From Candidatus Magasanikiibacteriota bacterium (lineage in GTDB: Bacteria; Patescibacteriota; Patescibacteriia; Magasanikbacterales; UBA922): a stretch of 64,000 bases of DNA. This document shows positions 1-64,000 of this stretch, one piece after another (positions within the stretch are counted from its first letter, which is position 1; every line of letters begins with the position of its first letter). The position numbers and the translations under genes are program-made. The notes under the pieces are model-generated. The model was not told the origin of the DNA and ran no database searches. It was given only the letters and a program-made list of their open reading frames with translations. The stretch lies in contig JACQQA010000005.1 of the NCBI GenBank assembly GCA_016207245.1, positions 64,068 to 128,067 on the forward strand. The letters are read 5' to 3'.

Positions 1-1
1 T

Positions 2-3000
2 GGCGATGAGTGGAAAGAATATCAACTCGGTCCGATTCAATTTACCGGCGCTGTTGATAAAGACACGAATTTAAAATTTTTCAATTACAATCTTAATGAT
101 CCAACCTTTTATTTTCTTGATAATGTGGAATTGCGCTATGTGCCTGATACGAGAACGATTATCAAAGATTCTTGGAAAAAGAAATTACCATACAACGGAC
201 AATCAGTGAACGCGGATGTTCCTCTTGCTTGCGACGCCAATCCAACCGATCCGTTCCCGGGCGACGCATTGGGCTGCCGCGCTTACGCGGAAGAAAGCAC
301 CGGCAGCATAGTGAATGTTACCGGATTTGAGAAATTGTGCCGAGTTGGGGCAGTCGGTTGCCGCGCGGTGTTTGATTCATACAATACAAAAGAAACCGAC
401 GCGACTGCGTTCAATGTTTGGTGCCAAGGAACGGTGGGCGATACGTCTTGTGAATTAAAAGCCGAAACAGATAAACTTGGCGAGTGCAAAATAGAGCAAG
501 GCAAAGACGGCTGTTATGTTGATAAGATAACATTGCCGGAAGGCGTAAGCCTGCCCGCCGGAGTTACTAACGCGGAAGTGAAGGATTCTACGATTATAAT
601 CCCCGCAGACACGGCTGATAACAAGCCGGTGTATTTAACCGTGCGTCCGCAGTTCGGCTGTTTGGAAAAAGCCAAAGGCTGCCAGGAAGTCGGCGCGGAA
701 GAACAGGTTTTGCCTGATAAAAATTCCGGTGCCTCTTATCAGCATAATGCGACATATCTAATCAATGATCCGTCTAAATACACTAGCGCGGATCGCACGC
801 TGTGCCGCGCGGATTTGGTCGGCTGCGAGGATTTCAAAGCCGGCAGCGATATTTTCTATTTTAAAAATCCGCTTAAGACCGGCAATAGTTTTTGCGAATA
901 CAAAGCCAAAGTGGAGAATGGCGGCGTAGAATACAAGGGTTGGTTTTTGAAAGATGTTGGTGTTTGTTATACTTCGGCTCCGCTCAGTATAAACACTGGC
1001 AAAATCTGCGGCAAAGATTCGGATTGCGGCGAAACCGAAACTTGCCAGGATAAAGGCAATGTTCCTTGCTATGATAACTATTTGCAGGCCGGCGGATTTT
1101 ACGACATTTGGTCAAACAATACTTCGCAGTACGAAGGAAATGTCGGCGTTTGTCCGAGCGAAAAAAATGGCTGCCGCGAACTAATTGATCCGGCCGACAC
1201 TTCCGACCTAAACCCCAAAGGCCAGCCGTATTACGCGATTTTTGACAAGCGGGTTACCGGCAAGGCCGGCGAGTGCGAAGGACAGGCAAGCCAGGTAGAG
1301 GGCTGTGTCTTGTTTAACAAAACCGATGAGCCGAATTTGCTTTATGATTCAGTCAAAACTTATCAAAACAGCGAGGATAAAAATTTCGCGCTGGTGCCGC
1401 TGGTTACAAACACAAATAAAAAAGATTCAAATTTGTTATTAAAAGTAATCCGCGACCGCCAATGCGCCGAGTGGCTGGCTTGCCAAGGGTCTTTGCCGGT
1501 TCCCGATACTCAATCCGGCACCGGCGAGCGATACAGCTGTTACGCGCTTCAGCCCTGCGAGGCCGGCAGTAGTTTAGAGTGCACCACTCCATCAACTCTG
1601 ACTGCCGAAGCTGACGATCGTCTGACTTATAGCGACTATATTGGCCGCGACGTGAGCTGGTCCGGCGCTCGCGAGTATTCCGGCTATTCGTTATTTCAAA
1701 AACCGCCGGCCGCTAATTTGGAATTTGTTACCATTAAAAAAGATATTACCGGCCTTGAGCAGGACGCGATTTTTGTCGGGTATATCAATAAGAAAGCCGC
1801 GTCCGTCTGTTCAGCCGGCGCAGCTGCCAACGGCGCGAAGTGCGGAAGCAAGGGCGTTTGTTATGATAAAAAATGCCTCGTTTCTCCGGATGATTCATAT
1901 CCCGCGGAATTGTTTGGCGCCAACGCGCAGAATTTTGCCGCGAGTAATTTTTATAAGTATTTATACAAAGTTGAGTGCCGCGGTTATCCGGCGCAAGACA
2001 GCCCGTTCAAAGGAAAATTAGACGATGTGTCGCAATTCACGCAGTCATTTTTGAGCAACGCGAGTTTCTGCGCCGAGGGAGAAAATTGCGACTGCAATTA
2101 CATTAAAGTTGAATACGGCGAGAACGGTTCAAGCGGTGAAACTAAATACTATCAATTGGGCGGAGAATTAAATTCGGATTTGCAAAAAGGCGGTATTTGT
2201 CAGGACGGGCCGAATGACGACAAGCCGTGCAGTTCAAACAAAGAATGCGCTGACAAAACCGATGAAGCAAATAACGGTACCTGCATCCGCCAATCAAAAC
2301 GCAACACTCGCATCGGCTGGAACGGCTACTGTTTGGAGCGCGATTTAAGCCGCCACGTCAATGGCCGGATTGACGACGCGCCCGACGCTTTCGCCTGTCT
2401 CACCTGGCTGCCTTTGGATTATGTTCCCGGCCTGTTTGACATTTATTACAGCGACCCGTCAATCGGTTATGTTCCGCCAACCGGCAAAGGCAGTCCGGGG
2501 CAGGCGTATTGCACCGAGATGCTGGGGGTGGGAGGGTTGAGTCCGGATTTGGATTTTAGTTGTGATCTTACAAAGCTTGGGTTAAAAGGGGATGATTTTT
2601 TTGATGGAGCAGGGGCGCTGGATGCCAACTTGTGTAATAATGGAGGTGAGGTATTACCGCAAGATATCCAAACATCTGGTTTTGATTTATCATATGTTCA
2701 AGAAAAGACGTGGAAAATGATAAAAGAATTGTCTGGCGATTTGAGCGGATTTTTTGGTAATTTGTCAGCAGAGGAAATGGCAAAACAGACCTATAATTAT
2801 ATAAGCCGCGTGGATACGACAGTACTGCCGATAATGTGGTATATTGATGGTGCGGCGAAGAAAAAGGAAGTTCCTTTAGATCAGGTTGTTGGCGGTATGT
2901 GGGGGTTTAATTACGATTATGACAAGGGCGACCTCAATACATTATTAAGAAAGAATTCAATAACATATACCGCAGTGATGGCTGCCGGCGGGCTTAATCC

Positions 3001-5392
3001 AAACAACGTTTCGGCGATTGTTCCCTACCCTCCTTTATTTCCGAATGTGCAGTACGACCAGATAACAAATCAAAAGGCGATTAGTGAAAAATTTAGTTTA
3101 GATAATTCCGTTTTTGAGACACTACCTATTTCGAATCACGACAGCGGTGTTATTAGGCAAGGTCCAAATAAAGCGGAAACATTTATAACAAAAGATATGA
3201 TTTACGCGGTATCTTTTGTGCCACTATGGTTGAGCGGGGATGAAGACAATACTGTTGGGGGTCCTGTGGTACCGGCCATGGGTATGCCGCTAACTTTGTA
3301 TGTTGACAAAGAATACCCAGATCAGTTTGGTTTGGATGCTAATGTGGATATGAAGAAAAGCGCGGCAGCGAATAGTTGTAGTTTTTGTAAATATTGGACG
3401 ATGAAGACGGAGCACAAAAAAGATAAATTTAACAACAACAAAGATGTGGAAGGGTATTTACTGCAATGGTTCGCTATGGACCCAATGAACGGCGAGGATC
3501 CCACGACAGGTGACGCGTCCGCGATAGAAGAATATGTTGACAATACTTACCTGGTTAATCCGTTGGCCAGCACAAATGGAAAAGCGGACGTACATTGCAA
3601 CATCGGAAAAGATGACGACAATCATTTTATCACGGTAGAAATTTTATTTGACAAAGAAACAGGCAAATTCGTCGGTTACCGTTCTCGTAATTGTGTAGAA
3701 TTAGATGTGAATAACGGCGATGAGTTTGGCTATGCAATGGCAGTTGTGTTTACTTTGAAGCCAATGTGTGTGGAGGCGGTAAAAGTTGTAAGCGGAGACG
3801 GGGTAACTAACAAAGCATACACTGACCGCGTTTGGGATGGCGGCAAGGAAACCGCTCCAAACACATACGAATCCAACTTTGTTGATAATGGCGCTGACGC
3901 GGGTCCTTATGGTTCGGCTAGGTTCGATAGTTTGAATAATTGCGAATCGGACAACCCGTGGTGTTATTTACAGCGGAACCCCAATAACGACATTTTGCAT
4001 GGCGGTACGCCATGGCAGTGTTTGGGAAGTTTCAAATCAGAAGCAGGGGTTGTATTCGGCGGCAACTGTCCTTTGGAAGATAAATTTAAGGATAAAGTGG
4101 TTGGATATAATCGGACAAAAGCATTGGACACGCCCGAATTACCATGGGAGAGTAAATTTTATAATGCTACTCCCATTATTTTAGCAAGTTCCGAAAAGTA
4201 TCTATTGTTTGATTCGCTATTTGCGAGATTATACGAGAAATCCACGAGAATGGGGGATGAGGAAAACGAACTGTCAACTGATTCTGCAAATAATTTGATT
4301 AGTCAACAAAACAAATTAAACAAGATTACAGGTGACACAACTTACAATTATTCATATCAATCTACGGCCTCGTTTCAGCTTAAAGATTATCCCATTTTGA
4401 ATCATGTTTGGGATTTTTCAAGCTCTACTACTGACATATTTTCTTCAATTAAAAACCAATTTTCTTCTTTTGATCCTAAAGTTGAACCATCCATCGTCCT
4501 CTTCGGCGACCATGCCGCTTTCCGCGGGGTTCCGCCAAGCATCTATCCGGTCGTAAAATGCGCCGGCCAAAAATGCGAGCTTGACAGTAAAGAACAAGGA
4601 TTTTCCGTGAATGGTTTGAACGGCAACAAAGTTGACGACAAATTATTCGGCGTCAAAACCAAAATGGCGCAAGTCCAATTCTTCGCCTGGGCTGACCACA
4701 ACCAAATGCCCTTGCGCCGGATTATGGTTGACTGGAGAGAGAAGGGAACAACAGGGTCTGATAACACAATCTCCGGCACTTCGCAGGGTTATTATTCTAA
4801 CTACAAACCGTATTGCGGAGATGACAGCGGAAAGGCGAAGGAGTGTGTGAAAAAAGATAATAATGCTGGTGGCAATAAAATTGTTTCCGGCAGCGGCATC
4901 ACTTGTCAAAACGATACCGAGTGTCCTTCCGCAACCCCAACCTGCGTTGATGTCGGTCCCAAATTCGGCAACCAGCCAAACAAAACCTGCAAAGACACTC
5001 CGGTCGTTCGCATCTTTAACTACACCTGCGACGCGGACAATGGTCCGATTGTGGCAGTCAGTAAGTTTAAAGATAAAACCGTTGGCACCACTCTTAGTCT
5101 GTCTATTGATGACACTTTGAGCCAGAAGTGGTACAACTTTCTCATTGACAAAGGCTTCAAAACCACCGACTCAGTCTGTATCTTCCAGCCCCGCGTTCAG
5201 GTTTTGGATAATTGGGGGTGGTGTACTGGGAGTTGTTTAAAACCACAAACAAGCAGTGTCTGGGAAAACGGTGGGTGTTATGATGACGAAATAGTTTTAA
5301 ACAGCGGTCTTGTAACCAGTTATGATCAGTGTTTAACCAATAGTGCATGGAAAGATTTTGACAATATCATCGTAGTGGCACCAGTGAAGTGA
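2..5392 (+). CDS. Giant cysteine-rich secreted/surface protein, C-terminal 1796 aa; the 5' end lies upstream of the window
   Basis: The frame is open from nt 2, with no stop before the GTG at 125 used by the ORF track, so the gene is cut by the window edge. Cys-rich with many short C-x(n)-C spacings, G/D/N-rich, no TM segments. TGA stop at 5390-5392 is followed by a hairpin terminator. Confidence 0.8.
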   Translation, partial: GDEWKEYQLGPIQFTGAVDKDTNLKFFNYNLNDPTFYFLDNVELRYVPDTRTIIKDSWKKKLPYNGQSVNADVPLACDANPTDPFPGDALGCRAYAEESTGSIVNVTGFEKLCRVGAVGCRAVFDSYNTKETDATAFNVWCQGTVGDTSCELKAETDKLGECKIEQGKDGCYVDKITLPEGVSLPAGVTNAEVKDSTIIIPADTADNKPVYLTVRPQFGCLEKAKGCQEVGAEEQVLPDKNSGASYQHNATYLINDPSKYTSADRTLCRADLVGCEDFKAGSDIFYFKNPLKTGNSFCEYKAKVENGGVEYKGWFLKDVGVCYTSAPLSINTGKICGKDSDCGETETCQDKGNVPCYDNYLQAGGFYDIWSNNTSQYEGNVGVCPSEKNGCRELIDPADTSDLNPKGQPYYAIFDKRVTGKAGECEGQASQVEGCVLFNKTDEPNLLYDSVKTYQNSEDKNFALVPLVTNTNKKDSNLLLKVIRDRQCAEWLACQGSLPVPDTQSGTGERYSCYALQPCEAGSSLECTTPSTLTAEADDRLTYSDYIGRDVSWSGAREYSGYSLFQKPPAANLEFVTIKKDITGLEQDAIFVGYINKKAASVCSAGAAANGAKCGSKGVCYDKKCLVSPDDSYPAELFGANAQNFAASNFYKYLYKVECRGYPAQDSPFKGKLDDVSQFTQSFLSNASFCAEGENCDCNYIKVEYGENGSSGETKYYQLGGELNSDLQKGGICQDGPNDDKPCSSNKECADKTDEANNGTCIRQSKRNTRIGWNGYCLERDLSRHVNGRIDDAPDAFACLTWLPLDYVPGLFDIYYSDPSIGYVPPTGKGSPGQAYCTEMLGVGGLSPDLDFSCDLTKLGLKGDDFFDGAGALDANLCNNGGEVLPQDIQTSGFDLSYVQEKTWKMIKELSGDLSGFFGNLSAEEMAKQTYNYISRVDTTVLPIMWYIDGAAKKKEVPLDQVVGGMWGFNYDYDKGDLNTLLRKNSITYTAVMAAGGLNPNNVSAIVPYPPLFPNVQYDQITNQKAISEKFSLDNSVFETLPISNHDSGVIRQGPNKAETFITKDMIYAVSFVPLWLSGDEDNTVGGPVVPAMGMPLTLYVDKEYPDQFGLDANVDMKKSAAANSCSFCKYWTMKTEHKKDKFNNNKDVEGYLLQWFAMDPMNGEDPTTGDASAIEEYVDNTYLVNPLASTNGKADVHCNIGKDDDNHFITVEILFDKETGKFVGYRSRNCVELDVNNGDEFGYAMAVVFTLKPMCVEAVKVVSGDGVTNKAYTDRVWDGGKETAPNTYESNFVDNGADAGPYGSARFDSLNNCESDNPWCYLQRNPNNDILHGGTPWQCLGSFKSEAGVVFGGNCPLEDKFKDKVVGYNRTKALDTPELPWESKFYNATPIILASSEKYLLFDSLFARLYEKSTRMGDEENELSTDSANNLISQQNKLNKITGDTTYNYSYQSTASFQLKDYPILNHVWDFSSSTTDIFSSIKNQFSSFDPKVEPSIVLFGDHAAFRGVPPSIYPVVKCAGQKCELDSKEQGFSVNGLNGNKVDDKLFGVKTKMAQVQFFAWADHNQMPLRRIMVDWREKGTTGSDNTISGTSQGYYSNYKPYCGDDSGKAKECVKKDNNAGGNKIVSGSGITCQNDTECPSATPTCVDVGPKFGNQPNKTCKDTPVVRIFNYTCDADNGPIVAVSKFKDKTVGTTLSLSIDDTLSQKWYNFLIDKGFKTTDSVCIFQPRVQVLDNWGWCTGSCLKPQTSSVWENGGCYDDEIVLNSGLVTSYDQCLTNSAWKDFDNIIVVAPVK

Positions 5393-5404
5393 ACAAAATT
5401 GAAC

Positions 5405-5433
5405 AAAAAATCCACCGATGAGGTGGATTTTTT
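5405..5433. terminator. Bidirectional rho-independent terminator
   Basis: AAAAAA-TCCACC-gatga-GGTGGA-TTTTTT. The A-run and T-run flank the stem. It sits between the convergent genes 2-5392 (+) and 5505-5945 (-). Confidence 0.8.
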
Positions 5434-5504
5434 GTCAGAAAGAATTTTATAAATAAAATCCTTTGTTGGGAGCCTGACGCGGGGTGGGAAGATGTTGCGG
5501 CAGG

Positions 5505-5945
5505 CTAGAGGTTGGCGGGTTGGCACTGGAGTGCAGCGGGGTCGGAGAATACCTCCGGTGGGCGATCCCCGAAAGCCGGCGGACAGGAAGCAAGGCACCC
5601 CCATTGCTCGTCGTAGTGCCATTGGATCTGGCATTGCCCTGCGATGGGTCCGCAGTCGAGCCACTTTCCGGTGGGGTACTGCTCGAGAACTTTTGAGCAG
5701 TCTGTCGGGGGAGCGGGTTGCTCCGTGTCGGGCTGGGAGCCCTCGGTGTCCGCCTCACCGGCGGACGCGTCTTCTCCCGGGAGGGAGACGAGACAACCGG
5801 CGGGGTCGTCGGCTTTGCCCTGGCAGGCGGCGGGTACGGATTCGTCATCCGTGGGACCCGGCGGGGTGTCGGAATCGCAGGACGCGAGGAGAGTTGCGCC
5901 GAGAATGGCGCAGGCGAGAAGGGCGTACACCCAATGACGCACCAT
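5505..5945 (-). CDS. Small Cys-rich lipoprotein encoded in a GC-rich island
   Basis: N-terminus MVRHWVYALLACAILGATLLASC has a basic start, a hydrophobic core and an L-A-S-C lipobox. GGAGG (5952-5956) lies 6 nt upstream of the ATG (5943-5945). The mature part is acidic and Pro-rich with 9 Cys. The local sequence is visibly much more GC-rich than its flanks. Confidence 0.65.
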   Translation of the reverse strand: MVRHWVYALLACAILGATLLASCDSDTPPGPTDDESVPAACQGKADDPAGCLVSLPGEDASAGEADTEGSQPDTEQPAPPTDCSKVLEQYPTGKWLDCGPIAGQCQIQWHYDEQWGCLASCPPAFGDRPPEVFSDPAALQCQPANL

Positions 5946-6370
5946 GGCGCACCTCCTATGTCCCGAAATTGGGACGACCCGCTATAGACTACCTGTTAGT
6001 CTGCGGCGGGGAGTAGAGTTATTTTTTAACCGCACTCCTCACCGCAGACTTTTTTACCAGTGTTTACTTTGCCACGCCGTAGCCTTAGCGAAGGCGGGGC
6101 CAACCATATTTGTTCTCTTTATCACGGTTTTTAACCGCGAACATAGAGAAACGATTTAAAGAACAAACCTATTTATCCATATTAATTAGACCATAAAAAT
6201 ACAGTTTTGTCAAGTTGAAAAAACAGCTTTTGGCTAACTTGCGAGCTTCTGTCAAGGGTGAGGTGTGGATAAGTCGGACGACAGAACACAGAATGCAGAT
6301 AACATGACACATAAAAAACACAACTGTTCGTCGTTGTATTCTGTTATTTGTATTCTGTATTCTGCTCGCC

Positions 6371-6417
6371 GTCGGTCCCAAATTCGGCAAAGACATTCCG
6401 GTTATTAGCATCTTTAA
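6371..6417 (+). repeat. Degenerate duplicate of an internal 3' segment of the giant gene (nt 4952-5019)
   Basis: 6371-6390 is identical to 4952-4971 (20/20). 6391-6417 matches 4993-5019 at 23/27. About 21 nt (4972-4992) are missing from the downstream copy. Confidence 0.8.
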
Positions 6418-6418
6418 T

Positions 6419-6446
6419 TTGACAAGGCGGTTATTTTTGGTATAGT
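6419..6446 (+). promoter_or_regulatory. Sigma70-type promoter for the MNT/HepT operon, with leaderless geometry
   Basis: TTGACA (6419-6424), 16-nt spacer, TGg-TATAGT (6438-6446). The ATG at 6455 is only 9 nt after the -10 element. Confidence 0.6.
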
Positions 6447-6454
6447 GTAAACAT

Positions 6455-6736
6455 ATGACACTTACAGCAATCACAAAAAAAATTAAACCGGTGTTGAGAC
6501 GGCATAAGATAGAAAAAGCCGCTATTTTTGGTTCTTACGCTCGCAATGAACAAAAATATGAGAGCGATTTGGATTTATTAATAAAACCGCCCAAAGGCAT
6601 GTCTTTGTTGGGCCTAGTCGGGCTTGAGGAAGATTTGCGGGATAAGCTCGGTTTTGATGTTGATGTGGTGACTTACCGTTCCATTCACCCGCTTTTAAAA
6701 TCATATATTAAAAAAGACCAAGTTCGTATTTTATGA
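6455..6736 (+). CDS. mntA: MNT-type nucleotidyltransferase antitoxin
   Basis: GSYARNEQKYESDLDLLI matches the minimal nucleotidyltransferase G-S-x(n)-D-x-D motif. 93 aa. The stop overlaps the start of the next gene (ATGA). Confidence 0.8.
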   Translation: MTLTAITKKIKPVLRRHKIEKAAIFGSYARNEQKYESDLDLLIKPPKGMSLLGLVGLEEDLRDKLGFDVDVVTYRSIHPLLKSYIKKDQVRIL

Positions 6737-7074
6737 AGAAAGATCCTAAAATTTTTTTATTGCATATTTTGGAATCTATTAAGAATGTTGAGGATTATTT
6801 AAGCGGTAAAACAAAGAGAGATTTTTTAGAATCGGAACTTTTGCAGGATGCTTTTATCCGCAGGCTAGAAGTAATCGGCGAAGCGGTAAGCCAGATTCCA
6901 GACAATGTGCGTCGAATATTTCCCAAAGTTCCTTTGCAGGAAATCGCCGGCATGAGAAACAAATTGATTCATGAGTATTTTATCGTGGATTTGCATTTAG
7001 TCTGGGAAGTTGTGCAAAAAGATATTCCACAATTAAAAAAACCGATTATGCAAGTGTTAGAGGAAATCGGGTAA
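6733..7074 (+). CDS. hepT: HepT (DUF86/HEPN) RNase toxin
   Basis: 113 aa. RNKLIHEY is the HEPN R-x4-H motif near the C-terminus. There is a 4-nt overlap with the upstream MNT gene. Confidence 0.8.
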   Translation: MKKDPKIFLLHILESIKNVEDYLSGKTKRDFLESELLQDAFIRRLEVIGEAVSQIPDNVRRIFPKVPLQEIAGMRNKLIHEYFIVDLHLVWEVVQKDIPQLKKPIMQVLEEIG

Positions 7075-7091
7075 GTGAAATACTTTAAGAC

Positions 7092-7121
7092 AAAAAATTC
7101 GCCTCATCGGCGGATTTTTTG
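7092..7121 (+). terminator. Rho-independent terminator
   Basis: AAAAAATTCGCC-tcatc-GGCGGAT-TTTTTT directly after the hepT stop. Confidence 0.75.
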
Positions 7122-7157
7122 TTTCTTAAAAATGTATTCTGTTATCGCTGCCTGTCG

Positions 7158-7199
7158 CCCGCCTGCCATCGCCTGCGGCTCAAGGCGCTGGCAGGCGGG
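7158..7199. repeat. GC-rich hairpin element (GCCTGCC...GGCAGGC core)
   Basis: CCCGCCTGCCATCGCC / GGCGCTGGCAGGCGGG form 16-bp arms with one mismatch and a 10-nt loop. The same GCCTGCC/GGCAGGC core occurs inside the palindromic elements at 25822-25946 and 45248-45373. Confidence 0.7.
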
Positions 7200-7256
7200 T
7201 GTTTTGTGTTTTGATGCTGGCGTTATCCCCACCCTCTCCACTCCACGCTAAAAACA

Positions 7257-7265
7257 TGGTATAAT
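7257..7265 (+). promoter_or_regulatory. Extended -10 promoter element upstream of the VirB6-like gene
   Basis: TGgTATAAT lies 24 nt upstream of the ATG at 7289. No good -35 was seen. Confidence 0.45.
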
Positions 7266-7288
7266 ACCATCATCTTCAAACAACCAGC

Positions 7289-10200
7289 ATGCAGAGCTTA
7301 TTCAAGCGAAAATTTTTTCTTATCCTGAAACGGTTTTCAGGTTTATTGAGGCTTAGAAAAAGCCGTGTTGGTTTTGGCGTTTTAACTGCGGTTTTAGCGT
7401 TGGGTGCTGCGGGATTTTTTATTCCCTCAGCGGCAAGAGCTTTGGGCGACATGGAAACTTTTTCCGGGGGTTTGATGCTGGCAATCAGCAAGTTCGCCTT
7501 GGGTTTGGGCGAGTTTTTTATAAAAATGAGCATTTTTTTCCTGCGGTTCTTTATCGCGTTAGCCCAATACAACAACTATATTGATTCTCCGGTGGTAAAA
7601 CTCGGCTGGCTCATGGTGCGCGATGTCGTCAATATGTTTTTTGTGGTGATTCTGTTAGTTATCGCCATCGGCACGATACTCGGCATGGAGCAATATCAGT
7701 GGAATAAGACTTTGGTGAAATTGATTTTAAGCGCGGTATTTGTAAATTTCAGCAATTTAATCAGCCAGCTTTTCATTGACGCGGCGCATATTTTCACCTT
7801 GACTTTTGCCAGCGCGATCTCCGCCACTGCCGGCGGAAATTTAATAAACATGTTTCATTTTGAAAAAATTTACGCCATCACTACCGGGAAAGTTGATGTC
7901 GGCGTGAAAGGAGAAAGTTTTGACATGATGGGCCGGACGCTGGTGGCTTCAATCGTGGCTATGTTATTCGCTCTGCTGGCCATGCTGGTGATGGGCGCTT
8001 ACGCGATAATGATGCTTTTACGGATGACCGTGCTGTGGGTTTTGATTATTTTATCGCCAATGGCGTTTTTGTTTATCGCTTTGCCGCAGACAACGAATCG
8101 CTATGGCGAATGGTGGAAAGAATTTTCCAATTACGTGGTGCTGGCGCCGACGATTTCGTTTTTCATGTGGCTGGCTTTTGCCACCGCCGGTTCCGGCACG
8201 CTGGGTTCTGATATTGGCATCACTGACAGCATGTTGCAGTCCGGCCAAATAGACTCGGTCGGCGCTTTGACTTTGTCCGCGGTGACAACTTGGGAAAACA
8301 TGGCGAATTTTTTGGTCGCTATCGTCTTGTTGTTCGTCGGTTTGCAGGAGGTGCAGAAACTCAATGTTGCCGGCGGCAGTGTCGCGAGCAAAGCTAAGGA
8401 TTTTTTCGGCAAAGTGGCGACGATCGCCACCGGTTACGCGGCCGGAAGATGGTTGGCTGGGAAAGCGGCGGCTGGAGCGAAAGCTGGCGTTGGTTTGGCA
8501 TGGAAAGGAACAAAAACCGCGGCGTGGTATGGGGTGAGAGGACAACAGTGGAAAGAGTGGGGGCAATATCAATATGCTTCTTTTCAGGCTTGGCGCAAAA
8601 ATACTCGCCGTCAGCCAAAACTTAAAACAGATGAAAAGGGGGAATTAATTAGAGTTGATGGCAAAGTGGTTTGGGATACCGATGAACAAGGCAGGGTTAT
8701 AATGGAAGAGGCGCCACCGGAAGGCATTAAAAGTGGAATTCAGCATTGGTTAAATAAGCGCGTGCAAGCAGATGATTTTAGCGCCAAGAGATTGAAGAAA
8801 ATGCAGGATTTTGAAAAAAAGAGAGAGGAATTGAATAGTCGTTATATTAGTGCTAATCCATCCCATAAATTTTTTATGGATGAAGCGGAACGTAATTCCG
8901 TAATGGAGATGAGAGACGAAAACGGTGAAGTAATGAAGGATGAAAAAGGGAAAACCAAGTATATACGTACTGATATTGCCAGGTTTGAATCTGGTATTGA
9001 GGAATTTAATAAAGCCAGGTCTAATGATAAAACCAAAGAGCATGCGGCGATGGGTCAGGCAGCGGCTGGCGCGGCCGAAAGGTACAAACTGACCGGCACA
9101 GAAGGTAAAATTCCGGTGTTGACTATAGTAGTAAAGAAAAAAGAGGATGAGACATCAATCAATGAACAAAGAGCCGGACACCAGATACGTTCGGAGTTTT
9201 GGGAAACAGCGATGACAAACGGGTTAGAGAAAGCCAAGTTAGATTACGCGTCATCTGAAGAAGGGCGGCAGTTTTTAGTTAATAAAGACGATTTGCGTTT
9301 GTCAACCGAGGCGGCCAAAGATAATTTTGTGGCAATAGAGAAAGAAATAGAGGAAGAGGCTTTAGGAGAGGGCAGGAAGGAGTATGAGGAAATGACTGCG
9401 AGAATAGAGGAAGAACAAAAAAAATTGCTTTCGGGAAAAGAAGTTTCTTTGTCAGCGGAATTAACAGGCATCGAAGATCAGATAGATGAAAAACAGCAAA
9501 AACTTTCTAGTCCGCTTATGGAAAGCGCTGATGCAGCTAGAGATGAGTACTTGGCCAAGCGAAAAGGATTGGAAAATAATCGGTCAGTGGTGGATAAGGA
9601 AGCAGTGGAAGAAATGGGGAAATTGAGCGAAGATGAAAGAAAAAGCATGGACGAACGTGTAAGTATAGAAAATGAGATTAATAATGCGGAGAAGATGCTC
9701 GGTGAGGCAAAGACACAGAAAGAAAAGAGTGTCGCAAGTGCAGATGTTGAAGGTTGGAAGCAAGTACTGGCTGACTTTGATGAGAAATATAAAGGTACGA
9801 CATTGGGTGCGTTTTTGGAAAAGGCCAAAGCTCATGATGTGATAGAGGAAAAAATAAGTACGTTGGACGCTGAATATAATATGGAAAAACTTCGGCGTGA
9901 ACAAGAAATAGAGCGAGTTGTGACCACAGATCCGGAATTGCAACGGTTAAGAGAAGAAAGGAAGACAAAAGAAAAAGCGTTGAAAGAAGCAGGCACGAAG
10001 TATCAACAGACCGATGAATATAAAACAAAGAAAGCAGAGGTTGATAGTAGAATCGAAGAGATAGAAAGAGGTATGAGCACGGCTGGGGCAGAGAGAATAA
10101 AAGCAAAAATTACGCGCCAAACATCAGAGGCGGCAGCTAAAAGAGCAGAAGAGCAGGCTATGCGAGCGGCCATGGGAGTTAATGGTTTGAGAAAGTTGTT

Positions 10201-12073
10201 TGAAGCGGCGCAAGTTGAAGAAATTTTGACCGATGCTGCCAAAAAATTTGTTGATGAAATTAAACAGGTGAAGCTCAAGGATTTGTTTGAAAAATCATTG
10301 AACAACATAAAACAATTTGGCAAGCAGGAGAGACAGTTAAAAGATGTAGAAAGAAAAGAGAAAATGGAAGAAGATCCGGCAAAAAAAGCAGAACAAAGGG
10401 CACAAATGGATGGGCTTAGAAAGGAGTTGAAAGGGTTACGCGAAGACATGGAGGCGCAGGCTGGCATCCAAATGGTGACGGCAAATGTGAGGCAGAAATA
10501 TACTCAAGAGGCGACAGGTATCGCGAAAGGAGAATTGGAAGATGAAGCAGATACAGTATATACACAAGAGCGGTACGGGTATGATTCCCCAGCTACGGCC
10601 TTCAAAGCTTTAATAAAGAAAAAAATGGATGAATTTCAAGGAGTGGAAAGAGAGCAATCAGTAGAAATGGCAATGGGGTCATTGGCGCATTTGGTTTCTT
10701 TACGTAAAGCGGGGGAAAGGTTGTCGCGCGATCAAGAAGCGATGCTAATGGCTGGTGTAACGTATTTGACCAAGCAAGCATGGTCTGATGATTTGTTAGA
10801 CAGAATGGCCAAAAAAACCAGAAGATTGAGGAGCGGTGGTCTACAGGGCGAGGAAAGAAAAAAGATGGAAGCAATTGAAGATTTGATGATTAATGAGTTG
10901 CATTGGGGGTCGGTGGATAAAGATACGGGGCAATGGAAAATCGTCAATCAATCTGACAACCGGCGCACGAATGATCTGCATCGTTTAATTGCTTATGGTG
11001 GTGATTCTGAATTGCTTGGCGCTGAAAACGCTGTCTTGAAACAGATGAACGTAACAGGATTGGGTTATGGTGCGGCGGCGGAGAAGATCGCCAAGGAAGT
11101 TCAAGCTGCTTTTGCGGGTAAGGAAATAAACGTATCAGCGCCGGAATTTAGTAGTGTGGCAAAAAAATTAGGATTTGACCCATCAGTAGAAAGGGATTTA
11201 AAGCAACTGCAAAATTTTGTCAGTAAATTTGTAGTCGGTGCTAAAGATGCTAAGGATTCTGTGGGTAGGTTTAAGGATTCAGTTAAGGACCATTTTGAGG
11301 CAAACCAAATGCTTGCCGACGCCAAAAATTTAGCTATGGCAGTCGGTCATCTTGATGATGGTGGACACACGTTTTATGACCAAAATGAAGGTGTATTCAG
11401 AGGAATGACACCGGAAGCGGCTATGCAATTTATTTTGTCGGATTGGCGCAAGGTTGGTTCTGATGAAAGGATGAAAAAATTAAAGGTTCATACCATTGCC
11501 CAGATGAACGAAGACACTGGCACGATAGCAATCGACGCTCGCAATCGAGACGCCATTCGTGAAACTTTTTTGAACGTTGACACTGAGTTAAACTTCAATA
11601 AGATGGATGGGCGTACAGTTGATCAAGTTGCCGGTTTGGCAGCAGGCGAAGCCGCGTTTATTGACCCAACAACAGGTAGGATGGTTTTGGGTCACAAAAA
11701 TTCGAAAATGCAATCGGGGACATTTGGCTATATAGAAGATGCTGGAAAAAGAGAAGAGGCGGCGTTAATTCAGTTGGCGGACAATTTCGCTGTGTTTTTA
11801 AATGAAGCGCCGACGATTTTGGCTGCATCATTGGGTAAACGGTCAAACGTGGGATTTGACCAGTCTGTAACCGGCGTATTTAATTGTCAGTTGCCTAACG
11901 GGAAGGTTATAAATAATGTAGATGATATAATAGATTTTGTTGAAACATACCAAAGAAGGAAGGAAGATCCAAAGGAGCGCATTGATTTAAATAATAAGAT
12001 GCAAATAAAGAAAGCGTTTACCAAACGACAATCTCAGCCACGAAAAAAGAAAAAAGAAGGGGAGGAAGAGTGA
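7289..12073 (+). CDS. VirB6/TrbL-like polytopic membrane protein fused to a ~1200-aa charged coiled-coil region
   Basis: The first ~400 aa contain multiple hydrophobic helices (e.g. FFVVILLVIAIGTILG, LVASIVAMLFALLAMLVMGAYAIMMLL, VLIILSPMAFLFIAL), laid out like T4SS VirB6/TrbL-type channel proteins. The remainder is K/E-rich and heptad-like. It is the first gene of an operon-like run ending in PrgI/VirB4. Confidence 0.6.
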   Translation: MQSLFKRKFFLILKRFSGLLRLRKSRVGFGVLTAVLALGAAGFFIPSAARALGDMETFSGGLMLAISKFALGLGEFFIKMSIFFLRFFIALAQYNNYIDSPVVKLGWLMVRDVVNMFFVVILLVIAIGTILGMEQYQWNKTLVKLILSAVFVNFSNLISQLFIDAAHIFTLTFASAISATAGGNLINMFHFEKIYAITTGKVDVGVKGESFDMMGRTLVASIVAMLFALLAMLVMGAYAIMMLLRMTVLWVLIILSPMAFLFIALPQTTNRYGEWWKEFSNYVVLAPTISFFMWLAFATAGSGTLGSDIGITDSMLQSGQIDSVGALTLSAVTTWENMANFLVAIVLLFVGLQEVQKLNVAGGSVASKAKDFFGKVATIATGYAAGRWLAGKAAAGAKAGVGLAWKGTKTAAWYGVRGQQWKEWGQYQYASFQAWRKNTRRQPKLKTDEKGELIRVDGKVVWDTDEQGRVIMEEAPPEGIKSGIQHWLNKRVQADDFSAKRLKKMQDFEKKREELNSRYISANPSHKFFMDEAERNSVMEMRDENGEVMKDEKGKTKYIRTDIARFESGIEEFNKARSNDKTKEHAAMGQAAAGAAERYKLTGTEGKIPVLTIVVKKKEDETSINEQRAGHQIRSEFWETAMTNGLEKAKLDYASSEEGRQFLVNKDDLRLSTEAAKDNFVAIEKEIEEEALGEGRKEYEEMTARIEEEQKKLLSGKEVSLSAELTGIEDQIDEKQQKLSSPLMESADAARDEYLAKRKGLENNRSVVDKEAVEEMGKLSEDERKSMDERVSIENEINNAEKMLGEAKTQKEKSVASADVEGWKQVLADFDEKYKGTTLGAFLEKAKAHDVIEEKISTLDAEYNMEKLRREQEIERVVTTDPELQRLREERKTKEKALKEAGTKYQQTDEYKTKKAEVDSRIEEIERGMSTAGAERIKAKITRQTSEAAAKRAEEQAMRAAMGVNGLRKLFEAAQVEEILTDAAKKFVDEIKQVKLKDLFEKSLNNIKQFGKQERQLKDVERKEKMEEDPAKKAEQRAQMDGLRKELKGLREDMEAQAGIQMVTANVRQKYTQEATGIAKGELEDEADTVYTQERYGYDSPATAFKALIKKKMDEFQGVEREQSVEMAMGSLAHLVSLRKAGERLSRDQEAMLMAGVTYLTKQAWSDDLLDRMAKKTRRLRSGGLQGEERKKMEAIEDLMINELHWGSVDKDTGQWKIVNQSDNRRTNDLHRLIAYGGDSELLGAENAVLKQMNVTGLGYGAAAEKIAKEVQAAFAGKEINVSAPEFSSVAKKLGFDPSVERDLKQLQNFVSKFVVGAKDAKDSVGRFKDSVKDHFEANQMLADAKNLAMAVGHLDDGGHTFYDQNEGVFRGMTPEAAMQFILSDWRKVGSDERMKKLKVHTIAQMNEDTGTIAIDARNRDAIRETFLNVDTELNFNKMDGRTVDQVAGLAAGEAAFIDPTTGRMVLGHKNSKMQSGTFGYIEDAGKREEAALIQLADNFAVFLNEAPTILAASLGKRSNVGFDQSVTGVFNCQLPNGKVINNVDDIIDFVETYQRRKEDPKERIDLNNKMQIKKAFTKRQSQPRKKKKEGEEE

Positions 12074-12102
12074 GATTAAAAGTTAAAAGTTTGAAGTAAA
12101 AT

Positions 12103-13527
12103 ATGCCAATAGTATATTTAGAAAATCCAGACAAATGGCTGGTGCCAAAGAAAAAAATGTTGGCTGATTTTGTTTCGCAAGCAGAAGGTGTCTTTGAAGG
12201 GGGGTGGGAAAAGGGTTCTTTGTGGCAATTATTTTCTTTTTTTGTTGAGGAGATGGAGACGGTGGAGATTGGCGATAATTATAACGAGATAGAGAAGATT
12301 TATCTCACTTATTTTGCCTATTTGGCTAATGATGATTTTGCGGACATATCTAATCTGCTGAAAACCGCCGTACAAAACCGCGTCGGACAATCAAATGTGG
12401 CAGACACACGAAAGCGGGTTGAATTGCAAAATATATTGGAACTTAAAAAATCAACCGCGGTTGATTTGATTAATCGCTTGAGTTGGGATGAGCTGGAGAA
12501 ATTGATGGATCTCTACGCGAGAGCCAAAAAGAAATTTATTCTAATTAGCACCGCTCTCTTGCATTACCAGCCCGCGCGCTCTCTTGATTATGAACAACTA
12601 AAAATGATCTTGCTCGGAGAAGAGCTGTCGGAAGAAAAAATAAAAGATTGGTTGCCGGTAGTTCGTCATTTGGCTCAGGGTTTTTTTGGCGACGATGGTC
12701 AGGTGAGGGACTTGGCCGTCGGCGTGCTGGTAAATTTAAAAGCGCAAGAAAATGGCGATGATAGCTTTACGATTACAGTAATTACCGCGCTCCTGCTGTT
12801 TGTCGCGTTCAAAGATTTTTATTCACTGAATAAAAATAATAAAATAGCACTTTTGAGCAAATATGGCTGGTGTGCTATGTTGATGGGTGTTCCTTGGCAG
12901 AAGAAAATTCAAGAAGGATTGACTGACGAACCATTTCTTGAGTACTATGTGTCATCTTCGGAGATTTTAGCAAAGTCGATTTTAGATAACCAAGAACCAA
13001 TAGTGGGCGGTAGCGCATTGTCTTTGGGCGGGTTTATCAGTCAATACGCGGCCGCCGTTCCGGTGGAAAAACAAAATGATTCACTCAGACAGGACCAATT
13101 CATTGCTGAATTAAACAAAGTAAATGATTGGCCGGAAGAAATCATGGTTGCTTTGAAAGGAATCCTTGATTTTTATTTGCACTTACGCGACTGCGACCTG
13201 GTGGACTACAAAGGCATGTTGAGCGAGGCGGGTGTTAAATCGCCACCGTTTGATTGGAGAGATTTAGTTTTTCGAGATTTAAGCGACGTAGATTTGGCAG
13301 AGGTGAGGGAATACATGAAAATTTTACGGCGGCCTTTTTCAGTCAGATCCGTGATTATTGTCGATTTTATGGATGTCGATTGGCGAAAAGAGCCGTATTT
13401 ATCGCGTCTTTTGACTTTAAGCGAAGTTTATGAAGAGATATATGGCCCCATTCACGAACCGTTGGTTTATTTTGATGATAAAACCGGACAGTGGGAATTG
13501 AATCAGACAAGGCCGCCAATTATTTAA
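12103..13527 (+). CDS. Hypothetical cytoplasmic protein (474 aa)
   Basis: Long ORF tightly spaced after the VirB6-like gene. No motif recognised. The C-terminal half shows weak by-eye similarity to the next ORF. Confidence 0.6.
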   Translation: MPIVYLENPDKWLVPKKKMLADFVSQAEGVFEGGWEKGSLWQLFSFFVEEMETVEIGDNYNEIEKIYLTYFAYLANDDFADISNLLKTAVQNRVGQSNVADTRKRVELQNILELKKSTAVDLINRLSWDELEKLMDLYARAKKKFILISTALLHYQPARSLDYEQLKMILLGEELSEEKIKDWLPVVRHLAQGFFGDDGQVRDLAVGVLVNLKAQENGDDSFTITVITALLLFVAFKDFYSLNKNNKIALLSKYGWCAMLMGVPWQKKIQEGLTDEPFLEYYVSSSEILAKSILDNQEPIVGGSALSLGGFISQYAAAVPVEKQNDSLRQDQFIAELNKVNDWPEEIMVALKGILDFYLHLRDCDLVDYKGMLSEAGVKSPPFDWRDLVFRDLSDVDLAEVREYMKILRRPFSVRSVIIVDFMDVDWRKEPYLSRLLTLSEVYEEIYGPIHEPLVYFDDKTGQWELNQTRPPII

Positions 13528-13533
13528 AGTAAT

Positions 13534-14490
13534 ATGACGGAAATAACAAAAAATTTTTATCATCACTGTTTTCAGTCTCCCGACGATGTGAAGAACGTTT
13601 TGGTTAAATTTTCTCAAGCCCGGTCAGAAATGGAAAAAGCTGGTGGTGAAAATTTAGAAAGATTTTATTTTTACGCGGATTTAATTTTGAAGAAATTAAA
13701 TACGGCTAAAGGCGAGGAAAAAGATCGGTTGGAAGGTGTTGTTAGGTTTTTAGACGCCGATTTAGTGAAAGATTTTATAAATAATCCACGCGACCCGTTT
13801 AAAGAGGTTGATTTGTCAAAAGAATTATTGACAGTAGCTTCAGGGTTGGGAGTATCGGCGGGTGCGGATCCATATGACCAGGAAGATATGCAAGCAATGT
13901 TGGGCGGCACATTTAAATTTTATAATGATATTCCTTTCGCTTATACACTGGGTTTGATTGTGGCAAATAGCAAAGATGTTGCGGTAGTGCCGGAGCTTTT
14001 GTTGGGATTTTTGCGTTTTGGCAACGAAAGTCCAGAGAGAGGGGTAGTGATAAAGTGGGAATCGGCCTTTCTTTTGGCATTGATTATGGCGGCATTATGG
14101 CGGCATTTTGGCGATTTATCAGATGATGGCCGTAAATTTTTACTGAATAATTATTTTTATTTGTCAATTGTAGCTGGTGCGCCGGTGCGATATGCTTTGA
14201 GGGATTTTGTTTATTCGCAAGGTGTTCGATCGTCGGAAAGAGGCAAGTTGGTGTCCGATTGTATATTAAATTTCAATTTGGAAGAAGTACCAATGAAAAC
14301 GACTCTTTCCGAATGGAAAAAATTTACTGAAATTGTAAAAAACTATATAGCTTTTCTTGGTAAAGAGTCGCCGGGTGGTTTTAAGCACGAAGAATTTTTG
14401 CAAGGATTTTATCAAGGCCAACCAAATAGGGATGTTTTTAAACGTTGGTTGCGCGATGTTCTGGGTATCTTATCTGATTTTAGCGCATGA
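13534..14490 (+). CDS. Hypothetical protein (318 aa), possible distant paralogue of 12103-13527
   Basis: Starts 6 nt after the previous stop. No motif recognised. Confidence 0.6.
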   Translation: MTEITKNFYHHCFQSPDDVKNVLVKFSQARSEMEKAGGENLERFYFYADLILKKLNTAKGEEKDRLEGVVRFLDADLVKDFINNPRDPFKEVDLSKELLTVASGLGVSAGADPYDQEDMQAMLGGTFKFYNDIPFAYTLGLIVANSKDVAVVPELLLGFLRFGNESPERGVVIKWESAFLLALIMAALWRHFGDLSDDGRKFLLNNYFYLSIVAGAPVRYALRDFVYSQGVRSSERGKLVSDCILNFNLEEVPMKTTLSEWKKFTEIVKNYIAFLGKESPGGFKHEEFLQGFYQGQPNRDVFKRWLRDVLGILSDFSA

Positions 14491-14495
14491 TATAT

Positions 14496-14599
14496 ATGGT
14501 AGTTCTCGTCAAGAGTTTCCCCAATACAGCCAAAAGATGTAAAAATGCGGTGAAATGGTAGTGTGGCGCAAGAAAAAAGTATAAAAAATAATCGTGAGG
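14496..14599 (+). repeat. Copy 1 of a degenerate duplicate of the 5' end of ORF 16512; contains a 21-codon mini-ORF
   Basis: ATG GTA GTT CTC GTC AAG ... AAA TGG TAG (14496-14561). 14529-14599 aligns with 15111-15200 (GCCAAArGAwGTAAAAATGCGGyrAAATGGTAGTGTGG ... TAAAAwATAATC). The TCCTCGTCAA-like start resembles 16531-16540. Confidence 0.65.
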
Positions 14600-14652
14600 A
14601 GTAGTTTCGTAAGACATTATGTCAAAACACTTATTTACAGCACGCCGGGTAT

Positions 14653-14964
14653 ATGGTGGTGTTTAAACCAACGATTTATGATAAAGATTTGAAAGTAATA
14701 AAAGGAAATGTTGATGCCGAACTGGTTTTACACTGTATGATAGAATACGCAAACTTTGATAAAGCAACTATTGTTTCCGGGGATGGGGATTTTCATTGTC
14801 CGATTAAATATTTGAGCGAGAACGGAAAGTTATTGAGGATCGGCATTCCTTCGCGTCGGAAGTTTTCTTCCCTGTTGCGCGGTTTTCGTTCTTATTTTTT
14901 CTTTGTGGATGATTTAAAACATAAATTGGAGTATAAAAAAAGACAGAGAGTGGATCAGGATTAA
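14653..14964 (+). pseudogene. NYN/LabA-like (PIN-fold) domain fragment lacking its N-terminal part
   Basis: GNVDAELVLHCM...ATIVSGDGDFHCPIKYL...GKLLRIG matches the C-terminal two-thirds of NYN/DUF88 domains. The N-terminal catalytic Asp segment is absent, and no in-frame extension exists upstream. Confidence 0.55.
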
Positions 14965-15014
14965 ACCTTTCACCATTGGCTCTGTCATCGTGATATTTAA
15001 AGTATATAATGAAA

Positions 15015-15200
15015 ATGGTTTTTTGTCAAGTGGATAACATTTATGCCTGCCCCGCTAAAACAATCCTCGTCAAAACCCCAACAATTACAACTTATTTTTC
15101 GCTTGATTTAGCCAAAGGAAGTAAAAATGCGGCAAAATGGTAGTGTGGTAGTAGAAAAAGTAGGGAAAAAATGGGAGTACGGTATAAAATAATCATAAGG
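15015..15200 (+). repeat. Copy 2 of the degenerate duplicate of the ORF 16512 5' end; contains a 42-codon mini-ORF
   Basis: 15060-15075 (ACAATCCTCGTCAAAA) is identical to 16527-16542 within the true gene start. 15111-15200 aligns with copy 1 (14529-14599). Confidence 0.65.
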
Positions 15201-15211
15201 TAAAGTTAAAC

Positions 15212-15240
15212 TTGACTTTGAAATAAAGGTATGGTAAAAT
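15212..15240 (+). promoter_or_regulatory. Promoter of the AAA ATPase gene
   Basis: TTGACT (15212-15217), 17-nt spacer, TGg-TAAAAT (15235-15240). Confidence 0.6.
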
Positions 15241-15269
15241 GAAAGTGCAGTTTAGAAATACATACACTT

Positions 15270-16508
15270 ATGATAAAAAACTTGATAAAACGTGATATTT
15301 TAGATGAAATTTTGAAGTATATCAATAAAGACGATGTTTTGGTGTTACATGGCGCGAGACAAGTTGGAAAAACATCCATAATGCTCTGTTTGCAAAATCA
15401 ACTGAATGCGGACGGTGAAAAAACATACTTTTTTGATCTTGAGGATTCAAGAAAAACAGACATCCTTGACGCTGGCGTGGAAAATTTTTTATCTTATCTT
15501 GAGGGGGCGGGATTTGATTTGAAAGAATTAAGCCGGTCGGATAAAAAATTATTTGTCTTTATAGATGAGATACAGAATCTTAAGAAACCGTCGTCTTTTT
15601 TGAAATTGTTGGCAGATCATCATAAGTATTTAAAGCTAATTGTGTCGGGTTCGTCCAGTTTTGATATTAAGAATAAATTTAGCGATTCGCTCGTTGGCCG
15701 GATAGTCAACTTTGAAGTTTTTAATTTATCATTCAGCGAGTTCTTGAGGTTTAAAAGCATTAACTATAACTTGGAACAGGTGTCTAAACTTGGCAAAGGG
15801 CCGATTTTTGAAGATGTCGTCCGTATGTATCGCGAATATGTTTTTTATGGCGGATATCCGAAGATTGTTTTGCAAGATTCAATAGAAATAAAAGAAAAAT
15901 ATTTGCAGATTATAATTGACACCTATGTGCGGAAAGACATAAGAGATTTGGTTAATATTGTGGAAATAGAAAAGTTTAATAATTTATTGAAAGTTTTGGC
16001 GGGGCAGAGCGGACAGCTTTTAAGCGTATCTGCCACGGCAAGCACAATAGGTTTGGCGGCGCAGACAGTTGAACAATATTTATCAATTTTAGAGAACACG
16101 TATATTATAAAGCTTGTCCATCCGTTTAGCCGTAGCGCCAATGTTGAGGTGTCAAAGGCGTCTAAAATATTTTTTTATGATACCGGTTTGTTGCAGGTAT
16201 TGCGTTATAAAGAACTGAGTGCGAGGATTAGCGGCGATTTGTTTGAAACTAGCGTTTTTGCCGAGCTCGTAAAAAAATATGGACGCGAGCACATACATTT
16301 TTGGCGGACACACAGGCACGCGGAAGTTGATTTTATTTTGGATTTGCGCGCTTTTCTTTTGCCGATAGAGGCGAAGACGAATTTTAGAAATTTTCAAAAA
16401 CATGCTGTCGGTTCATTTTGTCAGAAATATAAAGCCAAAGACTACAAAGTTGTTGGTTTAGAAGGAAAGAAAAAAGACGAACACTGCATTTATCCTTGGG
16501 AACTTTAA
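15270..16508 (+). CDS. AAA-family ATPase of the DUF4143-containing type
   Basis: Walker A is HGARQVGKTS and Walker B is LFVFIDEIQ. The 412-aa length and C-terminal region are typical of the archaeal/bacterial ATPase-plus-DUF4143 family, which is often found as an isolated accessory gene. Confidence 0.75.
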   Translation: MIKNLIKRDILDEILKYINKDDVLVLHGARQVGKTSIMLCLQNQLNADGEKTYFFDLEDSRKTDILDAGVENFLSYLEGAGFDLKELSRSDKKLFVFIDEIQNLKKPSSFLKLLADHHKYLKLIVSGSSSFDIKNKFSDSLVGRIVNFEVFNLSFSEFLRFKSINYNLEQVSKLGKGPIFEDVVRMYREYVFYGGYPKIVLQDSIEIKEKYLQIIIDTYVRKDIRDLVNIVEIEKFNNLLKVLAGQSGQLLSVSATASTIGLAAQTVEQYLSILENTYIIKLVHPFSRSANVEVSKASKIFFYDTGLLQVLRYKELSARISGDLFETSVFAELVKKYGREHIHFWRTHRHAEVDFILDLRAFLLPIEAKTNFRNFQKHAVGSFCQKYKAKDYKVVGLEGKKKDEHCIYPWEL

Positions 16509-16511
16509 AGT

Positions 16512-17675
16512 ATGGCAAATCAACCCACAATCCTCGTCAAAAAATCCGACGGCACGTCCGTAAGGATGAGTTGGGATGAGTTTCAAATTTACATGCGAAA
16601 TGCGAAAGACGCGAAAATGCGAAATGAGAAAAAAACGAGCGAATCACAGACTCCGAAATCAAAAATCATAACTCCTAAATCAGAACCACGAACTCCGGTT
16701 GGTGAATTGCCGGCGCTAGAGAGTGAAGTGTTGCCGGCGACGACGGCGCCGGTGAAGGAGATCTTTGTGGACGAAGCGAAATACATGCGAAATGCGAAAT
16801 ACGCGAAAATGCGAACAGCGAAAAATTATAAGATTGAGAGATTAAAAGATTATGGCAAAAAAGATTGGACGGCGGATGACAATAAATCATTGTTGGAAGA
16901 TGCGGTTGGTGAAGCGGTGAAAACGAAATCCGCGAATGTTTTGCCGAGCAAGAGGGATGATTTGTATGATTTGTTTGTTAAAGAAATTAGATTTCCGATT
17001 AAAGATGAGATGCGGGGGAGATTGAATTCCCTGGCAGTGTCTTTTGTTAAGGGGGTGAGGACCGAAGACCAGATGCGCGGGTATTTGCAAAGGAGCGAGG
17101 CGGATGGCGGGTTGGGATTTTCTGAAGAACAAACATCAGCGGTGATTGGAGCGATAAAAAAGGTTTGGCATTTGGCGAACACACCCCTCGCCCCTCTCCG
17201 AGAGGGGAGTTCGCAAATTCTCTCCTCCGAGAGGGGAAATTTAAGATTCCCCACTAAGAGTGAAGATCACAAGCTCCCTCCTCGGAGGAGGACGGGGGAG
17301 GTGTTGGGGATTAACACCAAACCTTTGGTTCAAGATGTGACGCCGCCGAAAGTTGAGCCAACCAAGAAAGTTTCCCTGGGGCCGATTGACGAAATCGCGA
17401 CAATGACATTGACAGATTTTCGCCGTTTGGCGACTGGCGGGATTGATTCGGTTCAGGTTTTGCGAGATAAGTTCTCGGCTTTAAGGAAAGAATCTGTTAT
17501 AATATACCTTCAAGCGCTGGACGCGTGGTTCGCGAGCCCTGTTTACAAAGATTACCAAAATTTAATCAAGCGCGCGGTGAATGAGGGGAGAAAGTTGACG
17601 GAGGTGGTGAACGATGGTGGTGGAATAAAATGGGAAGAACTGACGCGGATAGCGGAGGTGGGAAGGGCGGTTTAA
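16512..17675 (+). CDS. Hypothetical protein (387 aa) carrying three in-frame copies of intergenic-type repeats
   Basis: Long ORF. Contains the ATGCGAAATGCGAAA-type unit twice (16593-16626, 16785-16825) and the CCCCTCTCCGAGAGGGG composite element (17175-17310). The C-terminal ~110 aa look like ordinary globular sequence. Confidence 0.6.
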   Translation: MANQPTILVKKSDGTSVRMSWDEFQIYMRNAKDAKMRNEKKTSESQTPKSKIITPKSEPRTPVGELPALESEVLPATTAPVKEIFVDEAKYMRNAKYAKMRTAKNYKIERLKDYGKKDWTADDNKSLLEDAVGEAVKTKSANVLPSKRDDLYDLFVKEIRFPIKDEMRGRLNSLAVSFVKGVRTEDQMRGYLQRSEADGGLGFSEEQTSAVIGAIKKVWHLANTPLAPLREGSSQILSSERGNLRFPTKSEDHKLPPRRRTGEVLGINTKPLVQDVTPPKVEPTKKVSLGPIDEIATMTLTDFRRLATGGIDSVQVLRDKFSALRKESVIIYLQALDAWFASPVYKDYQNLIKRAVNEGRKLTEVVNDGGGIKWEELTRIAEVGRAV

Positions 17676-17721
17676 ACATATAAACATTTTAACTTTTAAA
17701 CATAACAACGAACTGGAGGAT

Positions 17722-18078
17722 ATGCCGAATTTTTGCGATGAATTGAAATTAAAAATGCATGAATATGTAAAAAATGCGTATCATTTGGCGAGAAAGTTCC
17801 CAACGGAAGAACTTTATGGAGTTACTTCACAATTGAGAAGATCCGCATTGTCAGTAATACTGAATTTTATTGAAGGGTACGCAAGATTTAAACCGGGCGA
17901 TAAACTACGTTTTTGGGAAATATCCTATGCATCGCTGAAAGAATCAAAGTACTTGCTTTACTTCAGTATGACCGAAGATTATCTCACCAAAGAAGAGTAT
18001 AAGCAAATATTAACAAATGCCGAGGAAGTGGGGAAAATGTTATGGCGTGTTATGTCGCCATTGCGCGAGGGTAAGTGA
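17722..18078 (+). CDS. Four-helix-bundle protein (23S rRNA intervening-sequence protein family)
   Basis: 118 aa. EELYGVTSQLRRSALSVILNFIEGYAR matches the family signature (..L.sQlrRaa.Si..NiaEG..r). GGAGG lies 3 nt upstream of the ATG. Confidence 0.8.
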   Translation: MPNFCDELKLKMHEYVKNAYHLARKFPTEELYGVTSQLRRSALSVILNFIEGYARFKPGDKLRFWEISYASLKESKYLLYFSMTEDYLTKEEYKQILTNAEEVGKMLWRVMSPLREGK

Positions 18079-18109
18079 TGTTAAGATGTTTTTATGTTAA
18101 GATGTTAAA

Positions 18110-18547
18110 ATGTCTATGCAACAGTTTGTAGTACCGCAATTCATTGACGTGGAAGACAAGATTTTCGGGCCGATAACCGTAAGGCAATTTTTGATTCTGC
18201 TGGCCGGCGGTCTGCTGGTGTTTCTCGCTTTCAAATACGCGGATTTCGCCTTGTTCATCACGAGTTTAATAGTTGTGGGAGGTGGTTCGCTGATTGTGGC
18301 GTTTGTAAAAATCAACGGTCAAACATTTCATTATTTTATTTTAAATTTATTGCAGACTGTCCGTCGGCCGGGACTGCGCGTGTGGCGGAAAAATTATGAC
18401 AAAGACGAATTAAATTATTTGCGCTTACTGGAGCCGCCGGAGATTGAAATTAAAGAAGTGAGGAAGGCGGCGCGGAGCGAACATATCAGAGATTTGGCTT
18501 TAATCGTGAATACCGGCGGGTTTTATCGGCCGGAGGAGGATTTATGA
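18110..18547 (+). CDS. PrgI-family (VirB3-like) small T4SS membrane protein
   Basis: The N-terminus QFVVPQFIDVEDKIFGPITVRQFLILLAGGLLVF, followed by two TM helices, is the PrgI-family pattern. The ORF overlaps the next ORF by 4 nt. Confidence 0.7.
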   Translation: MSMQQFVVPQFIDVEDKIFGPITVRQFLILLAGGLLVFLAFKYADFALFITSLIVVGGGSLIVAFVKINGQTFHYFILNLLQTVRRPGLRVWRKNYDKDELNYLRLLEPPEIEIKEVRKAARSEHIRDLALIVNTGGFYRPEEDL

Positions 18548-19233
18548 AAAACGAAAAAGTTAAAAAGAAAAAAACCGGCAAGCCATCCACGCAGACTCAT
18601 CTGCCGATCGCGGAGATTAAAGACGGCGTGGTGGTTTTGAAAGACGGAACTTTGCGCGCGGTGCTGATGACTTCCAGCATTAATTTCGCGTTGAAATCCG
18701 AAGACGAACAAAACGCCTTGATTTCATCTTATGTGAGTTTTTTAAATTCTTTGGATTTTCCTTTGCAAATCGCCATCCAATCGCGCCGTTTGCAGATTAA
18801 GCCTTACGTGGAAAAATTAATCCAACTGGAAAAAGAACAGCCAAACGAGCTTTTGCGCATTCAAACCGCTGATTACCGCTCTTTCATTCAAGAGTTGATA
18901 CAAATGGGGCAGATCATGACCAAGCGTTTCTACGTGGTGGTTCCGTATGATCCGCTTTCCAACAGCAGAAAATCTTTTTGGGCCAAATTTAAAGAGGTGC
19001 TGAAACCGGCTTTGAGCGTGCGGTTGAAAGAAGAAAGATTCAAACAGCGGGTGGAAGATTTAAATTTGCGTTTGCGCCAAGTGTTTTCCGGTTTGCAAGG
19101 CATGGGGCTCGAAGTGGTCCAGCTTGACACCCAGGCGGTGATTGAGTTGTTTTATTCCAGCTACAATCCGGACATCTCTTTTGCCGAACAATTACAGCCG
19201 ATTGAACAACTACAGATTGAACATAATCTATAA
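18544..19233 (+). CDS. VirB4 N-terminal-domain-like protein (separate ORF)
   Basis: LPIAEIKDGVVVLKDGTLRAVLMTSSINFALKSEDEQNALISSYVSFLNSLDFPLQI resembles the N-terminal domain of Gram-positive VirB4/PrgJ/TcpF-type ATPases. TAA at 19231-19233 is followed 1 nt later by the ATG of the ATPase ORF, which is in another frame. Confidence 0.55.
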   Translation: MKNEKVKKKKTGKPSTQTHLPIAEIKDGVVVLKDGTLRAVLMTSSINFALKSEDEQNALISSYVSFLNSLDFPLQIAIQSRRLQIKPYVEKLIQLEKEQPNELLRIQTADYRSFIQELIQMGQIMTKRFYVVVPYDPLSNSRKSFWAKFKEVLKPALSVRLKEERFKQRVEDLNLRLRQVFSGLQGMGLEVVQLDTQAVIELFYSSYNPDISFAEQLQPIEQLQIEHNL

Positions 19234-19234
19234 T

Positions 19235-21139
19235 ATGGCTTTTAAGCCGATCACAACTGACAAGCGGTTCCTTGGCGGAGCGAAAGCGCAAGAGGAAACA
19301 GAAAAGAAAAAGAAAGAAGTGAAAGAGGGGCTGATTTCTTTGGAAGAGGAGCGCGTTTATCGCGAAGGCACGGTCGCCATCCGCGATTTAATCGCGCCGT
19401 CCGCTTTTCGGGTTGAGTCAAATTTCATCCAATTGGGCGAAACGTTTTTGCGCACGATTTTCGCCATCACTTATCCGCGCTATATCGCCGTGGGCTGGAG
19501 CGCGCCGATTTTGAATTTCAACGCCACCATGGACACGTCAATGTTTTTTTATCCGATTAATTCAGCGATTATTTTAAAACAATTAAAAAAGAAAGTCGGC
19601 GTGTTAGAGGCGCAAATCAGCGCGGACGCGGAAAAAGGCGCGGCGCGCGATCCGTTGCGCGAAACCGCTCTCCGCGATATTGAACAACTGCGCGATGATT
19701 TGACGCAAGGCACCGAACACTTCTTTCAGTTTGCTTTTTATGTCACTTTGTACGCGAAATCAGTTGACGAGCTGAACAAAATGACGGAAGACATTGAAAA
19801 TGTGTTTGGCGCGCGGTTGATTTACAGCAAGCATGTCTTGTTTCAGGCCGAACAGGGTTTCAATTCCACTATGCCGCTGTGCGTGGATGAATTAAACATC
19901 GCTTTTAACATGAATTCATCGCCGATCGCCGCGTCTTTCCCGTTTATGTCCGCCGAACTGACCAGCGACAACGGCATTTTATACGGCATCAACCAGCACA
20001 ATAATAGTTTAATTTTGTTTGATCGTTTTAGTTTGCAAAACGCCAATATGGTGGTGTTCGCGACATCCGGCGCCGGTAAATCATACGCGGTGAAGCTTGA
20101 AGTTTTGCGCAGTCTAATGATGGGCACTGACATCATTATCATTGATCCGGAAATGGAATATCAGCATTTGTGCGAAGCGGTTGGCGGCACTTACGTCAAT
20201 ATTTCTTTGGCATCGGAAAGCAAAGTTAATCCATTTGATTTGCCCCGTCCGGTCGGCCAGCAGATTTCCACCGAAGACGTGATTAGAAGCGCGATAATCA
20301 CTTCAAAAGGATTAATCAGGATAATGTTCGGCTCTTTAAGCGCGTTGGAAGATTCAGTAATGGATCAGGCCTTGCGCGAGACTTACGCGAAAAAAGATAT
20401 CACGCCCAGCTCTAATTTAGCCACGGTTGAACCGCCGATAATGCAGGATTTATTGGATGTTTTGGAAGGCATGGAAGGGGCGCAGACATTGGTTTTGAAA
20501 CTTAAAAAATATACGGAAGGCACTTTTTCCGGTTTATTTAATTCGCCGACCAATGTTAACATGAATAATCAGCTCGTGGTTTTCAGCGTACGCGATTTGG
20601 AGGACGAATTACGGCCAATGGCGATTTATAGTTTGGTTAATTATGTTTGGAATATTGTCAGGAGTGAGCGGAAAAAACGCTTGTTGATTATTGACGAAGC
20701 GTGGTGGCTGATGACGCATGAAGACAGCGCGAAATTTATTTACGCGCTGGTTAAAAGATGCCGCAAGTATTATCTGGGCGTTACGACTATTACGCAAGAC
20801 GTCAATGATTTTTTGCAATCGCAGTATGGACATTCTATCGTTACCAACTCGGCTTTACAACTTCTTTTGCGCCAATTGCCGGCCGCAGTTGATATTATCC
20901 AAAAAACTTTCATGCTGACTGAAGGCGAGAAATATTTATTGCTGGAAAGCGCGGTGGGCGAAGGGATTTTTTTCGCCGGTTTGAAGCGCGCCGCGATTAA
21001 AGTCGTCGCGTCTTACACCGAAGACCAACTGATCACTTCCGATCCGGCGCAGTTGATGCAGATAGAAAAAGCCAAACAAGAGTTTGAAGCGCAGATGGGC
21101 GCGCCGCAGGGCGGCAAACAGGATATGGATATAGGATAG
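19235..21139 (+). CDS. virB4: VirB4-type T4SS ATPase, C-terminal ATPase part
   Basis: Walker A is ATSGAGKSYAVK and Walker B is RLLIIDEAWWLM. GVTTITQD and the overall layout are typical of VirB4/TraE/DUF87 ATPases. The start was moved to ATG 19235 because the track's 19142 extension overlaps the previous gene and reads as nonsense. Confidence 0.85.
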   Translation: MAFKPITTDKRFLGGAKAQEETEKKKKEVKEGLISLEEERVYREGTVAIRDLIAPSAFRVESNFIQLGETFLRTIFAITYPRYIAVGWSAPILNFNATMDTSMFFYPINSAIILKQLKKKVGVLEAQISADAEKGAARDPLRETALRDIEQLRDDLTQGTEHFFQFAFYVTLYAKSVDELNKMTEDIENVFGARLIYSKHVLFQAEQGFNSTMPLCVDELNIAFNMNSSPIAASFPFMSAELTSDNGILYGINQHNNSLILFDRFSLQNANMVVFATSGAGKSYAVKLEVLRSLMMGTDIIIIDPEMEYQHLCEAVGGTYVNISLASESKVNPFDLPRPVGQQISTEDVIRSAIITSKGLIRIMFGSLSALEDSVMDQALRETYAKKDITPSSNLATVEPPIMQDLLDVLEGMEGAQTLVLKLKKYTEGTFSGLFNSPTNVNMNNQLVVFSVRDLEDELRPMAIYSLVNYVWNIVRSERKKRLLIIDEAWWLMTHEDSAKFIYALVKRCRKYYLGVTTITQDVNDFLQSQYGHSIVTNSALQLLLRQLPAAVDIIQKTFMLTEGEKYLLLESAVGEGIFFAGLKRAAIKVVASYTEDQLITSDPAQLMQIEKAKQEFEAQMGAPQGGKQDMDIG

Positions 21140-21155
21140 TATTTAATTATTTTTT

Positions 21156-21755
21156 ATGTTGGACATACGCAAACGAATCTTTATTATCTTAAGTTTGGCG
21201 ATTGGCTTTATTTTGGCTTTCACGCTGTTGTTTTATTTTTTATCAAACAAAAAGAAGGCCGAAGAGGCAGTAGCGCCGTTGACTGGAGAGACAACAACGG
21301 AGACTGCTTCCACATTGCCGAGCGGAGTTTCCGCGCCGACCGGCGGAACAGTCGCGCAACCAGCCAAAGCGCCGGAGGTTTTTGTTCCGGTTGAGAAGTC
21401 GCGCGAGATTTACGCGAAGCAGATCGCCAGATTATTCGTGGAAAGATTCACCACTTTTTCCAATCAGAACGGCAACACGCATATTGATGATGTTTTAATT
21501 TTATCCACCGCTCAAATGGGCAAGTGGATTGAAACACAAAAAATTAAAGCGGCGGCGGAATATCAGGGCGTAACCACGAAAGTGATTGCCGCGAGCGTTT
21601 TAAATATTTCTGACAATAGCGCGTCAGTCAAAGTTGACACCCAACAAATTAAAAGCAGCTCCGGCAAGCAAGAAACGACATATCGGTCAGGCACGGTTGA
21701 TTTGGTTGATGTGAATGGGGAGTGGAAAGTGGGTGGATTCTATTGGGAAAAATAA
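21156..21755 (+). CDS. N-terminally membrane-anchored protein, possible VirB8/PrgL-like (NTF2-like) component
   Basis: Single TM helix (IFIILSLAIGFILAFTLLFYFL), a Thr/Pro/Ala linker, then a ~120-aa domain with a helix-then-strands pattern ending ..VNGEWKVGGFYWEK. The call rests on position directly after VirB4 and is an inference. Confidence 0.3.
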   Translation: MLDIRKRIFIILSLAIGFILAFTLLFYFLSNKKKAEEAVAPLTGETTTETASTLPSGVSAPTGGTVAQPAKAPEVFVPVEKSREIYAKQIARLFVERFTTFSNQNGNTHIDDVLILSTAQMGKWIETQKIKAAAEYQGVTTKVIAASVLNISDNSASVKVDTQQIKSSSGKQETTYRSGTVDLVDVNGEWKVGGFYWEK

Positions 21756-21759
21756 TTGA

Positions 21760-21844
21760 CATGCGAAATGCGAAAGACTGCGAAATTGCGAAAAAACAGT
21801 TGTAGTAATTGTTCGCATTTTCGCAGTCTTTCGCATTTCGCATG
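21760..21844. repeat. Large inverted repeat built from the ATGCGAAATGCGAAAGAC unit
   Basis: 21760-21785 and 21819-21844 are perfect 26-nt reverse complements. The arms extend to 34 nt with 2 mismatches, and the loop is 17 nt. It lies between the stop of 21156-21755 and comFC. Confidence 0.9.
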
Positions 21845-22552
21845 TTTTTTATGTTTAGCCCATCAGGACAGAAAATAATTGAAGTTGCCAAGGATTGTTT
21901 GTTTCCGATCTTTTGTTTAGATTGCGGCAAAGAGGGCGAGTGGATTTGTCCGGATTGTTTTGGCAAAATGGATTTGCGCGGCGTTTTTTGTTGTCCGGTT
22001 TGCCATCGGCCGAATGGGAGCGGAACTTGTTGCGCAATTTGCCAGCCGCAATCTTGTTTAGACAAAGCAATGGCGATTGCGGTTTATCAGGAGGAAAATT
22101 CGGTCGGGCGATTGATTAAGGCGCTAAAATATAATTACGCTGAAGATGCGCTGGCGGCGTTCGCGAAAATGATTGACGGTTTTTTAATTCATCAACTCGG
22201 CGTTTTGTCAGAAGTTGATTTGATTGTTCCGGTGCCTTTACACCGCCGCCGTTTGGTTGAACGCGGATTCAATCAAGCGAGATTATTGGCGGATATTTTG
22301 GGGCAGAAAATCGGACGGCCGGTGGTTGAATGGTTGCAGCGAGAGCGTTACACCATGCAACAAGCTAAACTTTCCCGCGAAGAACGTCGCGCGAACGTTC
22401 ATCAGGCTTTTGCTAATGGTGATTTTAAGGCTGACGCGGTTTTGTTGGCTGACGATGTTTTTACTACCGGCGCGACTATGCAGGAGTGCGCGCGGGTGTT
22501 AAAAAGTTCCGGCGTTAAAAAAGTGATTGGATTTAGCGTTGCGAGGGGGTAG
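21842..22552 (+). CDS. comFC: ComF-family competence protein (phosphoribosyltransferase type)
   Basis: N-terminal Cys4-type zinc motifs (CLDCG..CPDCF..CPVCH..CAIC) and the C-terminal PRTase motif VLLADDVFTTGATM. The start was placed at ATG 21842 (or 21851) because the track start at 21809 lies in the inverted-repeat arm. Confidence 0.85.
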   Translation: MFFMFSPSGQKIIEVAKDCLFPIFCLDCGKEGEWICPDCFGKMDLRGVFCCPVCHRPNGSGTCCAICQPQSCLDKAMAIAVYQEENSVGRLIKALKYNYAEDALAAFAKMIDGFLIHQLGVLSEVDLIVPVPLHRRRLVERGFNQARLLADILGQKIGRPVVEWLQRERYTMQQAKLSREERRANVHQAFANGDFKADAVLLADDVFTTGATMQECARVLKSSGVKKVIGFSVARG

Positions 22553-22558
22553 TGTGTC

Positions 22559-22587
22559 TTGACTATCAGCTGTAAACAATATAAACT
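22559..22587 (+). promoter_or_regulatory. Promoter upstream of the tRNA-Ser locus
   Basis: TTGACT (22559-22564), 17-nt spacer, TAAACT (22582-22587). Confidence 0.45.
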
Positions 22588-22604
22588 ATACCTGTTCAAA
22601 CGAC

Positions 22605-22680
22605 CAATGGAGAGGTGGTCCCGCCGTAGCGGGGTAAACTGAGCTTGCCCCGCCATGGCGGGGTGAAGTCGAAAGCGGCA
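22605..22680 (+). pseudogene. Decayed duplicate of the first ~32 nt of tRNA-Ser, interrupted by two hairpin insertions
   Basis: CAATGGAGAGGTGG (22605-22618), CTGAG (22639-22643) and TCGAAAGCGGCA (22669-22680) reproduce, in order, 22917-22950 of the intact tRNA. Between them lie the hairpins CCCGCcgtaGCGGG and CCCCGCCatGGCGGGG. Confidence 0.75.
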
Positions 22681-22683
22681 ATT

Positions 22684-22959
22684 ATGTTTTTTGTCTACAT
22701 AATACAAAGTTTAAAAACCGGTAGGTTCTACATCGGTTGTACGAAGGATTTGGAGAAGAGGCTACGGCAACATGGAAAGGGTGAAAACGTGTCAACCAGA
22801 TTCGGTTGTCCTTGGGTGTTGGTGTGTTATCGGAAATTTCTTCGACAACAGGAAGCATACGGGTGTGAAAAATTAGTGAAATCGTACAAAGGTGGGAACG
22901 GTTTCAAAAAAATTATCAATGGAGAGGTGGCTGAGTGGTCGAAAGCGGCACGGTGCTAA
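22684..22959 (+). CDS. Small stand-alone GIY-YIG nuclease-domain protein
   Basis: MFFVYIIQSLKTGRFYIGCTKDLEKRLRQH carries the GIY..YIG motifs. 91 aa. The ORF runs into tRNA-Ser, and its stop TAA (22957-22959) overlaps the tRNA anticodon loop. The track's upstream extension to 22645 was rejected. Confidence 0.8.
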   Translation: MFFVYIIQSLKTGRFYIGCTKDLEKRLRQHGKGENVSTRFGCPWVLVCYRKFLRQQEAYGCEKLVKSYKGGNGFKKIINGEVAEWSKAARC

Positions 22960-23011
22960 CGTGTTGTCTGGCTTTAAAACCGGACCCAGGGTTCGAATCC
23001 CTGCCTCTCCG
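22921..23011 (+). tRNA. tRNA-Ser (anticodon GCU), class II with a long variable arm
   Basis: Acceptor GGAGAGG/CCTCTCC. 3-bp D-stem. Anticodon stem GCACG/CGTGT with loop gtGCTaa (GCT at 22955-22957). Long variable arm. T-arm CAGGG-TTCGAAT-CCCTG. Discriminator G. CCA is not encoded. Confidence 0.9.
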
Positions 23012-23081
23012 CCTTCGCCTCGCCGTAGCCCCAAAGGGGCGAAGGCGGGTTTTTGTTAGGTTGTGGTTGTCTCAAATTGAG

Positions 23082-23189
23082 TTAGTTGCTTACTTTGCGT
23101 TTAAAGATAAATATTTGGCATTTAATTTTGAAAAATATCTAAAATCCGGTTCGGATAGGGCTTTTCTAAAGAGACACTTTGACGTATGA
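23082..23189 (+). pseudogene. Remnant of the C-terminal half of a second GIY-YIG gene
   Basis: Translates to LVAYFAFKDKYLAFNFEKYLKSGSDRAFLKRHFDV*, matching the conserved C-terminal ..EKYLKSG.GR.FLK.. part of small GIY-YIG proteins. There is no N-terminal GIY/YIG half upstream. Its stop overlaps the ATG at 23186. Confidence 0.6.
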
Positions 23190-24610
23190 CTTTCAAAAGT
23201 TTACGGGAAAAAGTTTTGCGCCATACCCCGGTATTTAAACGGATTCTTAATGAGAAGGGAGACTTATCCCTTCTTAATTTTTTTCAAGAAACAGCCGGCG
23301 AGTTACCGTCGCCGGTATTGCCAGCGCGACAAGAGGAGCTTTTCGCGGTTTTGAAAAACTTAATTGATAAATATATTGATCCGGCGGTGAGCGATAGCGC
23401 GATTAAACAGTTGCGGATGAATTATCACGTTTCCACCACGGATCATCATGGTCCACTCACGCATCCATTTTTTGCCAACAGCCATTTCGTTCGTTCGCTG
23501 GCGAATGAACAGCATAATCATAATTGTATTTTTGTTTTTTCCGTTGGCGGTGTATCTTTGAATAATTCTTCTTTTCCGCGCGGATTTTTTTTCCACAATC
23601 GCGATCTGGGAGAAGAGCGTCTGCCTTTTTTTAGCTTGCGTCATCGCCAGCATCCGGTTTTCACTTTGCCGCGTTTTCAAGAATCCACTGTAGACGCGAT
23701 TATTGGGGAAAAAGATAAGAATAAAAATTTTTCCATTGAATTTAGAGAGAAATTAAAAAAAAATATAACAGAAATCTGTCTCCAGCCGCGATTATTTTCC
23801 ACGCGATATTATTCGGAACAAATTACCTATTTAAATTATTATCTCTGGAAGAAAATGCCCGGACAGTCGGCGGTTAATCTTATTTATCTTGAACAGGAAA
23901 ATATCACCAATGAGCTTTTGCTCGCGTATCATTTGGGACGTGACACAGTTTTGTCTCGTCTGCTCACCGACGAGTCAGCTTTGTGCGCCTTTGAAAAATA
24001 TTTTGATGGCATCTCCGGCGCGTTTTCATCAGAGAATTTCCACGGCACGATGTTGTTTTGGGGGATCCGTGACGGCAAGAGAAAAAGATTGGTTCGCGAC
24101 GGCTTGGCGCTGGTATCTGATGACGGCCTATGCCATGTCGCGCTTGAGCCAAACGCGCTTCGCGAGGCGATTCTTAAAAAAGAAATCATGCCGAGCATGG
24201 CTCTGACTTTTATTGTTTTGAGTTTTTATTACGGGTTATCCTGCGGTGGCGGGTTTTTACAAGTCAGCTATCTCACGGCCATGAAGGAGGCGTATCGTTC
24301 ATTGCTACAGACAATTGGCGGCGGTCGGAATGAAATTGATCAGTTGGCTTCAATCAGCACTGATTATTTCAGCGGCGAGTTTGTTCTCGGCACATTGGCT
24401 AACGGCGCGGCCAGCGTTCCGGCAACGCCGTTTGATTTTCTTCTTTACGCGAATCAAGACACTGTTTCACGCTTGCGCGGCATCGCGGCAAGATGTACGC
24501 TTAATGAAGCGGTGGACCAAATGATGCTGGAATTATATAAAATTATTTATGGCAAGGCAACGAATGTTTTGTCTCCGAAGTTTTCTTATGAGCCAACAAT
24601 GTTTGTCTAA
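23186..24610 (+). CDS. Hypothetical protein (474 aa), unknown function
   Basis: Long ORF with no recognisable motif. It is coupled to, or overlaps, the following ATP-grasp gene. Confidence 0.6.
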   Translation: MTFKSLREKVLRHTPVFKRILNEKGDLSLLNFFQETAGELPSPVLPARQEELFAVLKNLIDKYIDPAVSDSAIKQLRMNYHVSTTDHHGPLTHPFFANSHFVRSLANEQHNHNCIFVFSVGGVSLNNSSFPRGFFFHNRDLGEERLPFFSLRHRQHPVFTLPRFQESTVDAIIGEKDKNKNFSIEFREKLKKNITEICLQPRLFSTRYYSEQITYLNYYLWKKMPGQSAVNLIYLEQENITNELLLAYHLGRDTVLSRLLTDESALCAFEKYFDGISGAFSSENFHGTMLFWGIRDGKRKRLVRDGLALVSDDGLCHVALEPNALREAILKKEIMPSMALTFIVLSFYYGLSCGGGFLQVSYLTAMKEAYRSLLQTIGGGRNEIDQLASISTDYFSGEFVLGTLANGAASVPATPFDFLLYANQDTVSRLRGIAARCTLNEAVDQMMLELYKIIYGKATNVLSPKFSYEPTMFV

Positions 24611-25790
24611 AAAAAGCTGTCAAGCTTGCGGGAACAACCCCACGCCGCATTTCTCCACTTGGCTCGCGGAAACCGCGCAGGTTTGTTTGAATCCTTTGGA
24701 CAGAATGATTATTCGCGGCTGGGTCTATTCGTTATTATCAACGTTAGCTCACAAGTTTTTTATCGGCAGTATTTATACGCTTCGGCTGTTCGGTATCGCT
24801 AAACCGAATTTTGATATCGCGCGTGTCGTGTGCGAGCGCGGCAAAGTTTTTTGGCAAGAGGCGATTAAACGCGGCATTGTAATGCAAAATTTTATTGTGT
24901 TCGGCCGTTCGGTTGACGTGTATCAGGCCGTGGTTCGCGGCCGGCGCATCTATTTTAATGGTTTGCCGCGGCCGATAGTAACTGACAGTGGATCAGAGCT
25001 TTGGTTGGATGATAAAGAATTGTTGAAAAAAAGATTACAACAAGCGTCTTTACCGGTTGCTCGCGGCGGTTCATTTTCTCGCTGGGATGAATTGCTGAAA
25101 ACATTTCATCAGCTTGATAAGCCGGTGATTATAAAACCGCGGCTCGGTTCCCGCGGCCGCCATACCACTACCAATGTTTTTACTGAAGAAGAATTAAAGC
25201 CGGCGTTTAAAATCGCCAAACAATTATGCCACTGGGTGGTAATGGAAGAACATTTGGAGGGCAGTGTTTATCGCGCGACGCTTGTTAATGGCAAATTAGT
25301 GGGTTTGTTGCGCGGAGATCCGCCGCGAGTCGTCGGCGATGGCGTTCATACCATCGCGGAACTCGTTGAGATTAAAAATGAAAATAAACATCCTCTTGTC
25401 AGCGAAGTGGCGCTTGATAATCAACGCAAGGATTTTTTAGCCCGCAGAGGTTGGACATCTGATAGTGTTCCCACTAGCGGAGAAATTGTTGATCTTTTGG
25501 AAAAAATCGGCGTGAGTTACGGCGGTTGGCGCGCCGAAGTAATCAAAGAAACCCATCCGGAGATAAAAAAAATCATGGAACAAGCGGCCGCGGCAATTAA
25601 CGACCCGCTGGTTGGTTTTGATTTTATTATTAAAGACGTTTCTTCTCCCCCGCAAGGACAAAAATGGGGTATAATAGAATGCAATGGCACGCCGTTCATT
25701 GATTTGCACCACGAGCCGCTGGAGGGCGAACCGAGCGATGTGGCGCGGGAACTGTGGAATTATGTGGAGGAGAATGTCGGAAAGTTTTAA
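24549..25790 (+). CDS. ATP-grasp ligase (cyanophycin-synthetase-N-terminal / RimK-like)
   Basis: KPVIIKPRLGSRGRHTT..., VVMEEHLEGSVYRATLVNGKLVG and WGIIECNGTPFIDLH resemble ATP-grasp nucleotide-binding and Mg-binding segments. The start is uncertain: 24549, 24588 or 24705. The first two overlap the previous gene. Confidence 0.65.
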   Translation: MARQRMFCLRSFLMSQQCLSKKSCQACGNNPTPHFSTWLAETAQVCLNPLDRMIIRGWVYSLLSTLAHKFFIGSIYTLRLFGIAKPNFDIARVVCERGKVFWQEAIKRGIVMQNFIVFGRSVDVYQAVVRGRRIYFNGLPRPIVTDSGSELWLDDKELLKKRLQQASLPVARGGSFSRWDELLKTFHQLDKPVIIKPRLGSRGRHTTTNVFTEEELKPAFKIAKQLCHWVVMEEHLEGSVYRATLVNGKLVGLLRGDPPRVVGDGVHTIAELVEIKNENKHPLVSEVALDNQRKDFLARRGWTSDSVPTSGEIVDLLEKIGVSYGGWRAEVIKETHPEIKKIMEQAAAAINDPLVGFDFIIKDVSSPPQGQKWGIIECNGTPFIDLHHEPLEGEPSDVARELWNYVEENVGKF

Positions 25791-25821
25791 AGACGGAAGA
25801 ATTTTTGGTATAATAGGAACA

Positions 25822-34275: not shown

Positions 34276-34345
34276 GTTATCAGTTAGCGAACCGTATACG
34301 TTGCGTATCGGCAAAACACTCTTTAGGGAGTGTTTTTGCTTTTTA
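34276..34345 (+). ncRNA. Candidate ~70-nt small RNA complementary to parts of the adjacent tRNA-like gene
   Basis: Bounded by the promoter above and by the terminator AAAACACTCT-ttag-GGAGTGTTTT-TGCTTTTT (34313-34345). 34276-34312 is the reverse complement, in permuted order, of the anticodon-loop and V-arm/T-arm segments of 34379-34464. Confidence 0.4.
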
Positions 34346-34378
34346 TTTTGTGATATAATATTGCCGGCGGTCGGGCAA

Positions 34379-34464
34379 GGAGAGTATTTCCGGACGGTTC
34401 CGGGCGCTAATTGATAACTAGTCGATACGAGAAATCGTATACGGTTCGACTCCGTTGCTCTCCG
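34379..34464 (+). tRNA. Non-canonical tRNA-like gene: 8/4 selC/allo-tRNA-type cloverleaf with anticodon loop TTGATAA (GAU)
   Basis: 8-bp acceptor GGAGAGTA/TGCTCTCC. 6-bp D-stem with 4-nt loop CGGT. Weak anticodon stem with a canonical 7-nt loop. 6-bp variable arm with a GAAA loop. 4-bp T-stem with loop TTCGACT. Discriminator G. Preceded by TGaTATAAT (34351-34359). Confidence 0.6.
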
Positions 34465-34481
34465 CCGCTAAAGCAACTCTG

Positions 34482-35213
34482 TTAAAGGGTTGTTTTATTT
34501 TCGTGAAGCGAGTATTTCGGATTTAATTTTATGAACGGCAATTGGATTTTTGTTTTTTGCGCGATGATGCTCATTAAGAAATTGAAAGCAATATAAGTGA
34601 GTGTGATGCCAACTGCCATCAAGCCGCGTTCTTTCCAGACGACGGGAATCAATCCAATCCATAATAGCGCTTTCATATTAAATATCCAAACCCACAACGC
34701 CCCGCCAACAGCGTGAGCCGTGAAAGTGGCACCTAAAGCGCGGAGCAGGACGGATTTTTCATGGAAGAAATACGCGGCCATCGGGATTAGCCAATATAAA
34801 GCATAATACCACGCCTGTCTTCCCTCGGGGTGCGCCCAGAAAACAATCATGGCGATTGCCGGGACCAACAGCATCCAGCGAGATTTTTTAGCGAAGTATA
34901 ATAAGGCAAACAACATCGGGAAAAAGCGGACGATCGTTCCGGCGTCAGTGGCAAATCCATGCCAAGCCCAGTTTGCCAGTTGCATAATCGCAACCGCGAT
35001 TAAGCCCCAGATTGAACCAACGAATCCACCAGCGATCGGGCCGTAGAAATCAAACAGCGAGAAACGAATACCCTTTGCGCCGACGAGTTGTGAGAAAGGG
35101 ACTTGCATTGCGCCCCAACCAAGGAGAGCAAAAATGGAGAGGAATACTATTTTTTTGAGATTAAGTTTTTGCATAGAAATTATATTATAAATTTTCAATT
35201 TACAAATTTTCAT
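34482..35213 (-). CDS. Polytopic membrane protein, unknown function
   Basis: About 6 hydrophobic helices. The true start may be the internal MQKLNLKK (35174). Confidence 0.55.
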   Translation of the reverse strand: MKICKLKIYNIISMQKLNLKKIVFLSIFALLGWGAMQVPFSQLVGAKGIRFSLFDFYGPIAGGFVGSIWGLIAVAIMQLANWAWHGFATDAGTIVRFFPMLFALLYFAKKSRWMLLVPAIAMIVFWAHPEGRQAWYYALYWLIPMAAYFFHEKSVLLRALGATFTAHAVGGALWVWIFNMKALLWIGLIPVVWKERGLMAVGITLTYIAFNFLMSIIAQKTKIQLPFIKLNPKYSLHENKTTL

Positions 35214-35312
35214 TTTTCAGAAGAAATTCAAAGTTTTAAGTTTTAAATTTTTTTTGAAAATTATGAAAATTGGGGATTGGTAATTTTAGTTAAATCATAT
35301 GGGTTTTCGTTG

Positions 35313-36392
35313 CTATTTGCTTAAAACATACATCATTCCTCCCAAATTTCTCACCTTTCCCTTCATCTCCATCAGTACCAGTGTACTATTTACCGCCGGA
35401 CTGTCAAGGCCGGAGAGTTTGACGAGCTGGTCAACGTGCGACGGTTCGCGGGAGAGGTGTTTGAGGATTTCGGCTTCGGTTGGCGAGTCGGGAATAATTT
35501 CGCGGTTGGCGATGAATTTTTTCACATCGTGCAAATTAAGCGCGTCAAAAATATCTTGCGCGGAGGTAACCGGATGCGCGCCATTTTTAATTAAATTATT
35601 CGTCCCAAGCGCGGTTGGCGACGTAACATTTTGCGGGATAGCGAATACTTCGCGATTGTAATCAAGCGCACATTGGGCGGTAATCAGCGCGCCCGAGCTT
35701 TCCGCGGCTTCAATTACCAAAGTGCCGAGCGACATGCCGGCGATAATGCGATTGCGGCGCGGGAAAGTGAATTGGGTCGGCAAAGTGCCGGGCGGGTATT
35801 CGGAAATAACCGCTCCGCTATTGGCGATAATTTTTTCCGCCAGCGGTTTGTGGATCGCCGGATAAATGTGCGCGCGATTGATTCCAGTTCCGAGCACCGC
35901 GACGGTGATCCCGTTTGCGTTCAACGCGGCGTGGTGAGCGATGCTGTCAATTCCTAAAGCTAGTCCGCTGACAATTGTAATTCCCTGCGCGGCCAAGTCG
36001 CGCGTCAACTCTTCGGTTATTTGTTTTCCGTAAGAAGTGAATTTGCGCGGGCCGACCACGGCCAACGTAAATTCGTTCGGCTTCAACTCTCCGCGGACGA
36101 ACAGACAAAACGGCGGGTCATAAATTTCTTTCAGCAACGGCGGGTAATCCGCATCTTCTTTGGTTAAGCAATGGATTTTTTCCTGCTTTAAAATTTTTTC
36201 AATCTTTTCTTCATCAACCGCGCTGCGCCATTTCAAAAATTCGTTAATTAAATTATCTTCCCAGCCGATTTTTTTGTAATCATCAAATCCGCCCTGCCAA
36301 GCGTTATCTAAAGATGAAAAAAGTCCCAGCATTTGCCGGTAGCGTTTAATGGTTATTTTGGGGAAGTAGGAGAGGAGGATTTCTTTTCGCAT
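35313..36392 (-). CDS. dprA: DNA-processing protein A (DprA/Smf)
   Basis: Rossmann-like core GLALGIDSIAHHAAL...FPRRNRIIAGMSLGTLVIEAAESSGALITA and a C-terminal winged-helix-like tail. Confidence 0.9.
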   Translation of the reverse strand: MRKEILLSYFPKITIKRYRQMLGLFSSLDNAWQGGFDDYKKIGWEDNLINEFLKWRSAVDEEKIEKILKQEKIHCLTKEDADYPPLLKEIYDPPFCLFVRGELKPNEFTLAVVGPRKFTSYGKQITEELTRDLAAQGITIVSGLALGIDSIAHHAALNANGITVAVLGTGINRAHIYPAIHKPLAEKIIANSGAVISEYPPGTLPTQFTFPRRNRIIAGMSLGTLVIEAAESSGALITAQCALDYNREVFAIPQNVTSPTALGTNNLIKNGAHPVTSAQDIFDALNLHDVKKFIANREIIPDSPTEAEILKHLSREPSHVDQLVKLSGLDSPAVNSTLVLMEMKGKVRNLGGMMYVLSK

Positions 36393-36449
36393 GAATTAAA
36401 GATACTAATATACGAATAGAGTACTAATGATACCAATGAATACGAATAT

Positions 36450-37298
36450 TTATTGTAATTTTTTTATTTTTTCCAATAAAACTTTAGCGCGTTCGGTGTT
36501 GGGGGTTAAATCGTATTTTTCCAGCGCTTTTTTAAGTTCGTCTGGAAGCAGCATGTTGTTTTTTTGCAGTTCAAAAAAGAATTTGTCGCTTACATCATAC
36601 GCGACGGAAGAGGCGGGCGTTATCAGACCGGGATTCTGTTTAAATTGTTCAATCAGGGTTTTTTCGGTTCCGCCGTTTTTTATTTCCTCGGCTAAAAATT
36701 CCTTCCACTGCTGTTCAGTGAAATGTTCTTTGGGGCTTTTTACTTCCGGCGGCGGATAATCGGCGTAACTCATGATGTGGCCGAGAAATTCATTAACAAC
36801 ATAAATTTCCGCGGCCTGTTGTCCGTATTGTTTTTGTAGCTGTTCAAACTGCGCTTCGTAAATCGGTTCATTCAAGACATATTTAAAAATGCCTTCTATT
36901 TTGTATCTAGACAACACCAGCCGCGCGATTTCCGTTTGTTTTTCTACCGCGGCTTTGTCAAAATTTTGGTGATGTAGTTCGTGATCAAGCTTGCGCAGGA
37001 CAGTGTTGTTTTTTCCGGACAGAGATTCCTTAAAAAAGATTATTTTCCCGTTTTCTGGAGAATCGGCTTTTAGTTTTCCAGTTCGGTCATGGCTTTTTTG
37101 GTAAACGAATCCGTCAAGCTGTTTGTCTTGGTATTCAATCTCCGGCAGTTGGTATTTTTCTTTTTCCCTGCTATCCGCCGCCGCATCAGTTTTTGGTTCA
37201 GCATTGGCTCCACCAATACCCAGTCGTTCCAAAATTGCCAGACCTAAAATCGCTCCGGTTTTTTTCAAAAAATTTCTTCGAGCCATTCCTTCAGGCAT
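36450..37298 (-). CDS. Exported protein with a twin-arginine-like signal and an HELHH motif
   Basis: N-terminus MARRNFLKKTGAILGLAILERLGIGGANA has an RR-x-FLK Tat consensus and an AxA-like cleavage site. There is an internal DHELHHQ (HExxH). Confidence 0.55.
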   Translation of the reverse strand: MPEGMARRNFLKKTGAILGLAILERLGIGGANAEPKTDAAADSREKEKYQLPEIEYQDKQLDGFVYQKSHDRTGKLKADSPENGKIIFFKESLSGKNNTVLRKLDHELHHQNFDKAAVEKQTEIARLVLSRYKIEGIFKYVLNEPIYEAQFEQLQKQYGQQAAEIYVVNEFLGHIMSYADYPPPEVKSPKEHFTEQQWKEFLAEEIKNGGTEKTLIEQFKQNPGLITPASSVAYDVSDKFFFELQKNNMLLPDELKKALEKYDLTPNTERAKVLLEKIKKLQ

Positions 37299-37301
37299 AA
37301 T

Positions 37302-37847
37302 TTATTTAATCAAATTTAATATTTCTCGCACGGTTTGTTTTATTGCCTCATCCACTTTCTTCTTCTCAAACAATCCAAATTTTTTCAGCACAAACTTCGC
37401 GGTGTCGGACATTTTTTTTGGATTTTCCGGCGCGATGCCGACGCGGACACGGGTGAAGTTTTGTGTGCCAATTTGGTCAATAATGGATTGCGCGCCATTG
37501 TGGCCGGCGGAAGATCGGTTAGTCTGGATTTTTATTTCACCGAGTTTAATATCTTTATCATCGTGGACCACGATTAAATCAGCCGGAGTTAGTTTGTAGA
37601 AGCGCGCGATGAGCTGAACCGCTTGGCCGGAATCATTCATGAAAGTCATCGGCTTGGCGAGCACGATTTTATTGCCGTTGATGGCACAGCCGCAAACTTC
37701 GGCATTAAATTTTTTGCTTAACTCCCAACCGGAAATATTATTTTCTTTCAGTTCTTCGCGCAATTTATCCAATACCATAAAGCCCGCGTTGTGGCGCGTC
37801 TTCGCGTAAGTTTTTCCAGGATTGCCAAGACCAACTATCAGTTTCAT
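37302..37847 (-). CDS. pth: Peptidyl-tRNA hydrolase
   Basis: MKLIVGLGNPGKTYAKTRHNAGF is the Pth N-terminal signature. 181 aa. Confidence 0.95.
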   Translation of the reverse strand: MKLIVGLGNPGKTYAKTRHNAGFMVLDKLREELKENNISGWELSKKFNAEVCGCAINGNKIVLAKPMTFMNDSGQAVQLIARFYKLTPADLIVVHDDKDIKLGEIKIQTNRSSAGHNGAQSIIDQIGTQNFTRVRVGIAPENPKKMSDTAKFVLKKFGLFEKKKVDEAIKQTVREILNLIK

Positions 37848-39241
37848 AGCTTTTTGTTTTTTGATAGTTTAATTATAACCGGCGTGGCGAAGAAGTCAAA
37901 CTGCTCGCGGAGCTTGTTTTCAATAAAGTTAACATAAGAACGATGCAAAGATGTTCTGGCCTTGATGACTGTGTTCAAAACCGGCGGGTTGTTTGCAATC
38001 TGCCGCAAAGCGATAATTTCCGGCTGGCGAACGCCTTTGCCGCGCGCCGGACGATGGGCTTTGATCAGTTGCTTCAAAAACGCGCGCAAGGCGTCTTCCG
38101 AAATAGTCGTGTGCCGCGCGCGCCAAGCGCGGGTGATTAAAGGAAAAATATCATGGACGCGGTAACCGGTCTTGCCGCTGATAAACATAATCGGCGCGAA
38201 TTGAAGGTGAGGAAATTCGCTGTAAATCATCTTTTTGACTTCATTGCGCATGTGATCGCTGTTGTCTGTCGCCAAATCCCACTTGTTAATTAAAATAATC
38301 ACGCTTTTGGCGCGTCTTTCCAAAAATCCTCCCAATTGCTGGTCTTGGGAAGAAATTGTTTCCCTGCCGTCAATTACAAATAAGCAAATATCGGATTTTT
38401 CCATCGCCTGAATGCTTTTGCCGATTCCTTTTTGTTCCAGTTCGCCTTCAACTTTGGCTTTGCGGCGGATGCCGGCGGTATCAATAAAATTAATCAAGCT
38501 GGTTTGGGTTTTCTCGCCGGTTTTTTCTTGATATGACATCAACGTGTCATGCGGTTCGCGCGTGGTATGAGCGATCGGGCTGACAATGACTTTTTCCTGG
38601 CCGATTAATTTGTTGAACAATGAAGATTTTCCGACATTTGGCTTGCCAACCAGACTAATTTGGATTATTTCCGGTTCCGCGATTTTTATTTTGGGATTTT
38701 TTTTGATTTTTTTAAGAATTTTAAAAATGTCATCCAACAAGTCGCCGGTGCTGCGGCCGTTGATAGCGGAAACGGTAAGAGGTTCACCTAAGCCGAGGCG
38801 CAAACACTCCGGCATACGCAAGTTTTTGGCGATTTTAGAGCTGTCGGTTTTGTTGGCGACGAGCATTATCGGTTTGTTCGCGATACGGCGCAGCCGTTTT
38901 ACCAGCTCTTTTTCTTGCGGTAAAATACCATCTTGCGCATCAACCACCATAATAATGATGTCCGATTCTGCGACGGCCATTTCGCTTTGTTTGATGATGT
39001 CCGGTTCCAGTTGGATTTTTTCATCAAAAGTCAACCCGCCGGTGTCAATCAGCCGGAAATATTTTCCGCGCCACAAAACCAGTCCTTCATTGTTGGTGCG
39101 GGTGGTGCCGGGGATGCCGGAAACAATTGCCTGGTTTTTTTCCGTCAGCCGGTTAAACAGGGTTGATTTTCCAACATTAACTCTGCCGACCAAAACGACG
39201 GTAGGGAGGGTGTTGGGTTTGATTGTGGCGGGAGTCGTCAT
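37844..39241 (-). CDS. der: Ribosome-associated GTPase Der/EngA (tandem GTPase domains)
   Basis: Two G-domains (GRVNVGKSTLFN...DTGG; GKPNVGKSSLFN...DTAG) plus a KH-like C-terminus. Confidence 0.95.
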   Translation of the reverse strand: MTTPATIKPNTLPTVVLVGRVNVGKSTLFNRLTEKNQAIVSGIPGTTRTNNEGLVLWRGKYFRLIDTGGLTFDEKIQLEPDIIKQSEMAVAESDIIIMVVDAQDGILPQEKELVKRLRRIANKPIMLVANKTDSSKIAKNLRMPECLRLGLGEPLTVSAINGRSTGDLLDDIFKILKKIKKNPKIKIAEPEIIQISLVGKPNVGKSSLFNKLIGQEKVIVSPIAHTTREPHDTLMSYQEKTGEKTQTSLINFIDTAGIRRKAKVEGELEQKGIGKSIQAMEKSDICLFVIDGRETISSQDQQLGGFLERRAKSVIILINKWDLATDNSDHMRNEVKKMIYSEFPHLQFAPIMFISGKTGYRVHDIFPLITRAWRARHTTISEDALRAFLKQLIKAHRPARGKGVRQPEIIALRQIANNPPVLNTVIKARTSLHRSYVNFIENKLREQFDFFATPVIIKLSKNKKL

Positions 39242-39332
39242 AATTAAGTGTATAAGTGATTAAGTGTATAAGTTAGTAAGTAGTGGCGAAATAAAGTACT
39301 TACTCACTTATTCACTTACACACCTACTTACT

Positions 39333-40769
39333 TCACTCGTTCATATCCTCGCCTAACAACACCAGTATATCCACTGTGCTGGTAGTAGTGATGTTGTCTG
39401 GTAAGGTTTGTCTAATTGGAATACGCAGTTCTTTTTGCAATGCTTGCATAACTTCAAACGGCGCGTTGGCGTTGATTTTATAAATTCCGCTGGTTGGCAT
39501 CGGTTTAATTTCCGTATTGCCGACAGCGGTGATAACAAAATTTTTATCTTCCAATCTCTTGCCCATGCGCGCGGCCAGGCCGGCGATCCAGGTGCCGTTT
39601 TGCACCTCTATTTTCGCGGGAGGCAAAGCGATTTTGGATTGTTCAGGCGTGTCATCAGTTTTAATCGGCGTTTTGGCAAAAATATTTTCAATCAGATTAT
39701 TTATTTCAGAAAAGTTTCCGGTTTTTGGCAAGAGAATAAACGAGCCGGCGTCAGTTATAGCGCTTTGCAGATAACCATTGACGCTGTCATCCAAAACCGT
39801 GGTGCTGATGTTCGGCACTTTCAATTCGCGCATTAACTTGAAGAAAGACATCAGATCGGAAAATTCCAGGTTAGTGGCGATATTATCAGCCAAAGTTTTG
39901 CGGATGTTATTAATCTTAATCGGGTTCACCAGCGTGGAAAAAGTCAGCGCCTTTTCTTTCAGCGCGAAGATCGCTTTTTGTTGGCGCCGAGCGCGGGCGA
40001 AATCCGATCCCTCGCCATTATTGCCGTGGCGGGAACGGACGAACTTCAGCGCGGTCGCGCCATTCATAGTTTGCGCGCCGGTTTTAAAACTTATTGTTTC
40101 ATAGCCGCTGTTTTTTGTCGGATACATTTCATCAGTGAATGATTTTTCCACATTAATTGTTATTCCACCGAGCTCATCAATAATTTCCGCGAAAGCTTTG
40201 AAATCAACCCGGGCGTAATAATGGATTTTCAAACCAAAAGTTTCTTCAATGATTTTCGCGGCAAACGCTCCGCCGGTTCCGCTTTCTTTGGCTTCGCCAT
40301 AAGCGCCGGCGTAATTTATTTTATTAAGGCCTTGCCCGGGGATTTCCACGCCCAAGTCGCGAGGGATGGAAATAGTCGCGATTTCTCCGGTTGACGGCTT
40401 CAGGCTGGCAATCATTATCGTGTCAGTTAGAAACGGCCCGTCATGGCCGATGCCGCCGATGCCGAGCAGGAGAATGTTGATCCGGTCATCGGAGTATCCT
40501 TTCAACCGGTATTCGCGCGAGAAGACCATTTGCGTGATTTTGCTGATGAATCCATCCGGTTTTTTTGGTTCCAGAGTTATCGGATCATAAGCAAGCGGGT
40601 CATCAGGCGCGTCAGCTTTCGCCATCAGTTTAATCACCCCGCCGACAACAATTAACACCGCGATTACAATCAAAAAAATCGGCCATTTGCGCGATTTCTC
40701 CGGCGGCAATTCCGGTTGGATTTCTATCGGATTGCTGGTGTCCAAAAAATTAATACGTCTGGTTTCCAT
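39333..40769 (-). CDS. LytR-CpsA-Psr (LCP) family protein
   Basis: TM anchor, then the LCP core INILLLGIGG....TDTIMIASL. The start was trimmed to METRR (40769) because the track's longer N-terminus runs across tRNA-Val. Confidence 0.85.
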   Translation of the reverse strand: METRRINFLDTSNPIEIQPELPPEKSRKWPIFLIVIAVLIVVGGVIKLMAKADAPDDPLAYDPITLEPKKPDGFISKITQMVFSREYRLKGYSDDRINILLLGIGGIGHDGPFLTDTIMIASLKPSTGEIATISIPRDLGVEIPGQGLNKINYAGAYGEAKESGTGGAFAAKIIEETFGLKIHYYARVDFKAFAEIIDELGGITINVEKSFTDEMYPTKNSGYETISFKTGAQTMNGATALKFVRSRHGNNGEGSDFARARRQQKAIFALKEKALTFSTLVNPIKINNIRKTLADNIATNLEFSDLMSFFKLMRELKVPNISTTVLDDSVNGYLQSAITDAGSFILLPKTGNFSEINNLIENIFAKTPIKTDDTPEQSKIALPPAKIEVQNGTWIAGLAARMGKRLEDKNFVITAVGNTEIKPMPTSGIYKINANAPFEVMQALQKELRIPIRQTLPDNITTTSTVDILVLLGEDMNE

Positions 40770-40865
40770 ACTCGGCCATAGTATAGCGGTTTTAGGGGGA
40801 TTTGTAAATGGCTTGATTTTTCTCGTATCGCGTGATATTATGATTGCAAGGCCGCACGGACTCGC

Positions 40866-40942
40866 GGTCGCATGGCTCAGCTGGTTAGAGCGTCGCATTC
40901 ACATTGCGAAGGTCCCTGGTTCGAATCCAGGTGCGACCACCA
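40866..40942 (+). tRNA. tRNA-Val (anticodon CAC), CCA encoded
   Basis: Acceptor GGTCGCA/TGCGACC, D-arm GCTC..GAGC, anticodon arm TCGCA-ttCACat-TGCGA, T-arm CCTGG-TTCGAAT-CCAGG, then ACCA. Confidence 0.95.
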
Positions 40943-40959
40943 AAATTAACCCCATTTAT

Positions 40960-41460
40960 ATGCCGCAAAAAATAACCGAAGAAACTTTGCTCGGAGATAT
41001 AATTCATGAGTGGACAATTTTAGAATATGAAAAGCATGCCCGCGGGACGCTGTGGTATGTCTTGGCCGCGGTTTTGGGATTGGCATTAGTTTTGTATGGG
41101 GTTTTTACCGGAAATTTTTTATTTTCTTTGATTGTAATTCTCGCGGCGATTATTTTATTTTTGCAAGCGCATCAGGAACCGCGCCAGATTTCGTTTCAAA
41201 TAACGGACTTAGGCGTGATCGTCGGCACTCGCTTCTATCCCTATTCTGAATTTGAAAATTTTTACATTATTTACAACCCGCCGGAAGTCAAGACATTGTT
41301 TTTGGACACCAAAAACACACTGCAACCAATGTTGCGCATCCCGCTGTTGGATATGAATCCGATTGAAGTCAAACACAGCCTACGCGAGTATTTGCCGGAA
41401 GATATTGAAAAAGAGGAGCCGCTGACGGACCGGGCGGCGAGGAATTGGAAAATACATTAG
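40960..41460 (+). CDS. Small membrane protein (166 aa), unknown function
   Basis: Two TM helices after MPQKITEE.... The start was trimmed to ATG 40960, downstream of tRNA-Val. Confidence 0.55.
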   Translation: MPQKITEETLLGDIIHEWTILEYEKHARGTLWYVLAAVLGLALVLYGVFTGNFLFSLIVILAAIILFLQAHQEPRQISFQITDLGVIVGTRFYPYSEFENFYIIYNPPEVKTLFLDTKNTLQPMLRIPLLDMNPIEVKHSLREYLPEDIEKEEPLTDRAARNWKIH

Positions 41461-41465
41461 CACAC

Positions 41466-41537
41466 GCACCCGTCGTTCAACGGATAGGACACAAGATTGC
41501 GGATCTTGTAATCGAAGTTCGATTCTTCGCGGGTGCA
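41466..41537 (+). tRNA. tRNA-Arg (anticodon GCG)
   Basis: Acceptor GCACCCG/CGGGTGC, D-stem GTTC/GGAC, anticodon arm CAAGA-ttGCGga-TCTTG, T-arm CGAAG-TTCGATT-CTTCG, discriminator A. No CCA is encoded. Confidence 0.9.
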
Positions 41538-41554
41538 CTTTTAATTTTGATTAT

Positions 41555-42019
41555 ATGGCGGAATATTTAAGAGCAATCAAATCACCTGATGGGGGAGGGG
41601 AGGAAGTGTTATCTCTGGAAGAGAGTAGAAAAAGGCAAGAGGGGCAAATTCATTTACAGGGCGAGCAAACGGGCTGGAAACAAACACGCGAAGTTATATT
41701 TGGAGGTGAAATTTTTGCCGGCGTGCCGATGATAGACATACCCAAAGATCCTGCCCTGGAAAGGCGTTTTTTATTAGGTTTTTGGGAAGGCGCGGCCGAA
41801 CAAATTAATGATCATATTATATTGACTCGCGGTTTGTCGGAAGAACAGAGAGGGGGCTGGAAAAGCGTAAAGCAGATGATTGACGGCAGACTGCGAGACG
41901 CGGAGTCAGCTTTGGAGAAAGGCGATACGGCAAAAATAGATATGAGCGATGTGCAGGATAAAATAAATGAATTAGCCAGAGCGGCGCAGGAAGAAGATAC
42001 GGTGAGAATGGCGGCGTAA
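41555..42019 (+). CDS. Hypothetical protein (154 aa)
   Basis: ORF only; no motif recognised. Confidence 0.45.
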   Translation: MAEYLRAIKSPDGGGEEVLSLEESRKRQEGQIHLQGEQTGWKQTREVIFGGEIFAGVPMIDIPKDPALERRFLLGFWEGAAEQINDHIILTRGLSEEQRGGWKSVKQMIDGRLRDAESALEKGDTAKIDMSDVQDKINELARAAQEEDTVRMAA

Positions 42020-42031
42020 TTTATTTTTGTT

Positions 42032-42967
42032 ATGAGCATTCATGAAATTATCGTCATCGTATTGGGTCTGGTGCTGTTTGAGGTAATTTCCAGCGTGGAT
42101 AACGCGGTGGTTAACGCCGATGTTTTGGCGACGATGTCCGTCAGAGCGCGGCGCTGGTTTTTGCTTTACGGCATTTTCATCGCGGTTTTTGTGGTTCGCG
42201 GCCTGATGCCATGGGTGATTGTTTATTTATCAAATACCGAGTTGGGTGTCATAAATTCTTTTATCGCCACTTTCAGCTCCGACGAATCAATCAGAGCGAT
42301 AATTGAAGCGCGGAAGCCGATTTTGCTGGCCGGTGGCGGTTTATATCTGGTGTTTTTGTTTTTTCATTGGCTGTTTGTTGAAACAAAAGAGTACGCTTTT
42401 TTCATTGAGCGACACATTCACAAAAAATATTCTTTTTGGTTTTATGCCGTCGCTTCGCTGATTTTGTTACTCGTGGTTTGGATTACGATAAAAATTAATC
42501 CACTAATCGCCATGGGCGCGGTCGTCGGTTCAACCGCATTTTTTATCACCAGCGGATTTAAAAAGAACGCCGAGGAAAAAGAAAAAGAACTGGCGAGCGG
42601 CCATTTGACTGACATAAGCAAAATTATTTTTTTGGAATTGATTGACACCACTTTTTCCATTGACGGAGTTTTGGGCGCGTTCGCGTTTACCATTTCCGTG
42701 CCGCTGATATTAATCGGCAACGGCATTGGCGCGCTCGTTGTTCGTTACGTTACGGTCAAGGGAGTTGAGACAGTGAAAAAATATCGGTTTTTGAAAAATG
42801 GCGCGATGTATTCCATCGGTTTTCTTGGGTTGATAATGCTGGCGGAAAGTTTGGGTTCGGAAGTGCAGTCGTGGATTTCGCCGTTAGTCACGCTGGTGGT
42901 GGTCGGTCTGTTTTTTTGGTTGTCAAAGAGAGAGCTGAAAGTTGAGAAGAAAAAAAGGGAAATATAA
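42032..42967 (+). CDS. DUF475/TerC-related integral membrane protein
   Basis: SSVDNAVVNA near the N-terminus and a second-half motif ELIDTTFSIDGVLGAFAFT, with multiple TM helices. Confidence 0.7.
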   Translation: MSIHEIIVIVLGLVLFEVISSVDNAVVNADVLATMSVRARRWFLLYGIFIAVFVVRGLMPWVIVYLSNTELGVINSFIATFSSDESIRAIIEARKPILLAGGGLYLVFLFFHWLFVETKEYAFFIERHIHKKYSFWFYAVASLILLLVVWITIKINPLIAMGAVVGSTAFFITSGFKKNAEEKEKELASGHLTDISKIIFLELIDTTFSIDGVLGAFAFTISVPLILIGNGIGALVVRYVTVKGVETVKKYRFLKNGAMYSIGFLGLIMLAESLGSEVQSWISPLVTLVVVGLFFWLSKRELKVEKKKREI

Positions 42968-43034
42968 ATTTCTAGTTTCCGGCAAATTTCAAAGTCTCCC
43001 AATTAGGGAGATTTTGTGTTAAACTATTCTTGGT

Positions 43035-45239
43035 ATGAATTTGTTGACGCCGGTATCACAACTTAATCGCGTGGGCAAGACGCTGGAGAAAAGATTGCGT
43101 AATCTTGGCATTGAGACAATAAAAGATTTATTGTTTCATTTCCCTTTTCGCTACGAGGATTACAGCCAAGTCGTTCCGATTAAAGATCTGCGCGAGGGAA
43201 CGCAGGTAAGCGTGCGCGGAAAAGTTGAACTGATTGCCAGCAAACGCAGTCCGCGCAAGCGAACGATTATCACCGAGGCGGTGGTGGCGGATGAAACCGG
43301 CCAGTTGCGAGTAGTTTGGTTCGGCCAGCCGTTTATCGCGAAGATTTTAAAAGCGGGGGATACTGTTTATCTTTCCGGGAAAGTTACCAGCGATTTTTTT
43401 GGGGCGCAGATGGTGGGACCGGCGTACGAGTTGGCGAAGACCCCCTCCTCGCCTCCCCCTATAAGGGGGAGGGATTCTAATTCTCCTAATACCACTCACA
43501 CGGCCAGAATTGTGCCGATGTATTCGGTAGCGAGCGGAATTACGAATAAACAACTGCGATTTTTATTAAGCCAAGCGATGGGAGCGGTTGGACAAATTAA
43601 AGAATGGCTACCGGAAGAGCTGCGAGACCGTGCGGATGTGATGGGTTTGGTTGAAGCGATTAAAGCGATTCATTTTCCGGAATCGCCGGATGAATTAAAG
43701 CATTCCGAGCGGAGATTGAAATTTGACGAGCTGTTTATTTTACAACTCCGCGGCGAGCTGATCAGGCAGGCGATTAAAAAATCAATCGCGCCGAAAATTG
43801 AATTTAAAGAAAAAGAAACAAAAAAATTCGTTGATTCTTTGCCGTTTAAATTAACCAAGAAGCAAAAAATTGCGGCTTGGGAAATTTTGCGCGACTTGGA
43901 AAAAACCGAGCCGATGAATCGTTTGCTGGAAGGCGATGTCGGTTCAGGCAAGACGGTCGTCGCGGCGATGGCGATGTATAACGCGGCGCTGAACGGATTT
44001 CAAACCGCGCTGATGTGTCCGACGGAGATACTTGCGTTTCAGCACTATGAGACTTTGTTGGAAGTGTTGTGCGATAAAGTTAGTGTCGGATTGTTTACCA
44101 GAAGCCAACGAATGATAAAGGAGATAGATAGAGATAGGGAGATAAAAAGCAAAATTAAATTGCAAAATAAAATAAAGGAGGGGGGAGTTGGCATTATTGT
44201 CGGGACGCAGACACTGTTGGCTGAAAATGTGGAGTTTAAAAATTTAGGGTTGGTGATTGTGGATGAACAGCACAGGTTTGGGGTGGAGCAGAGGAAGGTG
44301 TTAAGAGAGAAGCTGGCGAGAGACCTCACCCCTGCCTTCGGGCAGACCCTCTCCTACAAGGAGAGGGTAATAACCACACCGCACTTTTTGAGCATGACGG
44401 CGACGCCGATTCCGCGGTCGTTCGCGTTGACGGTGTTTGGCGATTTGGACTTATCAATCATTGACGAGATGCCGCCGGGACGGAAGTCGGTTAAAACTCG
44501 GTTAGTGGAACCGCGGCATCGGGAGAAAGCGTATCAGTTTATTAGAGAACAAGTGAAGCAGGGGAGACAGGCGTTCGTTGTTTGTCCGTTGATTCAAAAT
44601 AACGAAAACGACAAGACACAAGATACAAATAAATTACAAATTATAAATTACAAATTTCAAAATGACGAGAGAAAGACGGTGATGGCGGAATATGAGAAAT
44701 TAAAAAGTAAAGTTTTTCCGGATTTAGAGATTGGGTATTTACATGGCAAGATGAAATCAGCGGAGAAGAATTTGACAATGGAACAATTTAATAATGGGGT
44801 AATCAATATTTTAGTCTCAACTTCGGTTATTGAAGTTGGCGTGAATGTGCCTAATGCCAGCGTGATGATGATTGAGGGCGCGGAAAGATTCGGTTTGGCG
44901 CAACTGCATCAGTTCCGCGGACGGGTCTGCCGGAGCACGCACCAATCATATTGTTTTTTATTCACGGATAGCGTTTCGCCGAAAGTCGCGGAACGGCTGA
45001 AATTTTTTGAGCAGAATACCAGCGGATTTAAAGTCGCGGAGTATGATTTGGAAAACCGCGGCCCCGGCGAAGTTTACGGCACGGCGCAAAGCGGAATGGA
45101 AAATTTTCGGCTGGCGACCATGAAAGACGGACAACTGATAAAGCTGGCGCGAGATTTGGCGCGCGGAATTGATTGGCAAAAATATCCAATGTTGAAAAAC
45201 AAGGTGGAGGAGTGGGGAGATAGAGTGCATTTGGAATAA
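43035..45239 (+). CDS. recG: ATP-dependent DNA helicase RecG
   Basis: Helicase motifs GDVGSGKT, VDEQHRFGV, MTATPIPRS and QLHQFRGRVCRS, with an N-terminal wedge/OB region. Carries three in-frame repeat-like insertions. Confidence 0.95.
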   Translation: MNLLTPVSQLNRVGKTLEKRLRNLGIETIKDLLFHFPFRYEDYSQVVPIKDLREGTQVSVRGKVELIASKRSPRKRTIITEAVVADETGQLRVVWFGQPFIAKILKAGDTVYLSGKVTSDFFGAQMVGPAYELAKTPSSPPPIRGRDSNSPNTTHTARIVPMYSVASGITNKQLRFLLSQAMGAVGQIKEWLPEELRDRADVMGLVEAIKAIHFPESPDELKHSERRLKFDELFILQLRGELIRQAIKKSIAPKIEFKEKETKKFVDSLPFKLTKKQKIAAWEILRDLEKTEPMNRLLEGDVGSGKTVVAAMAMYNAALNGFQTALMCPTEILAFQHYETLLEVLCDKVSVGLFTRSQRMIKEIDRDREIKSKIKLQNKIKEGGVGIIVGTQTLLAENVEFKNLGLVIVDEQHRFGVEQRKVLREKLARDLTPAFGQTLSYKERVITTPHFLSMTATPIPRSFALTVFGDLDLSIIDEMPPGRKSVKTRLVEPRHREKAYQFIREQVKQGRQAFVVCPLIQNNENDKTQDTNKLQIINYKFQNDERKTVMAEYEKLKSKVFPDLEIGYLHGKMKSAEKNLTMEQFNNGVINILVSTSVIEVGVNVPNASVMMIEGAERFGLAQLHQFRGRVCRSTHQSYCFLFTDSVSPKVAERLKFFEQNTSGFKVAEYDLENRGPGEVYGTAQSGMENFRLATMKDGQLIKLARDLARGIDWQKYPMLKNKVEEWGDRVHLE

Positions 45240-45247
45240 TTTATAAA

Positions 45248-45373
45248 GTCATTGCGAGCCTTCGCAGGCGCCTGCCTGACGGCAGGCAGGAAGCAGTCCA
45301 CACCGTTATCGCGCTCCCATGCGATTGCTGGATTGCTTCGTCCCTCGCCATGGCGGGGTCCTCGCAATGACAG
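45248..45373. repeat. Palindromic (MITE/REP-like) element, copy E2
   Basis: Outer arms GTCATTGCGAG / CTCGCAATGACAG. Shares GGATTGCTTCGTC and the GCCTGCCTG..GGCAGGCAGG hairpin with E1 (25822-25946), and contains a CCTCGCCATGGCGGGG hairpin. Confidence 0.85.
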
Positions 45374-45378
45374 ACAAT

Positions 45379-47901
45379 CTAACTTCCGTTCTGCCGGTTA
45401 GCTTCCATTTTGTAATAGGCCAATTTAATCATTTCCGTGATGATAAAATAACCGGCCACGACAGAAAATATGATTATTAAATTAGCGGAAGTCGGTTTGG
45501 CGAAGTGAAATATTACGCCGCCAAAATCGGTGAATGGTATTAACACAGTCGCGAGTATGGCCAGAATTGACAAGGAGCCAAGCGCCAGAGACGGCGCTTT
45601 TGTTTTAAGAAAGAAAAACCGCGTGCGGATTGAATAGATCAGCGCGATCTCGGTCAATACACTGCCGATGAACCATGATGTTTGCAGAACCGCCGGATCG
45701 CGGCGGAAAAATAAGGCGAAGAAAATAAAATCAAACACCGTGCTCACCAGTCCCAAGAAAATCGCGATCATTATCACCTCGCGCACATTGTAAGCGCGCG
45801 GGCGGCGCAGTTCAGCTTTGTCCACGGAATCCAGCGCTATCGCGATCATGGGGAAATCGGAGAGTAAATTGAGCAGTAAAATTTGCACAGGCAGCATTGG
45901 CAGAAAGTTTATCATCAGCGAGGCGATCGCGATGGCGTAAAAATTGCCAAAATTTGATATCAAAGTTATTTTAAGATACTTGACGGTATTGGCGAATACG
46001 GATCGGCCGTCGCGGATGCCGCCGATAATAGTTGACAGGCTGGGATTCAAAAGCACAATATCCGCGGCTTCGCGGGCGATGTCAGCCGCGCTGTTTACCA
46101 CCAATCCCACATTAGCCATTTTTAAAGCCGGGGCGTCATTTATTCCTTCGCCTAAAAATCCGACTTCATATTTATTTTGCAGTAACTCAATGACGCGGTA
46201 TTTTTGTTCCGGAGAAACTCGCGCGAAAACATTATATTTTTGCGCGGCCAAATGCTGTTCCTCTTCGCTTAAGGCCATCAGCTCTTCGCCGGTAATTACC
46301 TCTGATTCCGATTTAACAATATTAACTTCCTTGGCCACGGCTCCGGCCACTTCTCGGCTGTCGCCGGTTAAAATTTTAATCTGCACGCCCAGATGCTCCG
46401 CGTGAGCGATGGCTGATTTAGCCGTTGATTTAATCGGATCAACAAAAGAAATCAAACCGATCAGTTCAAGATTTTTTTCTTCGGCTTCAGTATAGTTTTC
46501 CAACGCCGGATATTCTCGCGCGGCGATCGCAATGACCCTGCGCCCCAGTTTGCCTTCCCCAATCATCCATTTTTGCAACGTGGCTTTGTCAGTGATGTTT
46601 TTGCTTAAATGCAAAATTATTTCTGCCGCGCCGCGCACAATCATTTTTCCGCCGTTGTCGGTTTTTACTAAAACACTATTGCGCCGGCGTTCAGGATCAA
46701 AAGGAATTTCCGTCAGCCGTTTAATTTGTTTTACTTTTACTTTTTCTTTTTTATCCAGTTTATCCCATAAAGCCAAATCAAAAGCGTTATTCGGTTCCGG
46801 CTTGCCTTCGCCCAAAAATGACGCGGCGGCCGCGGCGTAAAACAAGCAATCGGCCGGATTGTCTGATTTAATTCCCGCGATCGTTAATTTGTTTTCCGTG
46901 ATGGTGCCGGTTTTGTCAGCGCATAAAATTTCCACGCTGCCTAAATCTTCAACCGCGGAAAGCCGTTTGACCACAACATGCTGGCGCGCCATTTGCAAAG
47001 CTCCGCGGGAAAGCGACAGTGTTGTTACCAGTGGCAATGCCTCGGGTATCACGCTCACGGCCAGAGCGATTGAAAATAATAATAATTCAGCGATATCTGC
47101 GTCGCGACCTTTTATCAGAATGTTCGCGGTGAACAGCAACAGCAAAATTATCAGAATCATACGCAGGATGAATTTGCTGAATTTCGCGATGCCTTTTTCA
47201 AAACCGCTTTCTCGTTTTGTTTCCACAGTCAGTTTTGCCACATCGCCCATTACTGTGCCGCGTCCGATATTTATAACAATCCCGATACCCCGGCCGGTAA
47301 CAACCCGCGCGCCGGAAAATCCTAAATTTAGAGCTTCATGGATTTCGTTTTGTTTAGATGCCAGTTTATTCGCGATTTTTGCCACTGGCGCGGATTCGCC
47401 GGTTAAAATTGATTCATCAACAGTCAAATCATTGGTTTCCAAAAAACGCAAGTCAGCCGGGATAATATCGCCGGTTTCCACCAGCGCGATATCTCCCGGA
47501 ACCAGTTCTCTGCTGTCAATCAATTTTTCTTTTCCTTCGCGCTTTACGCGCGCGCGAAACACGACAAATTGTTTCAGCAGAATAAGAGCGCGTTCAGAAT
47601 GGAATTCTTGAGCAAAACCAAGAGTCGTGTTAATCAAAATAAACGCGACAATTAACAATCCGTCAATCATCTCGCTCATAAAAATCGCCAAGGCCGCGGC
47701 AAAGAGCAGAATATAAATGAAGGGCGAAATAAATTGGCGCAAGAAAATCTGCCACCATTTTACTTCGCGCGCGCCGAGCTGGTTCAGGCCGTATTGCTTC
47801 CGCCGTTTTAGCGCTTCTTCATCGGATAATCCGTTTTTATCGGTTTTTAGCGCCGAAAAAACATCGGCAATGTTTTTAGTCGTGTATTGGAGGGTATACA
47901 T
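45379..47901 (-). CDS. Cation-transporting P-type ATPase (P2/P3-like, Mg2+/Ca2+-type)
   Basis: Phosphorylation motif ICADKTGTITENK, TGES, TGDSREVA and hinge GEGINDAPALKMANVGL. About 10 TM helices. Confidence 0.9.
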   Translation of the reverse strand: MYTLQYTTKNIADVFSALKTDKNGLSDEEALKRRKQYGLNQLGAREVKWWQIFLRQFISPFIYILLFAAALAIFMSEMIDGLLIVAFILINTTLGFAQEFHSERALILLKQFVVFRARVKREGKEKLIDSRELVPGDIALVETGDIIPADLRFLETNDLTVDESILTGESAPVAKIANKLASKQNEIHEALNLGFSGARVVTGRGIGIVINIGRGTVMGDVAKLTVETKRESGFEKGIAKFSKFILRMILIILLLLFTANILIKGRDADIAELLLFSIALAVSVIPEALPLVTTLSLSRGALQMARQHVVVKRLSAVEDLGSVEILCADKTGTITENKLTIAGIKSDNPADCLFYAAAAASFLGEGKPEPNNAFDLALWDKLDKKEKVKVKQIKRLTEIPFDPERRRNSVLVKTDNGGKMIVRGAAEIILHLSKNITDKATLQKWMIGEGKLGRRVIAIAAREYPALENYTEAEEKNLELIGLISFVDPIKSTAKSAIAHAEHLGVQIKILTGDSREVAGAVAKEVNIVKSESEVITGEELMALSEEEQHLAAQKYNVFARVSPEQKYRVIELLQNKYEVGFLGEGINDAPALKMANVGLVVNSAADIAREAADIVLLNPSLSTIIGGIRDGRSVFANTVKYLKITLISNFGNFYAIAIASLMINFLPMLPVQILLLNLLSDFPMIAIALDSVDKAELRRPRAYNVREVIMIAIFLGLVSTVFDFIFFALFFRRDPAVLQTSWFIGSVLTEIALIYSIRTRFFFLKTKAPSLALGSLSILAILATVLIPFTDFGGVIFHFAKPTSANLIIIFSVVAGYFIITEMIKLAYYKMEANRQNGS

Positions 47902-47959
47902 ATTGTCTGTTTACTTGCCTATTGTATCACTATCATACAAAGTTAAAAAGGCGAGGGTA

Positions 47960-47988
47960 TTGACAGCCGGCTGTCTGTAGAATATAAT
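47960..47988 (+). promoter_or_regulatory. Perfect-consensus sigma70 promoter
   Basis: TTGACA (47960-47965), exactly 17 nt, TATAAT (47983-47988). Confidence 0.75.
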
Positions 47989-48092
47989 GTCGCTTGTCAT
48001 ACCAGCTAAAAAAATCCGGCGGGCGCCGGATCTTCGTCCCGTCATGGCGGGACGGAAGCTGGTTACGATCAGAGAAAAAGGAGAAAGATCTG

Positions 48093-48302
48093 ATGCTGAA
48101 ACGTCTGGAAACAACGATCACAATCGAGGGTAGGGGGTACTGGGTGGATCCAAAACGTGTGCGTCCGCCCAATAAGAGGGGCGGTGAACAACGAGTGGAG
48201 TGCTTCGCTAGACCGTTCGCCATCGGCGCTCCGGACAGGCTGGTGCCAATCAGCGCTGTGCCGTCCTACCTGTTCGACGCTTCGCAGGGGGTGGCAATCT
48301 AA
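48093..48302 (+). CDS. Small GC-rich ORF A (69 aa), unknown function
   Basis: AGGAG (48079-48083) lies 9 nt before the ATG at 48093. The stop overlaps the next start (TAATG). No similarity recognised. Confidence 0.5.
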   Translation: MLKRLETTITIEGRGYWVDPKRVRPPNKRGGEQRVECFARPFAIGAPDRLVPISAVPSYLFDASQGVAI

Positions 48303-48514
48303 TGGGGTCAGTTCACACGTTTCCGGTTCCCCAGCGGCTTCTTGACGGGCGAAAGGCCCACGGAATGACCATTTCAGGCGGGAGAGTAGTGGTGGAGGTT
48401 AGCTCCAGCACTGGCACTCTCTACATTCCGCTCGCTGGGATTCAGCCCGTGGCAGACAGCGCGCAACGCCTGCTGTTCTCCGAGGTCGCAACCCGCCTCC
48501 GCAACCCCCAGTAA
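48302..48514 (+). CDS. Small GC-rich ORF B (70 aa), unknown function
   Basis: Translationally coupled to ORF A and followed by a strong terminator. No similarity recognised. Confidence 0.5.
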   Translation: MGSVHTFPVPQRLLDGRKAHGMTISGGRVVVEVSSSTGTLYIPLAGIQPVADSAQRLLFSEVATRLRNPQ

Positions 48515-48541
48515 TTCTTTCTCTTTTTCTTGATTTTTCCA

Positions 48542-48574
48542 CGCGGCGCTCCGATATAACATCGGAGCGCCGCG
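48542..48574 (+). terminator. Strong GC-rich hairpin terminator
   Basis: GCGGCGCTCCGAT-ataac-ATCGGAGCGCCGC forms a perfect 13-bp stem. A T-rich tract follows, and a second small hairpin-plus-T7 lies at about 48596-48620. Confidence 0.7.
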
Positions 48575-48696
48575 ATCCCCATTCTTTATTTTTCAACAGC
48601 TTATGGCTGTTTTTTTGTATTTGGTGTATAATATAAAGGCTGGAAAGGCTTAAAATGCCTGAAAGGCAAGAAAATTAATTGTTTAATTAAAATTTT

Positions 48697-51600
48697 ATGT
48701 TAGGAAAAAACATAGCAAAAGTATTTTTTTTATTAATTATCGCGATTGGATTTTTTTGGGCGCAGTCAAGTTACGCGGCCGGATGGGTGGCGCAAAGCTC
48801 CGGTGTTAATGTTAATTTGCGCGATATTGATATGGTTGATCAAAACACCGGCTTCGCGGTTGGAGATGGCGGAACGATTTTAAAAACAACTAACGGTGGA
48901 AAAAATTGGAGCACTGTCTATACTAGTGTTGGCGATAGCTTTTATGGTATTGATATGTATAGCACCTCAATTGGATGGGTAGTTGGCATGAGTGGCAAAA
49001 TTTTATATACCGCAAATGGCGGAACCAGTTGGACAGCGCAAACTTCGGGTATTCCCAATCTTTTGCAAGATGTCAGCGCGAAAAATGGAGTAGAAGTAGT
49101 CGCGGTCGGCGCGGGCGGCATAGTCTTGAGAACGATTAACGGCGGTGCCACCTGGACAATGTTGCAAGCAGATTTGGCAGCGGTTCTTTATGGCGTTGAG
49201 TTTAGTTCGTGCGGGACATCAAGATGTATTTGGACAGTTGGCACAAATGGTACGATTGTTTATACAAGCTATGCCAATGCCGGCGATACTCCAAACTGGA
49301 CAGCGCAGACTTCCGGCACGACCGCGACGCTTTATGATATTAAAAAATTTCCCGGCACTTTTAATTTGCGAATAGCTGGTAGCGGTGTGGTGTTATATAC
49401 ATCCAGTTCCGGCAGTAATTGGTCGGCGATTCAAGACGGTGAGATGACCCAAAATTTTTCAGGATTGGATATTTTTAGCGGGGGTATTTACACCGTAGAT
49501 TCTTCTGGAATTATTTATCGCGGCACTCAAGCTGCCGGCAACTGGACTTGGGCAACGGAAAATTCCGGCACTTCGCAGGGATTAAATAGCGTGGCAGTGC
49601 AATCCAGCCCAGTATTGACCGCGTGGGCAGTCGGCGGTTCAGGCGCGATTGTCCGTTATGATGAAACCGCGCCGACAGCTCCGAGCAATCTAACAAAAAC
49701 AACAGCCGACACCGACAACACCCCGACTTTTTCTTGGACAGCGTCAAGCGATGATGTCAATGGAACAATCGGCAGCGGCGGGATTACATATCAATATGCT
49801 TTGAACGGTTCCGCGACTTATGCTATCGCTGGATCTAACACTTCGGTCACAGTTATTATTCCTTCTCTTTCTAATGGGTCGCACACAATATCTGTTCGCG
49901 CTGTTGACGCGGCATATAATTATAGTGAATTGGCGACATTAAGTTTTACCATCAACGCGCCGGATACGACATCGCCGGGTGTCGGTGGAGTAACACCGAC
50001 CAGCGCCACGGTGGGAGTGGCGCAGACGTATTCAGCGAATTATTCTGATAATATTGGAGTTTCCAGTTGTCAATTGGTTTATGACGATTTGGGTTTTGTG
50101 CCAATGACAGTGACTGGAGGAACTAATGGTACAGCGACAAAATCATACTTTTTTTCTTCTGTCGGTTCTCACACTCTTCAAGCAAAATGTTATGACGCGG
50201 CAGGAAACACAGGGCTTGGGCCCGTAATCCCAATTACGGTATCGGCTGTTCCGGATACGACTCCGCCAACTGTCAGCGCGATTTCACCGGCTACCGCAAC
50301 AGCTAATAGCTCCCAATCTTTTACAGCGTCTTATTACGATAATATCGGGGTTACTAGTTGTGAATTATATGTAAACGATATTTCTCAAGGCAATATGTCT
50401 TTGGTCGGCACTACTTCCGGTACAGCAACAAAATCACTTACTTTGTTTGTTATTGATTCTTATGTATTAAAAGCAAAATGCAGTGATGGCACAAACACAA
50501 CTTGGGGCGCGGCTACTACTGTAACAGTTGGCGCCGCGGCCGGGCCGGATACTACTTCGCCAACCGGCTCAATTATGATTAACAGCGGCGCGGCTTATAC
50601 TAACAACAGTTCAGTAACATTAACTTTGTCTTGTAGTGATAATGTCGCTTGCGCTCGCATGATTGTAGCGATTGACGGCACGGTTGACACCGAATCGCTG
50701 GAAGGTTACGTGGCCAGCAAGACAGTTACTTTATCCGGCGGCGACGGTACTAAGACTGTGGCTGTGAAATTTAAAGATGGCGCCAACAATACCAGCGCGC
50801 AATATACTGATACGATTATTTTAGACACAACCGCCCAAGACACATCAATTATTGAAAAACCCGCCTCTCCATCCACAGTCGGACTTGGATATTTTTCTTT
50901 CGGATTTAGCGGTTCTTCAATCACGCCGGTAACTTATGAATGTAGATTAGATACAAGCGTGTTTTCTGCTTGTTCCATTCCAAAAATATACGAAGGTCTT
51001 TCAGCTGGCAGTCATACTTTTTATGTACGCGCGATTGACGCCGCCGGCAATGTTGACGCTACTCCTGATTCATATACTTGGACGATAACTAGCGCAACGC
51101 CGGCAGATACCACTTCGCCAATAGTTGGAGCAATCACTCCAATAACCGCGCAGGCCACAGTTTCACAGTCTTTCACCGCGTCTTATTCTGACGCTGTCGG
51201 CGTGGCTTCTTGTAACCTTTACGTTGACAGTTCAAATCAAGGCGCGATGACTTTGTCAGGAACTAAGACAGGCACTGCCAGCCGCGAATACACATTTGCC
51301 AATACTGCCAGCCACACTTTGCAGGCGCGCTGTTCTGATGAAGCCGGTAATACCGGATTGGGGGGATTAACCACAGTATCAGTGAGCGCCGCGCCGGTGA
51401 ATGTGGTTGACACCGCCGCGCCGACTGCGCCGTCTAACCTGAAAAAAACCAATGATGAGACGGATAAAACTCCGACTTTCACCTGGGACGGTTCTTCCGA
51501 CAACACGGGCGTAACCAGTTATTGGGTGCAGGTTGATGATAGCGCTTTAATCAACAACGGCGGTTCTTTGACTTATACTCCATCAGAATTGAGCGTTGGT

Positions 51601-52323
51601 TCGCATACGATTAAAATTTATGCCAAAGACGCGGCGGGCAATATCGGCGCTACAGCAAGTTTTATTTTTTCAGTGAAAGCTTCGTCAACGACGCCAACGC
51701 CGATATCGTGTTCGTTAACCATCAACGGCGCTTATAAATTGAGCAGTTCGCCGGCGGTCTATTATATTACCGATGAATGCGCGAAGCGGCCATTCAATAA
51801 AGCCAATGTATTTTTTACCTATTTCAATTCATGGTCTGACGTGGTCGCGACAACTAAAATAAAGTTAGATAAAATTCCATTAGATACTCTCGGATTCATG
51901 CCCTGGGGGCCGAAGTATGATCCGAAGTACGGCGCGCTGGTGAAAATCGTGAGCGACCCGAAAGTTTATCTGTTGCTCGGCGGAGAAAAATATTGGATAA
52001 CCGCCGAAGAAATATTTAACGGGCTCAAATATTCATGGAATTGGGTTGAGGATATTGATAAAAAATTACTGGATAAATATATCACCGGTTCGGAAATAAA
52101 TTACACGGACCATCATCCGAATTACACCCTGATTAAATACGCGGCTTCAACAAAAATTTATCGCTTGGAGCCGGATCCGACCGACTCCGGCAAGCAGGTC
52201 AAGAGGCATATTAAAAATGAAAAAGTCTTCAATGCGCTTAATTTCCGCTGGGACAGAATTGTGACGATTTCAAAGTCGGAGGCGTACAAAGATGGGGAAG
52301 AACTAAGTGAGAAAGATATATAG
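48697..52323 (+). CDS. Secreted BNR/Ycf48-like beta-propeller protein with tandem Ig-like and FN3-like modules
   Basis: Signal peptide ..FFWAQSSYAAG. Repeated BNR-type motifs (TTNGGKNWS, TANGGTSWT, TINGGATWT). Three ~95-aa repeats start at DTT(S/P)P (about 49963, 50254 and 51106). Two APTAPSNL..TPTF(S/T)W modules are present. Confidence 0.8.
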   Translation: MLGKNIAKVFFLLIIAIGFFWAQSSYAAGWVAQSSGVNVNLRDIDMVDQNTGFAVGDGGTILKTTNGGKNWSTVYTSVGDSFYGIDMYSTSIGWVVGMSGKILYTANGGTSWTAQTSGIPNLLQDVSAKNGVEVVAVGAGGIVLRTINGGATWTMLQADLAAVLYGVEFSSCGTSRCIWTVGTNGTIVYTSYANAGDTPNWTAQTSGTTATLYDIKKFPGTFNLRIAGSGVVLYTSSSGSNWSAIQDGEMTQNFSGLDIFSGGIYTVDSSGIIYRGTQAAGNWTWATENSGTSQGLNSVAVQSSPVLTAWAVGGSGAIVRYDETAPTAPSNLTKTTADTDNTPTFSWTASSDDVNGTIGSGGITYQYALNGSATYAIAGSNTSVTVIIPSLSNGSHTISVRAVDAAYNYSELATLSFTINAPDTTSPGVGGVTPTSATVGVAQTYSANYSDNIGVSSCQLVYDDLGFVPMTVTGGTNGTATKSYFFSSVGSHTLQAKCYDAAGNTGLGPVIPITVSAVPDTTPPTVSAISPATATANSSQSFTASYYDNIGVTSCELYVNDISQGNMSLVGTTSGTATKSLTLFVIDSYVLKAKCSDGTNTTWGAATTVTVGAAAGPDTTSPTGSIMINSGAAYTNNSSVTLTLSCSDNVACARMIVAIDGTVDTESLEGYVASKTVTLSGGDGTKTVAVKFKDGANNTSAQYTDTIILDTTAQDTSIIEKPASPSTVGLGYFSFGFSGSSITPVTYECRLDTSVFSACSIPKIYEGLSAGSHTFYVRAIDAAGNVDATPDSYTWTITSATPADTTSPIVGAITPITAQATVSQSFTASYSDAVGVASCNLYVDSSNQGAMTLSGTKTGTASREYTFANTASHTLQARCSDEAGNTGLGGLTTVSVSAAPVNVVDTAAPTAPSNLKKTNDETDKTPTFTWDGSSDNTGVTSYWVQVDDSALINNGGSLTYTPSELSVGSHTIKIYAKDAAGNIGATASFIFSVKASSTTPTPISCSLTINGAYKLSSSPAVYYITDECAKRPFNKANVFFTYFNSWSDVVATTKIKLDKIPLDTLGFMPWGPKYDPKYGALVKIVSDPKVYLLLGGEKYWITAEEIFNGLKYSWNWVEDIDKKLLDKYITGSEINYTDHHPNYTLIKYAASTKIYRLEPDPTDSGKQVKRHIKNEKVFNALNFRWDRIVTISKSEAYKDGEELSEKDI

Positions 52324-52334
52324 TTAGATAAATC

Positions 52335-52361
52335 AGGCCGGCGGGCAAAGCCGGCCTTTTT
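52335..52361 (+). terminator. Rho-independent terminator
   Basis: AGGCCGGC-gggcaaa-GCCGGCCT-TTTT. Confidence 0.8.
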
Positions 52362-52442
52362 GGCGGTTTCAGATGCGTTTTAAAAAAAGCCTTGCTTTTT
52401 ATTTTGTTCTATGATAAGATACGTACATCCTAATCAAATACT

Positions 52443-52700
52443 ATGGCAAATGGACAGTCTATTATTCGTCAAAAAACCAAAGAGGCAATAGTAAAAATAC
52501 CGCTGTCAGCTTTCCGTTATCTTTCTCGGTATCCTTTGGAAAAAAAAATTATCGTTGAGATTTCTATTGATGATGTGGCGCGAGTTAATAATGCTGAAAC
52601 ACTGGATGAAATTATTAATGAAGCGCGGCTTGACTACGCTCTTGGCGATTATTCTACGCATAAAACCTCCAAGGGCCTAATTGCCGCTCTGCGCGCGTGA
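52443..52700 (+). CDS. Putative antitoxin of the RelE-type pair
   Basis: 85-aa ORF overlapping the toxin gene by 4 nt (GTGA/ATGA context). Assigned by position only. Confidence 0.5.
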   Translation: MANGQSIIRQKTKEAIVKIPLSAFRYLSRYPLEKKIIVEISIDDVARVNNAETLDEIINEARLDYALGDYSTHKTSKGLIAALRA

Positions 52701-52966
52701 TTATGAAAATTAACTTCTCACCGCGTTTTAAGCGCGCGTATAAGAAGCTCCCTCCGCACATTCAAGATGATTTTGACAAGCAAATAAAAGTATTCATGCG
52801 GGATCCAAACCATCCCTCGCTTAAGACGCACAAACTTAAAGGGCGTCTCCAAGAATGTCTCGCATTTCGGCTACAGAAAGGGTACCGAGTTCTTTTTGAT
52901 TTTTTTTCTTCTGATTCAGTTGATCTTCTTGACGTGGGTTCGCATGATATTTACAAAAAACGATAA
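52697..52966 (+). CDS. relE: RelE/ParE-superfamily toxin (YafQ/RelE-like)
   Basis: FSPRFKRAYKKLPPHIQDDFDKQIKVFMRDPNHPSLKTHKLKGRLQECLAFRLQKGYRVLF is the typical RelE/ParE-family pattern. 89 aa. Confidence 0.8.
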   Translation: MIMKINFSPRFKRAYKKLPPHIQDDFDKQIKVFMRDPNHPSLKTHKLKGRLQECLAFRLQKGYRVLFDFFSSDSVDLLDVGSHDIYKKR

Positions 52967-53043
52967 GGGTTCGTAGCTCAGTTGGTTAGAGCGCCACATT
53001 GACATTGTGGAGGTCAGAGGTTCAACTCCTCTCGGACCCACCA
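52967..53043 (+). tRNA. tRNA-Val (anticodon GAC), CCA encoded
   Basis: Acceptor GGGTTCG/CGGACCC, anticodon arm CCACA-ttGACat-TGTGG, T-arm AGAGG-TTCAACT-CCTCT. It starts on the nucleotide after the relE stop codon. Confidence 0.95.
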
Positions 53044-53051
53044 AGGGTAAA

Positions 53052-53128
53052 GCGCGTGTAGCTCAGTTGGTTAGAGCGCGTCACTGATAATGACGAGGTC
53101 CCTGGTTCAAATCCAGGCATGCGCACCA
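53052..53128 (+). tRNA. tRNA-Ile (anticodon GAU), CCA encoded
   Basis: Acceptor GCGCGTG/CATGCGC, anticodon arm CGTCA-ctGATaa-TGACG, T-arm CCTGG-TTCAAAT-CCAGG. Confidence 0.95.
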
Positions 53129-53263
53129 AAATCTGACTTCCAAATTCTATTAGTGTCTATTCGTGGCCGCTATATTGGTGGGCTAAATTTGCATTTTTTC
53201 CATTTTTATTATATACTTTTGACAGTGGATAACTTATTCTTCTAAATGTAAGAAGCAAGTTTT

Positions 53264-53875
53264 ATGTTAGAAAAAGAGCCGGAGGAACTAGACAAAAAAA
53301 TCGTGGGCGAGCGCGAGAAAAGTTTTTTGGCCTCGGCCGGTTTGTTTTTTTTGGAGTTGATTAAGATAGTGATTTTAGCCGGCGTAACCATTGGGTTGGT
53401 GCGGTATTTTTTGTTTAAGCCGTTTTATGTGCGCGGGCAATCAATGGAGCCGAATTTTTACGAAAAAGATTATTTGATTATTGACGAGTTAAGCTATCGT
53501 TTGCGCGAACCGGTGAGAGGCGAAGTGATTGTTTTTAAAGCCCCAAACGGAAGCAAAGATTATTATTTAAAACGAATCGTCGGTTTGCCGGGCGAACGGG
53601 TGAAAGTCAGCGACAATAAAATTATTATTTATAATAATGAATATCCGCAGGGAATGGTTTTGCCGGAAATGTATCTGAATAAAATAACTGTCGGCGAAAT
53701 TGACCAAACTCTCGGTCCGAATGATTATTTTGTTTTGGGCGACAACCGCGGCGCGAGCTATGACTCGCGGCGTTTTGGTCCGATTGAAAAAGGAACCATT
53801 GTCGGCCGGGCGTGGTTGCGCGGCTGGCCGTTTGCCAGAGCCGCGGCTTTCAGCGCGCCGCAGTATGAATTATAA
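53264..53875 (+). CDS. lepB: Signal peptidase I
   Basis: TM anchor, catalytic-Ser box RGQSMEPNF, Lys box YYLKRIVGLPGE, and GDNRGASYDSR. Confidence 0.9.
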   Translation: MLEKEPEELDKKIVGEREKSFLASAGLFFLELIKIVILAGVTIGLVRYFLFKPFYVRGQSMEPNFYEKDYLIIDELSYRLREPVRGEVIVFKAPNGSKDYYLKRIVGLPGERVKVSDNKIIIYNNEYPQGMVLPEMYLNKITVGEIDQTLGPNDYFVLGDNRGASYDSRRFGPIEKGTIVGRAWLRGWPFARAAAFSAPQYEL

Positions 53876-53896
53876 AAAAATTAACGTTGTTTATTT

Positions 53897-55387
53897 ATGT
53901 TAAAAAAATCCATGAAGAAAATTAAAAAAACAGTAAAGAGTGTTTCAAAAAAACGCGCGGAAGAGCCGGCTAAAAAAAATATTCAGGAAGAAAAAAAGCT
54001 GATTCTTGCCGCCGGACTGGAAGACGACGAACAGCTGGTGGTAAAAGGGCCGAAAGGAAAATTGCCCTCGCTTCTGCGCGGGATGAAAGATGTTTTACCG
54101 AAAGATTGGCCATATTGGAAAAAGATTTATCATACCGCGGAGAATATTGCCGAGGCATACGGATTTGGCTATATGGAAACGCCGGTTTTGGAAGAAGCGT
54201 CATTATTCACCCGCTCCATCGGCCGGGGAACTGATATTATAGAAAAGGAAATGTATGTGTTTGACGACCGCGATGGCACGCGCGTGGGAATGAGGCCGGA
54301 GTTTACGGCCGGCGCTGTCCGCGCGTATATCAGCCACGGCATGCATACCTTGCCTCAGCCCGTGAAACTATGGTCATTCGGCCAGCTGTTCCGCCATGAT
54401 CGTCCGCAAGCCGGGCGCTATCGCCAACTGCACCAATTTAACTGCGAGAGTTTTGGCGCGCATGATCCCGCGGTTGACGCGGAATTGATCGTCGTCGCTT
54501 ATAATTTTCTGCGTGATTTAGGAATAGAAACAATTGTGCAAATGAATAGCATCGGCACGTCGGAAGATCGGCAGAATTATTTGGTGGAATTGACCGGTTA
54601 TTTGCGGACAAAGCGCAGTTATTTATGCGAGGATTGCAAAAAGAGAATTACCCGCAATCCATTGCGGGTATTGGATTGCAAGAATGAATCCTGCCGCCCC
54701 ACTCTGGAAGAAGCTCCGCAGATTGTTGATTGGCTGTCAGAAGCGTCAAAAAATTATTTTATGAAAGTGCTGGAGTTTTTGGACGAGCTGGAAGTGCCAT
54801 ATACTTTGAAGCCGACACTGGTGCGAGGTCTGGATTATTACACCGAAACCGTGTTTGAAATTTATGAAGACCCTTCGACAAGCTCAGGGCAAGCCCCTTC
54901 GGCTGGTTCGACAGGCTCACCACAGGCAGGCGCAGGACAACAGAGCGCGTTATGCGGCGGCGGGCGCTATGATTTGTTGGTCGGAGAATTGGGTGGTCCG
55001 CCAACACCGGCCTGTGGTTTTGCCTTGGGTGTTGAGCGGGTGATGACAATTTTGCGCCGCAAGGCCGAGGAAAACAAAGATAAGATTGAAAAAGAATCCG
55101 GCGGCGTGTTTTTTGCCCACCTTGGAGAACAGGCAAGGCGGCGGACATTAAAAATGATTGAAGATTTGCGCCGCGATGGAGTAGTTCTGCATCACAGTCT
55201 TGGCAAAACCGCTCTTAAAGCTCAACTGGAATTAGCGAATAAATTTGCCGTCGCTTACACTTTAATTTTGGGGCAGAAAGAAGTCCAGGATGGCACGATT
55301 ATTATCCGCGATATGGAATCCGGGATTCAGGAAATTGTTGACCAAAAGAAGCTGAAGAGCGAGTTGGAGAAGAAGACGAAGATTTGA
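53897..55387 (+). CDS. hisS: Histidyl-tRNA synthetase with a Lys-rich N-terminal extension and an internal repeat-derived insertion
   Basis: Class II motifs (MRPEFTAGAVRAY, FGQLFRHDRPQAGRYRQLHQFNCE, GGGRYD) and an anticodon-binding C-terminal domain. A ~55-aa KK-rich N-terminal extension is present. An insertion ..PSTSSGQAPSAGSTGSPQAGAGQQ.. lies between YYTETVFE and GGGRYD. Confidence 0.9.
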   Translation: MLKKSMKKIKKTVKSVSKKRAEEPAKKNIQEEKKLILAAGLEDDEQLVVKGPKGKLPSLLRGMKDVLPKDWPYWKKIYHTAENIAEAYGFGYMETPVLEEASLFTRSIGRGTDIIEKEMYVFDDRDGTRVGMRPEFTAGAVRAYISHGMHTLPQPVKLWSFGQLFRHDRPQAGRYRQLHQFNCESFGAHDPAVDAELIVVAYNFLRDLGIETIVQMNSIGTSEDRQNYLVELTGYLRTKRSYLCEDCKKRITRNPLRVLDCKNESCRPTLEEAPQIVDWLSEASKNYFMKVLEFLDELEVPYTLKPTLVRGLDYYTETVFEIYEDPSTSSGQAPSAGSTGSPQAGAGQQSALCGGGRYDLLVGELGGPPTPACGFALGVERVMTILRRKAEENKDKIEKESGGVFFAHLGEQARRRTLKMIEDLRRDGVVLHHSLGKTALKAQLELANKFAVAYTLILGQKEVQDGTIIIRDMESGIQEIVDQKKLKSELEKKTKI

Positions 55388-55468
55388 CATTATCATACTT
55401 TTTCTTTATAATAACGCTATTATTCAAGCCCGTTGGGGCGTTAACTCACCTGAGGAGGTGAAAAAATT

Positions 55469-55732
55469 GTGTCGGAGATAAAACGAAAAAAAGGCGAATC
55501 ATTTGAGGCGTTTATGCGGCGCGTGAAACGGCGTTGGCTGTCATCCGGAAAGCTGATTCAGGCGAGGAAAATTCAGTTTTTTGAAGAGAAAAAAAGCAAG
55601 AACGAAAACCGCAAAAATACCATCAATCGCTTGCGAATGAGATCAAAAATGGAATATCTGCGCAAAGTTGGCAAACTGCCTCCGGAAGAAGAAGCGTTTG
55701 GCGCTCATCGGCAGTCCGGTAATCGGAAATAA
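55469..55732 (+). CDS. rpsU: 30S ribosomal protein S21
   Basis: GTG start 8 nt after GAGGAGGTG. ..ESFEAFMRRVKRRW..SGKLIQARK..FFEEKKSK is S21-like. Confidence 0.8.
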   Translation: MSEIKRKKGESFEAFMRRVKRRWLSSGKLIQARKIQFFEEKKSKNENRKNTINRLRMRSKMEYLRKVGKLPPEEEAFGAHRQSGNRK

Positions 55733-55735
55733 AAT

Positions 55736-56179
55736 ATGTCCATGCGTGAGGATATTTTAGCGGCGCAAAAGACCGCGCTGAAAGACGGCAACTCGGAAAA
55801 GTTGTCTGTCTTGCGTTTTCTTTGGTCCGCGGTCCGCAATGAAGAAATTGACAAGAAGAAAGATTTGAACGACGCGGAAATTCAGCAGATTGTCGCGCGG
55901 CAGATTAAACAGCTGAAAGACGCTTCGCAAGATTTTGCCGCATCCGGCCGGCAGGATTTGGTTGATAAAAATATAATGGAGATTGATTTGCTTGAAAAAT
56001 ATTTGCCGGCGCAGATGCCGGATGATGAATTACAGAAGATTGTTGAACAAGTAATTGCCGGAATGGGGCCGGTTACCGCCGGTGATACCGGAAAGGTGAT
56101 TGGGGCGGTGATGAAGATTGTTGCGGGGAAAGCGGAGGGAGGGAGAGTGAGGGAGATGGTGATAAAACTGTTAGGATAA
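55736..56179 (+). CDS. GatB/YqeY-domain protein
   Basis: 147 aa. ..ALKDGNSEKLSVLRFLWSAVRNEEI....EIQQIVARQIKQLKDA.. matches the YqeY family. Confidence 0.8.
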   Translation: MSMREDILAAQKTALKDGNSEKLSVLRFLWSAVRNEEIDKKKDLNDAEIQQIVARQIKQLKDASQDFAASGRQDLVDKNIMEIDLLEKYLPAQMPDDELQKIVEQVIAGMGPVTAGDTGKVIGAVMKIVAGKAEGGRVREMVIKLLG

Positions 56180-56333
56180 AAGAAATTTGTAATTTTTAAA
56201 CAATTTCCAATGATTTAATTTTCTAATTAACGATTCTTTGATTGGTTGTAGTATAATTTGGAAATTAAAAAATTAAATCATTGACTAAAAATTACAAATT
56301 ACAAATTAAAAATTCAACCTAATCCTCGGTTCC

Positions 56334-58427
56334 ATGCTTCCAAGGATTTTACACAATTTGCGAGTTAAAAAGTCCGCCAAAGTTCTGCTGATTTTATTTT
56401 TGGCGGTTTTTTTGTTTGTGGGCGTTGCGGCATACGCGCAAGGCGAGTTGAATTTTGGTTTACAGCCGGTTCAGAATAGCATCGGCTTGGCTTCAACTGA
56501 CATCAGAATCATTATCGCGCGGATTATTCGCGCGGTTTTGGGTTTGCTCGGGGTGATCGCGATTGTTATCATGATTTACGCCGGGTATACCATCATGACT
56601 TCCGGCGGGGATGAAGAGCAAGTGGTTTACGGCAAAAAAATAATGATTAACGGGGTAATCGGCCTCATCATTATTTTGTCTTCTTTGGCGATAGTGCAGT
56701 ATGTTTTGAACGCCTTGGGTCAAGCGACGGGCATGGCTGGTTTTGAAGGCGCAACTAAGCCCAAAATAGAAACTTTTGCGGGCAGCGGCGCGCTGGGCAA
56801 GATTATCAAGGATCATTATCCGGAAAAAGACCAGATCGGGGTTAAGCGCAACACCAAAATATCGGTAACTTTCGCCGAGCCGATTGATCCCTCAACGATT
56901 ATTTCCAATGATAATAATACTTGCTGGGGGCCGGCCGGGTTTCCGGTCGTATGCGACGATGCCAGCAAGACGCCGTATTATGGCGACTGTATTACCAACA
57001 AAGTGGACGCAACCGGCGCTCCGATAGCGTTTGATTGGAGTAAAGACTGCGACCACTTGTTGACTAAGAATGTGGAAATTTTTGCTTCCGGATTAGCAGA
57101 GAAAAAGTTGACGGAAGCCGCGGCCATGACCGTGTATGAAGATGGAGCCGTGAATAACGCCTACACTTTCGTGTTCAAGCCGTTTGAGCCGATTGGCGAT
57201 AGTTTGCAGGATATGTGGTATACGGTGAACCTGAATGGCGAGATTAAAAAGAAAGACGGTACGGGCGCGTTTGACGGCCAGCATTATAAATATTACACCT
57301 GGAATTTTAAAACCGACACCACGTTTGATTTTGATCCGCCGTTTGTCAAGAGCACCTATCCGATGTTGGGAGATAAGATCCCGCGCAATACGATTATCCA
57401 GATCAATTTCAGCGAGGCCATGGATCCGATAATGACGCAGGGTTTGTTAAAGAAAGACGGCGATTTTACCAATCTGATTTTCGGCAGTCCGGCGGTAAGC
57501 GGCGAGTGGAAGCTTTCCAATGGCTATGCCACTGCCGAATTTACGCCGAACGAAGAATGCGGCGAAAACAGCTGCGGCGACACGATGTATTGTCTGCAAA
57601 TTGACTGTAAGTTTACTGATAAAAATTGTCAGCAAGATTTGGCGATTTTAAATCGCACCGGCAGTTTGATTGATAAAAAAACTTTTGAAGCTAATCCGTT
57701 CAGCGGTTTGATGGATATGTCCGGCAACGCGCTTGACGGAAATAAAGATAGTGTTCCAAACGGCCAGCCGAACAACGGCATTAAAGGCGTGGATGGGGAT
57801 CTGCACTTAATCGGCGAGCCGGAAAAAGCTCCGGATAACTATTGGTGGAATTTTACGGTTAAAAACGAAATTGACCGCAAGTCGCCGTATGTTAATAAAG
57901 TAACGCCCGGATTGGATGCCGGCGGCGTGTCAAAAAACGCTTTCACGCAAATTACTTTCAGCCGTCCGATGTGGATTAGCACGCTGGATAATATCGCGTT
58001 GGAAGAATTTCCTGAAGCCAATGTGGATGGCAAGTGGATTGATTTTTGGTTTTTGCGCCGTTCGGAAACTGTCGGGGTAACGACCACTGTTGAATTAAAA
58101 CACCGCGAATATGGCGCGAATGGCGTTGATTATTTTTATTTACCAAAAGTTCCCAGCGCGGTCAAAAGTTTGAATCAGGCTTGTTTGTATCCGGGCTACG
58201 GGCCGGTGATGGTTAACGCCGGTGAATCGCCGGAGTGCGTTATCACAAAATACACCAAAGATGGCGCGCCTTTGGAAATTCCGGATACTTGCGTCAAGGT
58301 GACGGCCGATAGCAAAACCGACACCGGCTGTATTCAAACGAATGATAAGGCGGTTAATATTTTTCAACCGGATGTGGAAAAGTGCATGGAGTATCAAAAA
58401 TCAATTAGTATTAAGGTGGTAGAGTGA
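56334..58427 (+). CDS. Surface protein: T4SS-pilin-like two-helix N-terminal module plus three Big_5-type Ig-like domains
   Basis: Signal/TM, then IIRAVLGLLGVIAIVIMIYAGYTIMTSGGDEEQVVYGKKIMINGVIGLIIILSSLAIVQYVLN, the helix-loop-helix pattern of TrbC/VirB2-like 'pilin' proteins annotated in Patescibacteria. Three ..N(T/A)xIxxxF(S/A)EP(I/M)DP.. Ig-like segments follow. Confidence 0.7.
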   Translation: MLPRILHNLRVKKSAKVLLILFLAVFLFVGVAAYAQGELNFGLQPVQNSIGLASTDIRIIIARIIRAVLGLLGVIAIVIMIYAGYTIMTSGGDEEQVVYGKKIMINGVIGLIIILSSLAIVQYVLNALGQATGMAGFEGATKPKIETFAGSGALGKIIKDHYPEKDQIGVKRNTKISVTFAEPIDPSTIISNDNNTCWGPAGFPVVCDDASKTPYYGDCITNKVDATGAPIAFDWSKDCDHLLTKNVEIFASGLAEKKLTEAAAMTVYEDGAVNNAYTFVFKPFEPIGDSLQDMWYTVNLNGEIKKKDGTGAFDGQHYKYYTWNFKTDTTFDFDPPFVKSTYPMLGDKIPRNTIIQINFSEAMDPIMTQGLLKKDGDFTNLIFGSPAVSGEWKLSNGYATAEFTPNEECGENSCGDTMYCLQIDCKFTDKNCQQDLAILNRTGSLIDKKTFEANPFSGLMDMSGNALDGNKDSVPNGQPNNGIKGVDGDLHLIGEPEKAPDNYWWNFTVKNEIDRKSPYVNKVTPGLDAGGVSKNAFTQITFSRPMWISTLDNIALEEFPEANVDGKWIDFWFLRRSETVGVTTTVELKHREYGANGVDYFYLPKVPSAVKSLNQACLYPGYGPVMVNAGESPECVITKYTKDGAPLEIPDTCVKVTADSKTDTGCIQTNDKAVNIFQPDVEKCMEYQKSISIKVVE

Positions 58428-58430
58428 TCA

Positions 58431-58540
58431 CAAATTCCCTCCTCCCCGATATTCATCGGGATAAACTCCGGAGGGCGAGGGAGGTGTTGGCGGTAAGACA
58501 GCGAACACACCCCCTGCCCCTCTCCGAGAGGGGAGACTTA
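58431..58540. repeat. Composite hairpin element, intergenic copy of the one inside ORF 16512
   Basis: 58501-58535 (GCGAACACACCCCCTGCCCCTCTCCGAGAGGGGAG) matches 17175-17209 at 33/35. GGGAGGTGTTGG (58479-58490) matches 17296-17307. Contains the hairpins CCCCGAT-attc-ATCGGG and CCCCTCTCcgaGAGGGG. Confidence 0.8.
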
Positions 58541-58547
58541 GAGAGTT

Positions 58548-61500
58548 ATGTTATCAAGGTCAAAGCGAAAAATATTGTTGATAGCGGTGGCGGCAATAGT
58601 AGCGACCGGTATTTTGGCGTTCGCAGCTTCAGTTTTCGCGCAAGATGCGTCGTTGAATTTCGGTCTTAAACCGGTGGCTGAGGGGACAGGATTAGGCGGA
58701 CAAGATATTAGAATCACAATCGCGAAAATAATCCGCGCGGTTTTGGGTTTGCTCGGCATTATCGCGCTTGGCGTGATGCTGTACGGCGGATTTATGTATA
58801 TGACATCCGCCGGCGAGGAAGAAAAGATTTCTACCGCCAAAAAAGCTCTTACCAATGGCGTGATCGGCTTAGTAATAATTTTGTCGTCTTTGGCGTTGGT
58901 GCAGTTTATTCTCAACAAGCTCGGCGAAGCGACCGGAATGTTTGATACCACGACGGAGAAAGCGTGTTTGGATGAAGAATACGCATTTTTGCATCCGGAG
59001 CTGTGCCAGCCTGTAGAGTTCGGGGATTTTTGCACTCAATATCCGTCCAATCAATTTTGCTGTAAAGATGACACGGTGTTTTACGCGAAGAGCATCACGC
59101 CGGTTACCGATAATACCGGCATGCATAATGTGGCGGTAAGGGCGTTATTCAACAAAAACATTAAAATCGGCGACGCGGCTAAAGTGTTCGGGATTGATTT
59201 TGGCGGTCAAGACATAAGCAATAAATTTGATTACGAATTTTTAGGCGATAATAAAAGCGGGAATCAGATTGGCGTGCAGGCGAATTATAAAGCTGGCGCA
59301 GAAATCTGTGATGATGGCACGCCGTGTTTGAATGGCGGCGATTACAAGGTGGCGGTGGCGAATAATTTAGAAAGCCAAGATGGTTTGCCGATAACAGAGA
59401 AAACGAGCTGTGGAGATTTCCCGTTAAACGCGGGATTCAAAACGCCTGATGCGGGCGGGAAAGTGAAGGATGAGACAGCGCCGGTTTTATCAGCGATTAA
59501 AATCAATGGTTCAACCGAAGCGGACCAGGCGCTTAAGCCGGGCAAAGTTTATGCCATGGAAACAAACGTTACCGATAATAGCGGTTTTGGGTATCTTAAT
59601 TTCAAAATCGACAAAGAGATCGCTGGGGGCGGCAAAGAACAAGTCTTTGGTTTTTACGACGGTCCGACCGTGAAACACGGCTCTGACGCGCCGGAAGCGA
59701 ATCCGTATCAATTTATTTATCCGCTGTTGACTGATAAAAATCCGGAAAAATTAACGCACTACTCTTTAGAAGTTGAAGCGTGGGACATAGACCACAATAG
59801 CGCGAAGCAGGAGATTAGCTATGTTTTGGGAGAACAAAAAGGAACCGGCGACACCTGTTCTGCGGATTGGGAATGCGACTCCAGCCAATGCAGTGGCGGA
59901 GTTTGCGTCGCCCAGCCGAAAATTTTAGATGTTTATCCGTTGAATGGCGCGGCCGGAAATTGGATTACGATTGTGGGAAATTATTTTGGCGATGATGAAG
60001 GAAAAATTGAATTTGCTTACGATGACAATCATGACGGCAAAATTGATGACGCGGATACTTGGCAAAAAACGTTTCCGGTTGATTGCGAAGGCGAGGATAT
60101 TTGGACGGATAATTGGGCGATTATCGGCGTTCCGAGTGATAAGAATTTACCGTTGGGTTCCAAAAGCGCTATCCGTTTGACTCGGTTTGATTCAACCGCG
60201 GAATTGCCGTTGTTGGATTACAGCATAGATAATTTTGGCCCGAAACCGGGCGGCGACGGTTTGTTTGAAAAAAATAATATCAAGCGTCCGGGCTTGTGCA
60301 GCGTGAAAACAGTCGGCGAAGGCGCGATTCCGGCGGGCGCGGCTTTCGGGCCGCCGGGCGCCGCGGTGAAAGCAATGGGCGATGCTTTGGGGGCGGGAGT
60401 GAATAGCGGTCTGTTTTTCGGCGGCGCAATTGATAAGCAGACCAAACAATTGGCCGGCGGTTTGCAGGCGTCAGTCGCGAACGGCGATTGGACAGACAAA
60501 CTTATCACCGCCAAAGTGCCAAACAATATGGCTAATGGGAAAGTGGCGGTTTACGCGAAAGTCGGCGCTGAATCCAGCAATGGTGTGCCGTTTTTGATTG
60601 ATTCTTCAAGCGCTGAGGATAAGATTCCGGTGATAGAGCAGATTGATCCGGAATCAGCCACGCCCGGAAGTTTGATAACTATTTCCGGCAAAGGTTTTGG
60701 CTACAAACCCGGCGAGATTTATTTGGCGCAAAATTTAAATAATGAAATTAAGCAGTGTGTTAAGGCAGGCGGTCTCGGTTGTATTAAACTCAACACCACT
60801 TTGCCCGGCGAATGCGGAATAAATTGGACGCCGACGCAGATCATCGCGCAGGTACCATTATATGCGGGAATTAAAAATTATCAATTGATTTTAGAAAATG
60901 AATGGGAAGTGGCAAGCGATGGGCAGGAAAAGTTTGCCGTTATCGCGGGCAAGCCGGCGCCGGGGATTTGCAAGATTCAACCCAATTCCGGTCCGGCGCC
61001 TTTGCCAAACGGACAATTTTTGGATATTTACGGCATTAATTTTAAAAATCCGCATGAAAATTATTTTTGGCGGAACGGAGCATTGATTAAAGATATAAAT
61101 ACCTGGCTAAGCGGCGATGAGGCCGATGAAGAAATAAATCAAGAGGGAACGCATATTTCAAAAGTGCAGATACCAGTTGAAAGCGGCAAGAGCATGCAGT
61201 CGGGTCCGATTAAAATCGGTACGGACGATAAATTCAGCAATGGCGTTAAATATACCGTGGAAAATTGTCAAACCGCCAACAAAACTTTGAGTGACGCGAT
61301 GAAAACGAGCGGTTATCAATGCTGTACGGTTGACGGTCCGGATAATGGCATCTGGAAATCCTCCAATTATATTTGCGGGGATGAAAAACGTGAAGGCGGG
61401 TACGTGTGGCGTTTTACCACCGGTATTATTCCGATTTTGCCGCAAGTAATGGAAGAGTGCAATGAGGTTGATTGGAATAAGCCGGATAAAATTATCGCTT

Positions 61501-64000
61501 TTCCATCGCCGGTGCCGTCAGTGTTGTGGAGCAAAGGCAAAGAATCTTGTTTGAACGCGACGATTGCTCTTAAGTTTAATGTGGCGATGAATGAGACGAC
61601 ATTAAATGGCGACACAGTCAAAGCATTTAAGTGCGCAGGCAGTGATAACGCGGCTGATTGCGGAAAGAAAAAAGAACAGGTGCCGGCAACTGATTTGGAA
61701 TTTCAATATCAACAAGCAGACCATGTTTTGAAGATTTGGCGCCAGCCAAAGGCCAGTCAACCGGATATGGAGCCATTCACTTGGTATCAGATTGAACTAT
61801 CAGACAAGATAGAATCAGACCATGCTTTTCAATCAGCCACAGGCGAGAACGTGAAATTAAACGAAAAATTGCAAGCGACAAAACCTTGCGGCGTTGGCAC
61901 CGCCTATTGTTTTAATTTCCGCACCGGAAATGAGATGTGCACGCTCAAAGGCGCGGGGATTATTCCACCGACTTACACTGCGCATTTGCTTGGCTTGATT
62001 TTAGACCCGGCTTATCCGGCCAACAGCGTCCCCATTCACCCGTTATATTATTTCCTCTGGGGCAAGGGCAGCCAGGAGTGCATTGTAATGCCGGTTGATG
62101 GCTTGGGCTGGGAGTGGGGCGTTCCAACTGAAGATGAAAAATGGGCGAGTGTTAAAAAATCACCTTCTTTGGACTATATAGACAGTCGCGCTGAAGTTAC
62201 GGCCAAGAGCGACACCGGTCCGGATGAGGCGAAAATTACCGCGAGTTTGGATAAAGTCGCGATTGTCAGCGAGCAGTCGGATTTTTTGGCTTTGGTTGGG
62301 AAGAAAAACGGATTGAAAGTTGCTTCTTCAACAGATGTGGTAAAAGTGAAAGAGCTGAAACTTGACGACTATATTTTGAAAGACAATTATGAGATTGATA
62401 TAAAATATGTTTTGGACGATATTAGTACTTCCACCGCTGGTTTTATTTTGAAAAAAGAAACTAAAGCCGGCAAACAGATGAATGTTTGGGTGATGAGCCG
62501 ATATATTTTGGCAAAAAGCCCCTTTAGCCAAGTTTATGTATTAGAAAAACAGTACGAAGATGGGGCTAAAGAACGCACTTTCACGTTTACGACCGGAAAT
62601 TATACCGTGAGCCACAAACAAGATTATGCGGCAGGGGCAAGCGGCAATTATATTATCACAAAAGTTAATGGCGAATTATCGTTGGTTGACGCCAAGACCG
62701 GCACAGCAGTGGCAAAGAAAAAAATCGTTGTGGAAATGGAGCCGGAGGATATTATCAGTTTTAAAAAAGCCAATTTGAGTTTGGGAGGATATCTTTCAGC
62801 CGTGCCGCCAAGTTTGTTATATGGAACACTAGAAAAATATTTAGTTAAATTAATGGCGGGAGATAATTTCAATCAGTCAATCACTGCCACCAGCACTTTG
62901 AAAATCAGTTTGTCTGATCCGGAAGTGGTGGAATGGTGGCCGAATTGCCAAGAGGCGTGCATCAACAGCGGCATCGGATTTAAATTTAACGTGGAAATGT
63001 ACAAGCCGGACTATGACCAAAAGAATTTTCTGTTGCAGGAATGCAAAGACGAGACTTGCCAAGGTGATGGCGTTGGAGTAACTTTGGACAAAACTGACAG
63101 CTCCGGTCCATACATCGCCAGATTTGTACCGCATGATCCTTTGAAGCCAAACATATGGTATCGCGTTACTGTCAAAGCCAATGTGCGCGCCAAAGGCGGC
63201 TATGACCCCCAGCCGGACGGCTCCGCGGGCAAGCCGATGAAAGCTGATTTTGTCGGCAAATTTAAAACCAAAAACGACGCGACGCCTTGCGCCATAGATA
63301 GCGTGGAAGTATTCCCGAGTCCGTTCACAGCGTGGTTTATCGGCCAGAAGCAGGCCTACACAGTTATCCCGCGCGGCAAGCCGGACCAATGCGCGCCATT
63401 CGGGCAGGAATTTAATCCTTGGGGTTATGGCTGGGCGTGGGGAACAAAAGATCAGTTGGTAGCATCAGTTACTAAATTCAAATCTCCGACAGCCACGATT
63501 GAAGGGTGTAATTTGGGCTGTCTTTTAACCGGCAGTGATATTACAAAAGACCAGACACCGCCGCCTTTGTGCGGAAACGGCAAGGTTGAAAATGGCGAGG
63601 ATTGCGATTTAGGTGTGGTTGGGGAGACAATAAATGTTAGCTGTACTTCTAATTGTCTGCGGCCGGGCAATAAAGACGCAGTAACTTGCGGTAATGGTGA
63701 AGTTGATTGGCAGAAAGGCGAGGAGTGTGATCCGAAAAAAGAAGGGACAATAAATTGCACGAAAGAATGCCTGTGGACAGGCGCTTATGACGGCGTTGGT
63801 TCGCCGGTTTGCGGCAGCGGCGATGTGACGCCAGGCGTTGGCAAGGATTGCGATATAAAGGACGAAAAAACAAAAATCGGTTGCAACGACAAGTGTCTGC
63901 ACACCGGCACGAACTTATCCAAAGGCTGGTGCATCGGCAACGCGGACAAACTTGTTGGTAACCAAGAATTAACTGACGCCTGTTTGAATACCATCAGCGT
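58548..64000 (+). CDS. Giant surface protein, N-terminal 1817+ aa (3' end beyond the window): pilin-like module, IPT/TIG domains and Cys-rich repeats
   Basis: ATG 58548 is the first start after the in-frame TAG at 58539. The frame stays open to the window end; sampled translations are coherent, and no frame-0 ORF fragment appears in the track. The N-terminal module is a close paralogue of that of 56334. IPT-like segments include PKILDVYPLNGAAGNWITIVGNYFG, IEQIDPESATPGSLITISGKGFG and CKIQPNSGPAPLPNGQFLDIYGINF. CGNG..GE(D/E)CD..C..C Cys-rich repeats lie at about 63560-63900. Confidence 0.8.
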   Translation, partial: MLSRSKRKILLIAVAAIVATGILAFAASVFAQDASLNFGLKPVAEGTGLGGQDIRITIAKIIRAVLGLLGIIALGVMLYGGFMYMTSAGEEEKISTAKKALTNGVIGLVIILSSLALVQFILNKLGEATGMFDTTTEKACLDEEYAFLHPELCQPVEFGDFCTQYPSNQFCCKDDTVFYAKSITPVTDNTGMHNVAVRALFNKNIKIGDAAKVFGIDFGGQDISNKFDYEFLGDNKSGNQIGVQANYKAGAEICDDGTPCLNGGDYKVAVANNLESQDGLPITEKTSCGDFPLNAGFKTPDAGGKVKDETAPVLSAIKINGSTEADQALKPGKVYAMETNVTDNSGFGYLNFKIDKEIAGGGKEQVFGFYDGPTVKHGSDAPEANPYQFIYPLLTDKNPEKLTHYSLEVEAWDIDHNSAKQEISYVLGEQKGTGDTCSADWECDSSQCSGGVCVAQPKILDVYPLNGAAGNWITIVGNYFGDDEGKIEFAYDDNHDGKIDDADTWQKTFPVDCEGEDIWTDNWAIIGVPSDKNLPLGSKSAIRLTRFDSTAELPLLDYSIDNFGPKPGGDGLFEKNNIKRPGLCSVKTVGEGAIPAGAAFGPPGAAVKAMGDALGAGVNSGLFFGGAIDKQTKQLAGGLQASVANGDWTDKLITAKVPNNMANGKVAVYAKVGAESSNGVPFLIDSSSAEDKIPVIEQIDPESATPGSLITISGKGFGYKPGEIYLAQNLNNEIKQCVKAGGLGCIKLNTTLPGECGINWTPTQIIAQVPLYAGIKNYQLILENEWEVASDGQEKFAVIAGKPAPGICKIQPNSGPAPLPNGQFLDIYGINFKNPHENYFWRNGALIKDINTWLSGDEADEEINQEGTHISKVQIPVESGKSMQSGPIKIGTDDKFSNGVKYTVENCQTANKTLSDAMKTSGYQCCTVDGPDNGIWKSSNYICGDEKREGGYVWRFTTGIIPILPQVMEECNEVDWNKPDKIIAFPSPVPSVLWSKGKESCLNATIALKFNVAMNETTLNGDTVKAFKCAGSDNAADCGKKKEQVPATDLEFQYQQADHVLKIWRQPKASQPDMEPFTWYQIELSDKIESDHAFQSATGENVKLNEKLQATKPCGVGTAYCFNFRTGNEMCTLKGAGIIPPTYTAHLLGLILDPAYPANSVPIHPLYYFLWGKGSQECIVMPVDGLGWEWGVPTEDEKWASVKKSPSLDYIDSRAEVTAKSDTGPDEAKITASLDKVAIVSEQSDFLALVGKKNGLKVASSTDVVKVKELKLDDYILKDNYEIDIKYVLDDISTSTAGFILKKETKAGKQMNVWVMSRYILAKSPFSQVYVLEKQYEDGAKERTFTFTTGNYTVSHKQDYAAGASGNYIITKVNGELSLVDAKTGTAVAKKKIVVEMEPEDIISFKKANLSLGGYLSAVPPSLLYGTLEKYLVKLMAGDNFNQSITATSTLKISLSDPEVVEWWPNCQEACINSGIGFKFNVEMYKPDYDQKNFLLQECKDETCQGDGVGVTLDKTDSSGPYIARFVPHDPLKPNIWYRVTVKANVRAKGGYDPQPDGSAGKPMKADFVGKFKTKNDATPCAIDSVEVFPSPFTAWFIGQKQAYTVIPRGKPDQCAPFGQEFNPWGYGWAWGTKDQLVASVTKFKSPTATIEGCNLGCLLTGSDITKDQTPPPLCGNGKVENGEDCDLGVVGETINVSCTSNCLRPGNKDAVTCGNGEVDWQKGEECDPKKEGTINCTKECLWTGAYDGVGSPVCGSGDVTPGVGKDCDIKDEKTKIGCNDKCLHTGTNLSKGWCIGNADKLVGNQELTDACLNTIS

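What the first reader, a model, noticed from the sequence alone, without database searches (positions are those of the whole stretch)
5466..6016. Short, sharply GC-rich island encoding a Cys-rich lipoprotein, embedded in AT-richer DNA
Over about 550 bp the composition switches abruptly to very GC-rich. All six frames become open, which is why the track lists many overlapping ORFs here. Only one reading is supported. The minus-strand ORF 5505-5945 has GGAGG 6 nt upstream of its ATG and a textbook lipoprotein signal (MVRHWVYALLACAILGATLLAS|C). Its Asp/Pro/Glu-rich mature part contains 9 Cys. Codon usage, with G or C at nearly every third position, is unlike every neighbouring gene. The island sits directly behind the giant Cys-rich surface protein gene and shares that gene's bidirectional terminator. 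Possible explanations are a recent acquisition from a high-GC donor (or host), a misassembled or chimeric contig, or a gene under unusual constraints.
Basis: seen in the sequence. Interest (0 to 1): 0.55.

Follow-up and report, generated by a model that had tools for sequence, protein, structure and literature searches.

The report
Conserved GC-rich, highly structured lipoprotein gene
The GC-rich island is a real small lipoprotein gene in an uncultured Magasanikbacteria (CPR) lineage, neither an assembly error nor a recent foreign import, and all its relatives keep the same odd composition, C-ending codons and tightly folded mRNA, which points to selection on the transcript.

Summary
Window 5466-6016 is 65.3% GC against 45.0 +/- 4.0% for the window, the highest peak in 64 kb.

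The minus-strand ORF 5505-5945 is a genuine lipoprotein gene:
- It has 15 relatives, all small lipoproteins from Candidatus Magasanikbacteria-type contigs.
- dN/dS is 0.33-0.77.
- The lipobox Cys is nearly invariant.

- **Chimera:** four independent assemblies are 100% identical across the borders they reach.
- **Recent import:** all 11 distinct loci keep 59-66% GC and GC3 of 0.67-0.77 in 33-49% GC flanks, despite saturated synonymous divergence. No homologue exists outside the clade.

The GC excess has identifiable sources:
- About half comes from the Pro/Asp/Ala/Cys-rich protein.
- The rest comes from C-ending codons only (C3 0.48 vs 0.22; G3 unchanged).
- GC-rich structured UTRs add to it.

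The transcript is unusually folded:
- Every family coding sequence folds better than its synonymous-codon permutations (z -2.0 to -8.8; controls -0.4 +/- 0.9).
- A roughly 240-nt leader carries two covarying stem-loops and matches no Rfam family.

The gene always lies next to the 3' end of the giant Cys-rich protein gene.

Best reading: a transcript selected for stability and efficient translation, encoding a probably abundant surface lipoprotein. Expression level and partner are inferred. Moderately interesting.

The parts
5505..5945 (-). Coding sequence of the 146-aa prolipoprotein (stop codon 5505-5507, ATG 5943-5945). GC 0.662; GC1/2/3 are 0.70/0.55/0.73.
   Evidence: ORF listed. There are 15 homologues. 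dN/dS is 0.33-0.77, with an excess of third-position differences. It is the only frame open in all 11 loci.
5877..5945 (-). Signal peptide (residues 1-22) and lipobox L-A-S-C. Cys23, the predicted lipidated residue, is encoded at 5877-5879.
   Evidence: Translation. C23 is nearly invariant in the 15-member alignment A6.
5706..5876 (-). Residues 24-80: an acidic, Pro/Thr/Ser-rich tether with two conserved Cys (C41, C51) and the conserved motif GSQPDTEQPAPP. It is predicted to be disordered.
   Evidence: AlphaFold2 pLDDT is below 50 for residues 16-70. The DNA encoding EGSQPDTEQPAP is almost invariant in four loci.
5508..5705 (-). Residues 81-146: the C-terminal Cys-rich domain of type A, with 6 Cys. 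It is a small, mostly beta domain.
   Evidence: pLDDT is about 75-80 for residues 80-125. No fold match in the PDB. No Pfam, NCBIfam or PDB sequence match. Type A is shared with P0002, P0015, P0003, P0017 and P0011; other members carry a different type B domain.
5950..5957 (-). Shine-Dalgarno sequence AGGAGGTG, ending 4 nt before the ATG (GGAGG is 6 nt before it).
   Evidence: Sequence. GAGGTG is invariant, and the G before it nearly so, across the loci.
5960..5975 (-). Small hairpin GTCCCAATTTCGGGAC just upstream of the Shine-Dalgarno sequence. It is present only in the long-leader subgroup.
   Evidence: Alignments. Fold.
5998..6050 (-). Leader stem-loop SL2: GTCTGCGGTGAGGAGTG ... ACTCCCCGCCGCAGAC. 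In L005, L018 and L025 the loop carries GC-rich hairpin insertions.
   Evidence: Inverted repeat I2. 18 pairs, 9 of them with compensatory changes, about 95% of cells paired.
6070..6101 (-). Variable GC-rich hairpin insertion between SL1 and SL2. It is present in the window, L019 and L021 and absent elsewhere.
   Evidence: Alignments. Fold.
6112..6152 (-). Leader stem-loop SL1: GTTTCTCT [TCGCGGTT AAA AACCGTGA] AGAGAAC.
   Evidence: 12 pairs, 6 of them with compensatory changes, 96% of cells paired.
6185..6213 (-). Promoter: -35 TTGACA (6208-6213), a 17-nt spacer, an extended TG, and -10 TCTAAT (6185-6190). The inferred 5' UTR is about 240 nt.
   Evidence: GGTCTAAT is present in all 9 loci that reach this far. 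TTGACA is conserved in most of the loci that reach it. The generic scan missed the site because the -10 hexamer has C at position 2. The transcription start is inferred, not mapped.
5473..5504 (-). First 3'-UTR hairpin, C-rich: CCTGCCGC [AACATCTTCCCACCCC] GCGTCAGG. The loop motif ATCTTCC is conserved in most loci.
   Evidence: 3'-UTR sequences of 11 loci. C is 0.29-0.51 and G is 0.13-0.20 in the first 45 nt. Alignment.
5439..5464 (-). Second 3'-UTR hairpin, AT-rich: AAAGGATTTTAT/ATAAAATTCTTT.
   Evidence: Inverted repeat I9. An equivalent hairpin is present in most loci.
5402..5436 (.). Bidirectional intrinsic terminator shared with the giant protein gene: a 14-bp perfect stem flanked by an A-run and a T-run.
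   Evidence: Terminator scan. Inverted repeat I4.
2..5392 (+). 3' part of the giant secreted Cys-rich protein gene. It is the conserved neighbour of the lipoprotein gene and is truncated by the window start.
   Evidence: The frame is open from the window start. It has 67 Cys in 1755 aa. A homologue of its C-terminal region lies next to the lipoprotein gene in every locus with enough flanking sequence, in varying orientation. The L005 orthologue is 2898 aa with an N-terminal signal peptide.

Best explanation
The island is one complete, anciently resident transcription unit of a Candidatus Magasanikbacteria-type (CPR/Patescibacteria) chromosome. It consists of a promoter, a roughly 240-nt structured leader, a strong Shine-Dalgarno sequence, a 146-codon prolipoprotein gene, a 3' UTR with two hairpins, and a terminator.

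**The protein.** It has a signal peptide with a lipobox Cys, then a disordered acidic Pro/Thr/Ser-rich tether of about 55 residues, then a Cys-rich mini-domain of about 60 residues. It defines a fast-evolving, clade-restricted family with no known relatives.

**Why the region is GC-rich (shown).** This is not foreign ancestry. It is the sum of three things:
1. An amino-acid composition rich in Pro, Asp, Ala, Cys and Thr. With the host's own codon usage this alone predicts 55% GC.
2. A gene-specific, strand-specific preference for C-ending codons, which raises GC to 63-66%.
3. GC-rich hairpins in both UTRs.

**Selection on the RNA (shown).** The coding sequence is also selected for RNA secondary structure at synonymous sites.

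**Mechanism (inferred).** The mRNA is built to be long-lived and efficiently translated:
- Stem-loops at the 5' and 3' ends and low A+U content would limit attack by ribonucleases.
- A consensus-like promoter, a perfect Shine-Dalgarno sequence and NNC codons read by G34 tRNAs would give high output.

The product would then be an abundant surface-anchored lipoprotein. Because the gene is always adjacent to the 3' end of the giant Cys-rich secreted protein gene, I infer that it binds or anchors that protein's C-terminal domain, possibly through disulfides.
For: **Real and resident**
- Identical sequence across the borders in independent assemblies.
- Conserved neighbourhood in a related species.
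- The organism was identified from MFQN01000003, Candidatus Magasanikbacteria.

**Protein-coding**
- 15 family members.
- dN/dS 0.33-0.77, with most differences at third positions.
- Only this frame is open in all loci.

**GC is a conserved trait**
- 11 distinct loci have coding-sequence GC of 0.585-0.662 and GC3 of 0.67-0.77, against flanks of 0.33-0.49.
- This includes the most distant member, at 25% identity.
- dS is up to about 1.

**Decomposition of the excess**
- Expected GC with background codon usage is 0.551; observed is 0.630.
- C3 is 0.48 against 0.22, while G3 is 0.25 against 0.26.
- TTC 0.93 vs 0.25; AAC 0.89 vs 0.36; GAC 0.83 vs 0.37; CTC 0.66 vs 0.07.
- GCG and CCG are used less than in the background.
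- The C3 bias persists where the gene is co-oriented with its neighbour, so it is not a replication-strand effect.

**mRNA structure**
- Synonymous-codon permutation gives z of -2.0 to -8.8 (mean -3.8) in all 11 coding sequences.
- 23 control segments from window genes give -0.43 +/- 0.93. Mann-Whitney p = 4e-6.
- Dinucleotide-shuffle z is -1.6 to -5.3.
- The sense strand is more structured than the antisense (Wilcoxon p = 0.016).
- Local coding-sequence hairpins: 85.6% of cells paired, 23 of 64 pairs compensatory, 0 of 500 shuffles as high.

**Leader**
- Two stem-loops: 95.8% of cells paired, 15 of 30 pairs compensatory, 0 of 500 shuffles as high, many G-U pairs.
- Fold z is -5.8.

**Other**
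- G34 tRNAs (Val-GAC, Arg-GCG, Ile-GAU, Ser-GCU) are encoded in the window.
- C-ending codons are the usual translationally optimal choice in two-codon boxes (PMC5629928).
- A homologue of the giant protein's C-terminus adjoins the gene in every locus with enough flank.
Against: - **Expression.** It has not been measured. No ribosomal-protein or other reference highly expressed gene of this genome was available, so 'C-ending codons are optimal here' is untested.
- **Expectation for CPR.** These are slow-growing bacteria, for which strong translational selection is not expected. The bias seen here is as large as the strongest reported in fast growers, which is itself odd.
- **3' UTR.** It is also C-rich and G-poor. 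That points to an RNA-level cause rather than a purely codon-level one.
- **Window gene alone.** Its own structure score (z -2.58) overlaps the extreme of the controls (minimum -2.46). The signal is convincing only across the family, and family members are not independent.
- **Coding-sequence hairpin counts.** They were made on a structure predicted from the same alignment.
- **Partnership with the giant protein.** It rests only on adjacency.
- **Protein model.** Confidence is low (mean pLDDT 56).
Confidence: 0.55

Rival explanations
1. An ancient horizontal transfer from a high-GC donor, possibly the host bacterium of this episymbiont, whose composition has not yet drifted to that of the recipient genome.
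For: The composition is 20 points above the genome, with sharp borders. The codon usage is unlike any other gene in the window.
Against: - GC3 stays at 0.67-0.77 in all 11 diverged loci although dS is at or near saturation. A neutral remnant should have decayed towards about 0.48.
- No homologue was found outside the clade among 1.8 billion representatives and 5.8 billion clusters.
- The excess is C3 only, and GCG and CCG are depleted. This is unlike typical high-GC bacterial usage.
- There are no mobility genes, tRNA or flanking direct repeats at the borders.
- The promoter and leader are conserved together with the gene.
Confidence: 0.08
2. An assembly chimera: a GC-rich fragment of another organism joined into an AT-richer contig.
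For: Only the abrupt change in composition.
Against: - Three independent per-run assemblies are 100% identical to window 4800-6800. A fourth matches 4800-5999.
- The same gene order is found in a different species, again as a GC island.
Confidence: 0.01
3. GC-biased gene conversion at a recombination hot spot. The locus is mosaic and recombines often, and repair bias has pushed its GC content up.
For: - Signal-peptide type and C-terminal domain type occur in all four combinations among family members.
- Some DNA stretches are nearly identical between otherwise diverged alleles.
- The orientation of the unit relative to its neighbour differs between loci.
Against: - Gene conversion bias is strand-symmetric and should raise G3 and C3 alike. 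Here only C3 rises (0.48 vs 0.22) while G3 is unchanged.
- It does not explain why synonymous choices increase folding stability.
- It does not explain the compensatory changes in the stems.
- No paralogue that could act as a conversion donor was found in the 64-kb window or the held loci.
Confidence: 0.08
4. The functional product is mainly a structured RNA (a dual-function or regulatory RNA), and the ORF is secondary or incidental.
For: - Strong folding z-scores on the whole unit.
- Covarying stems in the leader and coding sequence.
- Variable hairpin insertions of the kind tolerated by functional RNAs.
- The other GC peak in this genome (47985-48585) has no ORF and looks like an ncRNA.
Against: - The ORF is intact at 130-150 codons in the 10 loci that hold a complete copy (the eleventh locus, the window, is 146 codons). 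The lipobox Cys and other Cys are nearly invariant.
- dN/dS is below 1 and third-position changes are in excess.
- The perfect Shine-Dalgarno sequence and the ATG are invariant.
- No Rfam family matches.
Confidence: 0.07
5. The leader is a sensor (riboswitch, thermosensor or protein-binding leader) that switches lipoprotein synthesis on or off. GC-richness would be a by-product of that regulation.
For: - The leader is long (about 200-320 nt) and conserved, with two covarying stem-loops.
- It has conserved unpaired stretches such as TGTTCTTTACAT and TGGTTGG.
Against: - No terminator or Shine-Dalgarno-sequestering helix is conserved.
- The one alternative pairing I examined, read by eye from the alignment, is not supported by covariation.
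- The Shine-Dalgarno sequence is separated from SL2 by spacers of variable length.
- It would not explain the composition of the coding sequence.
Confidence: 0.15

Closest known systems
Braun's lipoprotein gene lpp of Escherichia coli and its mRNA
   Same: [quoted passage not shown] From my own knowledge, lpp mRNA is also long-lived and rich in hairpins (Nakamura et al. 1980). The unit here likewise has a strong promoter, a strong Shine-Dalgarno sequence, biased codons, many hairpins and a strong terminator.
   Different: There is no sequence or fold relationship. Lpp is a 58-residue coiled coil without Cys-rich domains. The lpp 5' UTR is 38 nt and weakly structured, whereas this leader is about 240 nt with covarying stem-loops. 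Expression and stability of the present mRNA have not been measured.
VirB7-type small lipoproteins of type IV secretion systems
   Same: [quoted passage not shown] From my own knowledge it is disulfide-linked to a larger partner, VirB9. Here a small Cys-rich lipoprotein sits beside a giant Cys-rich protein, about 13 kb from a VirB4-like ATPase.
   Different: Patescibacterial systems are of the monoderm type, a class that lacks the outer-membrane core proteins VirB7, VirB9 and VirB10. In the related species L005 the far-side neighbour is an RHS toxin gene rather than the secretion cluster. The conserved link is therefore to the giant protein, not to the secretion system. No homology could be tested.
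Compositional genomic islands from horizontal transfer
   Same: A sharp local deviation in GC content and codon usage.
   Different: The island is present at the same place in relatives and has no mobility genes or insertion scars. No donor homologues exist, and the deviation is maintained over deep divergence.
mRNAs stabilised by 5' stem-loops, such as the E. coli ompA leader and the Bacillus subtilis aprE leader (from my own knowledge)
   Same: Long structured 5' UTRs ahead of genes for abundant envelope or secreted proteins. A 3' terminator hairpin is present as well.
   Different: There is no sequence similarity and no Rfam match. A stabilising role here is inferred only. The structure also extends through the coding sequence.

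Membership tests
Bacterial lipoproteins (Lgt/LspA substrates) | An N-terminal signal peptide with a positively charged n-region and a hydrophobic h-region | tested here: met
   MVRH followed by WVYALLACAILGATLL. The feature is conserved in all 15 members.
Bacterial lipoproteins (Lgt/LspA substrates) | A lipobox [LVI][ASTVI][GAS]C with a conserved Cys at +1 | tested here: met
   L-A-S-C at residues 20-23. C23 is nearly invariant (at least 90%) in A6.
Bacterial lipoproteins (Lgt/LspA substrates) | The genome encodes Lgt and LspA | not testable with these tools
   Neither was found among the 35 window ORFs scanned against Pfam. The rest of the genome is not available.
Braun lipoprotein (Lpp) | Sequence membership in the Lpp family, or a coiled-coil fold | tested here: not met
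   No Pfam or NCBIfam match. The model shows a disordered tether plus a small beta domain.
Entry-exclusion lipoprotein TrbK and other named lipoprotein families in NCBIfam | A profile match above the curated cut-off | tested here: not met
   The best matches have E = 0.02-0.06 in 1 of 15 members each, which is noise level.
VirB7-like secretion-system lipoprotein | Encoded within a type IV secretion cluster and partnered with VirB9 | tested here: inconclusive
   A VirB4-like gene lies 13 kb away in the window, but the linkage is not kept in L005. Monoderm-type systems, which the Patescibacteria system resembles, lack VirB7, VirB9 and VirB10, and no VirB7 profile exists.
Horizontally acquired genomic island | Atypical composition | tested here: met
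   65% against 45% GC.
Horizontally acquired genomic island | Patchy presence among relatives, mobility genes or insertion scars, and homologues in a plausible donor | tested here: not met
   The gene is syntenic in relatives. There are no flanking repeats or tRNA. No homologue exists outside the clade.
Any described structured RNA family (Rfam 15) | A covariance-model match at or near the gathering score | tested here: not met
   No match at gathering thresholds. The best sub-threshold match reaches 26 bits against a cut-off of 49.
Immunity protein of a polymorphic toxin | Encoded immediately downstream of the toxin C-terminus on the same strand | tested here: not met
   The gene is convergent in the window, L005 and L019. 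It has its own promoter and leader in all loci that reach that far. No toxin domain was detected in the giant protein.
Immunity protein of a polymorphic toxin | Usually a cytoplasmic protein (from my own knowledge) | tested here: not met
   The product carries a signal peptide and lipobox, so it is exported and membrane-anchored.

The most novel reading that the evidence does not exclude
The whole transcript, not just the protein, is the selected object. On this reading it is a C-rich, A+U-poor, end-to-end structured mRNA with a previously undescribed covarying leader. Its composition is maintained in a slow-growing CPR bacterium because it makes the message resistant to cellular ribonucleases, possibly including the HEPN/HepT toxins encoded next to it in the loci with enough flanking sequence. 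The surface lipoprotein would then keep being made when bulk mRNA is degraded. A variant of this reading is that the leader is a new riboswitch-like sensor.
Probability: 0.12. Interest if true: 0.65.

Novelty: new member of a known kind. Interest (0 to 1): 0.38.

Why it matters
- **Interpreting GC islands.** Sharp GC islands in AT-rich genomes are routinely read as foreign DNA or assembly errors. This one is neither. It is a clean case where composition is held far from the genomic equilibrium over deep divergence, by protein composition, strand-specific codon choice and RNA structure.
- **CPR biology.** The finding flags a clade-specific, probably abundant surface lipoprotein that always accompanies a giant Cys-rich secreted protein. 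Such proteins are candidates for cell-cell attachment in these episymbionts.
- **RNA discovery.** It yields an undescribed conserved structured leader that could be modelled and searched for more widely.
- **Codon selection.** It raises a testable question: can a slow-growing, reduced-genome bacterium impose strong codon selection on a single gene?

Tried and rejected
- **Known RNA families.** Rfam at gathering thresholds on the whole window and at E <= 10 on 5300-6400 gave only noise.
- **Known protein families.** Pfam, NCBIfam and a PDB profile search found nothing.
- **Protein structure.** The AlphaFold2 model has mean pLDDT 56, and Foldseek against the PDB gave no match with E <= 0.001. 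No fold assignment is possible.
- **Plus-strand ORF 5492-6016 (174 aa).** It is not open in the homologues, so it is a by-product of GC richness.
- **Antisense terminator.** The SL2 hairpin followed by TTTTTT on the plus strand looked like a terminator for an antisense RNA. The T-run is not conserved in L005 or L013, and the G-U pairs favour the sense strand.
- **Paralogues as gene-conversion donors.** None were found in the window or the held loci.
- **Invertible element.** No flanking inverted repeats were found, although orientation differs between loci.
- **Alternative leader pairing.** TGTTCTTT with the 3' arm of SL1 would form a switch. Read by eye from the alignment, C-A mismatches in L013 and L019 are not compensated.
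- **Similarity between the lipoprotein and the giant protein's C-terminus.** None.
- **Replication-strand skew as the cause of C-richness.** Rejected, because the bias persists where the gene is co-oriented with its neighbour.
- **Codon reference set.** I looked for highly expressed reference genes in the window to test codon optimality and found none. The high-scoring small ORFs at 58-62 kb are antisense noise inside a giant ORF.
- **Leader covariance model.** Not built, because the leader alignments exceed the 400-column limit.
- **First folding script.** It timed out and was rerun in parallel.
Full report
**1. The observation**

Window 5466-6016 is 65.3% GC. Across the 64-kb window, 550-bp windows average 45.0% with sd 4.0%. 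This is the highest peak, about 5 sd out; the next is 58.4% at 48021-48570.

The minus-strand ORF 5505-5945 (146 aa) has these features:
- GGAGG lies 6 nt before the ATG, within AGGAGGTG.
- The N-terminus is MVRHWVYALLACAILGATLLAS|C, with lipobox L-A-S-C.
- There are 9 Cys from the lipobox Cys onward.

'G or C at nearly every third position' is overstated. GC1/2/3 are 0.70/0.55/0.73.

A 14-bp perfect hairpin with an A-run and a T-run (5403-5435) separates the gene from the convergent giant gene, which ends at 5392. That giant ORF is open from the start of the window, so it is truncated there.

**2. It is a real protein gene, and the contig is not a chimera**

Window 4800-6800 is 100% identical in three independent per-run assemblies. 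A fourth covers 4800-5999.

Word-based and exhaustive profile searches recovered 15 family members:
- All are lipoproteins of 92-150 aa.
- All come from metagenomes (groundwater and others).
- One genome record carrying P0004 is Candidatus Magasanikbacteria RIFCSPLOWO2_12_FULL_43_12.
- The only other profile hits were two long repetitive proteins that I judge to be low-complexity matches.

The rest of the window is a CPR-type chromosome. It encodes TopA, DprA, Der, RecG, HisRS, a VirB4-like ATPase and pilin-domain giant proteins.

Evidence for coding:
- Pairwise dN/dS is 0.33-0.77, with an excess of third-position differences.
- The lipobox Cys and several other Cys are nearly invariant.
- This is the only one of six frames open in all 11 distinct loci. 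The 174-aa plus-strand ORF is not conserved.

The family matches nothing in Pfam, NCBIfam or the PDB. The AlphaFold2 model is weak, with mean pLDDT 56:
- Residues 16-70 are predicted to be disordered.
- Residues 80-125 form a small beta domain at about 76.
- The model finds no fold match.

Members combine two signal-peptide types with two unrelated C-terminal Cys-rich domains in all four combinations.

**3. GC-richness is an old, maintained trait, not a recent import**

In all 11 distinct loci the coding sequence is 58.5-66.2% GC, with GC3 of 0.67-0.77. DNA a few hundred bases away is 33-49% GC. This holds even for the most distant member (25% identity). It also holds although synonymous divergence between members reaches about 1. 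A neutral foreign remnant would have decayed.

No borders of a mobile element are present. No paralogue is present in the held sequence.

**4. What the excess consists of**

With the window's own codon usage, the family's amino-acid composition alone would give 55.1% GC. That composition is Pro 13%, Asp 10%, Ala 9% and Cys 6%, with few Lys, Ile or Asn. So roughly half of the excess is protein composition.

The remainder is codon choice, and it is strand-specific:

| Measure | Family | Window background |
|---|---|---|
| C3 | 0.48 | 0.22 |
| G3 | 0.25 | 0.26 |
| TTC (Phe) | 0.93 | 0.25 |
| AAC (Asn) | 0.89 | 0.36 |
| TAC (Tyr) | 0.83 | 0.32 |
| GAC (Asp) | 0.83 | 0.37 |
| CTC (Leu) | 0.66 | 0.07 |
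| TCC (Ser) | 0.55 | 0.16 |
| CCC (Pro) | 0.41 | 0.13 |

GCG and CCG are used less than in the background.

This pattern argues against two readings:
- A typical high-GC donor, in which G-ending codons abound.
- GC-biased gene conversion, which is strand-symmetric.

It is not a replication-skew effect either. In loci where the gene is co-oriented with its neighbour, C3 is still 0.40-0.49.

C-ending codons are the usual translationally optimal choice in two-codon boxes (PMC5629928). The window encodes several G34 tRNAs. I could not compare with ribosomal-protein genes of this genome.

The first 45 nt of the 3' UTR are also C-rich and G-poor. An RNA-level cause therefore remains possible.

**5. 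The transcript is unusually structured**

Coding sequence:
- Permuting synonymous codons within each sequence keeps protein, codon usage and GC3 fixed. Against such permutations the native sequence folds more stably in all 11 loci.
- z runs from -2.0 to -8.8, with mean -3.8. The window gene scores -2.58.
- Twenty-three control segments from other window genes give -0.43 +/- 0.93, with a minimum of -2.46. Mann-Whitney p = 4e-6.
- Dinucleotide shuffles agree.
- The sense strand scores lower than the antisense (mean -3.8 against -2.7; Wilcoxon p = 0.016).
- A consensus of about 15 local hairpins in type-A coding sequences has 85.6% of cells paired. Twenty-three of 64 pairs show compensatory change, and no shuffle of 500 reaches this. 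The caveat is that the structure came from the same alignment.
- One example is visible. The window has GTCCGCC-GGTGA-GGCGGAC where relatives have GGTGTCC-TCCAC-GGACACC. The hairpin is kept while the peptide changes from ASAGEAD to AVSSTDT.

Upstream region:
- A promoter, TTGACA-17 nt-(TG)G-TCTAAT, is conserved across most loci that reach it.
- It is followed by a leader of about 200-320 nt.
- The leader has two stem-loops: 95.8% of cells paired, 15 of 30 pairs compensatory, and 0 of 500 shuffles as high. Slid controls give 40-50% paired.
- Many pairs are G-U, which supports sense-strand RNA.
- Hairpin insertions of variable size sit in the SL2 loop, between SL1 and SL2, and at the 5' end.
- The leader folds with z = -5.8.

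Downstream region: the 3' UTR has a conserved C-rich hairpin with an ATCTTCC loop motif, an AT-rich hairpin and the terminator.

No Rfam family matches any of this.

**6. Genomic context**

A homologue of the last ~150-300 residues of the giant Cys-rich protein lies next to the lipoprotein gene in every locus with enough flank. Its orientation varies:

| Arrangement | Loci |
|---|---|
| Convergent | window, L005-L012, L019 |
| Upstream on the same strand | L022, L023 |
| Downstream on the same strand | L021 |

The L005 orthologue is 2898 aa with a signal peptide.

On the other side, MNT/HepT-type toxin-antitoxin pairs are frequent. The gene beyond them differs: a 1594-aa membrane protein and a secretion-system cluster here, and an RHS toxin in L005. 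The conserved partner is therefore the giant protein.

Patescibacterial type IV systems are of the monoderm type, a class that lacks VirB7, VirB9 and VirB10 (PMC12102498).

**7. Interpretation**

Shown:
- This is a resident, conserved, fast-evolving lipoprotein gene.
- Its GC island reflects protein composition, a C-ending codon preference and GC-rich structured UTRs.
- Synonymous sites are selected for RNA structure.
- The leader is a covarying structured RNA.

Inferred:
- The design serves mRNA stability and high translational yield, by analogy with lpp (PMC5924895) and with 5'-stem-loop-stabilised messages.
- The product is abundant on the surface.
- It binds or anchors the C-terminal domain of the giant protein.

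Rivals and my estimates:

| Reading | Confidence |
|---|---|
| Ancient transfer | 0.08 |
| Biased gene conversion | 0.08 |
| RNA-only function | 0.07 |
| Sensor leader | 0.15 |
| Chimera | 0.01 |

**8. Verdict**

Two of the three proposed causes are refuted, and the third is supported and made specific.

This is a new, clade-restricted member of a familiar kind, a small lipoprotein gene with its own regulatory and stabilising RNA structure. Its unusual feature is a stably maintained compositional anomaly. Interest is moderate.

Noticed in passing
window 47985-48585 (+): This is the second-highest GC peak (58%). It is about 600 nt long with no credible ORF, lying between a P-type ATPase gene and a 1208-aa surface protein gene. 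A TTGACA-17-TAGAAT promoter precedes it and a 14-bp GC-rich terminator hairpin (48545-48580) follows. No Rfam family matches and no tmRNA was found. The fold z-score is -4.3. It is a candidate for an undescribed large ncRNA.
   Followed up: partly
window 2-5392 (+) and 58542-64000 (+): Two giant ORFs run off the window ends. The Cys-rich one is at least 1796 aa; its orthologue in L005 is 2898 aa. The second is at least 1819 aa, and its N-terminus resembles the T4SS-pilin-domain protein at 56334-58427. The small ORFs listed at 58.5-63.9 kb are antisense noise inside the second giant ORF.
   Followed up: partly
L005-L012, L015, L016 (in L005: 8347-8616 and 7525-7605): Short fragments homologous to residues 1585-1657 of the giant protein's C-terminal region lie between the MNT/HEPN toxin-antitoxin modules. 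This resembles orphan cassettes or remnants of rearrangement. L021 has a stand-alone 272-aa homologue of the C-terminal region.
   Followed up: no
L021, L022, L023 versus window, L005, L019: The lipoprotein unit is inverted relative to the giant protein's C-terminal coding region in some lineages. No flanking inverted repeats that would indicate a switchable element were found in the window.
   Followed up: partly
family alignment A6 (window 5505-5945 and homologues): The family is mosaic. Two signal-peptide types (MVRFNW...CAILGATLLASC and MKTRLLFLAAFAA...LLASC) combine with two unrelated C-terminal Cys-rich domains in all four combinations, which implies recombination between alleles.
   Followed up: no
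window 6455-7074 (+); L005 6788-9257: An MNT (nucleotidyltransferase) / HepT (HEPN RNase) toxin-antitoxin pair lies divergent from the lipoprotein gene. The related species has three such pairs in a row at the same place. A 30-nt imperfect inverted repeat (6282-6311 / 6335-6364) precedes the MNT promoter and may be its operator.
   Followed up: no
window 41466-41538 (+): A tRNA-Arg with anticodon GCG, rather than the ACG gene usual in bacteria. With Val-GAC, Ile-GAU and Ser-GCU it shows that G34 tRNAs read NNC codons in this organism.
   Followed up: no
L024 254-655: The most divergent family member (25% identity) has by far the strongest excess of mRNA structure: z = -8.8 against synonymous-codon permutations.
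   Followed up: no

What the first reader, a model, noticed from the sequence alone, without database searches (positions are those of the whole stretch)
7257..22552. T4SS-like gene set (VirB6-like, PrgI, split VirB4, possible VirB8-like) ending in comFC, with no relaxase or coupling protein in sight
One co-directional run contains the following genes, in order. A VirB6/TrbL-like polytopic protein is fused to ~1200 aa of coiled coil (7289). Two unknown, possibly paralogous proteins follow (12103, 13534). Then come a repeat-riddled unknown (16512), PrgI/VirB3-like (18110), a VirB4 N-domain ORF (18544), the VirB4 ATPase (19235), a TM-anchored NTF2-like candidate VirB8 (21156) and finally comFC (21842). 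No VirD4, relaxase, VirB11 or lytic transglycosylase is visible in the window. dprA and recG lie further downstream. Two giant proteins at 56334 and 58548 start with VirB2/TrbC-like pilin modules. VirB4/VirB6 homologues have been noted before in CPR genomes. Even so, this combination points to a minimal Gram-positive-type T4SS core used for DNA uptake or cell-cell contact rather than conjugation. The combination is a huge coiled-coil VirB6 fusion, a split VirB4, linkage to competence genes and pilin-anchored adhesins.
Basis: partly seen in the sequence, partly recalled or inferred. Interest (0 to 1): 0.6.

Follow-up and report, generated by a model that had tools for sequence, protein, structure and literature searches.

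The report
Published Patescibacteria type IV secretion operon

Summary
Window 7289-22552 (+ strand) encodes, in order:
- an extended VirB6-like protein;
- two unknown proteins, which profile searches show to be paralogous;
- a conserved unknown soluble protein ('X', 16512);
- PrgI/VirB3;
- TrsD, a separate ORF resembling the VirB4 N-terminus;
- a VirB4 ATPase of the CD1110/MPF_FATA type;
- a bitopic protein whose predicted fold best matches VirB8, TcpC and PrgL;
- ComFC.

The order VirB6ext-X-PrgI-TrsD-VirB4-VirB8like-ComFC recurs in about 32-41 of 44 related ABY1 loci, with median gaps of 6-33 nt. TrsD and VirB4 are separate ORFs in every locus that has both, so the "split VirB4" is real and not a frameshift.

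No relaxase, coupling protein, VirB11 or VirB1 was found in the 64 kb, which otherwise holds housekeeping genes. Two giant downstream proteins do start with VirB2-like pilin modules.

All of this matches the T4SS described by Wang et al. 2023 (Cell) and Quinonero-Coronel et al. 2025 (Microb Genom). The 2025 paper already reports TrsD, the pilins, the missing relaxase, VirB8 being confined to ABY1, and the comF/recG linkage in ABY1.

Interest is low to moderate. What the system transports remains untested.

The parts
2..5392 (+). Giant Cys-rich protein, more than 1795 aa, with its N-terminus beyond the left edge of the window. It is a conserved upstream neighbour of the VirB6-like gene and possibly a surface or adhesin component.
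   Evidence: The frame is open from nt 2. It has no Pfam or NCBIfam hit. Homologs lie directly upstream of the VirB6-like gene in L010, L025, L030, L032 and L033, with a 9-nt gap in L033.
5402..7074 (.). Insertion separating the giant gene from virB6. It comprises a hairpin terminator (5402-5436), a minus-strand 146-aa ORF (5505-5945), MNT (6455-6736) and HepT (6733-7074).
   Evidence: The stem has 15 pairs. Pfam gives Polbeta/NTP_transf_2 and HepT-like. MNT matches PADLOC PDC-S09. tblastn found no homolog of these genes in any of the 44 related loci.
7289..12073 (+). Extended VirB6/TrbL-like polytopic membrane protein, 1594 aa. The TM domain covers about residues 1-360 and is followed by a hydrophilic extension of about 1230 aa.
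   Evidence: There are 8-10 hydrophobic segments, and the tail after the last TM is K/R-rich. Relatives hit TrbL PF04610 in 12 of 34 and 6 of 33 cases. The family has 21,581 representatives, and almost all of the best 150 are 860-2164 aa long. The N-terminal domain is conserved in 32 loci.
12103..13527 (+). Unknown 474-aa protein, paralog of 13534. It occupies a variable slot in the operon.
   Evidence: It has no family hit. Reciprocal profile hits link it to the 13534 family. The slot holds 0-2 ORFs in relatives.
13534..14490 (+). Unknown 318-aa protein, paralog of 12103.
14653..16508 (+). Inserted genes: a truncated NYN-domain ORF (14653-14964) and an AAA_14/DUF4143 ATPase (15270-16508). These are not T4SS parts.
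   Evidence: Pfam results are. The ATPase matches PADLOC PDC-S01 at 258 bits. GC falls to 0.355 here. The genes occur only in L001 and L002.
16512..17675 (+). 'X': conserved soluble protein of unknown function, always immediately upstream of prgI.
   Evidence: Homologs occur in 36 of 44 loci, with a median gap to prgI of 6 nt. It has no TM segment. The model has three small folded modules joined by disordered linkers. Foldseek against the PDB gave no match (best E 1.7), and a profile search of the PDB gave no hit.
17722..18078 (+). 23S-rRNA-intervening-sequence (four-helix) protein, an inserted gene.
   Evidence: PF05635 scores 93.7 bits. It is absent at this position in relatives. In L022 a homolog lies between trsD and virB4.
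18110..18547 (+). PrgI/VirB3-like small membrane protein.
   Evidence: PF12666 scores 35 bits, above the cutoff of 27. It has hydrophobic segments. Homologs occur in 40 loci.
18544..19233 (+). TrsD: a stand-alone ORF resembling the VirB4 N-terminal domain.
   Evidence: NF041427 TrsD gives E 4e-9, and the N-terminal parts of VirB4 models also match. It aligns to residues 9-107 of an unsplit VirB4. It is a separate ORF in all 40 loci measured.
19235..21139 (+). VirB4 ATPase of the CD1110/MPF_FATA type, lacking the N-terminal domain.
   Evidence: NF045971 scores 346 bits, above the cutoff of 325. P-loop_TraG and AAA_10 also hit. Walker A (SGAGKS) and Walker B (LLIIDEAW) can be read in the translation.
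21156..21755 (+). VirB8-like bitopic protein: a TM helix, a disordered linker and an NTF2-like domain.
   Evidence: The model has pLDDT 79 overall and above 90 in the domain. The top Foldseek matches are TcpC 3ub1, R388 TrwG, CagV, PrgL and TraH. Homologs occur in 38 loci, a median of 22 nt after virB4.
21842..22552 (+). ComFC: double zinc ribbon plus phosphoribosyltransferase-like domain. It is the last gene of the run.
   Evidence: TIGR00201 gives E 2.8e-28 and GntX E 7e-28; Pfam results are. It follows the VirB8-like gene within 150 nt in 32 of 33 loci.
56334..64000 (+). Two tandem giant proteins with a signal peptide, a VirB2-like two-TM pilin module and then Ig-like domains (Big_5, TIG). 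They are candidate pilus or adhesin partners, 35 kb from virB4.
   Evidence: PF18895 scores 32.5 and 35.6 bits. The head modules are 50% identical.

Best explanation
[quoted passage not shown] It is related to the conjugation machinery of monoderm bacteria (MPF_FATA) but has no DNA-processing module.

The inferred machine is a cytoplasmic-membrane translocon made of:
- an extended VirB6, which forms the channel or platform. Its ~1230-aa tail is probably cytoplasmic by the positive-inside rule;
- PrgI/VirB3, which anchors the ATPase to the membrane;
- VirB4 as the motor, with its N-terminal domain supplied in trans by TrsD;
- a bitopic VirB8-like protein, which spans the wall side of the membrane.

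X and the 12103/13534 paralogs are lineage-specific accessory proteins of unknown role. VirB2-like modules, encoded 35 kb away at the heads of giant Ig-domain proteins, are candidate surface partners.

In Southlakia epibionticum the equivalent cluster is essential for growth on the host, while ComEC, ComF and DprA are dispensable. By analogy, the most likely job here is contact-dependent exchange with a host cell (protein export or import of host molecules), not plasmid conjugation.

**Shown:** gene identities, conserved order, the real split of VirB4, and the absence of relaxase and T4CP from the 64 kb.
**Inferred:** the assembly, the topology, the substrate and the direction of transport.
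For: - **Component identities:**
- **Taxon:** the 21156 and 16512 proteins are 100% identical to NCBI Candidatus Magasanikbacteria proteins HY569_01240 and HY569_01215. The VirB4 is 97% identical to that of Magasanikbacteria RIFCSPLOWO2_12_FULL_43_12.
- **Vertical inheritance:** VirB4 identity falls gradually from 98% to 52% across 44 Patescibacteria loci while the gene order is kept. Median gaps within the core are 6-33 nt. L033 shows a compact 8-gene form.
- **Chromosomal setting:** the flanks hold topA, dprA, pth, der, recG, hisS, lepB and tRNAs. GC is like that of the flanks except over the inserted genes.
- **MPF_FATA affinity:** the best model is conju_CD1110, and the closest plasmid homologs are from Firmicutes and Actinobacteria.
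- **Literature:** PMC12102498, PMC10633639 and PMC12857230 describe the same system and its essentiality, and PMC12102498 reports the comF/recG linkage in ABY1.
Against: - No experiment exists for any ABY1 member.
- The VirB6 assignment rests on sub-threshold TrbL hits in relatives. The window protein itself hits nothing.
- The NTF2-like fold of 21156 also matches unrelated NTF2 proteins, such as the CaMKII hub and bile-acid dehydratases, at similar E-values. It has no sequence-level link to VirB8.
- Only 64 kb of the genome was examined, so a T4CP or relaxase elsewhere cannot be excluded.
- The tight coupling to comFC is not explained by a pure host-interaction role.
Confidence: 0.85

Rival explanations
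1. In ABY1 the T4SS is a DNA (or nucleotide) import machine coupled to the competence pathway. VirB4 and TrsD would pull DNA through the VirB6/VirB8 channel and pass single strands to the co-transcribed ComFC and then to DprA. This would resemble H. pylori ComB or the archaeal Ced system.
For: - comFC follows the VirB8-like gene within 150 nt in 32 of 33 loci, and in several loci the two overlap.
- dprA (35313-36392) and recG (43035-45239) lie within 25 kb.
- PMC12102498 notes the association of comF, recG and radA with the T4SS in ABY1.
- No export-type DNA-processing genes were found.
Against: - In the only genetically tested Patescibacterium, transformation needs ComEC. ComEC, ComF and DprA are dispensable there, whereas the T4SS is essential (PMC10633639; PMC12857230).
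- ComFC is a cytoplasmic protein of the ComEC pathway, and gene adjacency in a compact genome is weak evidence.
- The match to the CedB model is weak (43 bits against a cutoff of 700).
Confidence: 0.1
2. It is a working conjugation system whose relaxase, oriT and coupling protein are encoded elsewhere in the genome.
For: - T4CP genes often lie far from virB4. PMC12102498 reports 5,713 VirD4-like proteins in Patescibacteria, mostly not near virB4.
- Only 64 kb was inspected here.
Against: - Relaxases are rare in Patescibacteria: 109 in 103 genomes, against 2,474 virB4 genes.
- None was found in the window.
- The cluster is chromosomal and syntenic across the class, which fits vertical inheritance.
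Confidence: 0.04
3. It is a decaying remnant of an integrated conjugative element and no longer functions.
For: - Relaxase, T4CP and VirB1 are missing.
- The operon is interrupted by inserted genes (NYN fragment, PDC-S01 ATPase, IVS protein, MNT/HepT).
Against: - All core ORFs are intact, and the Walker motifs are present.
- The order and tight spacing are conserved across 44 loci down to 52% VirB4 identity.
- No integrase or attachment repeats were seen.
- The homologous system is essential in Southlakia.
Confidence: 0.01

Closest known systems
Patescibacteria-clade T4SS (Wang et al. 2023, Southlakia epibionticum SEML1_0006-0019; Quinonero-Coronel et al. 2025)
   Same: - MPF_FATA-like VirB4 with a separate TrsD ORF, PrgI/VirB3 and VirB6.
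- VirB2-like pilin modules in a monoderm.
- No relaxase or T4CP at the locus, and a chromosomal location.
- In ABY1 specifically: VirB8 homologs, and comF and recG nearby.
   Different: - In this window the pilin modules are not a small-pilin array inside the cluster. They head giant Ig-domain proteins 35 kb away.
- No peptidase or lysozyme gene follows virB4, unlike in Southlakia.
- The VirB8-like gene and protein X are near-constant members of the ABY1 operon in my sample (38 and 36 of 44 loci). The published HMM survey found only about 50 VirB8 homologs in total.
pGO1/pSK41/pIP501-type Gram-positive conjugative T4SS (trsC-trsD-trsE; TraH/TraM VirB8-like)
   Same: - The order VirB3-like, TrsD, VirB4.
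- Bitopic NTF2-like VirB8-type proteins.
- No outer-membrane core complex and no VirB11.
   Different: The window has no relaxase, T4CP, VirB1-type hydrolase or topoisomerase III module. Its VirB6 is greatly extended. The locus is chromosomal and vertically inherited.
Extended VirB6 proteins (Rickettsiales VirB6 paralogs, MPF_FA VirB6, F-type TraG)
   Same: A polytopic VirB6-like domain followed by a very large hydrophilic C-terminal region of unknown role.
   Different: - The extensions share no detectable sequence similarity with one another.
- Here the extension is rich in Glu and Lys and evolves quickly, even within Magasanikbacteria.
Pontibacillus sp. ALD_SL1 megaplasmid cluster (NZ_CP062975, 351-361 kb)
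   Same: - The closest VirB4 outside Patescibacteria found in the plasmid collection (35% identity).
- The same split into TrsD-like (E 1.6e-31) and a short VirB4.
- A PrgI-like gene, a pilin-like gene and a 779-aa protein in the VirB6 position that shares only a short motif with the VirB6-like profile (hhalign E 0.0012, probability 20%).
- No relaxase within 12 kb on either side of virB4.
   Different: It is in a Firmicute, has a giant M23 peptidase downstream, has no ComFC, and has no detectable X or VirB8-like homolog.
H. pylori ComB and archaeal Ced DNA-import systems
   Same: A VirB4-family ATPase system used without a relaxase, and a genomic link to competence or recombination genes.
   Different: ComB is a diderm VirB2-B10 system, and Ced uses the CedA proteins. 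No specific homology beyond VirB4 was found here. A DNA-import function is not shown for any Patescibacterium.

Membership tests
Patescibacteria-clade (MPF_FATA-derived) T4SS | VirB4 ATPase of the monoderm/CD1110 type | tested here: met
   NF045971 scores 346 bits against a cutoff of 325. P-loop_TraG scores 99.6 bits. The closest plasmid homologs are from Firmicutes and Actinobacteria.
Patescibacteria-clade (MPF_FATA-derived) T4SS | Separate TrsD ORF (resembling the VirB4 N-terminus) next to virB4 | tested here: met
   NF041427 gives E 4e-9. TrsD and VirB4 together are colinear with an unsplit VirB4. They are separate ORFs in all 40 loci measured.
Patescibacteria-clade (MPF_FATA-derived) T4SS | PrgI/VirB3 homolog near virB4 | tested here: met
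   PF12666 scores 35 bits against a cutoff of 27.
Patescibacteria-clade (MPF_FATA-derived) T4SS | VirB6/TrbL homolog near virB4 | tested here: inconclusive
   The window protein hits no model. Eighteen of 67 family members hit TrbL at E below 0.01; the scores seen individually are below the gathering score. The polytopic architecture fits.
Patescibacteria-clade (MPF_FATA-derived) T4SS | VirB2-like pilin genes in a monoderm genome | tested here: met
   PF18895 scores 32.5 and 35.6 bits against a cutoff of 26.6 at 56334 and 58548. The genes are 35 kb from virB4 and fused to giant proteins.
Patescibacteria-clade (MPF_FATA-derived) T4SS | No relaxase or T4CP at the locus, and a chromosomal context | tested here: met
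   Pfam scans of 41 window ORFs found none. The flanks hold housekeeping genes. The rest of the genome was not searched.
Patescibacteria-clade (MPF_FATA-derived) T4SS | Required for epibiotic growth | not testable with these tools
   This has been shown only for Southlakia epibionticum (PMC10633639).
Conjugative MPF_FATA T4SS (pGO1/pIP501/pCF10/CTn2) | Relaxase with oriT, and a VirD4/TcpA-type coupling protein | tested here: not met
   None in the 64 kb. Compare the C. perfringens plasmid, which has MobC, a relaxase and a VirD4-like gene next to PrgI and VirB4.
Conjugative MPF_FATA T4SS (pGO1/pIP501/pCF10/CTn2) | VirB1-type cell-wall hydrolase (SLT/CHAP) next to virB4 | tested here: not met
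   No SLT, CHAP or M23 domain was found in the window. The only wall-related protein is a VanW/PG_binding_4 protein 6 kb downstream.
VirB8 / TcpC / PrgL / TraH family | Bitopic protein: N-terminal TM helix and an extracytoplasmic NTF2-like domain | tested here: met
   In the AlphaFold model the helix is residues 4-32, the linker 33-68 and the alpha+beta domain 79-197, with pLDDT above 90 in the domain. Foldseek's top hits are TcpC, TrwG, CagV, PrgL and TraH, with TM-scores of 0.45-0.69 normalised to the target.
VirB8 / TcpC / PrgL / TraH family | Sequence-profile match to VirB8 family models | tested here: not met
   Pfam gives no VirB8 hit, only TcaA_5th (an NTF2-like domain) at 18 bits, below its cutoff. 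A profile search of the PDB finds no VirB8. Generic NTF2 folds score similarly in Foldseek.
ComB/Ced-type DNA-uptake T4SS | Demonstrated DNA import dependent on the T4SS | not testable with these tools
   The evidence is genomic linkage to comFC, dprA and recG only. The CedB model scores 43 bits against a cutoff of 700.

The most novel reading that the evidence does not exclude
In ABY1 Patescibacteria the T4SS has been wired to the competence pathway. The operon VirB6ext-X-PrgI-TrsD-VirB4-VirB8like-ComFC would be a contact-dependent nucleic-acid import machine. It would take DNA directly from a host cell, possibly through pilin-headed giant adhesins, and pass single strands to ComFC and DprA. 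That would be T4SS-based uptake in a monoderm, with X and the extended VirB6 tail as new cytoplasmic coupling parts replacing the T4CP.
Probability: 0.1. Interest if true: 0.7.

Novelty: already known. Interest (0 to 1): 0.25.

Why it matters
The Patescibacteria T4SS is the first T4SS shown to be essential to the bacterium that carries it. What it transports, and in which direction, is still unknown.

This locus adds no new kind of system. It does give a clean picture of the ABY1 form:
- a constant 7-8 gene core that includes a VirB8-fold protein, which sequence HMMs mostly miss;
- a conserved soluble protein (X) with no match among solved structures;
- an always-extended VirB6;
- a translationally tight link to ComFC.

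These are concrete targets if an ABY1 member is cultivated. Examples are interaction tests of X, the VirB6 tail and ComFC with VirB4, and tests of whether the pilin-headed giant proteins depend on the T4SS.

Tried and rejected
- **VirB6, direct tests.** Pfam, NCBIfam and PDB sequence searches of the 7289 N-terminal domain gave nothing. A PDB search with a profile of 34 orthologs also gave nothing.
- **VirB6, profile against single sequences.** hhalign of that profile against the Pontibacillus 779-aa protein and a C. perfringens 264-aa candidate VirB6 gave only a short motif match (E 0.0012, probability 20%) and no match. The VirB6 call therefore rests on transitive TrbL hits.
- **12103 against 13534.** BLASTP was not significant. 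Only profile searches linked them.
- **N-terminus of the giant protein at the window start.** I tried to see it through contigs carrying the MNT gene, and through P0001 and P0008. All contigs ended too early or belonged to other lineages. In the related loci its homologs also run off the edge.
- **Promoter and terminator scan.** Not informative, apart from the strong hairpin at 5402-5436.
- **Frameshifted VirB4.** Rejected, because the split is conserved with variable gaps. In L022 another gene sits in the gap.
- **DUF4143 ATPase as a hidden coupling protein.** Rejected. It matches defence candidate PDC-S01, hits TrwB only at 12 bits, and occurs only in the two closest relatives.
- **Decayed ICE.** Rejected on the grounds of conservation.

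Full report
**What is there.** The region 7289-22552 is a co-directional (+) run of ORFs.

- 18110-18547 is a PrgI/VirB3 protein: PF12666, 35 bits against a cutoff of 27.
- 19235-21139 is a VirB4 ATPase of the monoderm CD1110 type: NF045971, 346 bits against a cutoff of 325, plus P-loop_TraG, AAA_10 and DUF87. Walker A and B motifs are visible in the translation.
- 18544-19233 matches TrsD/TraD (NF041427, E 4e-9) and the N-terminal parts of several VirB4 models.
- 21842-22552 is a ComF-family protein with a double zinc ribbon and a PRT-like domain.

Against an unsplit 783-aa C. perfringens VirB4, the TrsD ORF aligns to residues 9-107 and the ATPase ORF to residues 192-755. The two ORFs together therefore equal one canonical VirB4.

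**VirB6.** The 1594-aa protein at 7289 hits no Pfam, NCBIfam or PDB sequence, and a profile of 34 orthologs hits nothing in the PDB.
- Its first ~360 residues hold 8-10 hydrophobic segments.
- TrbL/VirB6 (PF04610) is the only family that recurs when relatives are scanned one by one. Twelve of 34 orthologs and 6 of 33 more distant members hit it. The hits are colinear over profile positions 7-190 of 215, and the scores seen individually (19-22 bits) fall below the gathering score of 25.9.
- I accept "VirB6-like" as the best reading, but the membership test is formally inconclusive.
- An exhaustive HMM search found 21,581 cluster representatives of this family. Almost all of the best 150 are 860-2164 aa long. 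A very long C-terminal extension is thus the rule in this clade, not a peculiarity of this genome.
- Residues ~440-1200 of the extension are 31-45% charged and poor in Pro/Gly, with only patchy heptad signal. The last ~400 residues are less charged and are conserved with L007 and L024. "1200 aa of coiled coil" is therefore overstated.
- The 60 residues after the last TM hold 9 K/R against 1 D/E, which suggests a cytoplasmic tail. This is an inference.

**VirB8.** The protein at 21156-21755 has no sequence-level match to VirB8.
- An AlphaFold model built on 15 homologs gives a TM helix (4-32), a disordered linker (33-68) and an alpha+beta NTF2-like domain with pLDDT above 90.
- Foldseek against the PDB ranks TcpC (3ub1) first. 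It is followed by R388 TrwG/VirB8, CagV, Bartonella and Brucella VirB8, PrgL and pIP501 TraH.
- Generic NTF2 proteins (CaMKII hub, bile-acid dehydratases) are interleaved at similar E-values.
- The fold, the bitopic architecture and the conserved position right after virB4 together support a VirB8-like role.

**Other genes in the run.**
- 12103 and 13534 are not similar by BLASTP. Profiles of each one's orthologs find the other family in the second jackhmmer round (E 4e-8 and 1.6e-6), so they are diverged paralogs.
- They sit in a variable slot that holds 0-2 fast-evolving ORFs in relatives.
- 16512 ("X") is a soluble protein with three small folded modules and disordered linkers. It has no fold or sequence match in the PDB.
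An MNT/HepT pair lies upstream.
- GC drops to 0.355 over the NYN/ATPase insert. These genes occur only in the closest relatives.

**Context and conservation.**
- The rest of the window is ordinary chromosome: topA, a Mur ligase, dprA, pth, der, recG, a P-type ATPase, lepB, hisS and tRNAs.
- No relaxase, coupling protein, VirB11 or SLT/CHAP hydrolase was found.
- The 21156 and 16512 proteins are identical to NCBI Candidatus Magasanikbacteria proteins.
- A genome-collection scan with VirB4 returned 44 loci, with identity falling from 98% to 52%.
- Homologs in the order VirB6ext - (0-2 ORFs) - X - PrgI - TrsD - VirB4 - VirB8like - ComFC occur in 32-41 of these loci.
- Median intergenic gaps within the core are 6-33 nt. 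ComFC lies within 150 nt of the VirB8-like gene in 32 of 33 loci.
- TrsD and VirB4 are separate ORFs in every locus that has both. In L022 another gene lies between them. The split is therefore ancestral and real.
- In several loci (L025, L030, L032, L033) a giant protein homologous to the truncated ORF at the window start abuts the VirB6 gene. In this genome a hairpin terminator, a minus-strand ORF and the MNT/HepT pair have been inserted between the two.

**Pilin modules.** The proteins at 56334 and 58548 both start with a signal peptide and a two-TM hairpin that matches T4SS_pilin (PF18895) above threshold. Big_5 and TIG Ig-like domains follow. The two head modules are 50% identical.

**Comparison with what is known.** The system is published.
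- Wang et al. 2023 (PMC10633639) described an unusual Gram-positive-like T4SS with pilins and without relaxase or coupling protein in Southlakia epibionticum. They showed it is essential for epibiotic growth, while comEC, comF and dprA are not.
- Quinonero-Coronel et al. 2025 (PMC12102498) surveyed Patescibacteria and reported:
  - a monophyletic VirB4 clade related to MPF_FATA;
  - 2,272 TrsD homologs, mostly next to virB4;
  - PrgI/VirB3, VirB6 and VirB2-like pilins;
  - very few relaxases;
  - VirB8 homologs almost only in ABY1;
  - for ABY1 specifically, comF, recG and radA at T4SS loci.
- A 2025 review (PMC12857230) summarises this and defines "extended VirB6" proteins.

**What my analysis adds** is incremental:
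- The VirB8-fold gene and X are near-constant members of the ABY1 operon (38 and 36 of 44 loci).
- The extended VirB6 is universal in the family.
- The pilin modules in this genome head giant Ig-domain proteins far from virB4.
- A Pontibacillus megaplasmid carries the closest VirB4 outside Patescibacteria in the plasmid collection, with the same TrsD and VirB4 split and no relaxase within 12 kb on either side.

**Mechanism.**
- Most likely (0.85 for identity and architecture) this is a non-conjugative cytoplasmic-membrane T4SS used in contact with a host cell. This follows by analogy with Southlakia. The substrate and the direction of transport are unknown.
- The main rival (about 0.1) is that in ABY1 the machine is coupled to ComFC for DNA import. 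The tight operon linkage supports this, but the Saccharibacteria genetics argue against it, and it is untested.
- Conjugation with distant relaxase and T4CP (about 0.04) and a decayed ICE (about 0.01) are unlikely, given the conservation and the chromosomal setting.

**Verdict.** Interest is low to moderate.

Noticed in passing
window 15270-16508 and 14653-14964; 6455-7074: Candidate defence or selfish genes are inserted into and next to the T4SS operon. They are an AAA_14/DUF4143 ATPase (PADLOC PDC-S01, 258 bits) with a truncated NYN ORF in a low-GC patch (0.355), and an MNT (PDC-S09)/HepT pair upstream of virB6. The NYN and ATPase genes occur only in the closest relatives (L001, L002), in a different order in L002; the MNT/HepT pair has no homolog in any related locus.
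   Followed up: partly
window 17722-18078; L022 about 9598: A 23S-rRNA-intervening-sequence (four-helix, weakly bAvd-like) protein gene sits between X and prgI. In L022 a homolog is inserted between trsD and virB4. These small genes seem to move within the operon.
   Followed up: no
window 56334-58427 and 58548-64000: Two tandem giant proteins have N-termini made of a signal peptide and a VirB2-like two-TM pilin hairpin (PF18895 above threshold, heads 50% identical), followed by Big_5 and TIG Ig-like domains. I found no description of pilin-headed giant adhesins in the papers I read. PMC12102498 states that no adhesins were detected in Patescibacteria.
   Followed up: partly
L048 (Pontibacillus sp. 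ALD_SL1, NZ_CP062975, 351-361 kb): A Firmicute 898-kb replicon carries the closest VirB4 outside Patescibacteria in the plasmid collection (35% identity). Its cluster has the same TrsD-like plus short VirB4 split, a PrgI-like gene, an Mbov_0395 pilin-like gene, a 779-aa protein in the VirB6 position and a giant M23 peptidase. It has no relaxase and lies beside flagellar genes. It may be a non-conjugative relative or a horizontal-transfer partner of the Patescibacteria system.
   Followed up: partly
window 2-5392: A giant Cys-rich protein (more than 1795 aa, N-terminus outside the window) has no family hit. Its homologs directly precede the VirB6-like gene in several ABY1 loci, so it may be the first gene of the ancestral operon. 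I could not see whether it also starts with a pilin module.
   Followed up: partly
L050 7-4470: In one relative the VirB6-like TM domain (533 aa) and the hydrophilic extension (934 aa) are called as separate adjacent genes. The extension may therefore work as a separable module, or that contig may carry a frameshift.
   Followed up: no
window 26851-29287: An HSP20 gene and a VanW/PG_binding_4 membrane protein form a pair that is conserved 1-5 kb downstream of comFC in 16 related loci. The VanW protein is the only cell-wall-related gene near a T4SS that lacks a VirB1.
   Followed up: no
loci L004-L044 (record titles): Many related MAG records are titled 'uncultured Gammaproteobacteria' (one is 'Peregrinibacteria'), although their VirB4 is 67-98% identical to that of Magasanikbacteria and the operon is the same. 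These look like mislabelled public records.
   Followed up: no
window 22645-23013: A small GIY-YIG ORF (104 aa, weak match to a homing-endonuclease model) overlaps the 5' end of tRNA-Ser(GCT) just after comFC.
   Followed up: no

What the first reader, a model, noticed from the sequence alone, without database searches (positions are those of the whole stretch)
14496..16542. Two accessory cassettes nested at the 5' end of ORF 16512, each preceded by a degenerate copy of that gene's start
The operon spacing is otherwise tight: 12073 to 12103 and 13527 to 13534. Five nucleotides after the stop of 13534-14490 there is an ATG (14496) opening a 21-codon mini-ORF, MVVLVKSFPNTAKRCKNAVKW*. A second, 42-codon mini-ORF (15015-15143) reads ..AKTILVKTPTITTYFSLDLAKGSKNAAKW*. 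The real gene starts at 16512 with MANQPTILVKKSDG... Nucleotide evidence supports the relationship. 15060-15075 is identical to 16527-16542 (ACAATCCTCGTCAAAA). 14529-14599 aligns with 15111-15200. A truncated NYN-domain gene sits between copies 1 and 2. A complete AAA/DUF4143 ATPase gene with its own promoter sits between copies 2 and 3. The pattern suggests successive insertions at one target, the start of ORF 16512. Each insertion would have regenerated the gene start and left the older copy to decay.
Basis: partly seen in the sequence, partly recalled or inferred. Interest (0 to 1): 0.6.

Follow-up and report, generated by a model that had tools for sequence, protein, structure and literature searches.

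The report
Defence-gene cassettes that rebuild a gene's start
Small single-gene cassettes (a candidate anti-phage ATPase-nuclease and a NYN nuclease) have repeatedly slotted into the first ~40 bases of a conserved secretion-operon gene in Magasanikbacteria. Each brought its own replacement copy of the gene's start and left the old start stranded upstream, and the same signature surrounds relatives of this very common ATPase gene in many other microbes.

Summary
Orphan copies of the start of ORF 16512 precede a NYN pseudogene and an intact AAA_14/DUF4143 ATPase (PADLOC PDC-S01).

- **Empty site in relatives.** In 27 of 37 related loci, the ORF 16512 homologue directly follows the upstream operon gene.
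- **Filled site in relatives.** Ten loci carry NYN, ATPase or AbiE cassettes at this spot, in varying order, and orphan starts were recognised in eight of them.
- **The target.** It is a sharp island of nucleotide conservation, about -6 to +30 around the TILVK codons.
- **Evidence for recombination.** The working start after each ATPase cassette is cassette-borne: stop codon, 3-4 nt, then ATG. Orphans keep the resident N-terminus. This points to reciprocal recombination between a cassette-borne and a resident gene start, not to in-situ duplication.
- **Age of the cassette.** ATPase dS is 0.17-0.20, against 0.47-0.91 for flanking core genes.

Copy 1 therefore marks a third, lost ATPase cassette.

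The signature extends beyond this locus. In 23 of 66 metagenomic loci, homologous ATPases are flanked by 23-289-nt duplications, in most loci checked of a neighbouring host gene's end. The mobile unit runs from the promoter -35 to the stop codon. The recombination enzyme is unknown.

The parts
13534..14490 (+). Upstream gene of the T4SS-like operon (318 aa, no Pfam family). In most relatives its homologue is followed directly by the ORF 16512 homologue.
14496..14515 (+). Orphan start A1 (ATGGTAGTTCTCGTCAAGAG, 'MVVLVK'), a strongly decayed copy of the gene start.
   Evidence: Collinear with the orphan start + leader of L008 (z=16.4). Not significant against the true start on its own.
14516..14606 (+). 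L': remnant of an ATPase-cassette leader (short form, as in L008), with no ATPase gene behind it. Footprint of a lost cassette.
14619..14964 (+). NYN-domain pseudogene. The start codon is kept, there is a 167-nt internal deletion, and the remaining ORF is 14653-14964. About 95% nt identical to the NYN of L011.
14965..15042 (+). Right end of the NYN cassette. Includes promoter-like CTGTCA-17-TATAAT (14982-15010) and TTGTCAAGTGGATAACATT, which also precedes the start copy after NYN in L001, L002 and L011.
15043..15082 (+). Orphan start A2 (ATGCCTGCCCCGCTAAAACAATCCTCGTCAAAACCCCAAC). Contains the exact 16-mer shared with the true start. It is frameshifted relative to its own ATG.
15083..15269 (+). 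Leader L of the ATPase cassette (AATTACAAC...). Contains the conserved core GTAAAAATGCGGCAAAATGGTAGTGTGG and the promoter TTGACT-17-TAAAAT at 15212-15240.
15270..16508 (+). Intact AAA_14 + DUF4143 ATPase, which matches PADLOC candidate defence gene PDC-S01. DUF4143 belongs to the PD-(D/E)XK nuclease superfamily.
   Evidence: PMC3424549; dN/dS 0.10-0.16
16512..16550 (+). Functional start A3 (ATGGCAAATCAACCCACAATCCTCGTCAAAAAATCCGAC), 3 nt after the ATPase stop. The 'M(A/P)NQP' version travels with ATPase cassettes.
16512..17675 (+). Target gene (387 aa, no Pfam family). Its N-terminus M..QPTILVKKSDGTxVRM is conserved across Magasanikbacteria, and it precedes PrgI and the VirB4/TraG-like ATPase.

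Best explanation
The region is a small array of single-gene, defence-type cassettes sitting inside the first ~40 nt of a conserved gene of the T4SS-like operon of a Candidatus Magasanikbacteria genome.

Each cassette is a self-contained unit: its own leader and promoter, one ORF, and a cassette-borne copy (A*) of the target gene's start at its right end.

Integration happens by reciprocal recombination between A* and the resident start. The crossover falls inside the ~35-nt nucleotide-conserved core, CAACCCACAATYCTCGTMAAAAAATCCGAC. Topologically this is the Campbell-type insertion of a circle.

The product is: resident N-terminal codons + cassette leader (a dead orphan start), then the cassette gene, then the cassette-borne ATG and first codons fused in frame to the rest of the gene. 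The gene stays intact and is probably co-transcribed from the cassette promoter.

The inferred history of the window is as follows.
1. An L011-like state existed: orphan start, leader, ATPase, NYN, start, gene.
2. The first ATPase was lost, leaving L' at 14516-14606.
3. The NYN gene suffered a 167-nt deletion.
4. A fresh ATPase cassette integrated at the working start.

Shown here: the anatomy, empty and filled alleles, different cassette orders, cassette-borne versus resident N-termini, and the younger age of the cassette.

Inferred: the circular intermediate, and the enzyme. Host homologous recombination acting on the short conserved core is the simplest candidate. A trans-acting recombinase, or help from the cassette's own nuclease, is not excluded.
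For: 1. Empty sites. In 27 of 37 related loci, the homologue follows the upstream operon gene with a 13-104-nt gap measured to the TILVK 'T' codon.

2. Filled sites, with varied content and order:
- L001: NYN only.
- L002 (= L005): NYN then ATPase.
- L011: ATPase then NYN.
- L008, L044, L045: diverged ATPases (62-65% aa).
- L013: NYN plus a NYN fragment.
- L021: two ATPases plus AbiEi/AbiEii.
- L023: NYN only.

3. Intact orphan starts in L002 abut both cassettes after ...AAAAATCC(G/A)AC. Orphans were also found in L008, L011, L013, L021, L044 and L045.

4. The target is an island of nucleotide conservation. Major-allele frequency is 0.78-0.81 at 0..+29, against 0.41-0.47 in the flanks, over 35 loci.

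5. After ATPase cassettes the working start is always stop + 3-4 nt + ATG. In WIN, L002, L008 and L045 it reads (GCA|CCC|CCG) AA(T/C) CAA CC.., although these ATPases are only 62-65% identical (L044 reads MSVSQP). The orphans keep different resident N-termini: MPTKP, MPSNQP, MNMGTTP, MPTQP. This is what a crossover inside the core predicts. It is not what in-situ duplication predicts.

6. The cassette is younger than its hosts. ATPase dS is 0.17-0.20, against 0.47-0.91 for VirB4 and PrgI in the same three genomes. Four-fold-site differences are 0.08-0.12 against 0.21-0.46.

7. The leader core occurs only before ATPases at this target among the 127 fetched loci.

8. The signature generalises.
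- 23 of 66 metagenomic loci of homologous ATPases have direct repeats of 23-289 nt (76-100% identical) flanking the gene. In 12-14 of the 20 loci checked, the repeat overlaps the end of an adjacent long reading frame. Other ORFs in the same loci show this in 6 of 78 cases (Fisher p=6e-5).
- Cassettes that are 80-95% identical lie in unrelated contexts. Homology begins a few nt upstream of the -35 and ends at most 10 nt after the stop.
- The related cassettes L049 and L052 are both followed by a fragment of the same kind of gene end.
- One 1719-nt contig holding only the ATPase has a perfect 83-nt terminal overlap, so it is circular or tandem.
Against: - No recombinase is encoded in the cassettes, and none was identified in the operon.
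- The shared core is only ~25-40 nt, which is short for RecA-dependent recombination.
- Junction positions differ between cassette types: after TCCGAC, after GCCGACGG, and after ...GGCACGTTC. There is therefore no single crossover point for all cassettes.
- L011 has no clear start copy between ATPase and NYN, and L023 has no orphan at all.
- No circular form was observed for this locus.
- All data come from metagenome-assembled sequences.
- The lower dS could in principle reflect gene conversion rather than transfer.
Confidence: 0.6

Rival explanations
1. Transposition-like insertion with in-situ target duplication. The cassette, perhaps through its own ATPase-PD-(D/E)XK nuclease, makes widely staggered cuts in the target. 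Gap filling then duplicates 20-290 nt of local sequence on both sides.
For: - Cassette ends are sharply defined, from the -35 to the stop codon.
- Some flanking duplications are nearly identical: L060 98% over 52 nt, L097 97% over 63 nt.
- The cassette encodes a nuclease-superfamily domain.
Against: - At the T4SS target, the two copies differ sharply in the first codons but are near-identical in the core (L045: MNMGTTP against MPNQP).
- The same MxNQP start accompanies ATPases that are only 62-65% identical.
- Duplication length is highly variable.
- No terminal inverted repeats or conserved termini were seen.
- NYN and AbiE cassettes show the same architecture without this enzyme.
Confidence: 0.15
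2. Old, vertically inherited arrangement. One ancient insertion of NYN and ATPase was followed by differential loss. Low cassette divergence and preserved orphan cores result from gene conversion or constraint, not from ongoing mobility.
For: - The same cassette types recur at this site across the clade.
- The L008, L044 and L045 ATPases are about as diverged (62-65% aa) as their host genes.
Against: - The order of ATPase and NYN differs between L011 and WIN/L002 although the ATPases are 95% identical.
- dS of the cassette is 3-5 times lower than that of adjacent core genes.
- Orphan cores are 22/23 identical to the working copy in loci whose ATPases have saturated synonymous divergence (0.54-0.57 at four-fold sites).
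- Near-identical cassettes lie in unrelated contexts elsewhere.
Confidence: 0.1
3. The repeats are a generic intergenic repeat or a functional leader (uORF or attenuator) of the operon, unrelated to gene insertion.
For: The mini-ORFs start with ATG and sit in intergenic space. CPR genomes do carry small dispersed repeats, and others were seen in this window.
Against: - The core occurs only twice in 64 kb, and only before ATPases at this target in 127 loci.
- No Rfam family matches; the window's only gathering-threshold hits are five tRNAs.
- The mini-ORFs are not conserved: a frameshift in the window and loss of the ATG in L011.
- Most relatives lack them entirely.
Confidence: 0.03
4. Assembly artefact: strain mixtures produced chimeric contigs with duplicated flanks.
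For: All sequences are metagenome assemblies. One contig (L057) has a terminal overlap typical of assembler behaviour.
Against: - The same architecture recurs, with orphan starts, in assemblies from at least five separate samples or projects: HY569, GCA_001784235/RIFCSPLOWO2 and NC_groundwater, plus two Logan runs.
- The copies are diverged (76-98%), not identical.
- Several examples lie on contigs of 100-800 kb.
Confidence: 0.02

Closest known systems
Site-specific integrative elements that rebuild their target gene, e.g. [quoted passage not shown]
   Same: - Integration occurs inside the 5' end of a conserved gene.
- The element carries sequence nearly identical to the target.
- Direct repeats flank the insert.
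- The gene remains functional with an element-supplied start.
   Different: - SXT is ~100 kb and encodes its own tyrosine integrase and Xis. Here the inserts are 0.5-1.5-kb single-gene units with no recombinase.
- Junctions differ slightly between cassette types.
- Cassettes stack into arrays at one site.
Unconventional circularizable structures (UCS): segments flanked by direct repeats that excise as circles without a dedicated recombinase (PMC7843796, citing Palmieri 2013)
   Same: - There is no recombinase gene.
- Flanking direct repeats come from resident sequence.
- Excision should yield a circle carrying one repeat that can re-enter a homologous site.
   Different: - UCS repeats are usually long, hundreds of bp or more, and carry resistance genes in Firmicutes.
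- Here the repeat at the T4SS target is ~40 nt and is the start of a gene.
- Circles have not been shown.
Integron gene cassettes
   Same: - Units are single ORFs.
- They stack in one orientation at one site.
- Cassette content varies between relatives.
   Different: - The repeats contain no attC-like imperfect inverted repeats.
- No IntI or attI is present.
- These cassettes carry their own promoters.
- The repeated unit is a piece of a host coding sequence.
Phage 'morons' and free-standing homing endonuclease genes
   Same: - They are compact, independent transcription units between conserved genes.
- They show presence/absence polymorphism.
- A nuclease-family protein is encoded.
   Different: - Neither leaves a duplicated gene terminus.
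- The host here is a cellular CPR genome.
- No close relatives occur in viral contigs; the best is ~25% identity.
PADLOC PDC-S01 (AAA ATPase + PD-(D/E)XK), candidate anti-phage gene (PMC12988326)
   Same: The window's ATPase matches PDC-S01 models strongly (E=4e-77).
   Different: The papers found describe PDC-S01 as a very common but experimentally unvalidated defence candidate. No flanking duplication or cassette mobility is mentioned in the passages read or in the papers retrieved.

Membership tests
PDC-S01 / AAA_14 + DUF4143 ATPase | N-terminal AAA_14 P-loop domain and C-terminal DUF4143 (PD-(D/E)XK) domain in one ~400-aa protein | tested here: met
   Pfam AAA_14 E=2.9e-27 and DUF4143 E=4.4e-36. 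PADLOC PDC-S01 E=4e-77. DUF4143 is listed in the PD-(D/E)XK superfamily.
PDC-S01 / AAA_14 + DUF4143 ATPase | Anti-phage activity | not testable with these tools
NYN domain (PF01936) | Full-length NYN/PIN-like domain | tested here: not met
   Only profile positions 62-142 of 145 match. A 167-nt internal deletion relative to L011 shifts the frame, so this is a pseudogene. Full-length 166-aa homologues exist in L001 and L002.
Integron cassette array | attC sites (imperfect inverted repeats) at cassette boundaries | tested here: not met
   No inverted repeat was found within or between the repeat units. The repeated unit is the coding start of ORF 16512 plus the ATPase leader.
Integron cassette array | Adjacent IntI integrase and attI | tested here: not met
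   None of the nine ORFs scanned across 12103-21139 matches an integrase family; ORFs 7289-12073 and 21809-22552 were not scanned.
Integrase-driven integrative element (ICE, prophage or island) | Element-encoded tyrosine or serine recombinase | tested here: not met
   Each insert holds a single ORF, either NYN or ATPase. A trans-acting recombinase elsewhere in the genome was not examined.
Integrase-driven integrative element (ICE, prophage or island) | Flanking direct repeats (attL/attR) derived from element and target, with the target gene reconstituted | tested here: met
   Orphan and working starts flank the cassettes. The working start is cassette-type and the orphan is resident-type.
IS / transposon | Transposase, terminal inverted repeats, fixed-length target-site duplication | tested here: not met
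   There is no transposase family and there are no conserved or inverted termini. Duplications range from 23 to 289 nt.
Unconventional circularizable structure | Segment flanked by direct repeats and lacking a recombinase | tested here: met
Unconventional circularizable structure | Detectable circular form and restored empty site | tested here: inconclusive
   Empty sites exist in other genomes. One ATPase-only contig has an 83-nt perfect terminal overlap, so it is circular or tandem. No read-level data were available.
Free-standing homing endonuclease gene | Encoded nuclease cleaves the empty allele near the insertion site | not testable with these tools
   Only domain membership (PD-(D/E)XK) is known.

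The most novel reading that the evidence does not exclude
AAA_14-DUF4143 (PDC-S01) genes are reported as the fourth most common 'defence candidate' in prokaryotes. They may themselves be a widespread class of minimal mobile cassettes, running from promoter to stop codon. On this reading, each lineage is tied to the terminus of a particular host gene, carries a replacement copy of that terminus, and integrates by recombination with it, possibly helped by its own ATPase-nuclease. That would be a recombinase-less, or self-mobilising, selfish gene of a kind not yet described.
Probability: 0.3. Interest if true: 0.85.

Novelty: new variant of a known kind. Interest (0 to 1): 0.68.

Why it matters
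- **Mechanism of gene gain.** It gives a concrete way for very compact CPR genomes to gain and swap defence genes inside tight operons without breaking them. The incoming cassette brings a spare copy of the gene terminus it interrupts.
- **Status of PDC-S01.** One of the most abundant uncharacterised 'defence candidates' may behave as a discrete mobile unit with a recognisable insertion scar. This bears on whether its abundance reflects immunity or selfish spread.
- **Practical marker.** The scar, an orphan gene terminus plus a cassette leader, offers a simple way to find such cassettes, their targets and lost insertions in metagenomes.

Tried and rejected
- **Rfam** on the whole window found only five tRNAs, so no known RNA family explains the repeats.
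- **Integron reading** was rejected: no attC-like inverted repeats and no integrase.
- **A crude ungapped screen** for orphan copies of other gene starts in the window found none. It would also have missed this one, so it is uninformative.
- **Other cassette genes in the window:** tblastn found no other ATPase, NYN or IVP copies.
- **The 23S_rRNA_IVP-like gene** at 17722-18078 is absent in L001, L002 and L011. It shows no duplicated PrgI start, only a 13-nt tandem.
- **First genome scan** with the 22-sequence alignment failed for lack of a conserved stretch. It was repeated with 9 sequences.
- **Viral contigs** hold only ~25%-identical ATPases and no copy of the leader core.
- **Conserved cassette termini or terminal inverted repeats** were not found. 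Only the promoter region and the C-terminal 'YPWEL' codons are conserved.
- **Bug in the first flank-repeat script:** genes at contig edges gave artefacts (100%, 800-nt 'hits'). These were removed from the counts.


Full report
**What is in the window.**

The window comes from a Candidatus Magasanikbacteria MAG. The region lies in a + strand operon with these members:
- a 1594-aa membrane protein;
- two proteins without Pfam families (12103-13527 and 13534-14490);
- ORF 16512-17675;
- a PrgI-family protein;
- a TraG/VirB4-like ATPase.

Between 13534-14490 and ORF 16512 lie a NYN fragment (14653-14964) and a complete AAA_14 + DUF4143 ATPase (15270-16508). The ATPase matches the PADLOC candidate defence gene PDC-S01 (E=4e-77). 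A promoter-like TTGACT-17-TAAAAT site with a TG motif precedes it.

**Check of the observation.**

The 16-mer ACAATCCTCGTCAAAA occurs exactly only at 15060 and 16527 in 64 kb. The 28-nt core GTAAAAATGCGGYRAAATGGTAGTGTGG occurs only at 14539 and 15121, against zero expected.

Against 1000 dinucleotide shuffles:
- copy 1 vs copy 2 scores z=14.9;
- copy 2 vs the true start scores z=5.7;
- copy 1 vs the true start is not significant (z=0.6).

Copy 1's identity therefore rests on comparative evidence. It is collinear, from CTCGTCAA through the core, with the orphan start + leader of relative L008 (z=16.4).

**The target gene.**

ORF 16512 belongs to a family found in Magasanikbacteria. Its N-terminus, M..QPTILVKKSDGTxVRM, is strongly conserved. 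At the nucleotide level, 35 loci show a sharp island of conservation from about -6 to +30 around the T codon of TILVK. Major-allele frequency there is 0.78-0.81, against 0.41-0.47 on either side. The duplicated block coincides with this island.

**Relatives: empty and filled sites.**

A scan of one genome per species gave 39 loci. Further loci came from protein look-ups.

In 27 of 37 loci, the homologue follows the preceding operon gene directly, with gaps of 13-104 nt measured to the TILVK 'T' codon.

Ten loci are occupied:

| Locus | Content at the site |
|---|---|
| L001 | Full 166-aa NYN, then the gene |
| L002 (= L005) | Start copy fused directly to NYN, then second start copy + leader + ATPase, then the true start |
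| L011 | Start copy + leader + ATPase (95% aa), then NYN of the window's type, then the gene |
| L008, L044, L045 | Diverged ATPases (62-65% aa) with the same layout |
| L013 | NYN, an orphan start, a NYN fragment |
| L021 | Decayed start copy, two DUF4143 ATPases, an intact orphan start with its promoter, then AbiEi/AbiEii |
| L023 | NYN only, no orphan seen |
| Window | Described above |

In L002, both cassettes abut the start copy after ...AAAAATCC(G/A)AC, the same point at which the true gene continues GGCACG. This is a recurrent insertion site for defence-type genes, and the order of cassettes differs between close relatives.

**What the repeated pieces are.**

The block shared by copies 1 and 2 (14528-14606 / 15110-15207) is not decayed gene sequence. 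It is the 5' leader of the ATPase cassette. It lies between the orphan start and the ATPase in L002, L008 and L011. Among the 127 loci held at that point, its core occurs only there. In the window, copy 1 is the short form of this leader, as in L008, with no ATPase behind it. It runs straight into the 5' UTR and ATG (14619) of the NYN gene.

The window's NYN is ~95% identical to that of L011 but lacks 167 nt just after the start codon. The window therefore descends from an L011-like state that lost its first ATPase and later gained a new one at the working start. The orphan starts are decaying. The ATG (15043) of window copy 2 is out of frame with TILVK (15060), and the L011 orphan has no ATG. 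The mini-ORFs are therefore not conserved peptides.

**How the insertion happens.**

Three observations constrain the mechanism.

1. *The working start is cassette-borne.* After every ATPase cassette it lies 3-4 nt after the ATPase stop. In WIN, L002, L008 and L045 it reads ATG (GCA|CCC|CCG) AA(T/C) CAA CC.. (MANQP or MPNQP), although these ATPases are only 62-65% identical (L044 reads MSVSQP). The orphan copies carry other N-termini: MPTKP, MPSNQP, MNMGTTP, MPTQP. The core behind them is almost identical; in L045 it is 22/23. So the first codons of the working gene come with the cassette and the first codons of the orphan are the resident ones. A reciprocal exchange inside the core between a cassette-borne copy and the resident copy predicts exactly this. 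A local duplication does not.

2. *The cassette is younger than its hosts.* Among the window, L002 and L011, ATPase dS is 0.17-0.20, while VirB4 and PrgI give 0.47-0.91. Four-fold-site differences are 0.08-0.12 against 0.21-0.46. ATPase dN/dS is 0.10-0.16, so the gene is functional, under weaker constraint than core genes at 0.02-0.05.

3. *No recombinase was found.* The cassettes hold no recombinase, and none was identified among the nine operon ORFs scanned.

The simplest model is integration and excision through the direct repeats themselves. Recombination between the two start copies would release a circle (leader-gene-start). That circle could then enter any genome with the conserved start. 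The enzyme is inferred, not shown. Junctions differ by up to ~15 nt between cassette types. This fits separate origins of each cassette type better than a single site-specific crossover point.

**The signature is not limited to this locus.**

Eighty metagenomic loci encoding 50-94%-identical ATPases were fetched.

- *Flanking repeats.* Of 66 loci with usable flanks, 23 have a direct repeat between the upstream and downstream flank. Repeats are 23-289 nt long and 76-100% identical. Inverted-orientation and shuffle controls stay at background in nearly every locus (highest inverted score 28.5). Other ORFs of at least 250 aa in the same loci show such repeats in 6 of 78 cases (Fisher p=6e-5). Those six include another DUF4143 ATPase and an AbiEi-like gene.
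- *What is repeated.* In 12-14 of the 20 loci checked, the repeat overlaps the 5' or 3' end of an adjacent long reading frame. One copy is continuous with the gene and the other is an orphan.
- *Position of the repeats.* The upstream copy usually ends 71-115 nt before the ATG. The downstream copy often starts 0-9 nt after the stop.
- *Boundaries of the mobile unit.* Pairs of cassettes 80-95% identical lie in unrelated contexts. Homology begins a few nt upstream of the -35 TTGAC and ends at most 10 nt after the stop.
- *Shared targets.* L049 and L052 (92% identical cassettes) are both followed by a fragment homologous to the C-terminus of the same kind of gene. Cassette lineages therefore appear tied to particular targets, as at the T4SS gene.
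- *Possible intermediates.* One 1719-nt contig containing only the ATPase has a perfect 83-nt terminal overlap. Another shows tandem cassettes with a 1790-nt period.

**Comparison with what is known.**

- DUF4143 is listed in the PD-(D/E)XK nuclease superfamily (PMC3424549).
[quoted passage not shown] None of the papers retrieved for DUF4143 or PDC-S01, in the abstracts and term-matched passages read, mentions flanking duplications or cassette mobility.
[quoted passage not shown] That needs an element-encoded integrase (PMC2791158).
- The closest analogue in mechanism is the 'unconventional circularizable structure', a repeat-flanked segment that excises as a circle without its own recombinase (PMC7843796). 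Those repeats are much longer.
- Integron cassettes, IS elements and homing endonuclease genes each fail at least one defining feature tested here.

**Limits.**

- All sequences are metagenome assemblies. The architecture recurs in independent assemblies and on long contigs, which makes artefact unlikely.
- No read-level evidence for circles or empty sites within one population was available.
- The ATPase survey covers one subfamily and 66 loci, with a modest control set.
- The enzyme and the intermediate are inferred.

**Verdict.**

The finding is real, and its interpretation is essentially right with the corrections given above. It is best filed as a new variant of target-rebuilding integration. 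The variant is single-gene, promoter-bearing defence cassettes without a recombinase, stacking at the conserved start of an operon gene. The wider pattern around PDC-S01 genes deserves a systematic survey.

Noticed in passing
window 16590-16633, 16782-16825, 21751-21794 (+), 21829-21843 (-): A ~44-nt repeat, TACATGCGAAATGCGAAAGACGCGAAAATGCGAAATGAG, sits twice in frame inside ORF 16512 ('YMRNAKDAKMRNEK'). It also sits as an inverted pair in the spacer before the ComF-like gene at 21809. The 15-mer is found 6 times against 0.7 expected.
   Followed up: partly
window 17175-17209 and 58501-58535: A 35-nt GC-rich palindromic element, GCGAACACACCCCTCGCCCCTCTCCGAGAGGGGAG, is present inside the variable middle of ORF 16512. 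It recurs 41 kb away at 94% identity. Homologues P0002-P0004 have different insertions at the same place in the protein alignment.
   Followed up: no
window 17722-18078: A 23S_rRNA_IVP / bAvd-like four-helix-bundle gene lies between ORF 16512 and PrgI in this genome only. It is absent in L001, L002 and L011, and L007 has one after PrgI. No duplicated PrgI start is present. A 13-nt tandem, ATGTTAAGATGTT, lies just downstream at 18078-18107.
   Followed up: partly
L021:3100-8010: This is a four-cassette array at the same target. Each unit starts with a shared ~90-nt leader. The leader holds a 13-bp-stem hairpin (AAAACCTTTTAAG..CTTAAAAGGTTTT), then GTAAAAATAGGG, then a perfect DnaA-box-like TTATCCACA. 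Here the duplicated block also includes the gene's promoter, TGTGNTATAAT.
   Followed up: partly
L057 (VAPM010481509.1, 1719 nt): This contig contains only a PDC-S01 ATPase and has a perfect 83-nt overlap between its two ends. It is therefore a circular or tandem unit of 1636 nt.
   Followed up: no
L086:~2000-2090, L070, L080 (ATPase promoters): Many ATPase cassettes have a long, near-perfect palindrome spanning the -35 element and the spacer. An example is TTGACTTTAATTTATATC-C-GATATAAATTAAAGTCAA in L086. It could be an operator or a structured end of the cassette (seen by eye).
   Followed up: no
L011:6886-7398: The NYN gene of L011 carries an in-frame TGA at a conserved Trp position (GGATGAATT against GGGTGGAAA in L001). 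It is therefore decaying too, unless the host reads TGA as sense.
   Followed up: no
L002:6948-7003 (protein P0003): The deposited protein starts at MSWDEF. The conserved N-terminus MPNQPTILVKKSDGTSVR lies in frame upstream at 6948, so the public annotation misses the real start.
   Followed up: yes
window 25884-25951 and 45323-45378: Two adjacent short direct repeats (81-88% identical) lie about 19.4 kb apart. They were not examined.
   Followed up: no
L046:1996-4290: A 63%-identical ATPase cassette sits just after a Phage_integrase-family gene. The last ~46 nt of that gene, including its stop, are duplicated downstream of the cassette.
   Followed up: partly
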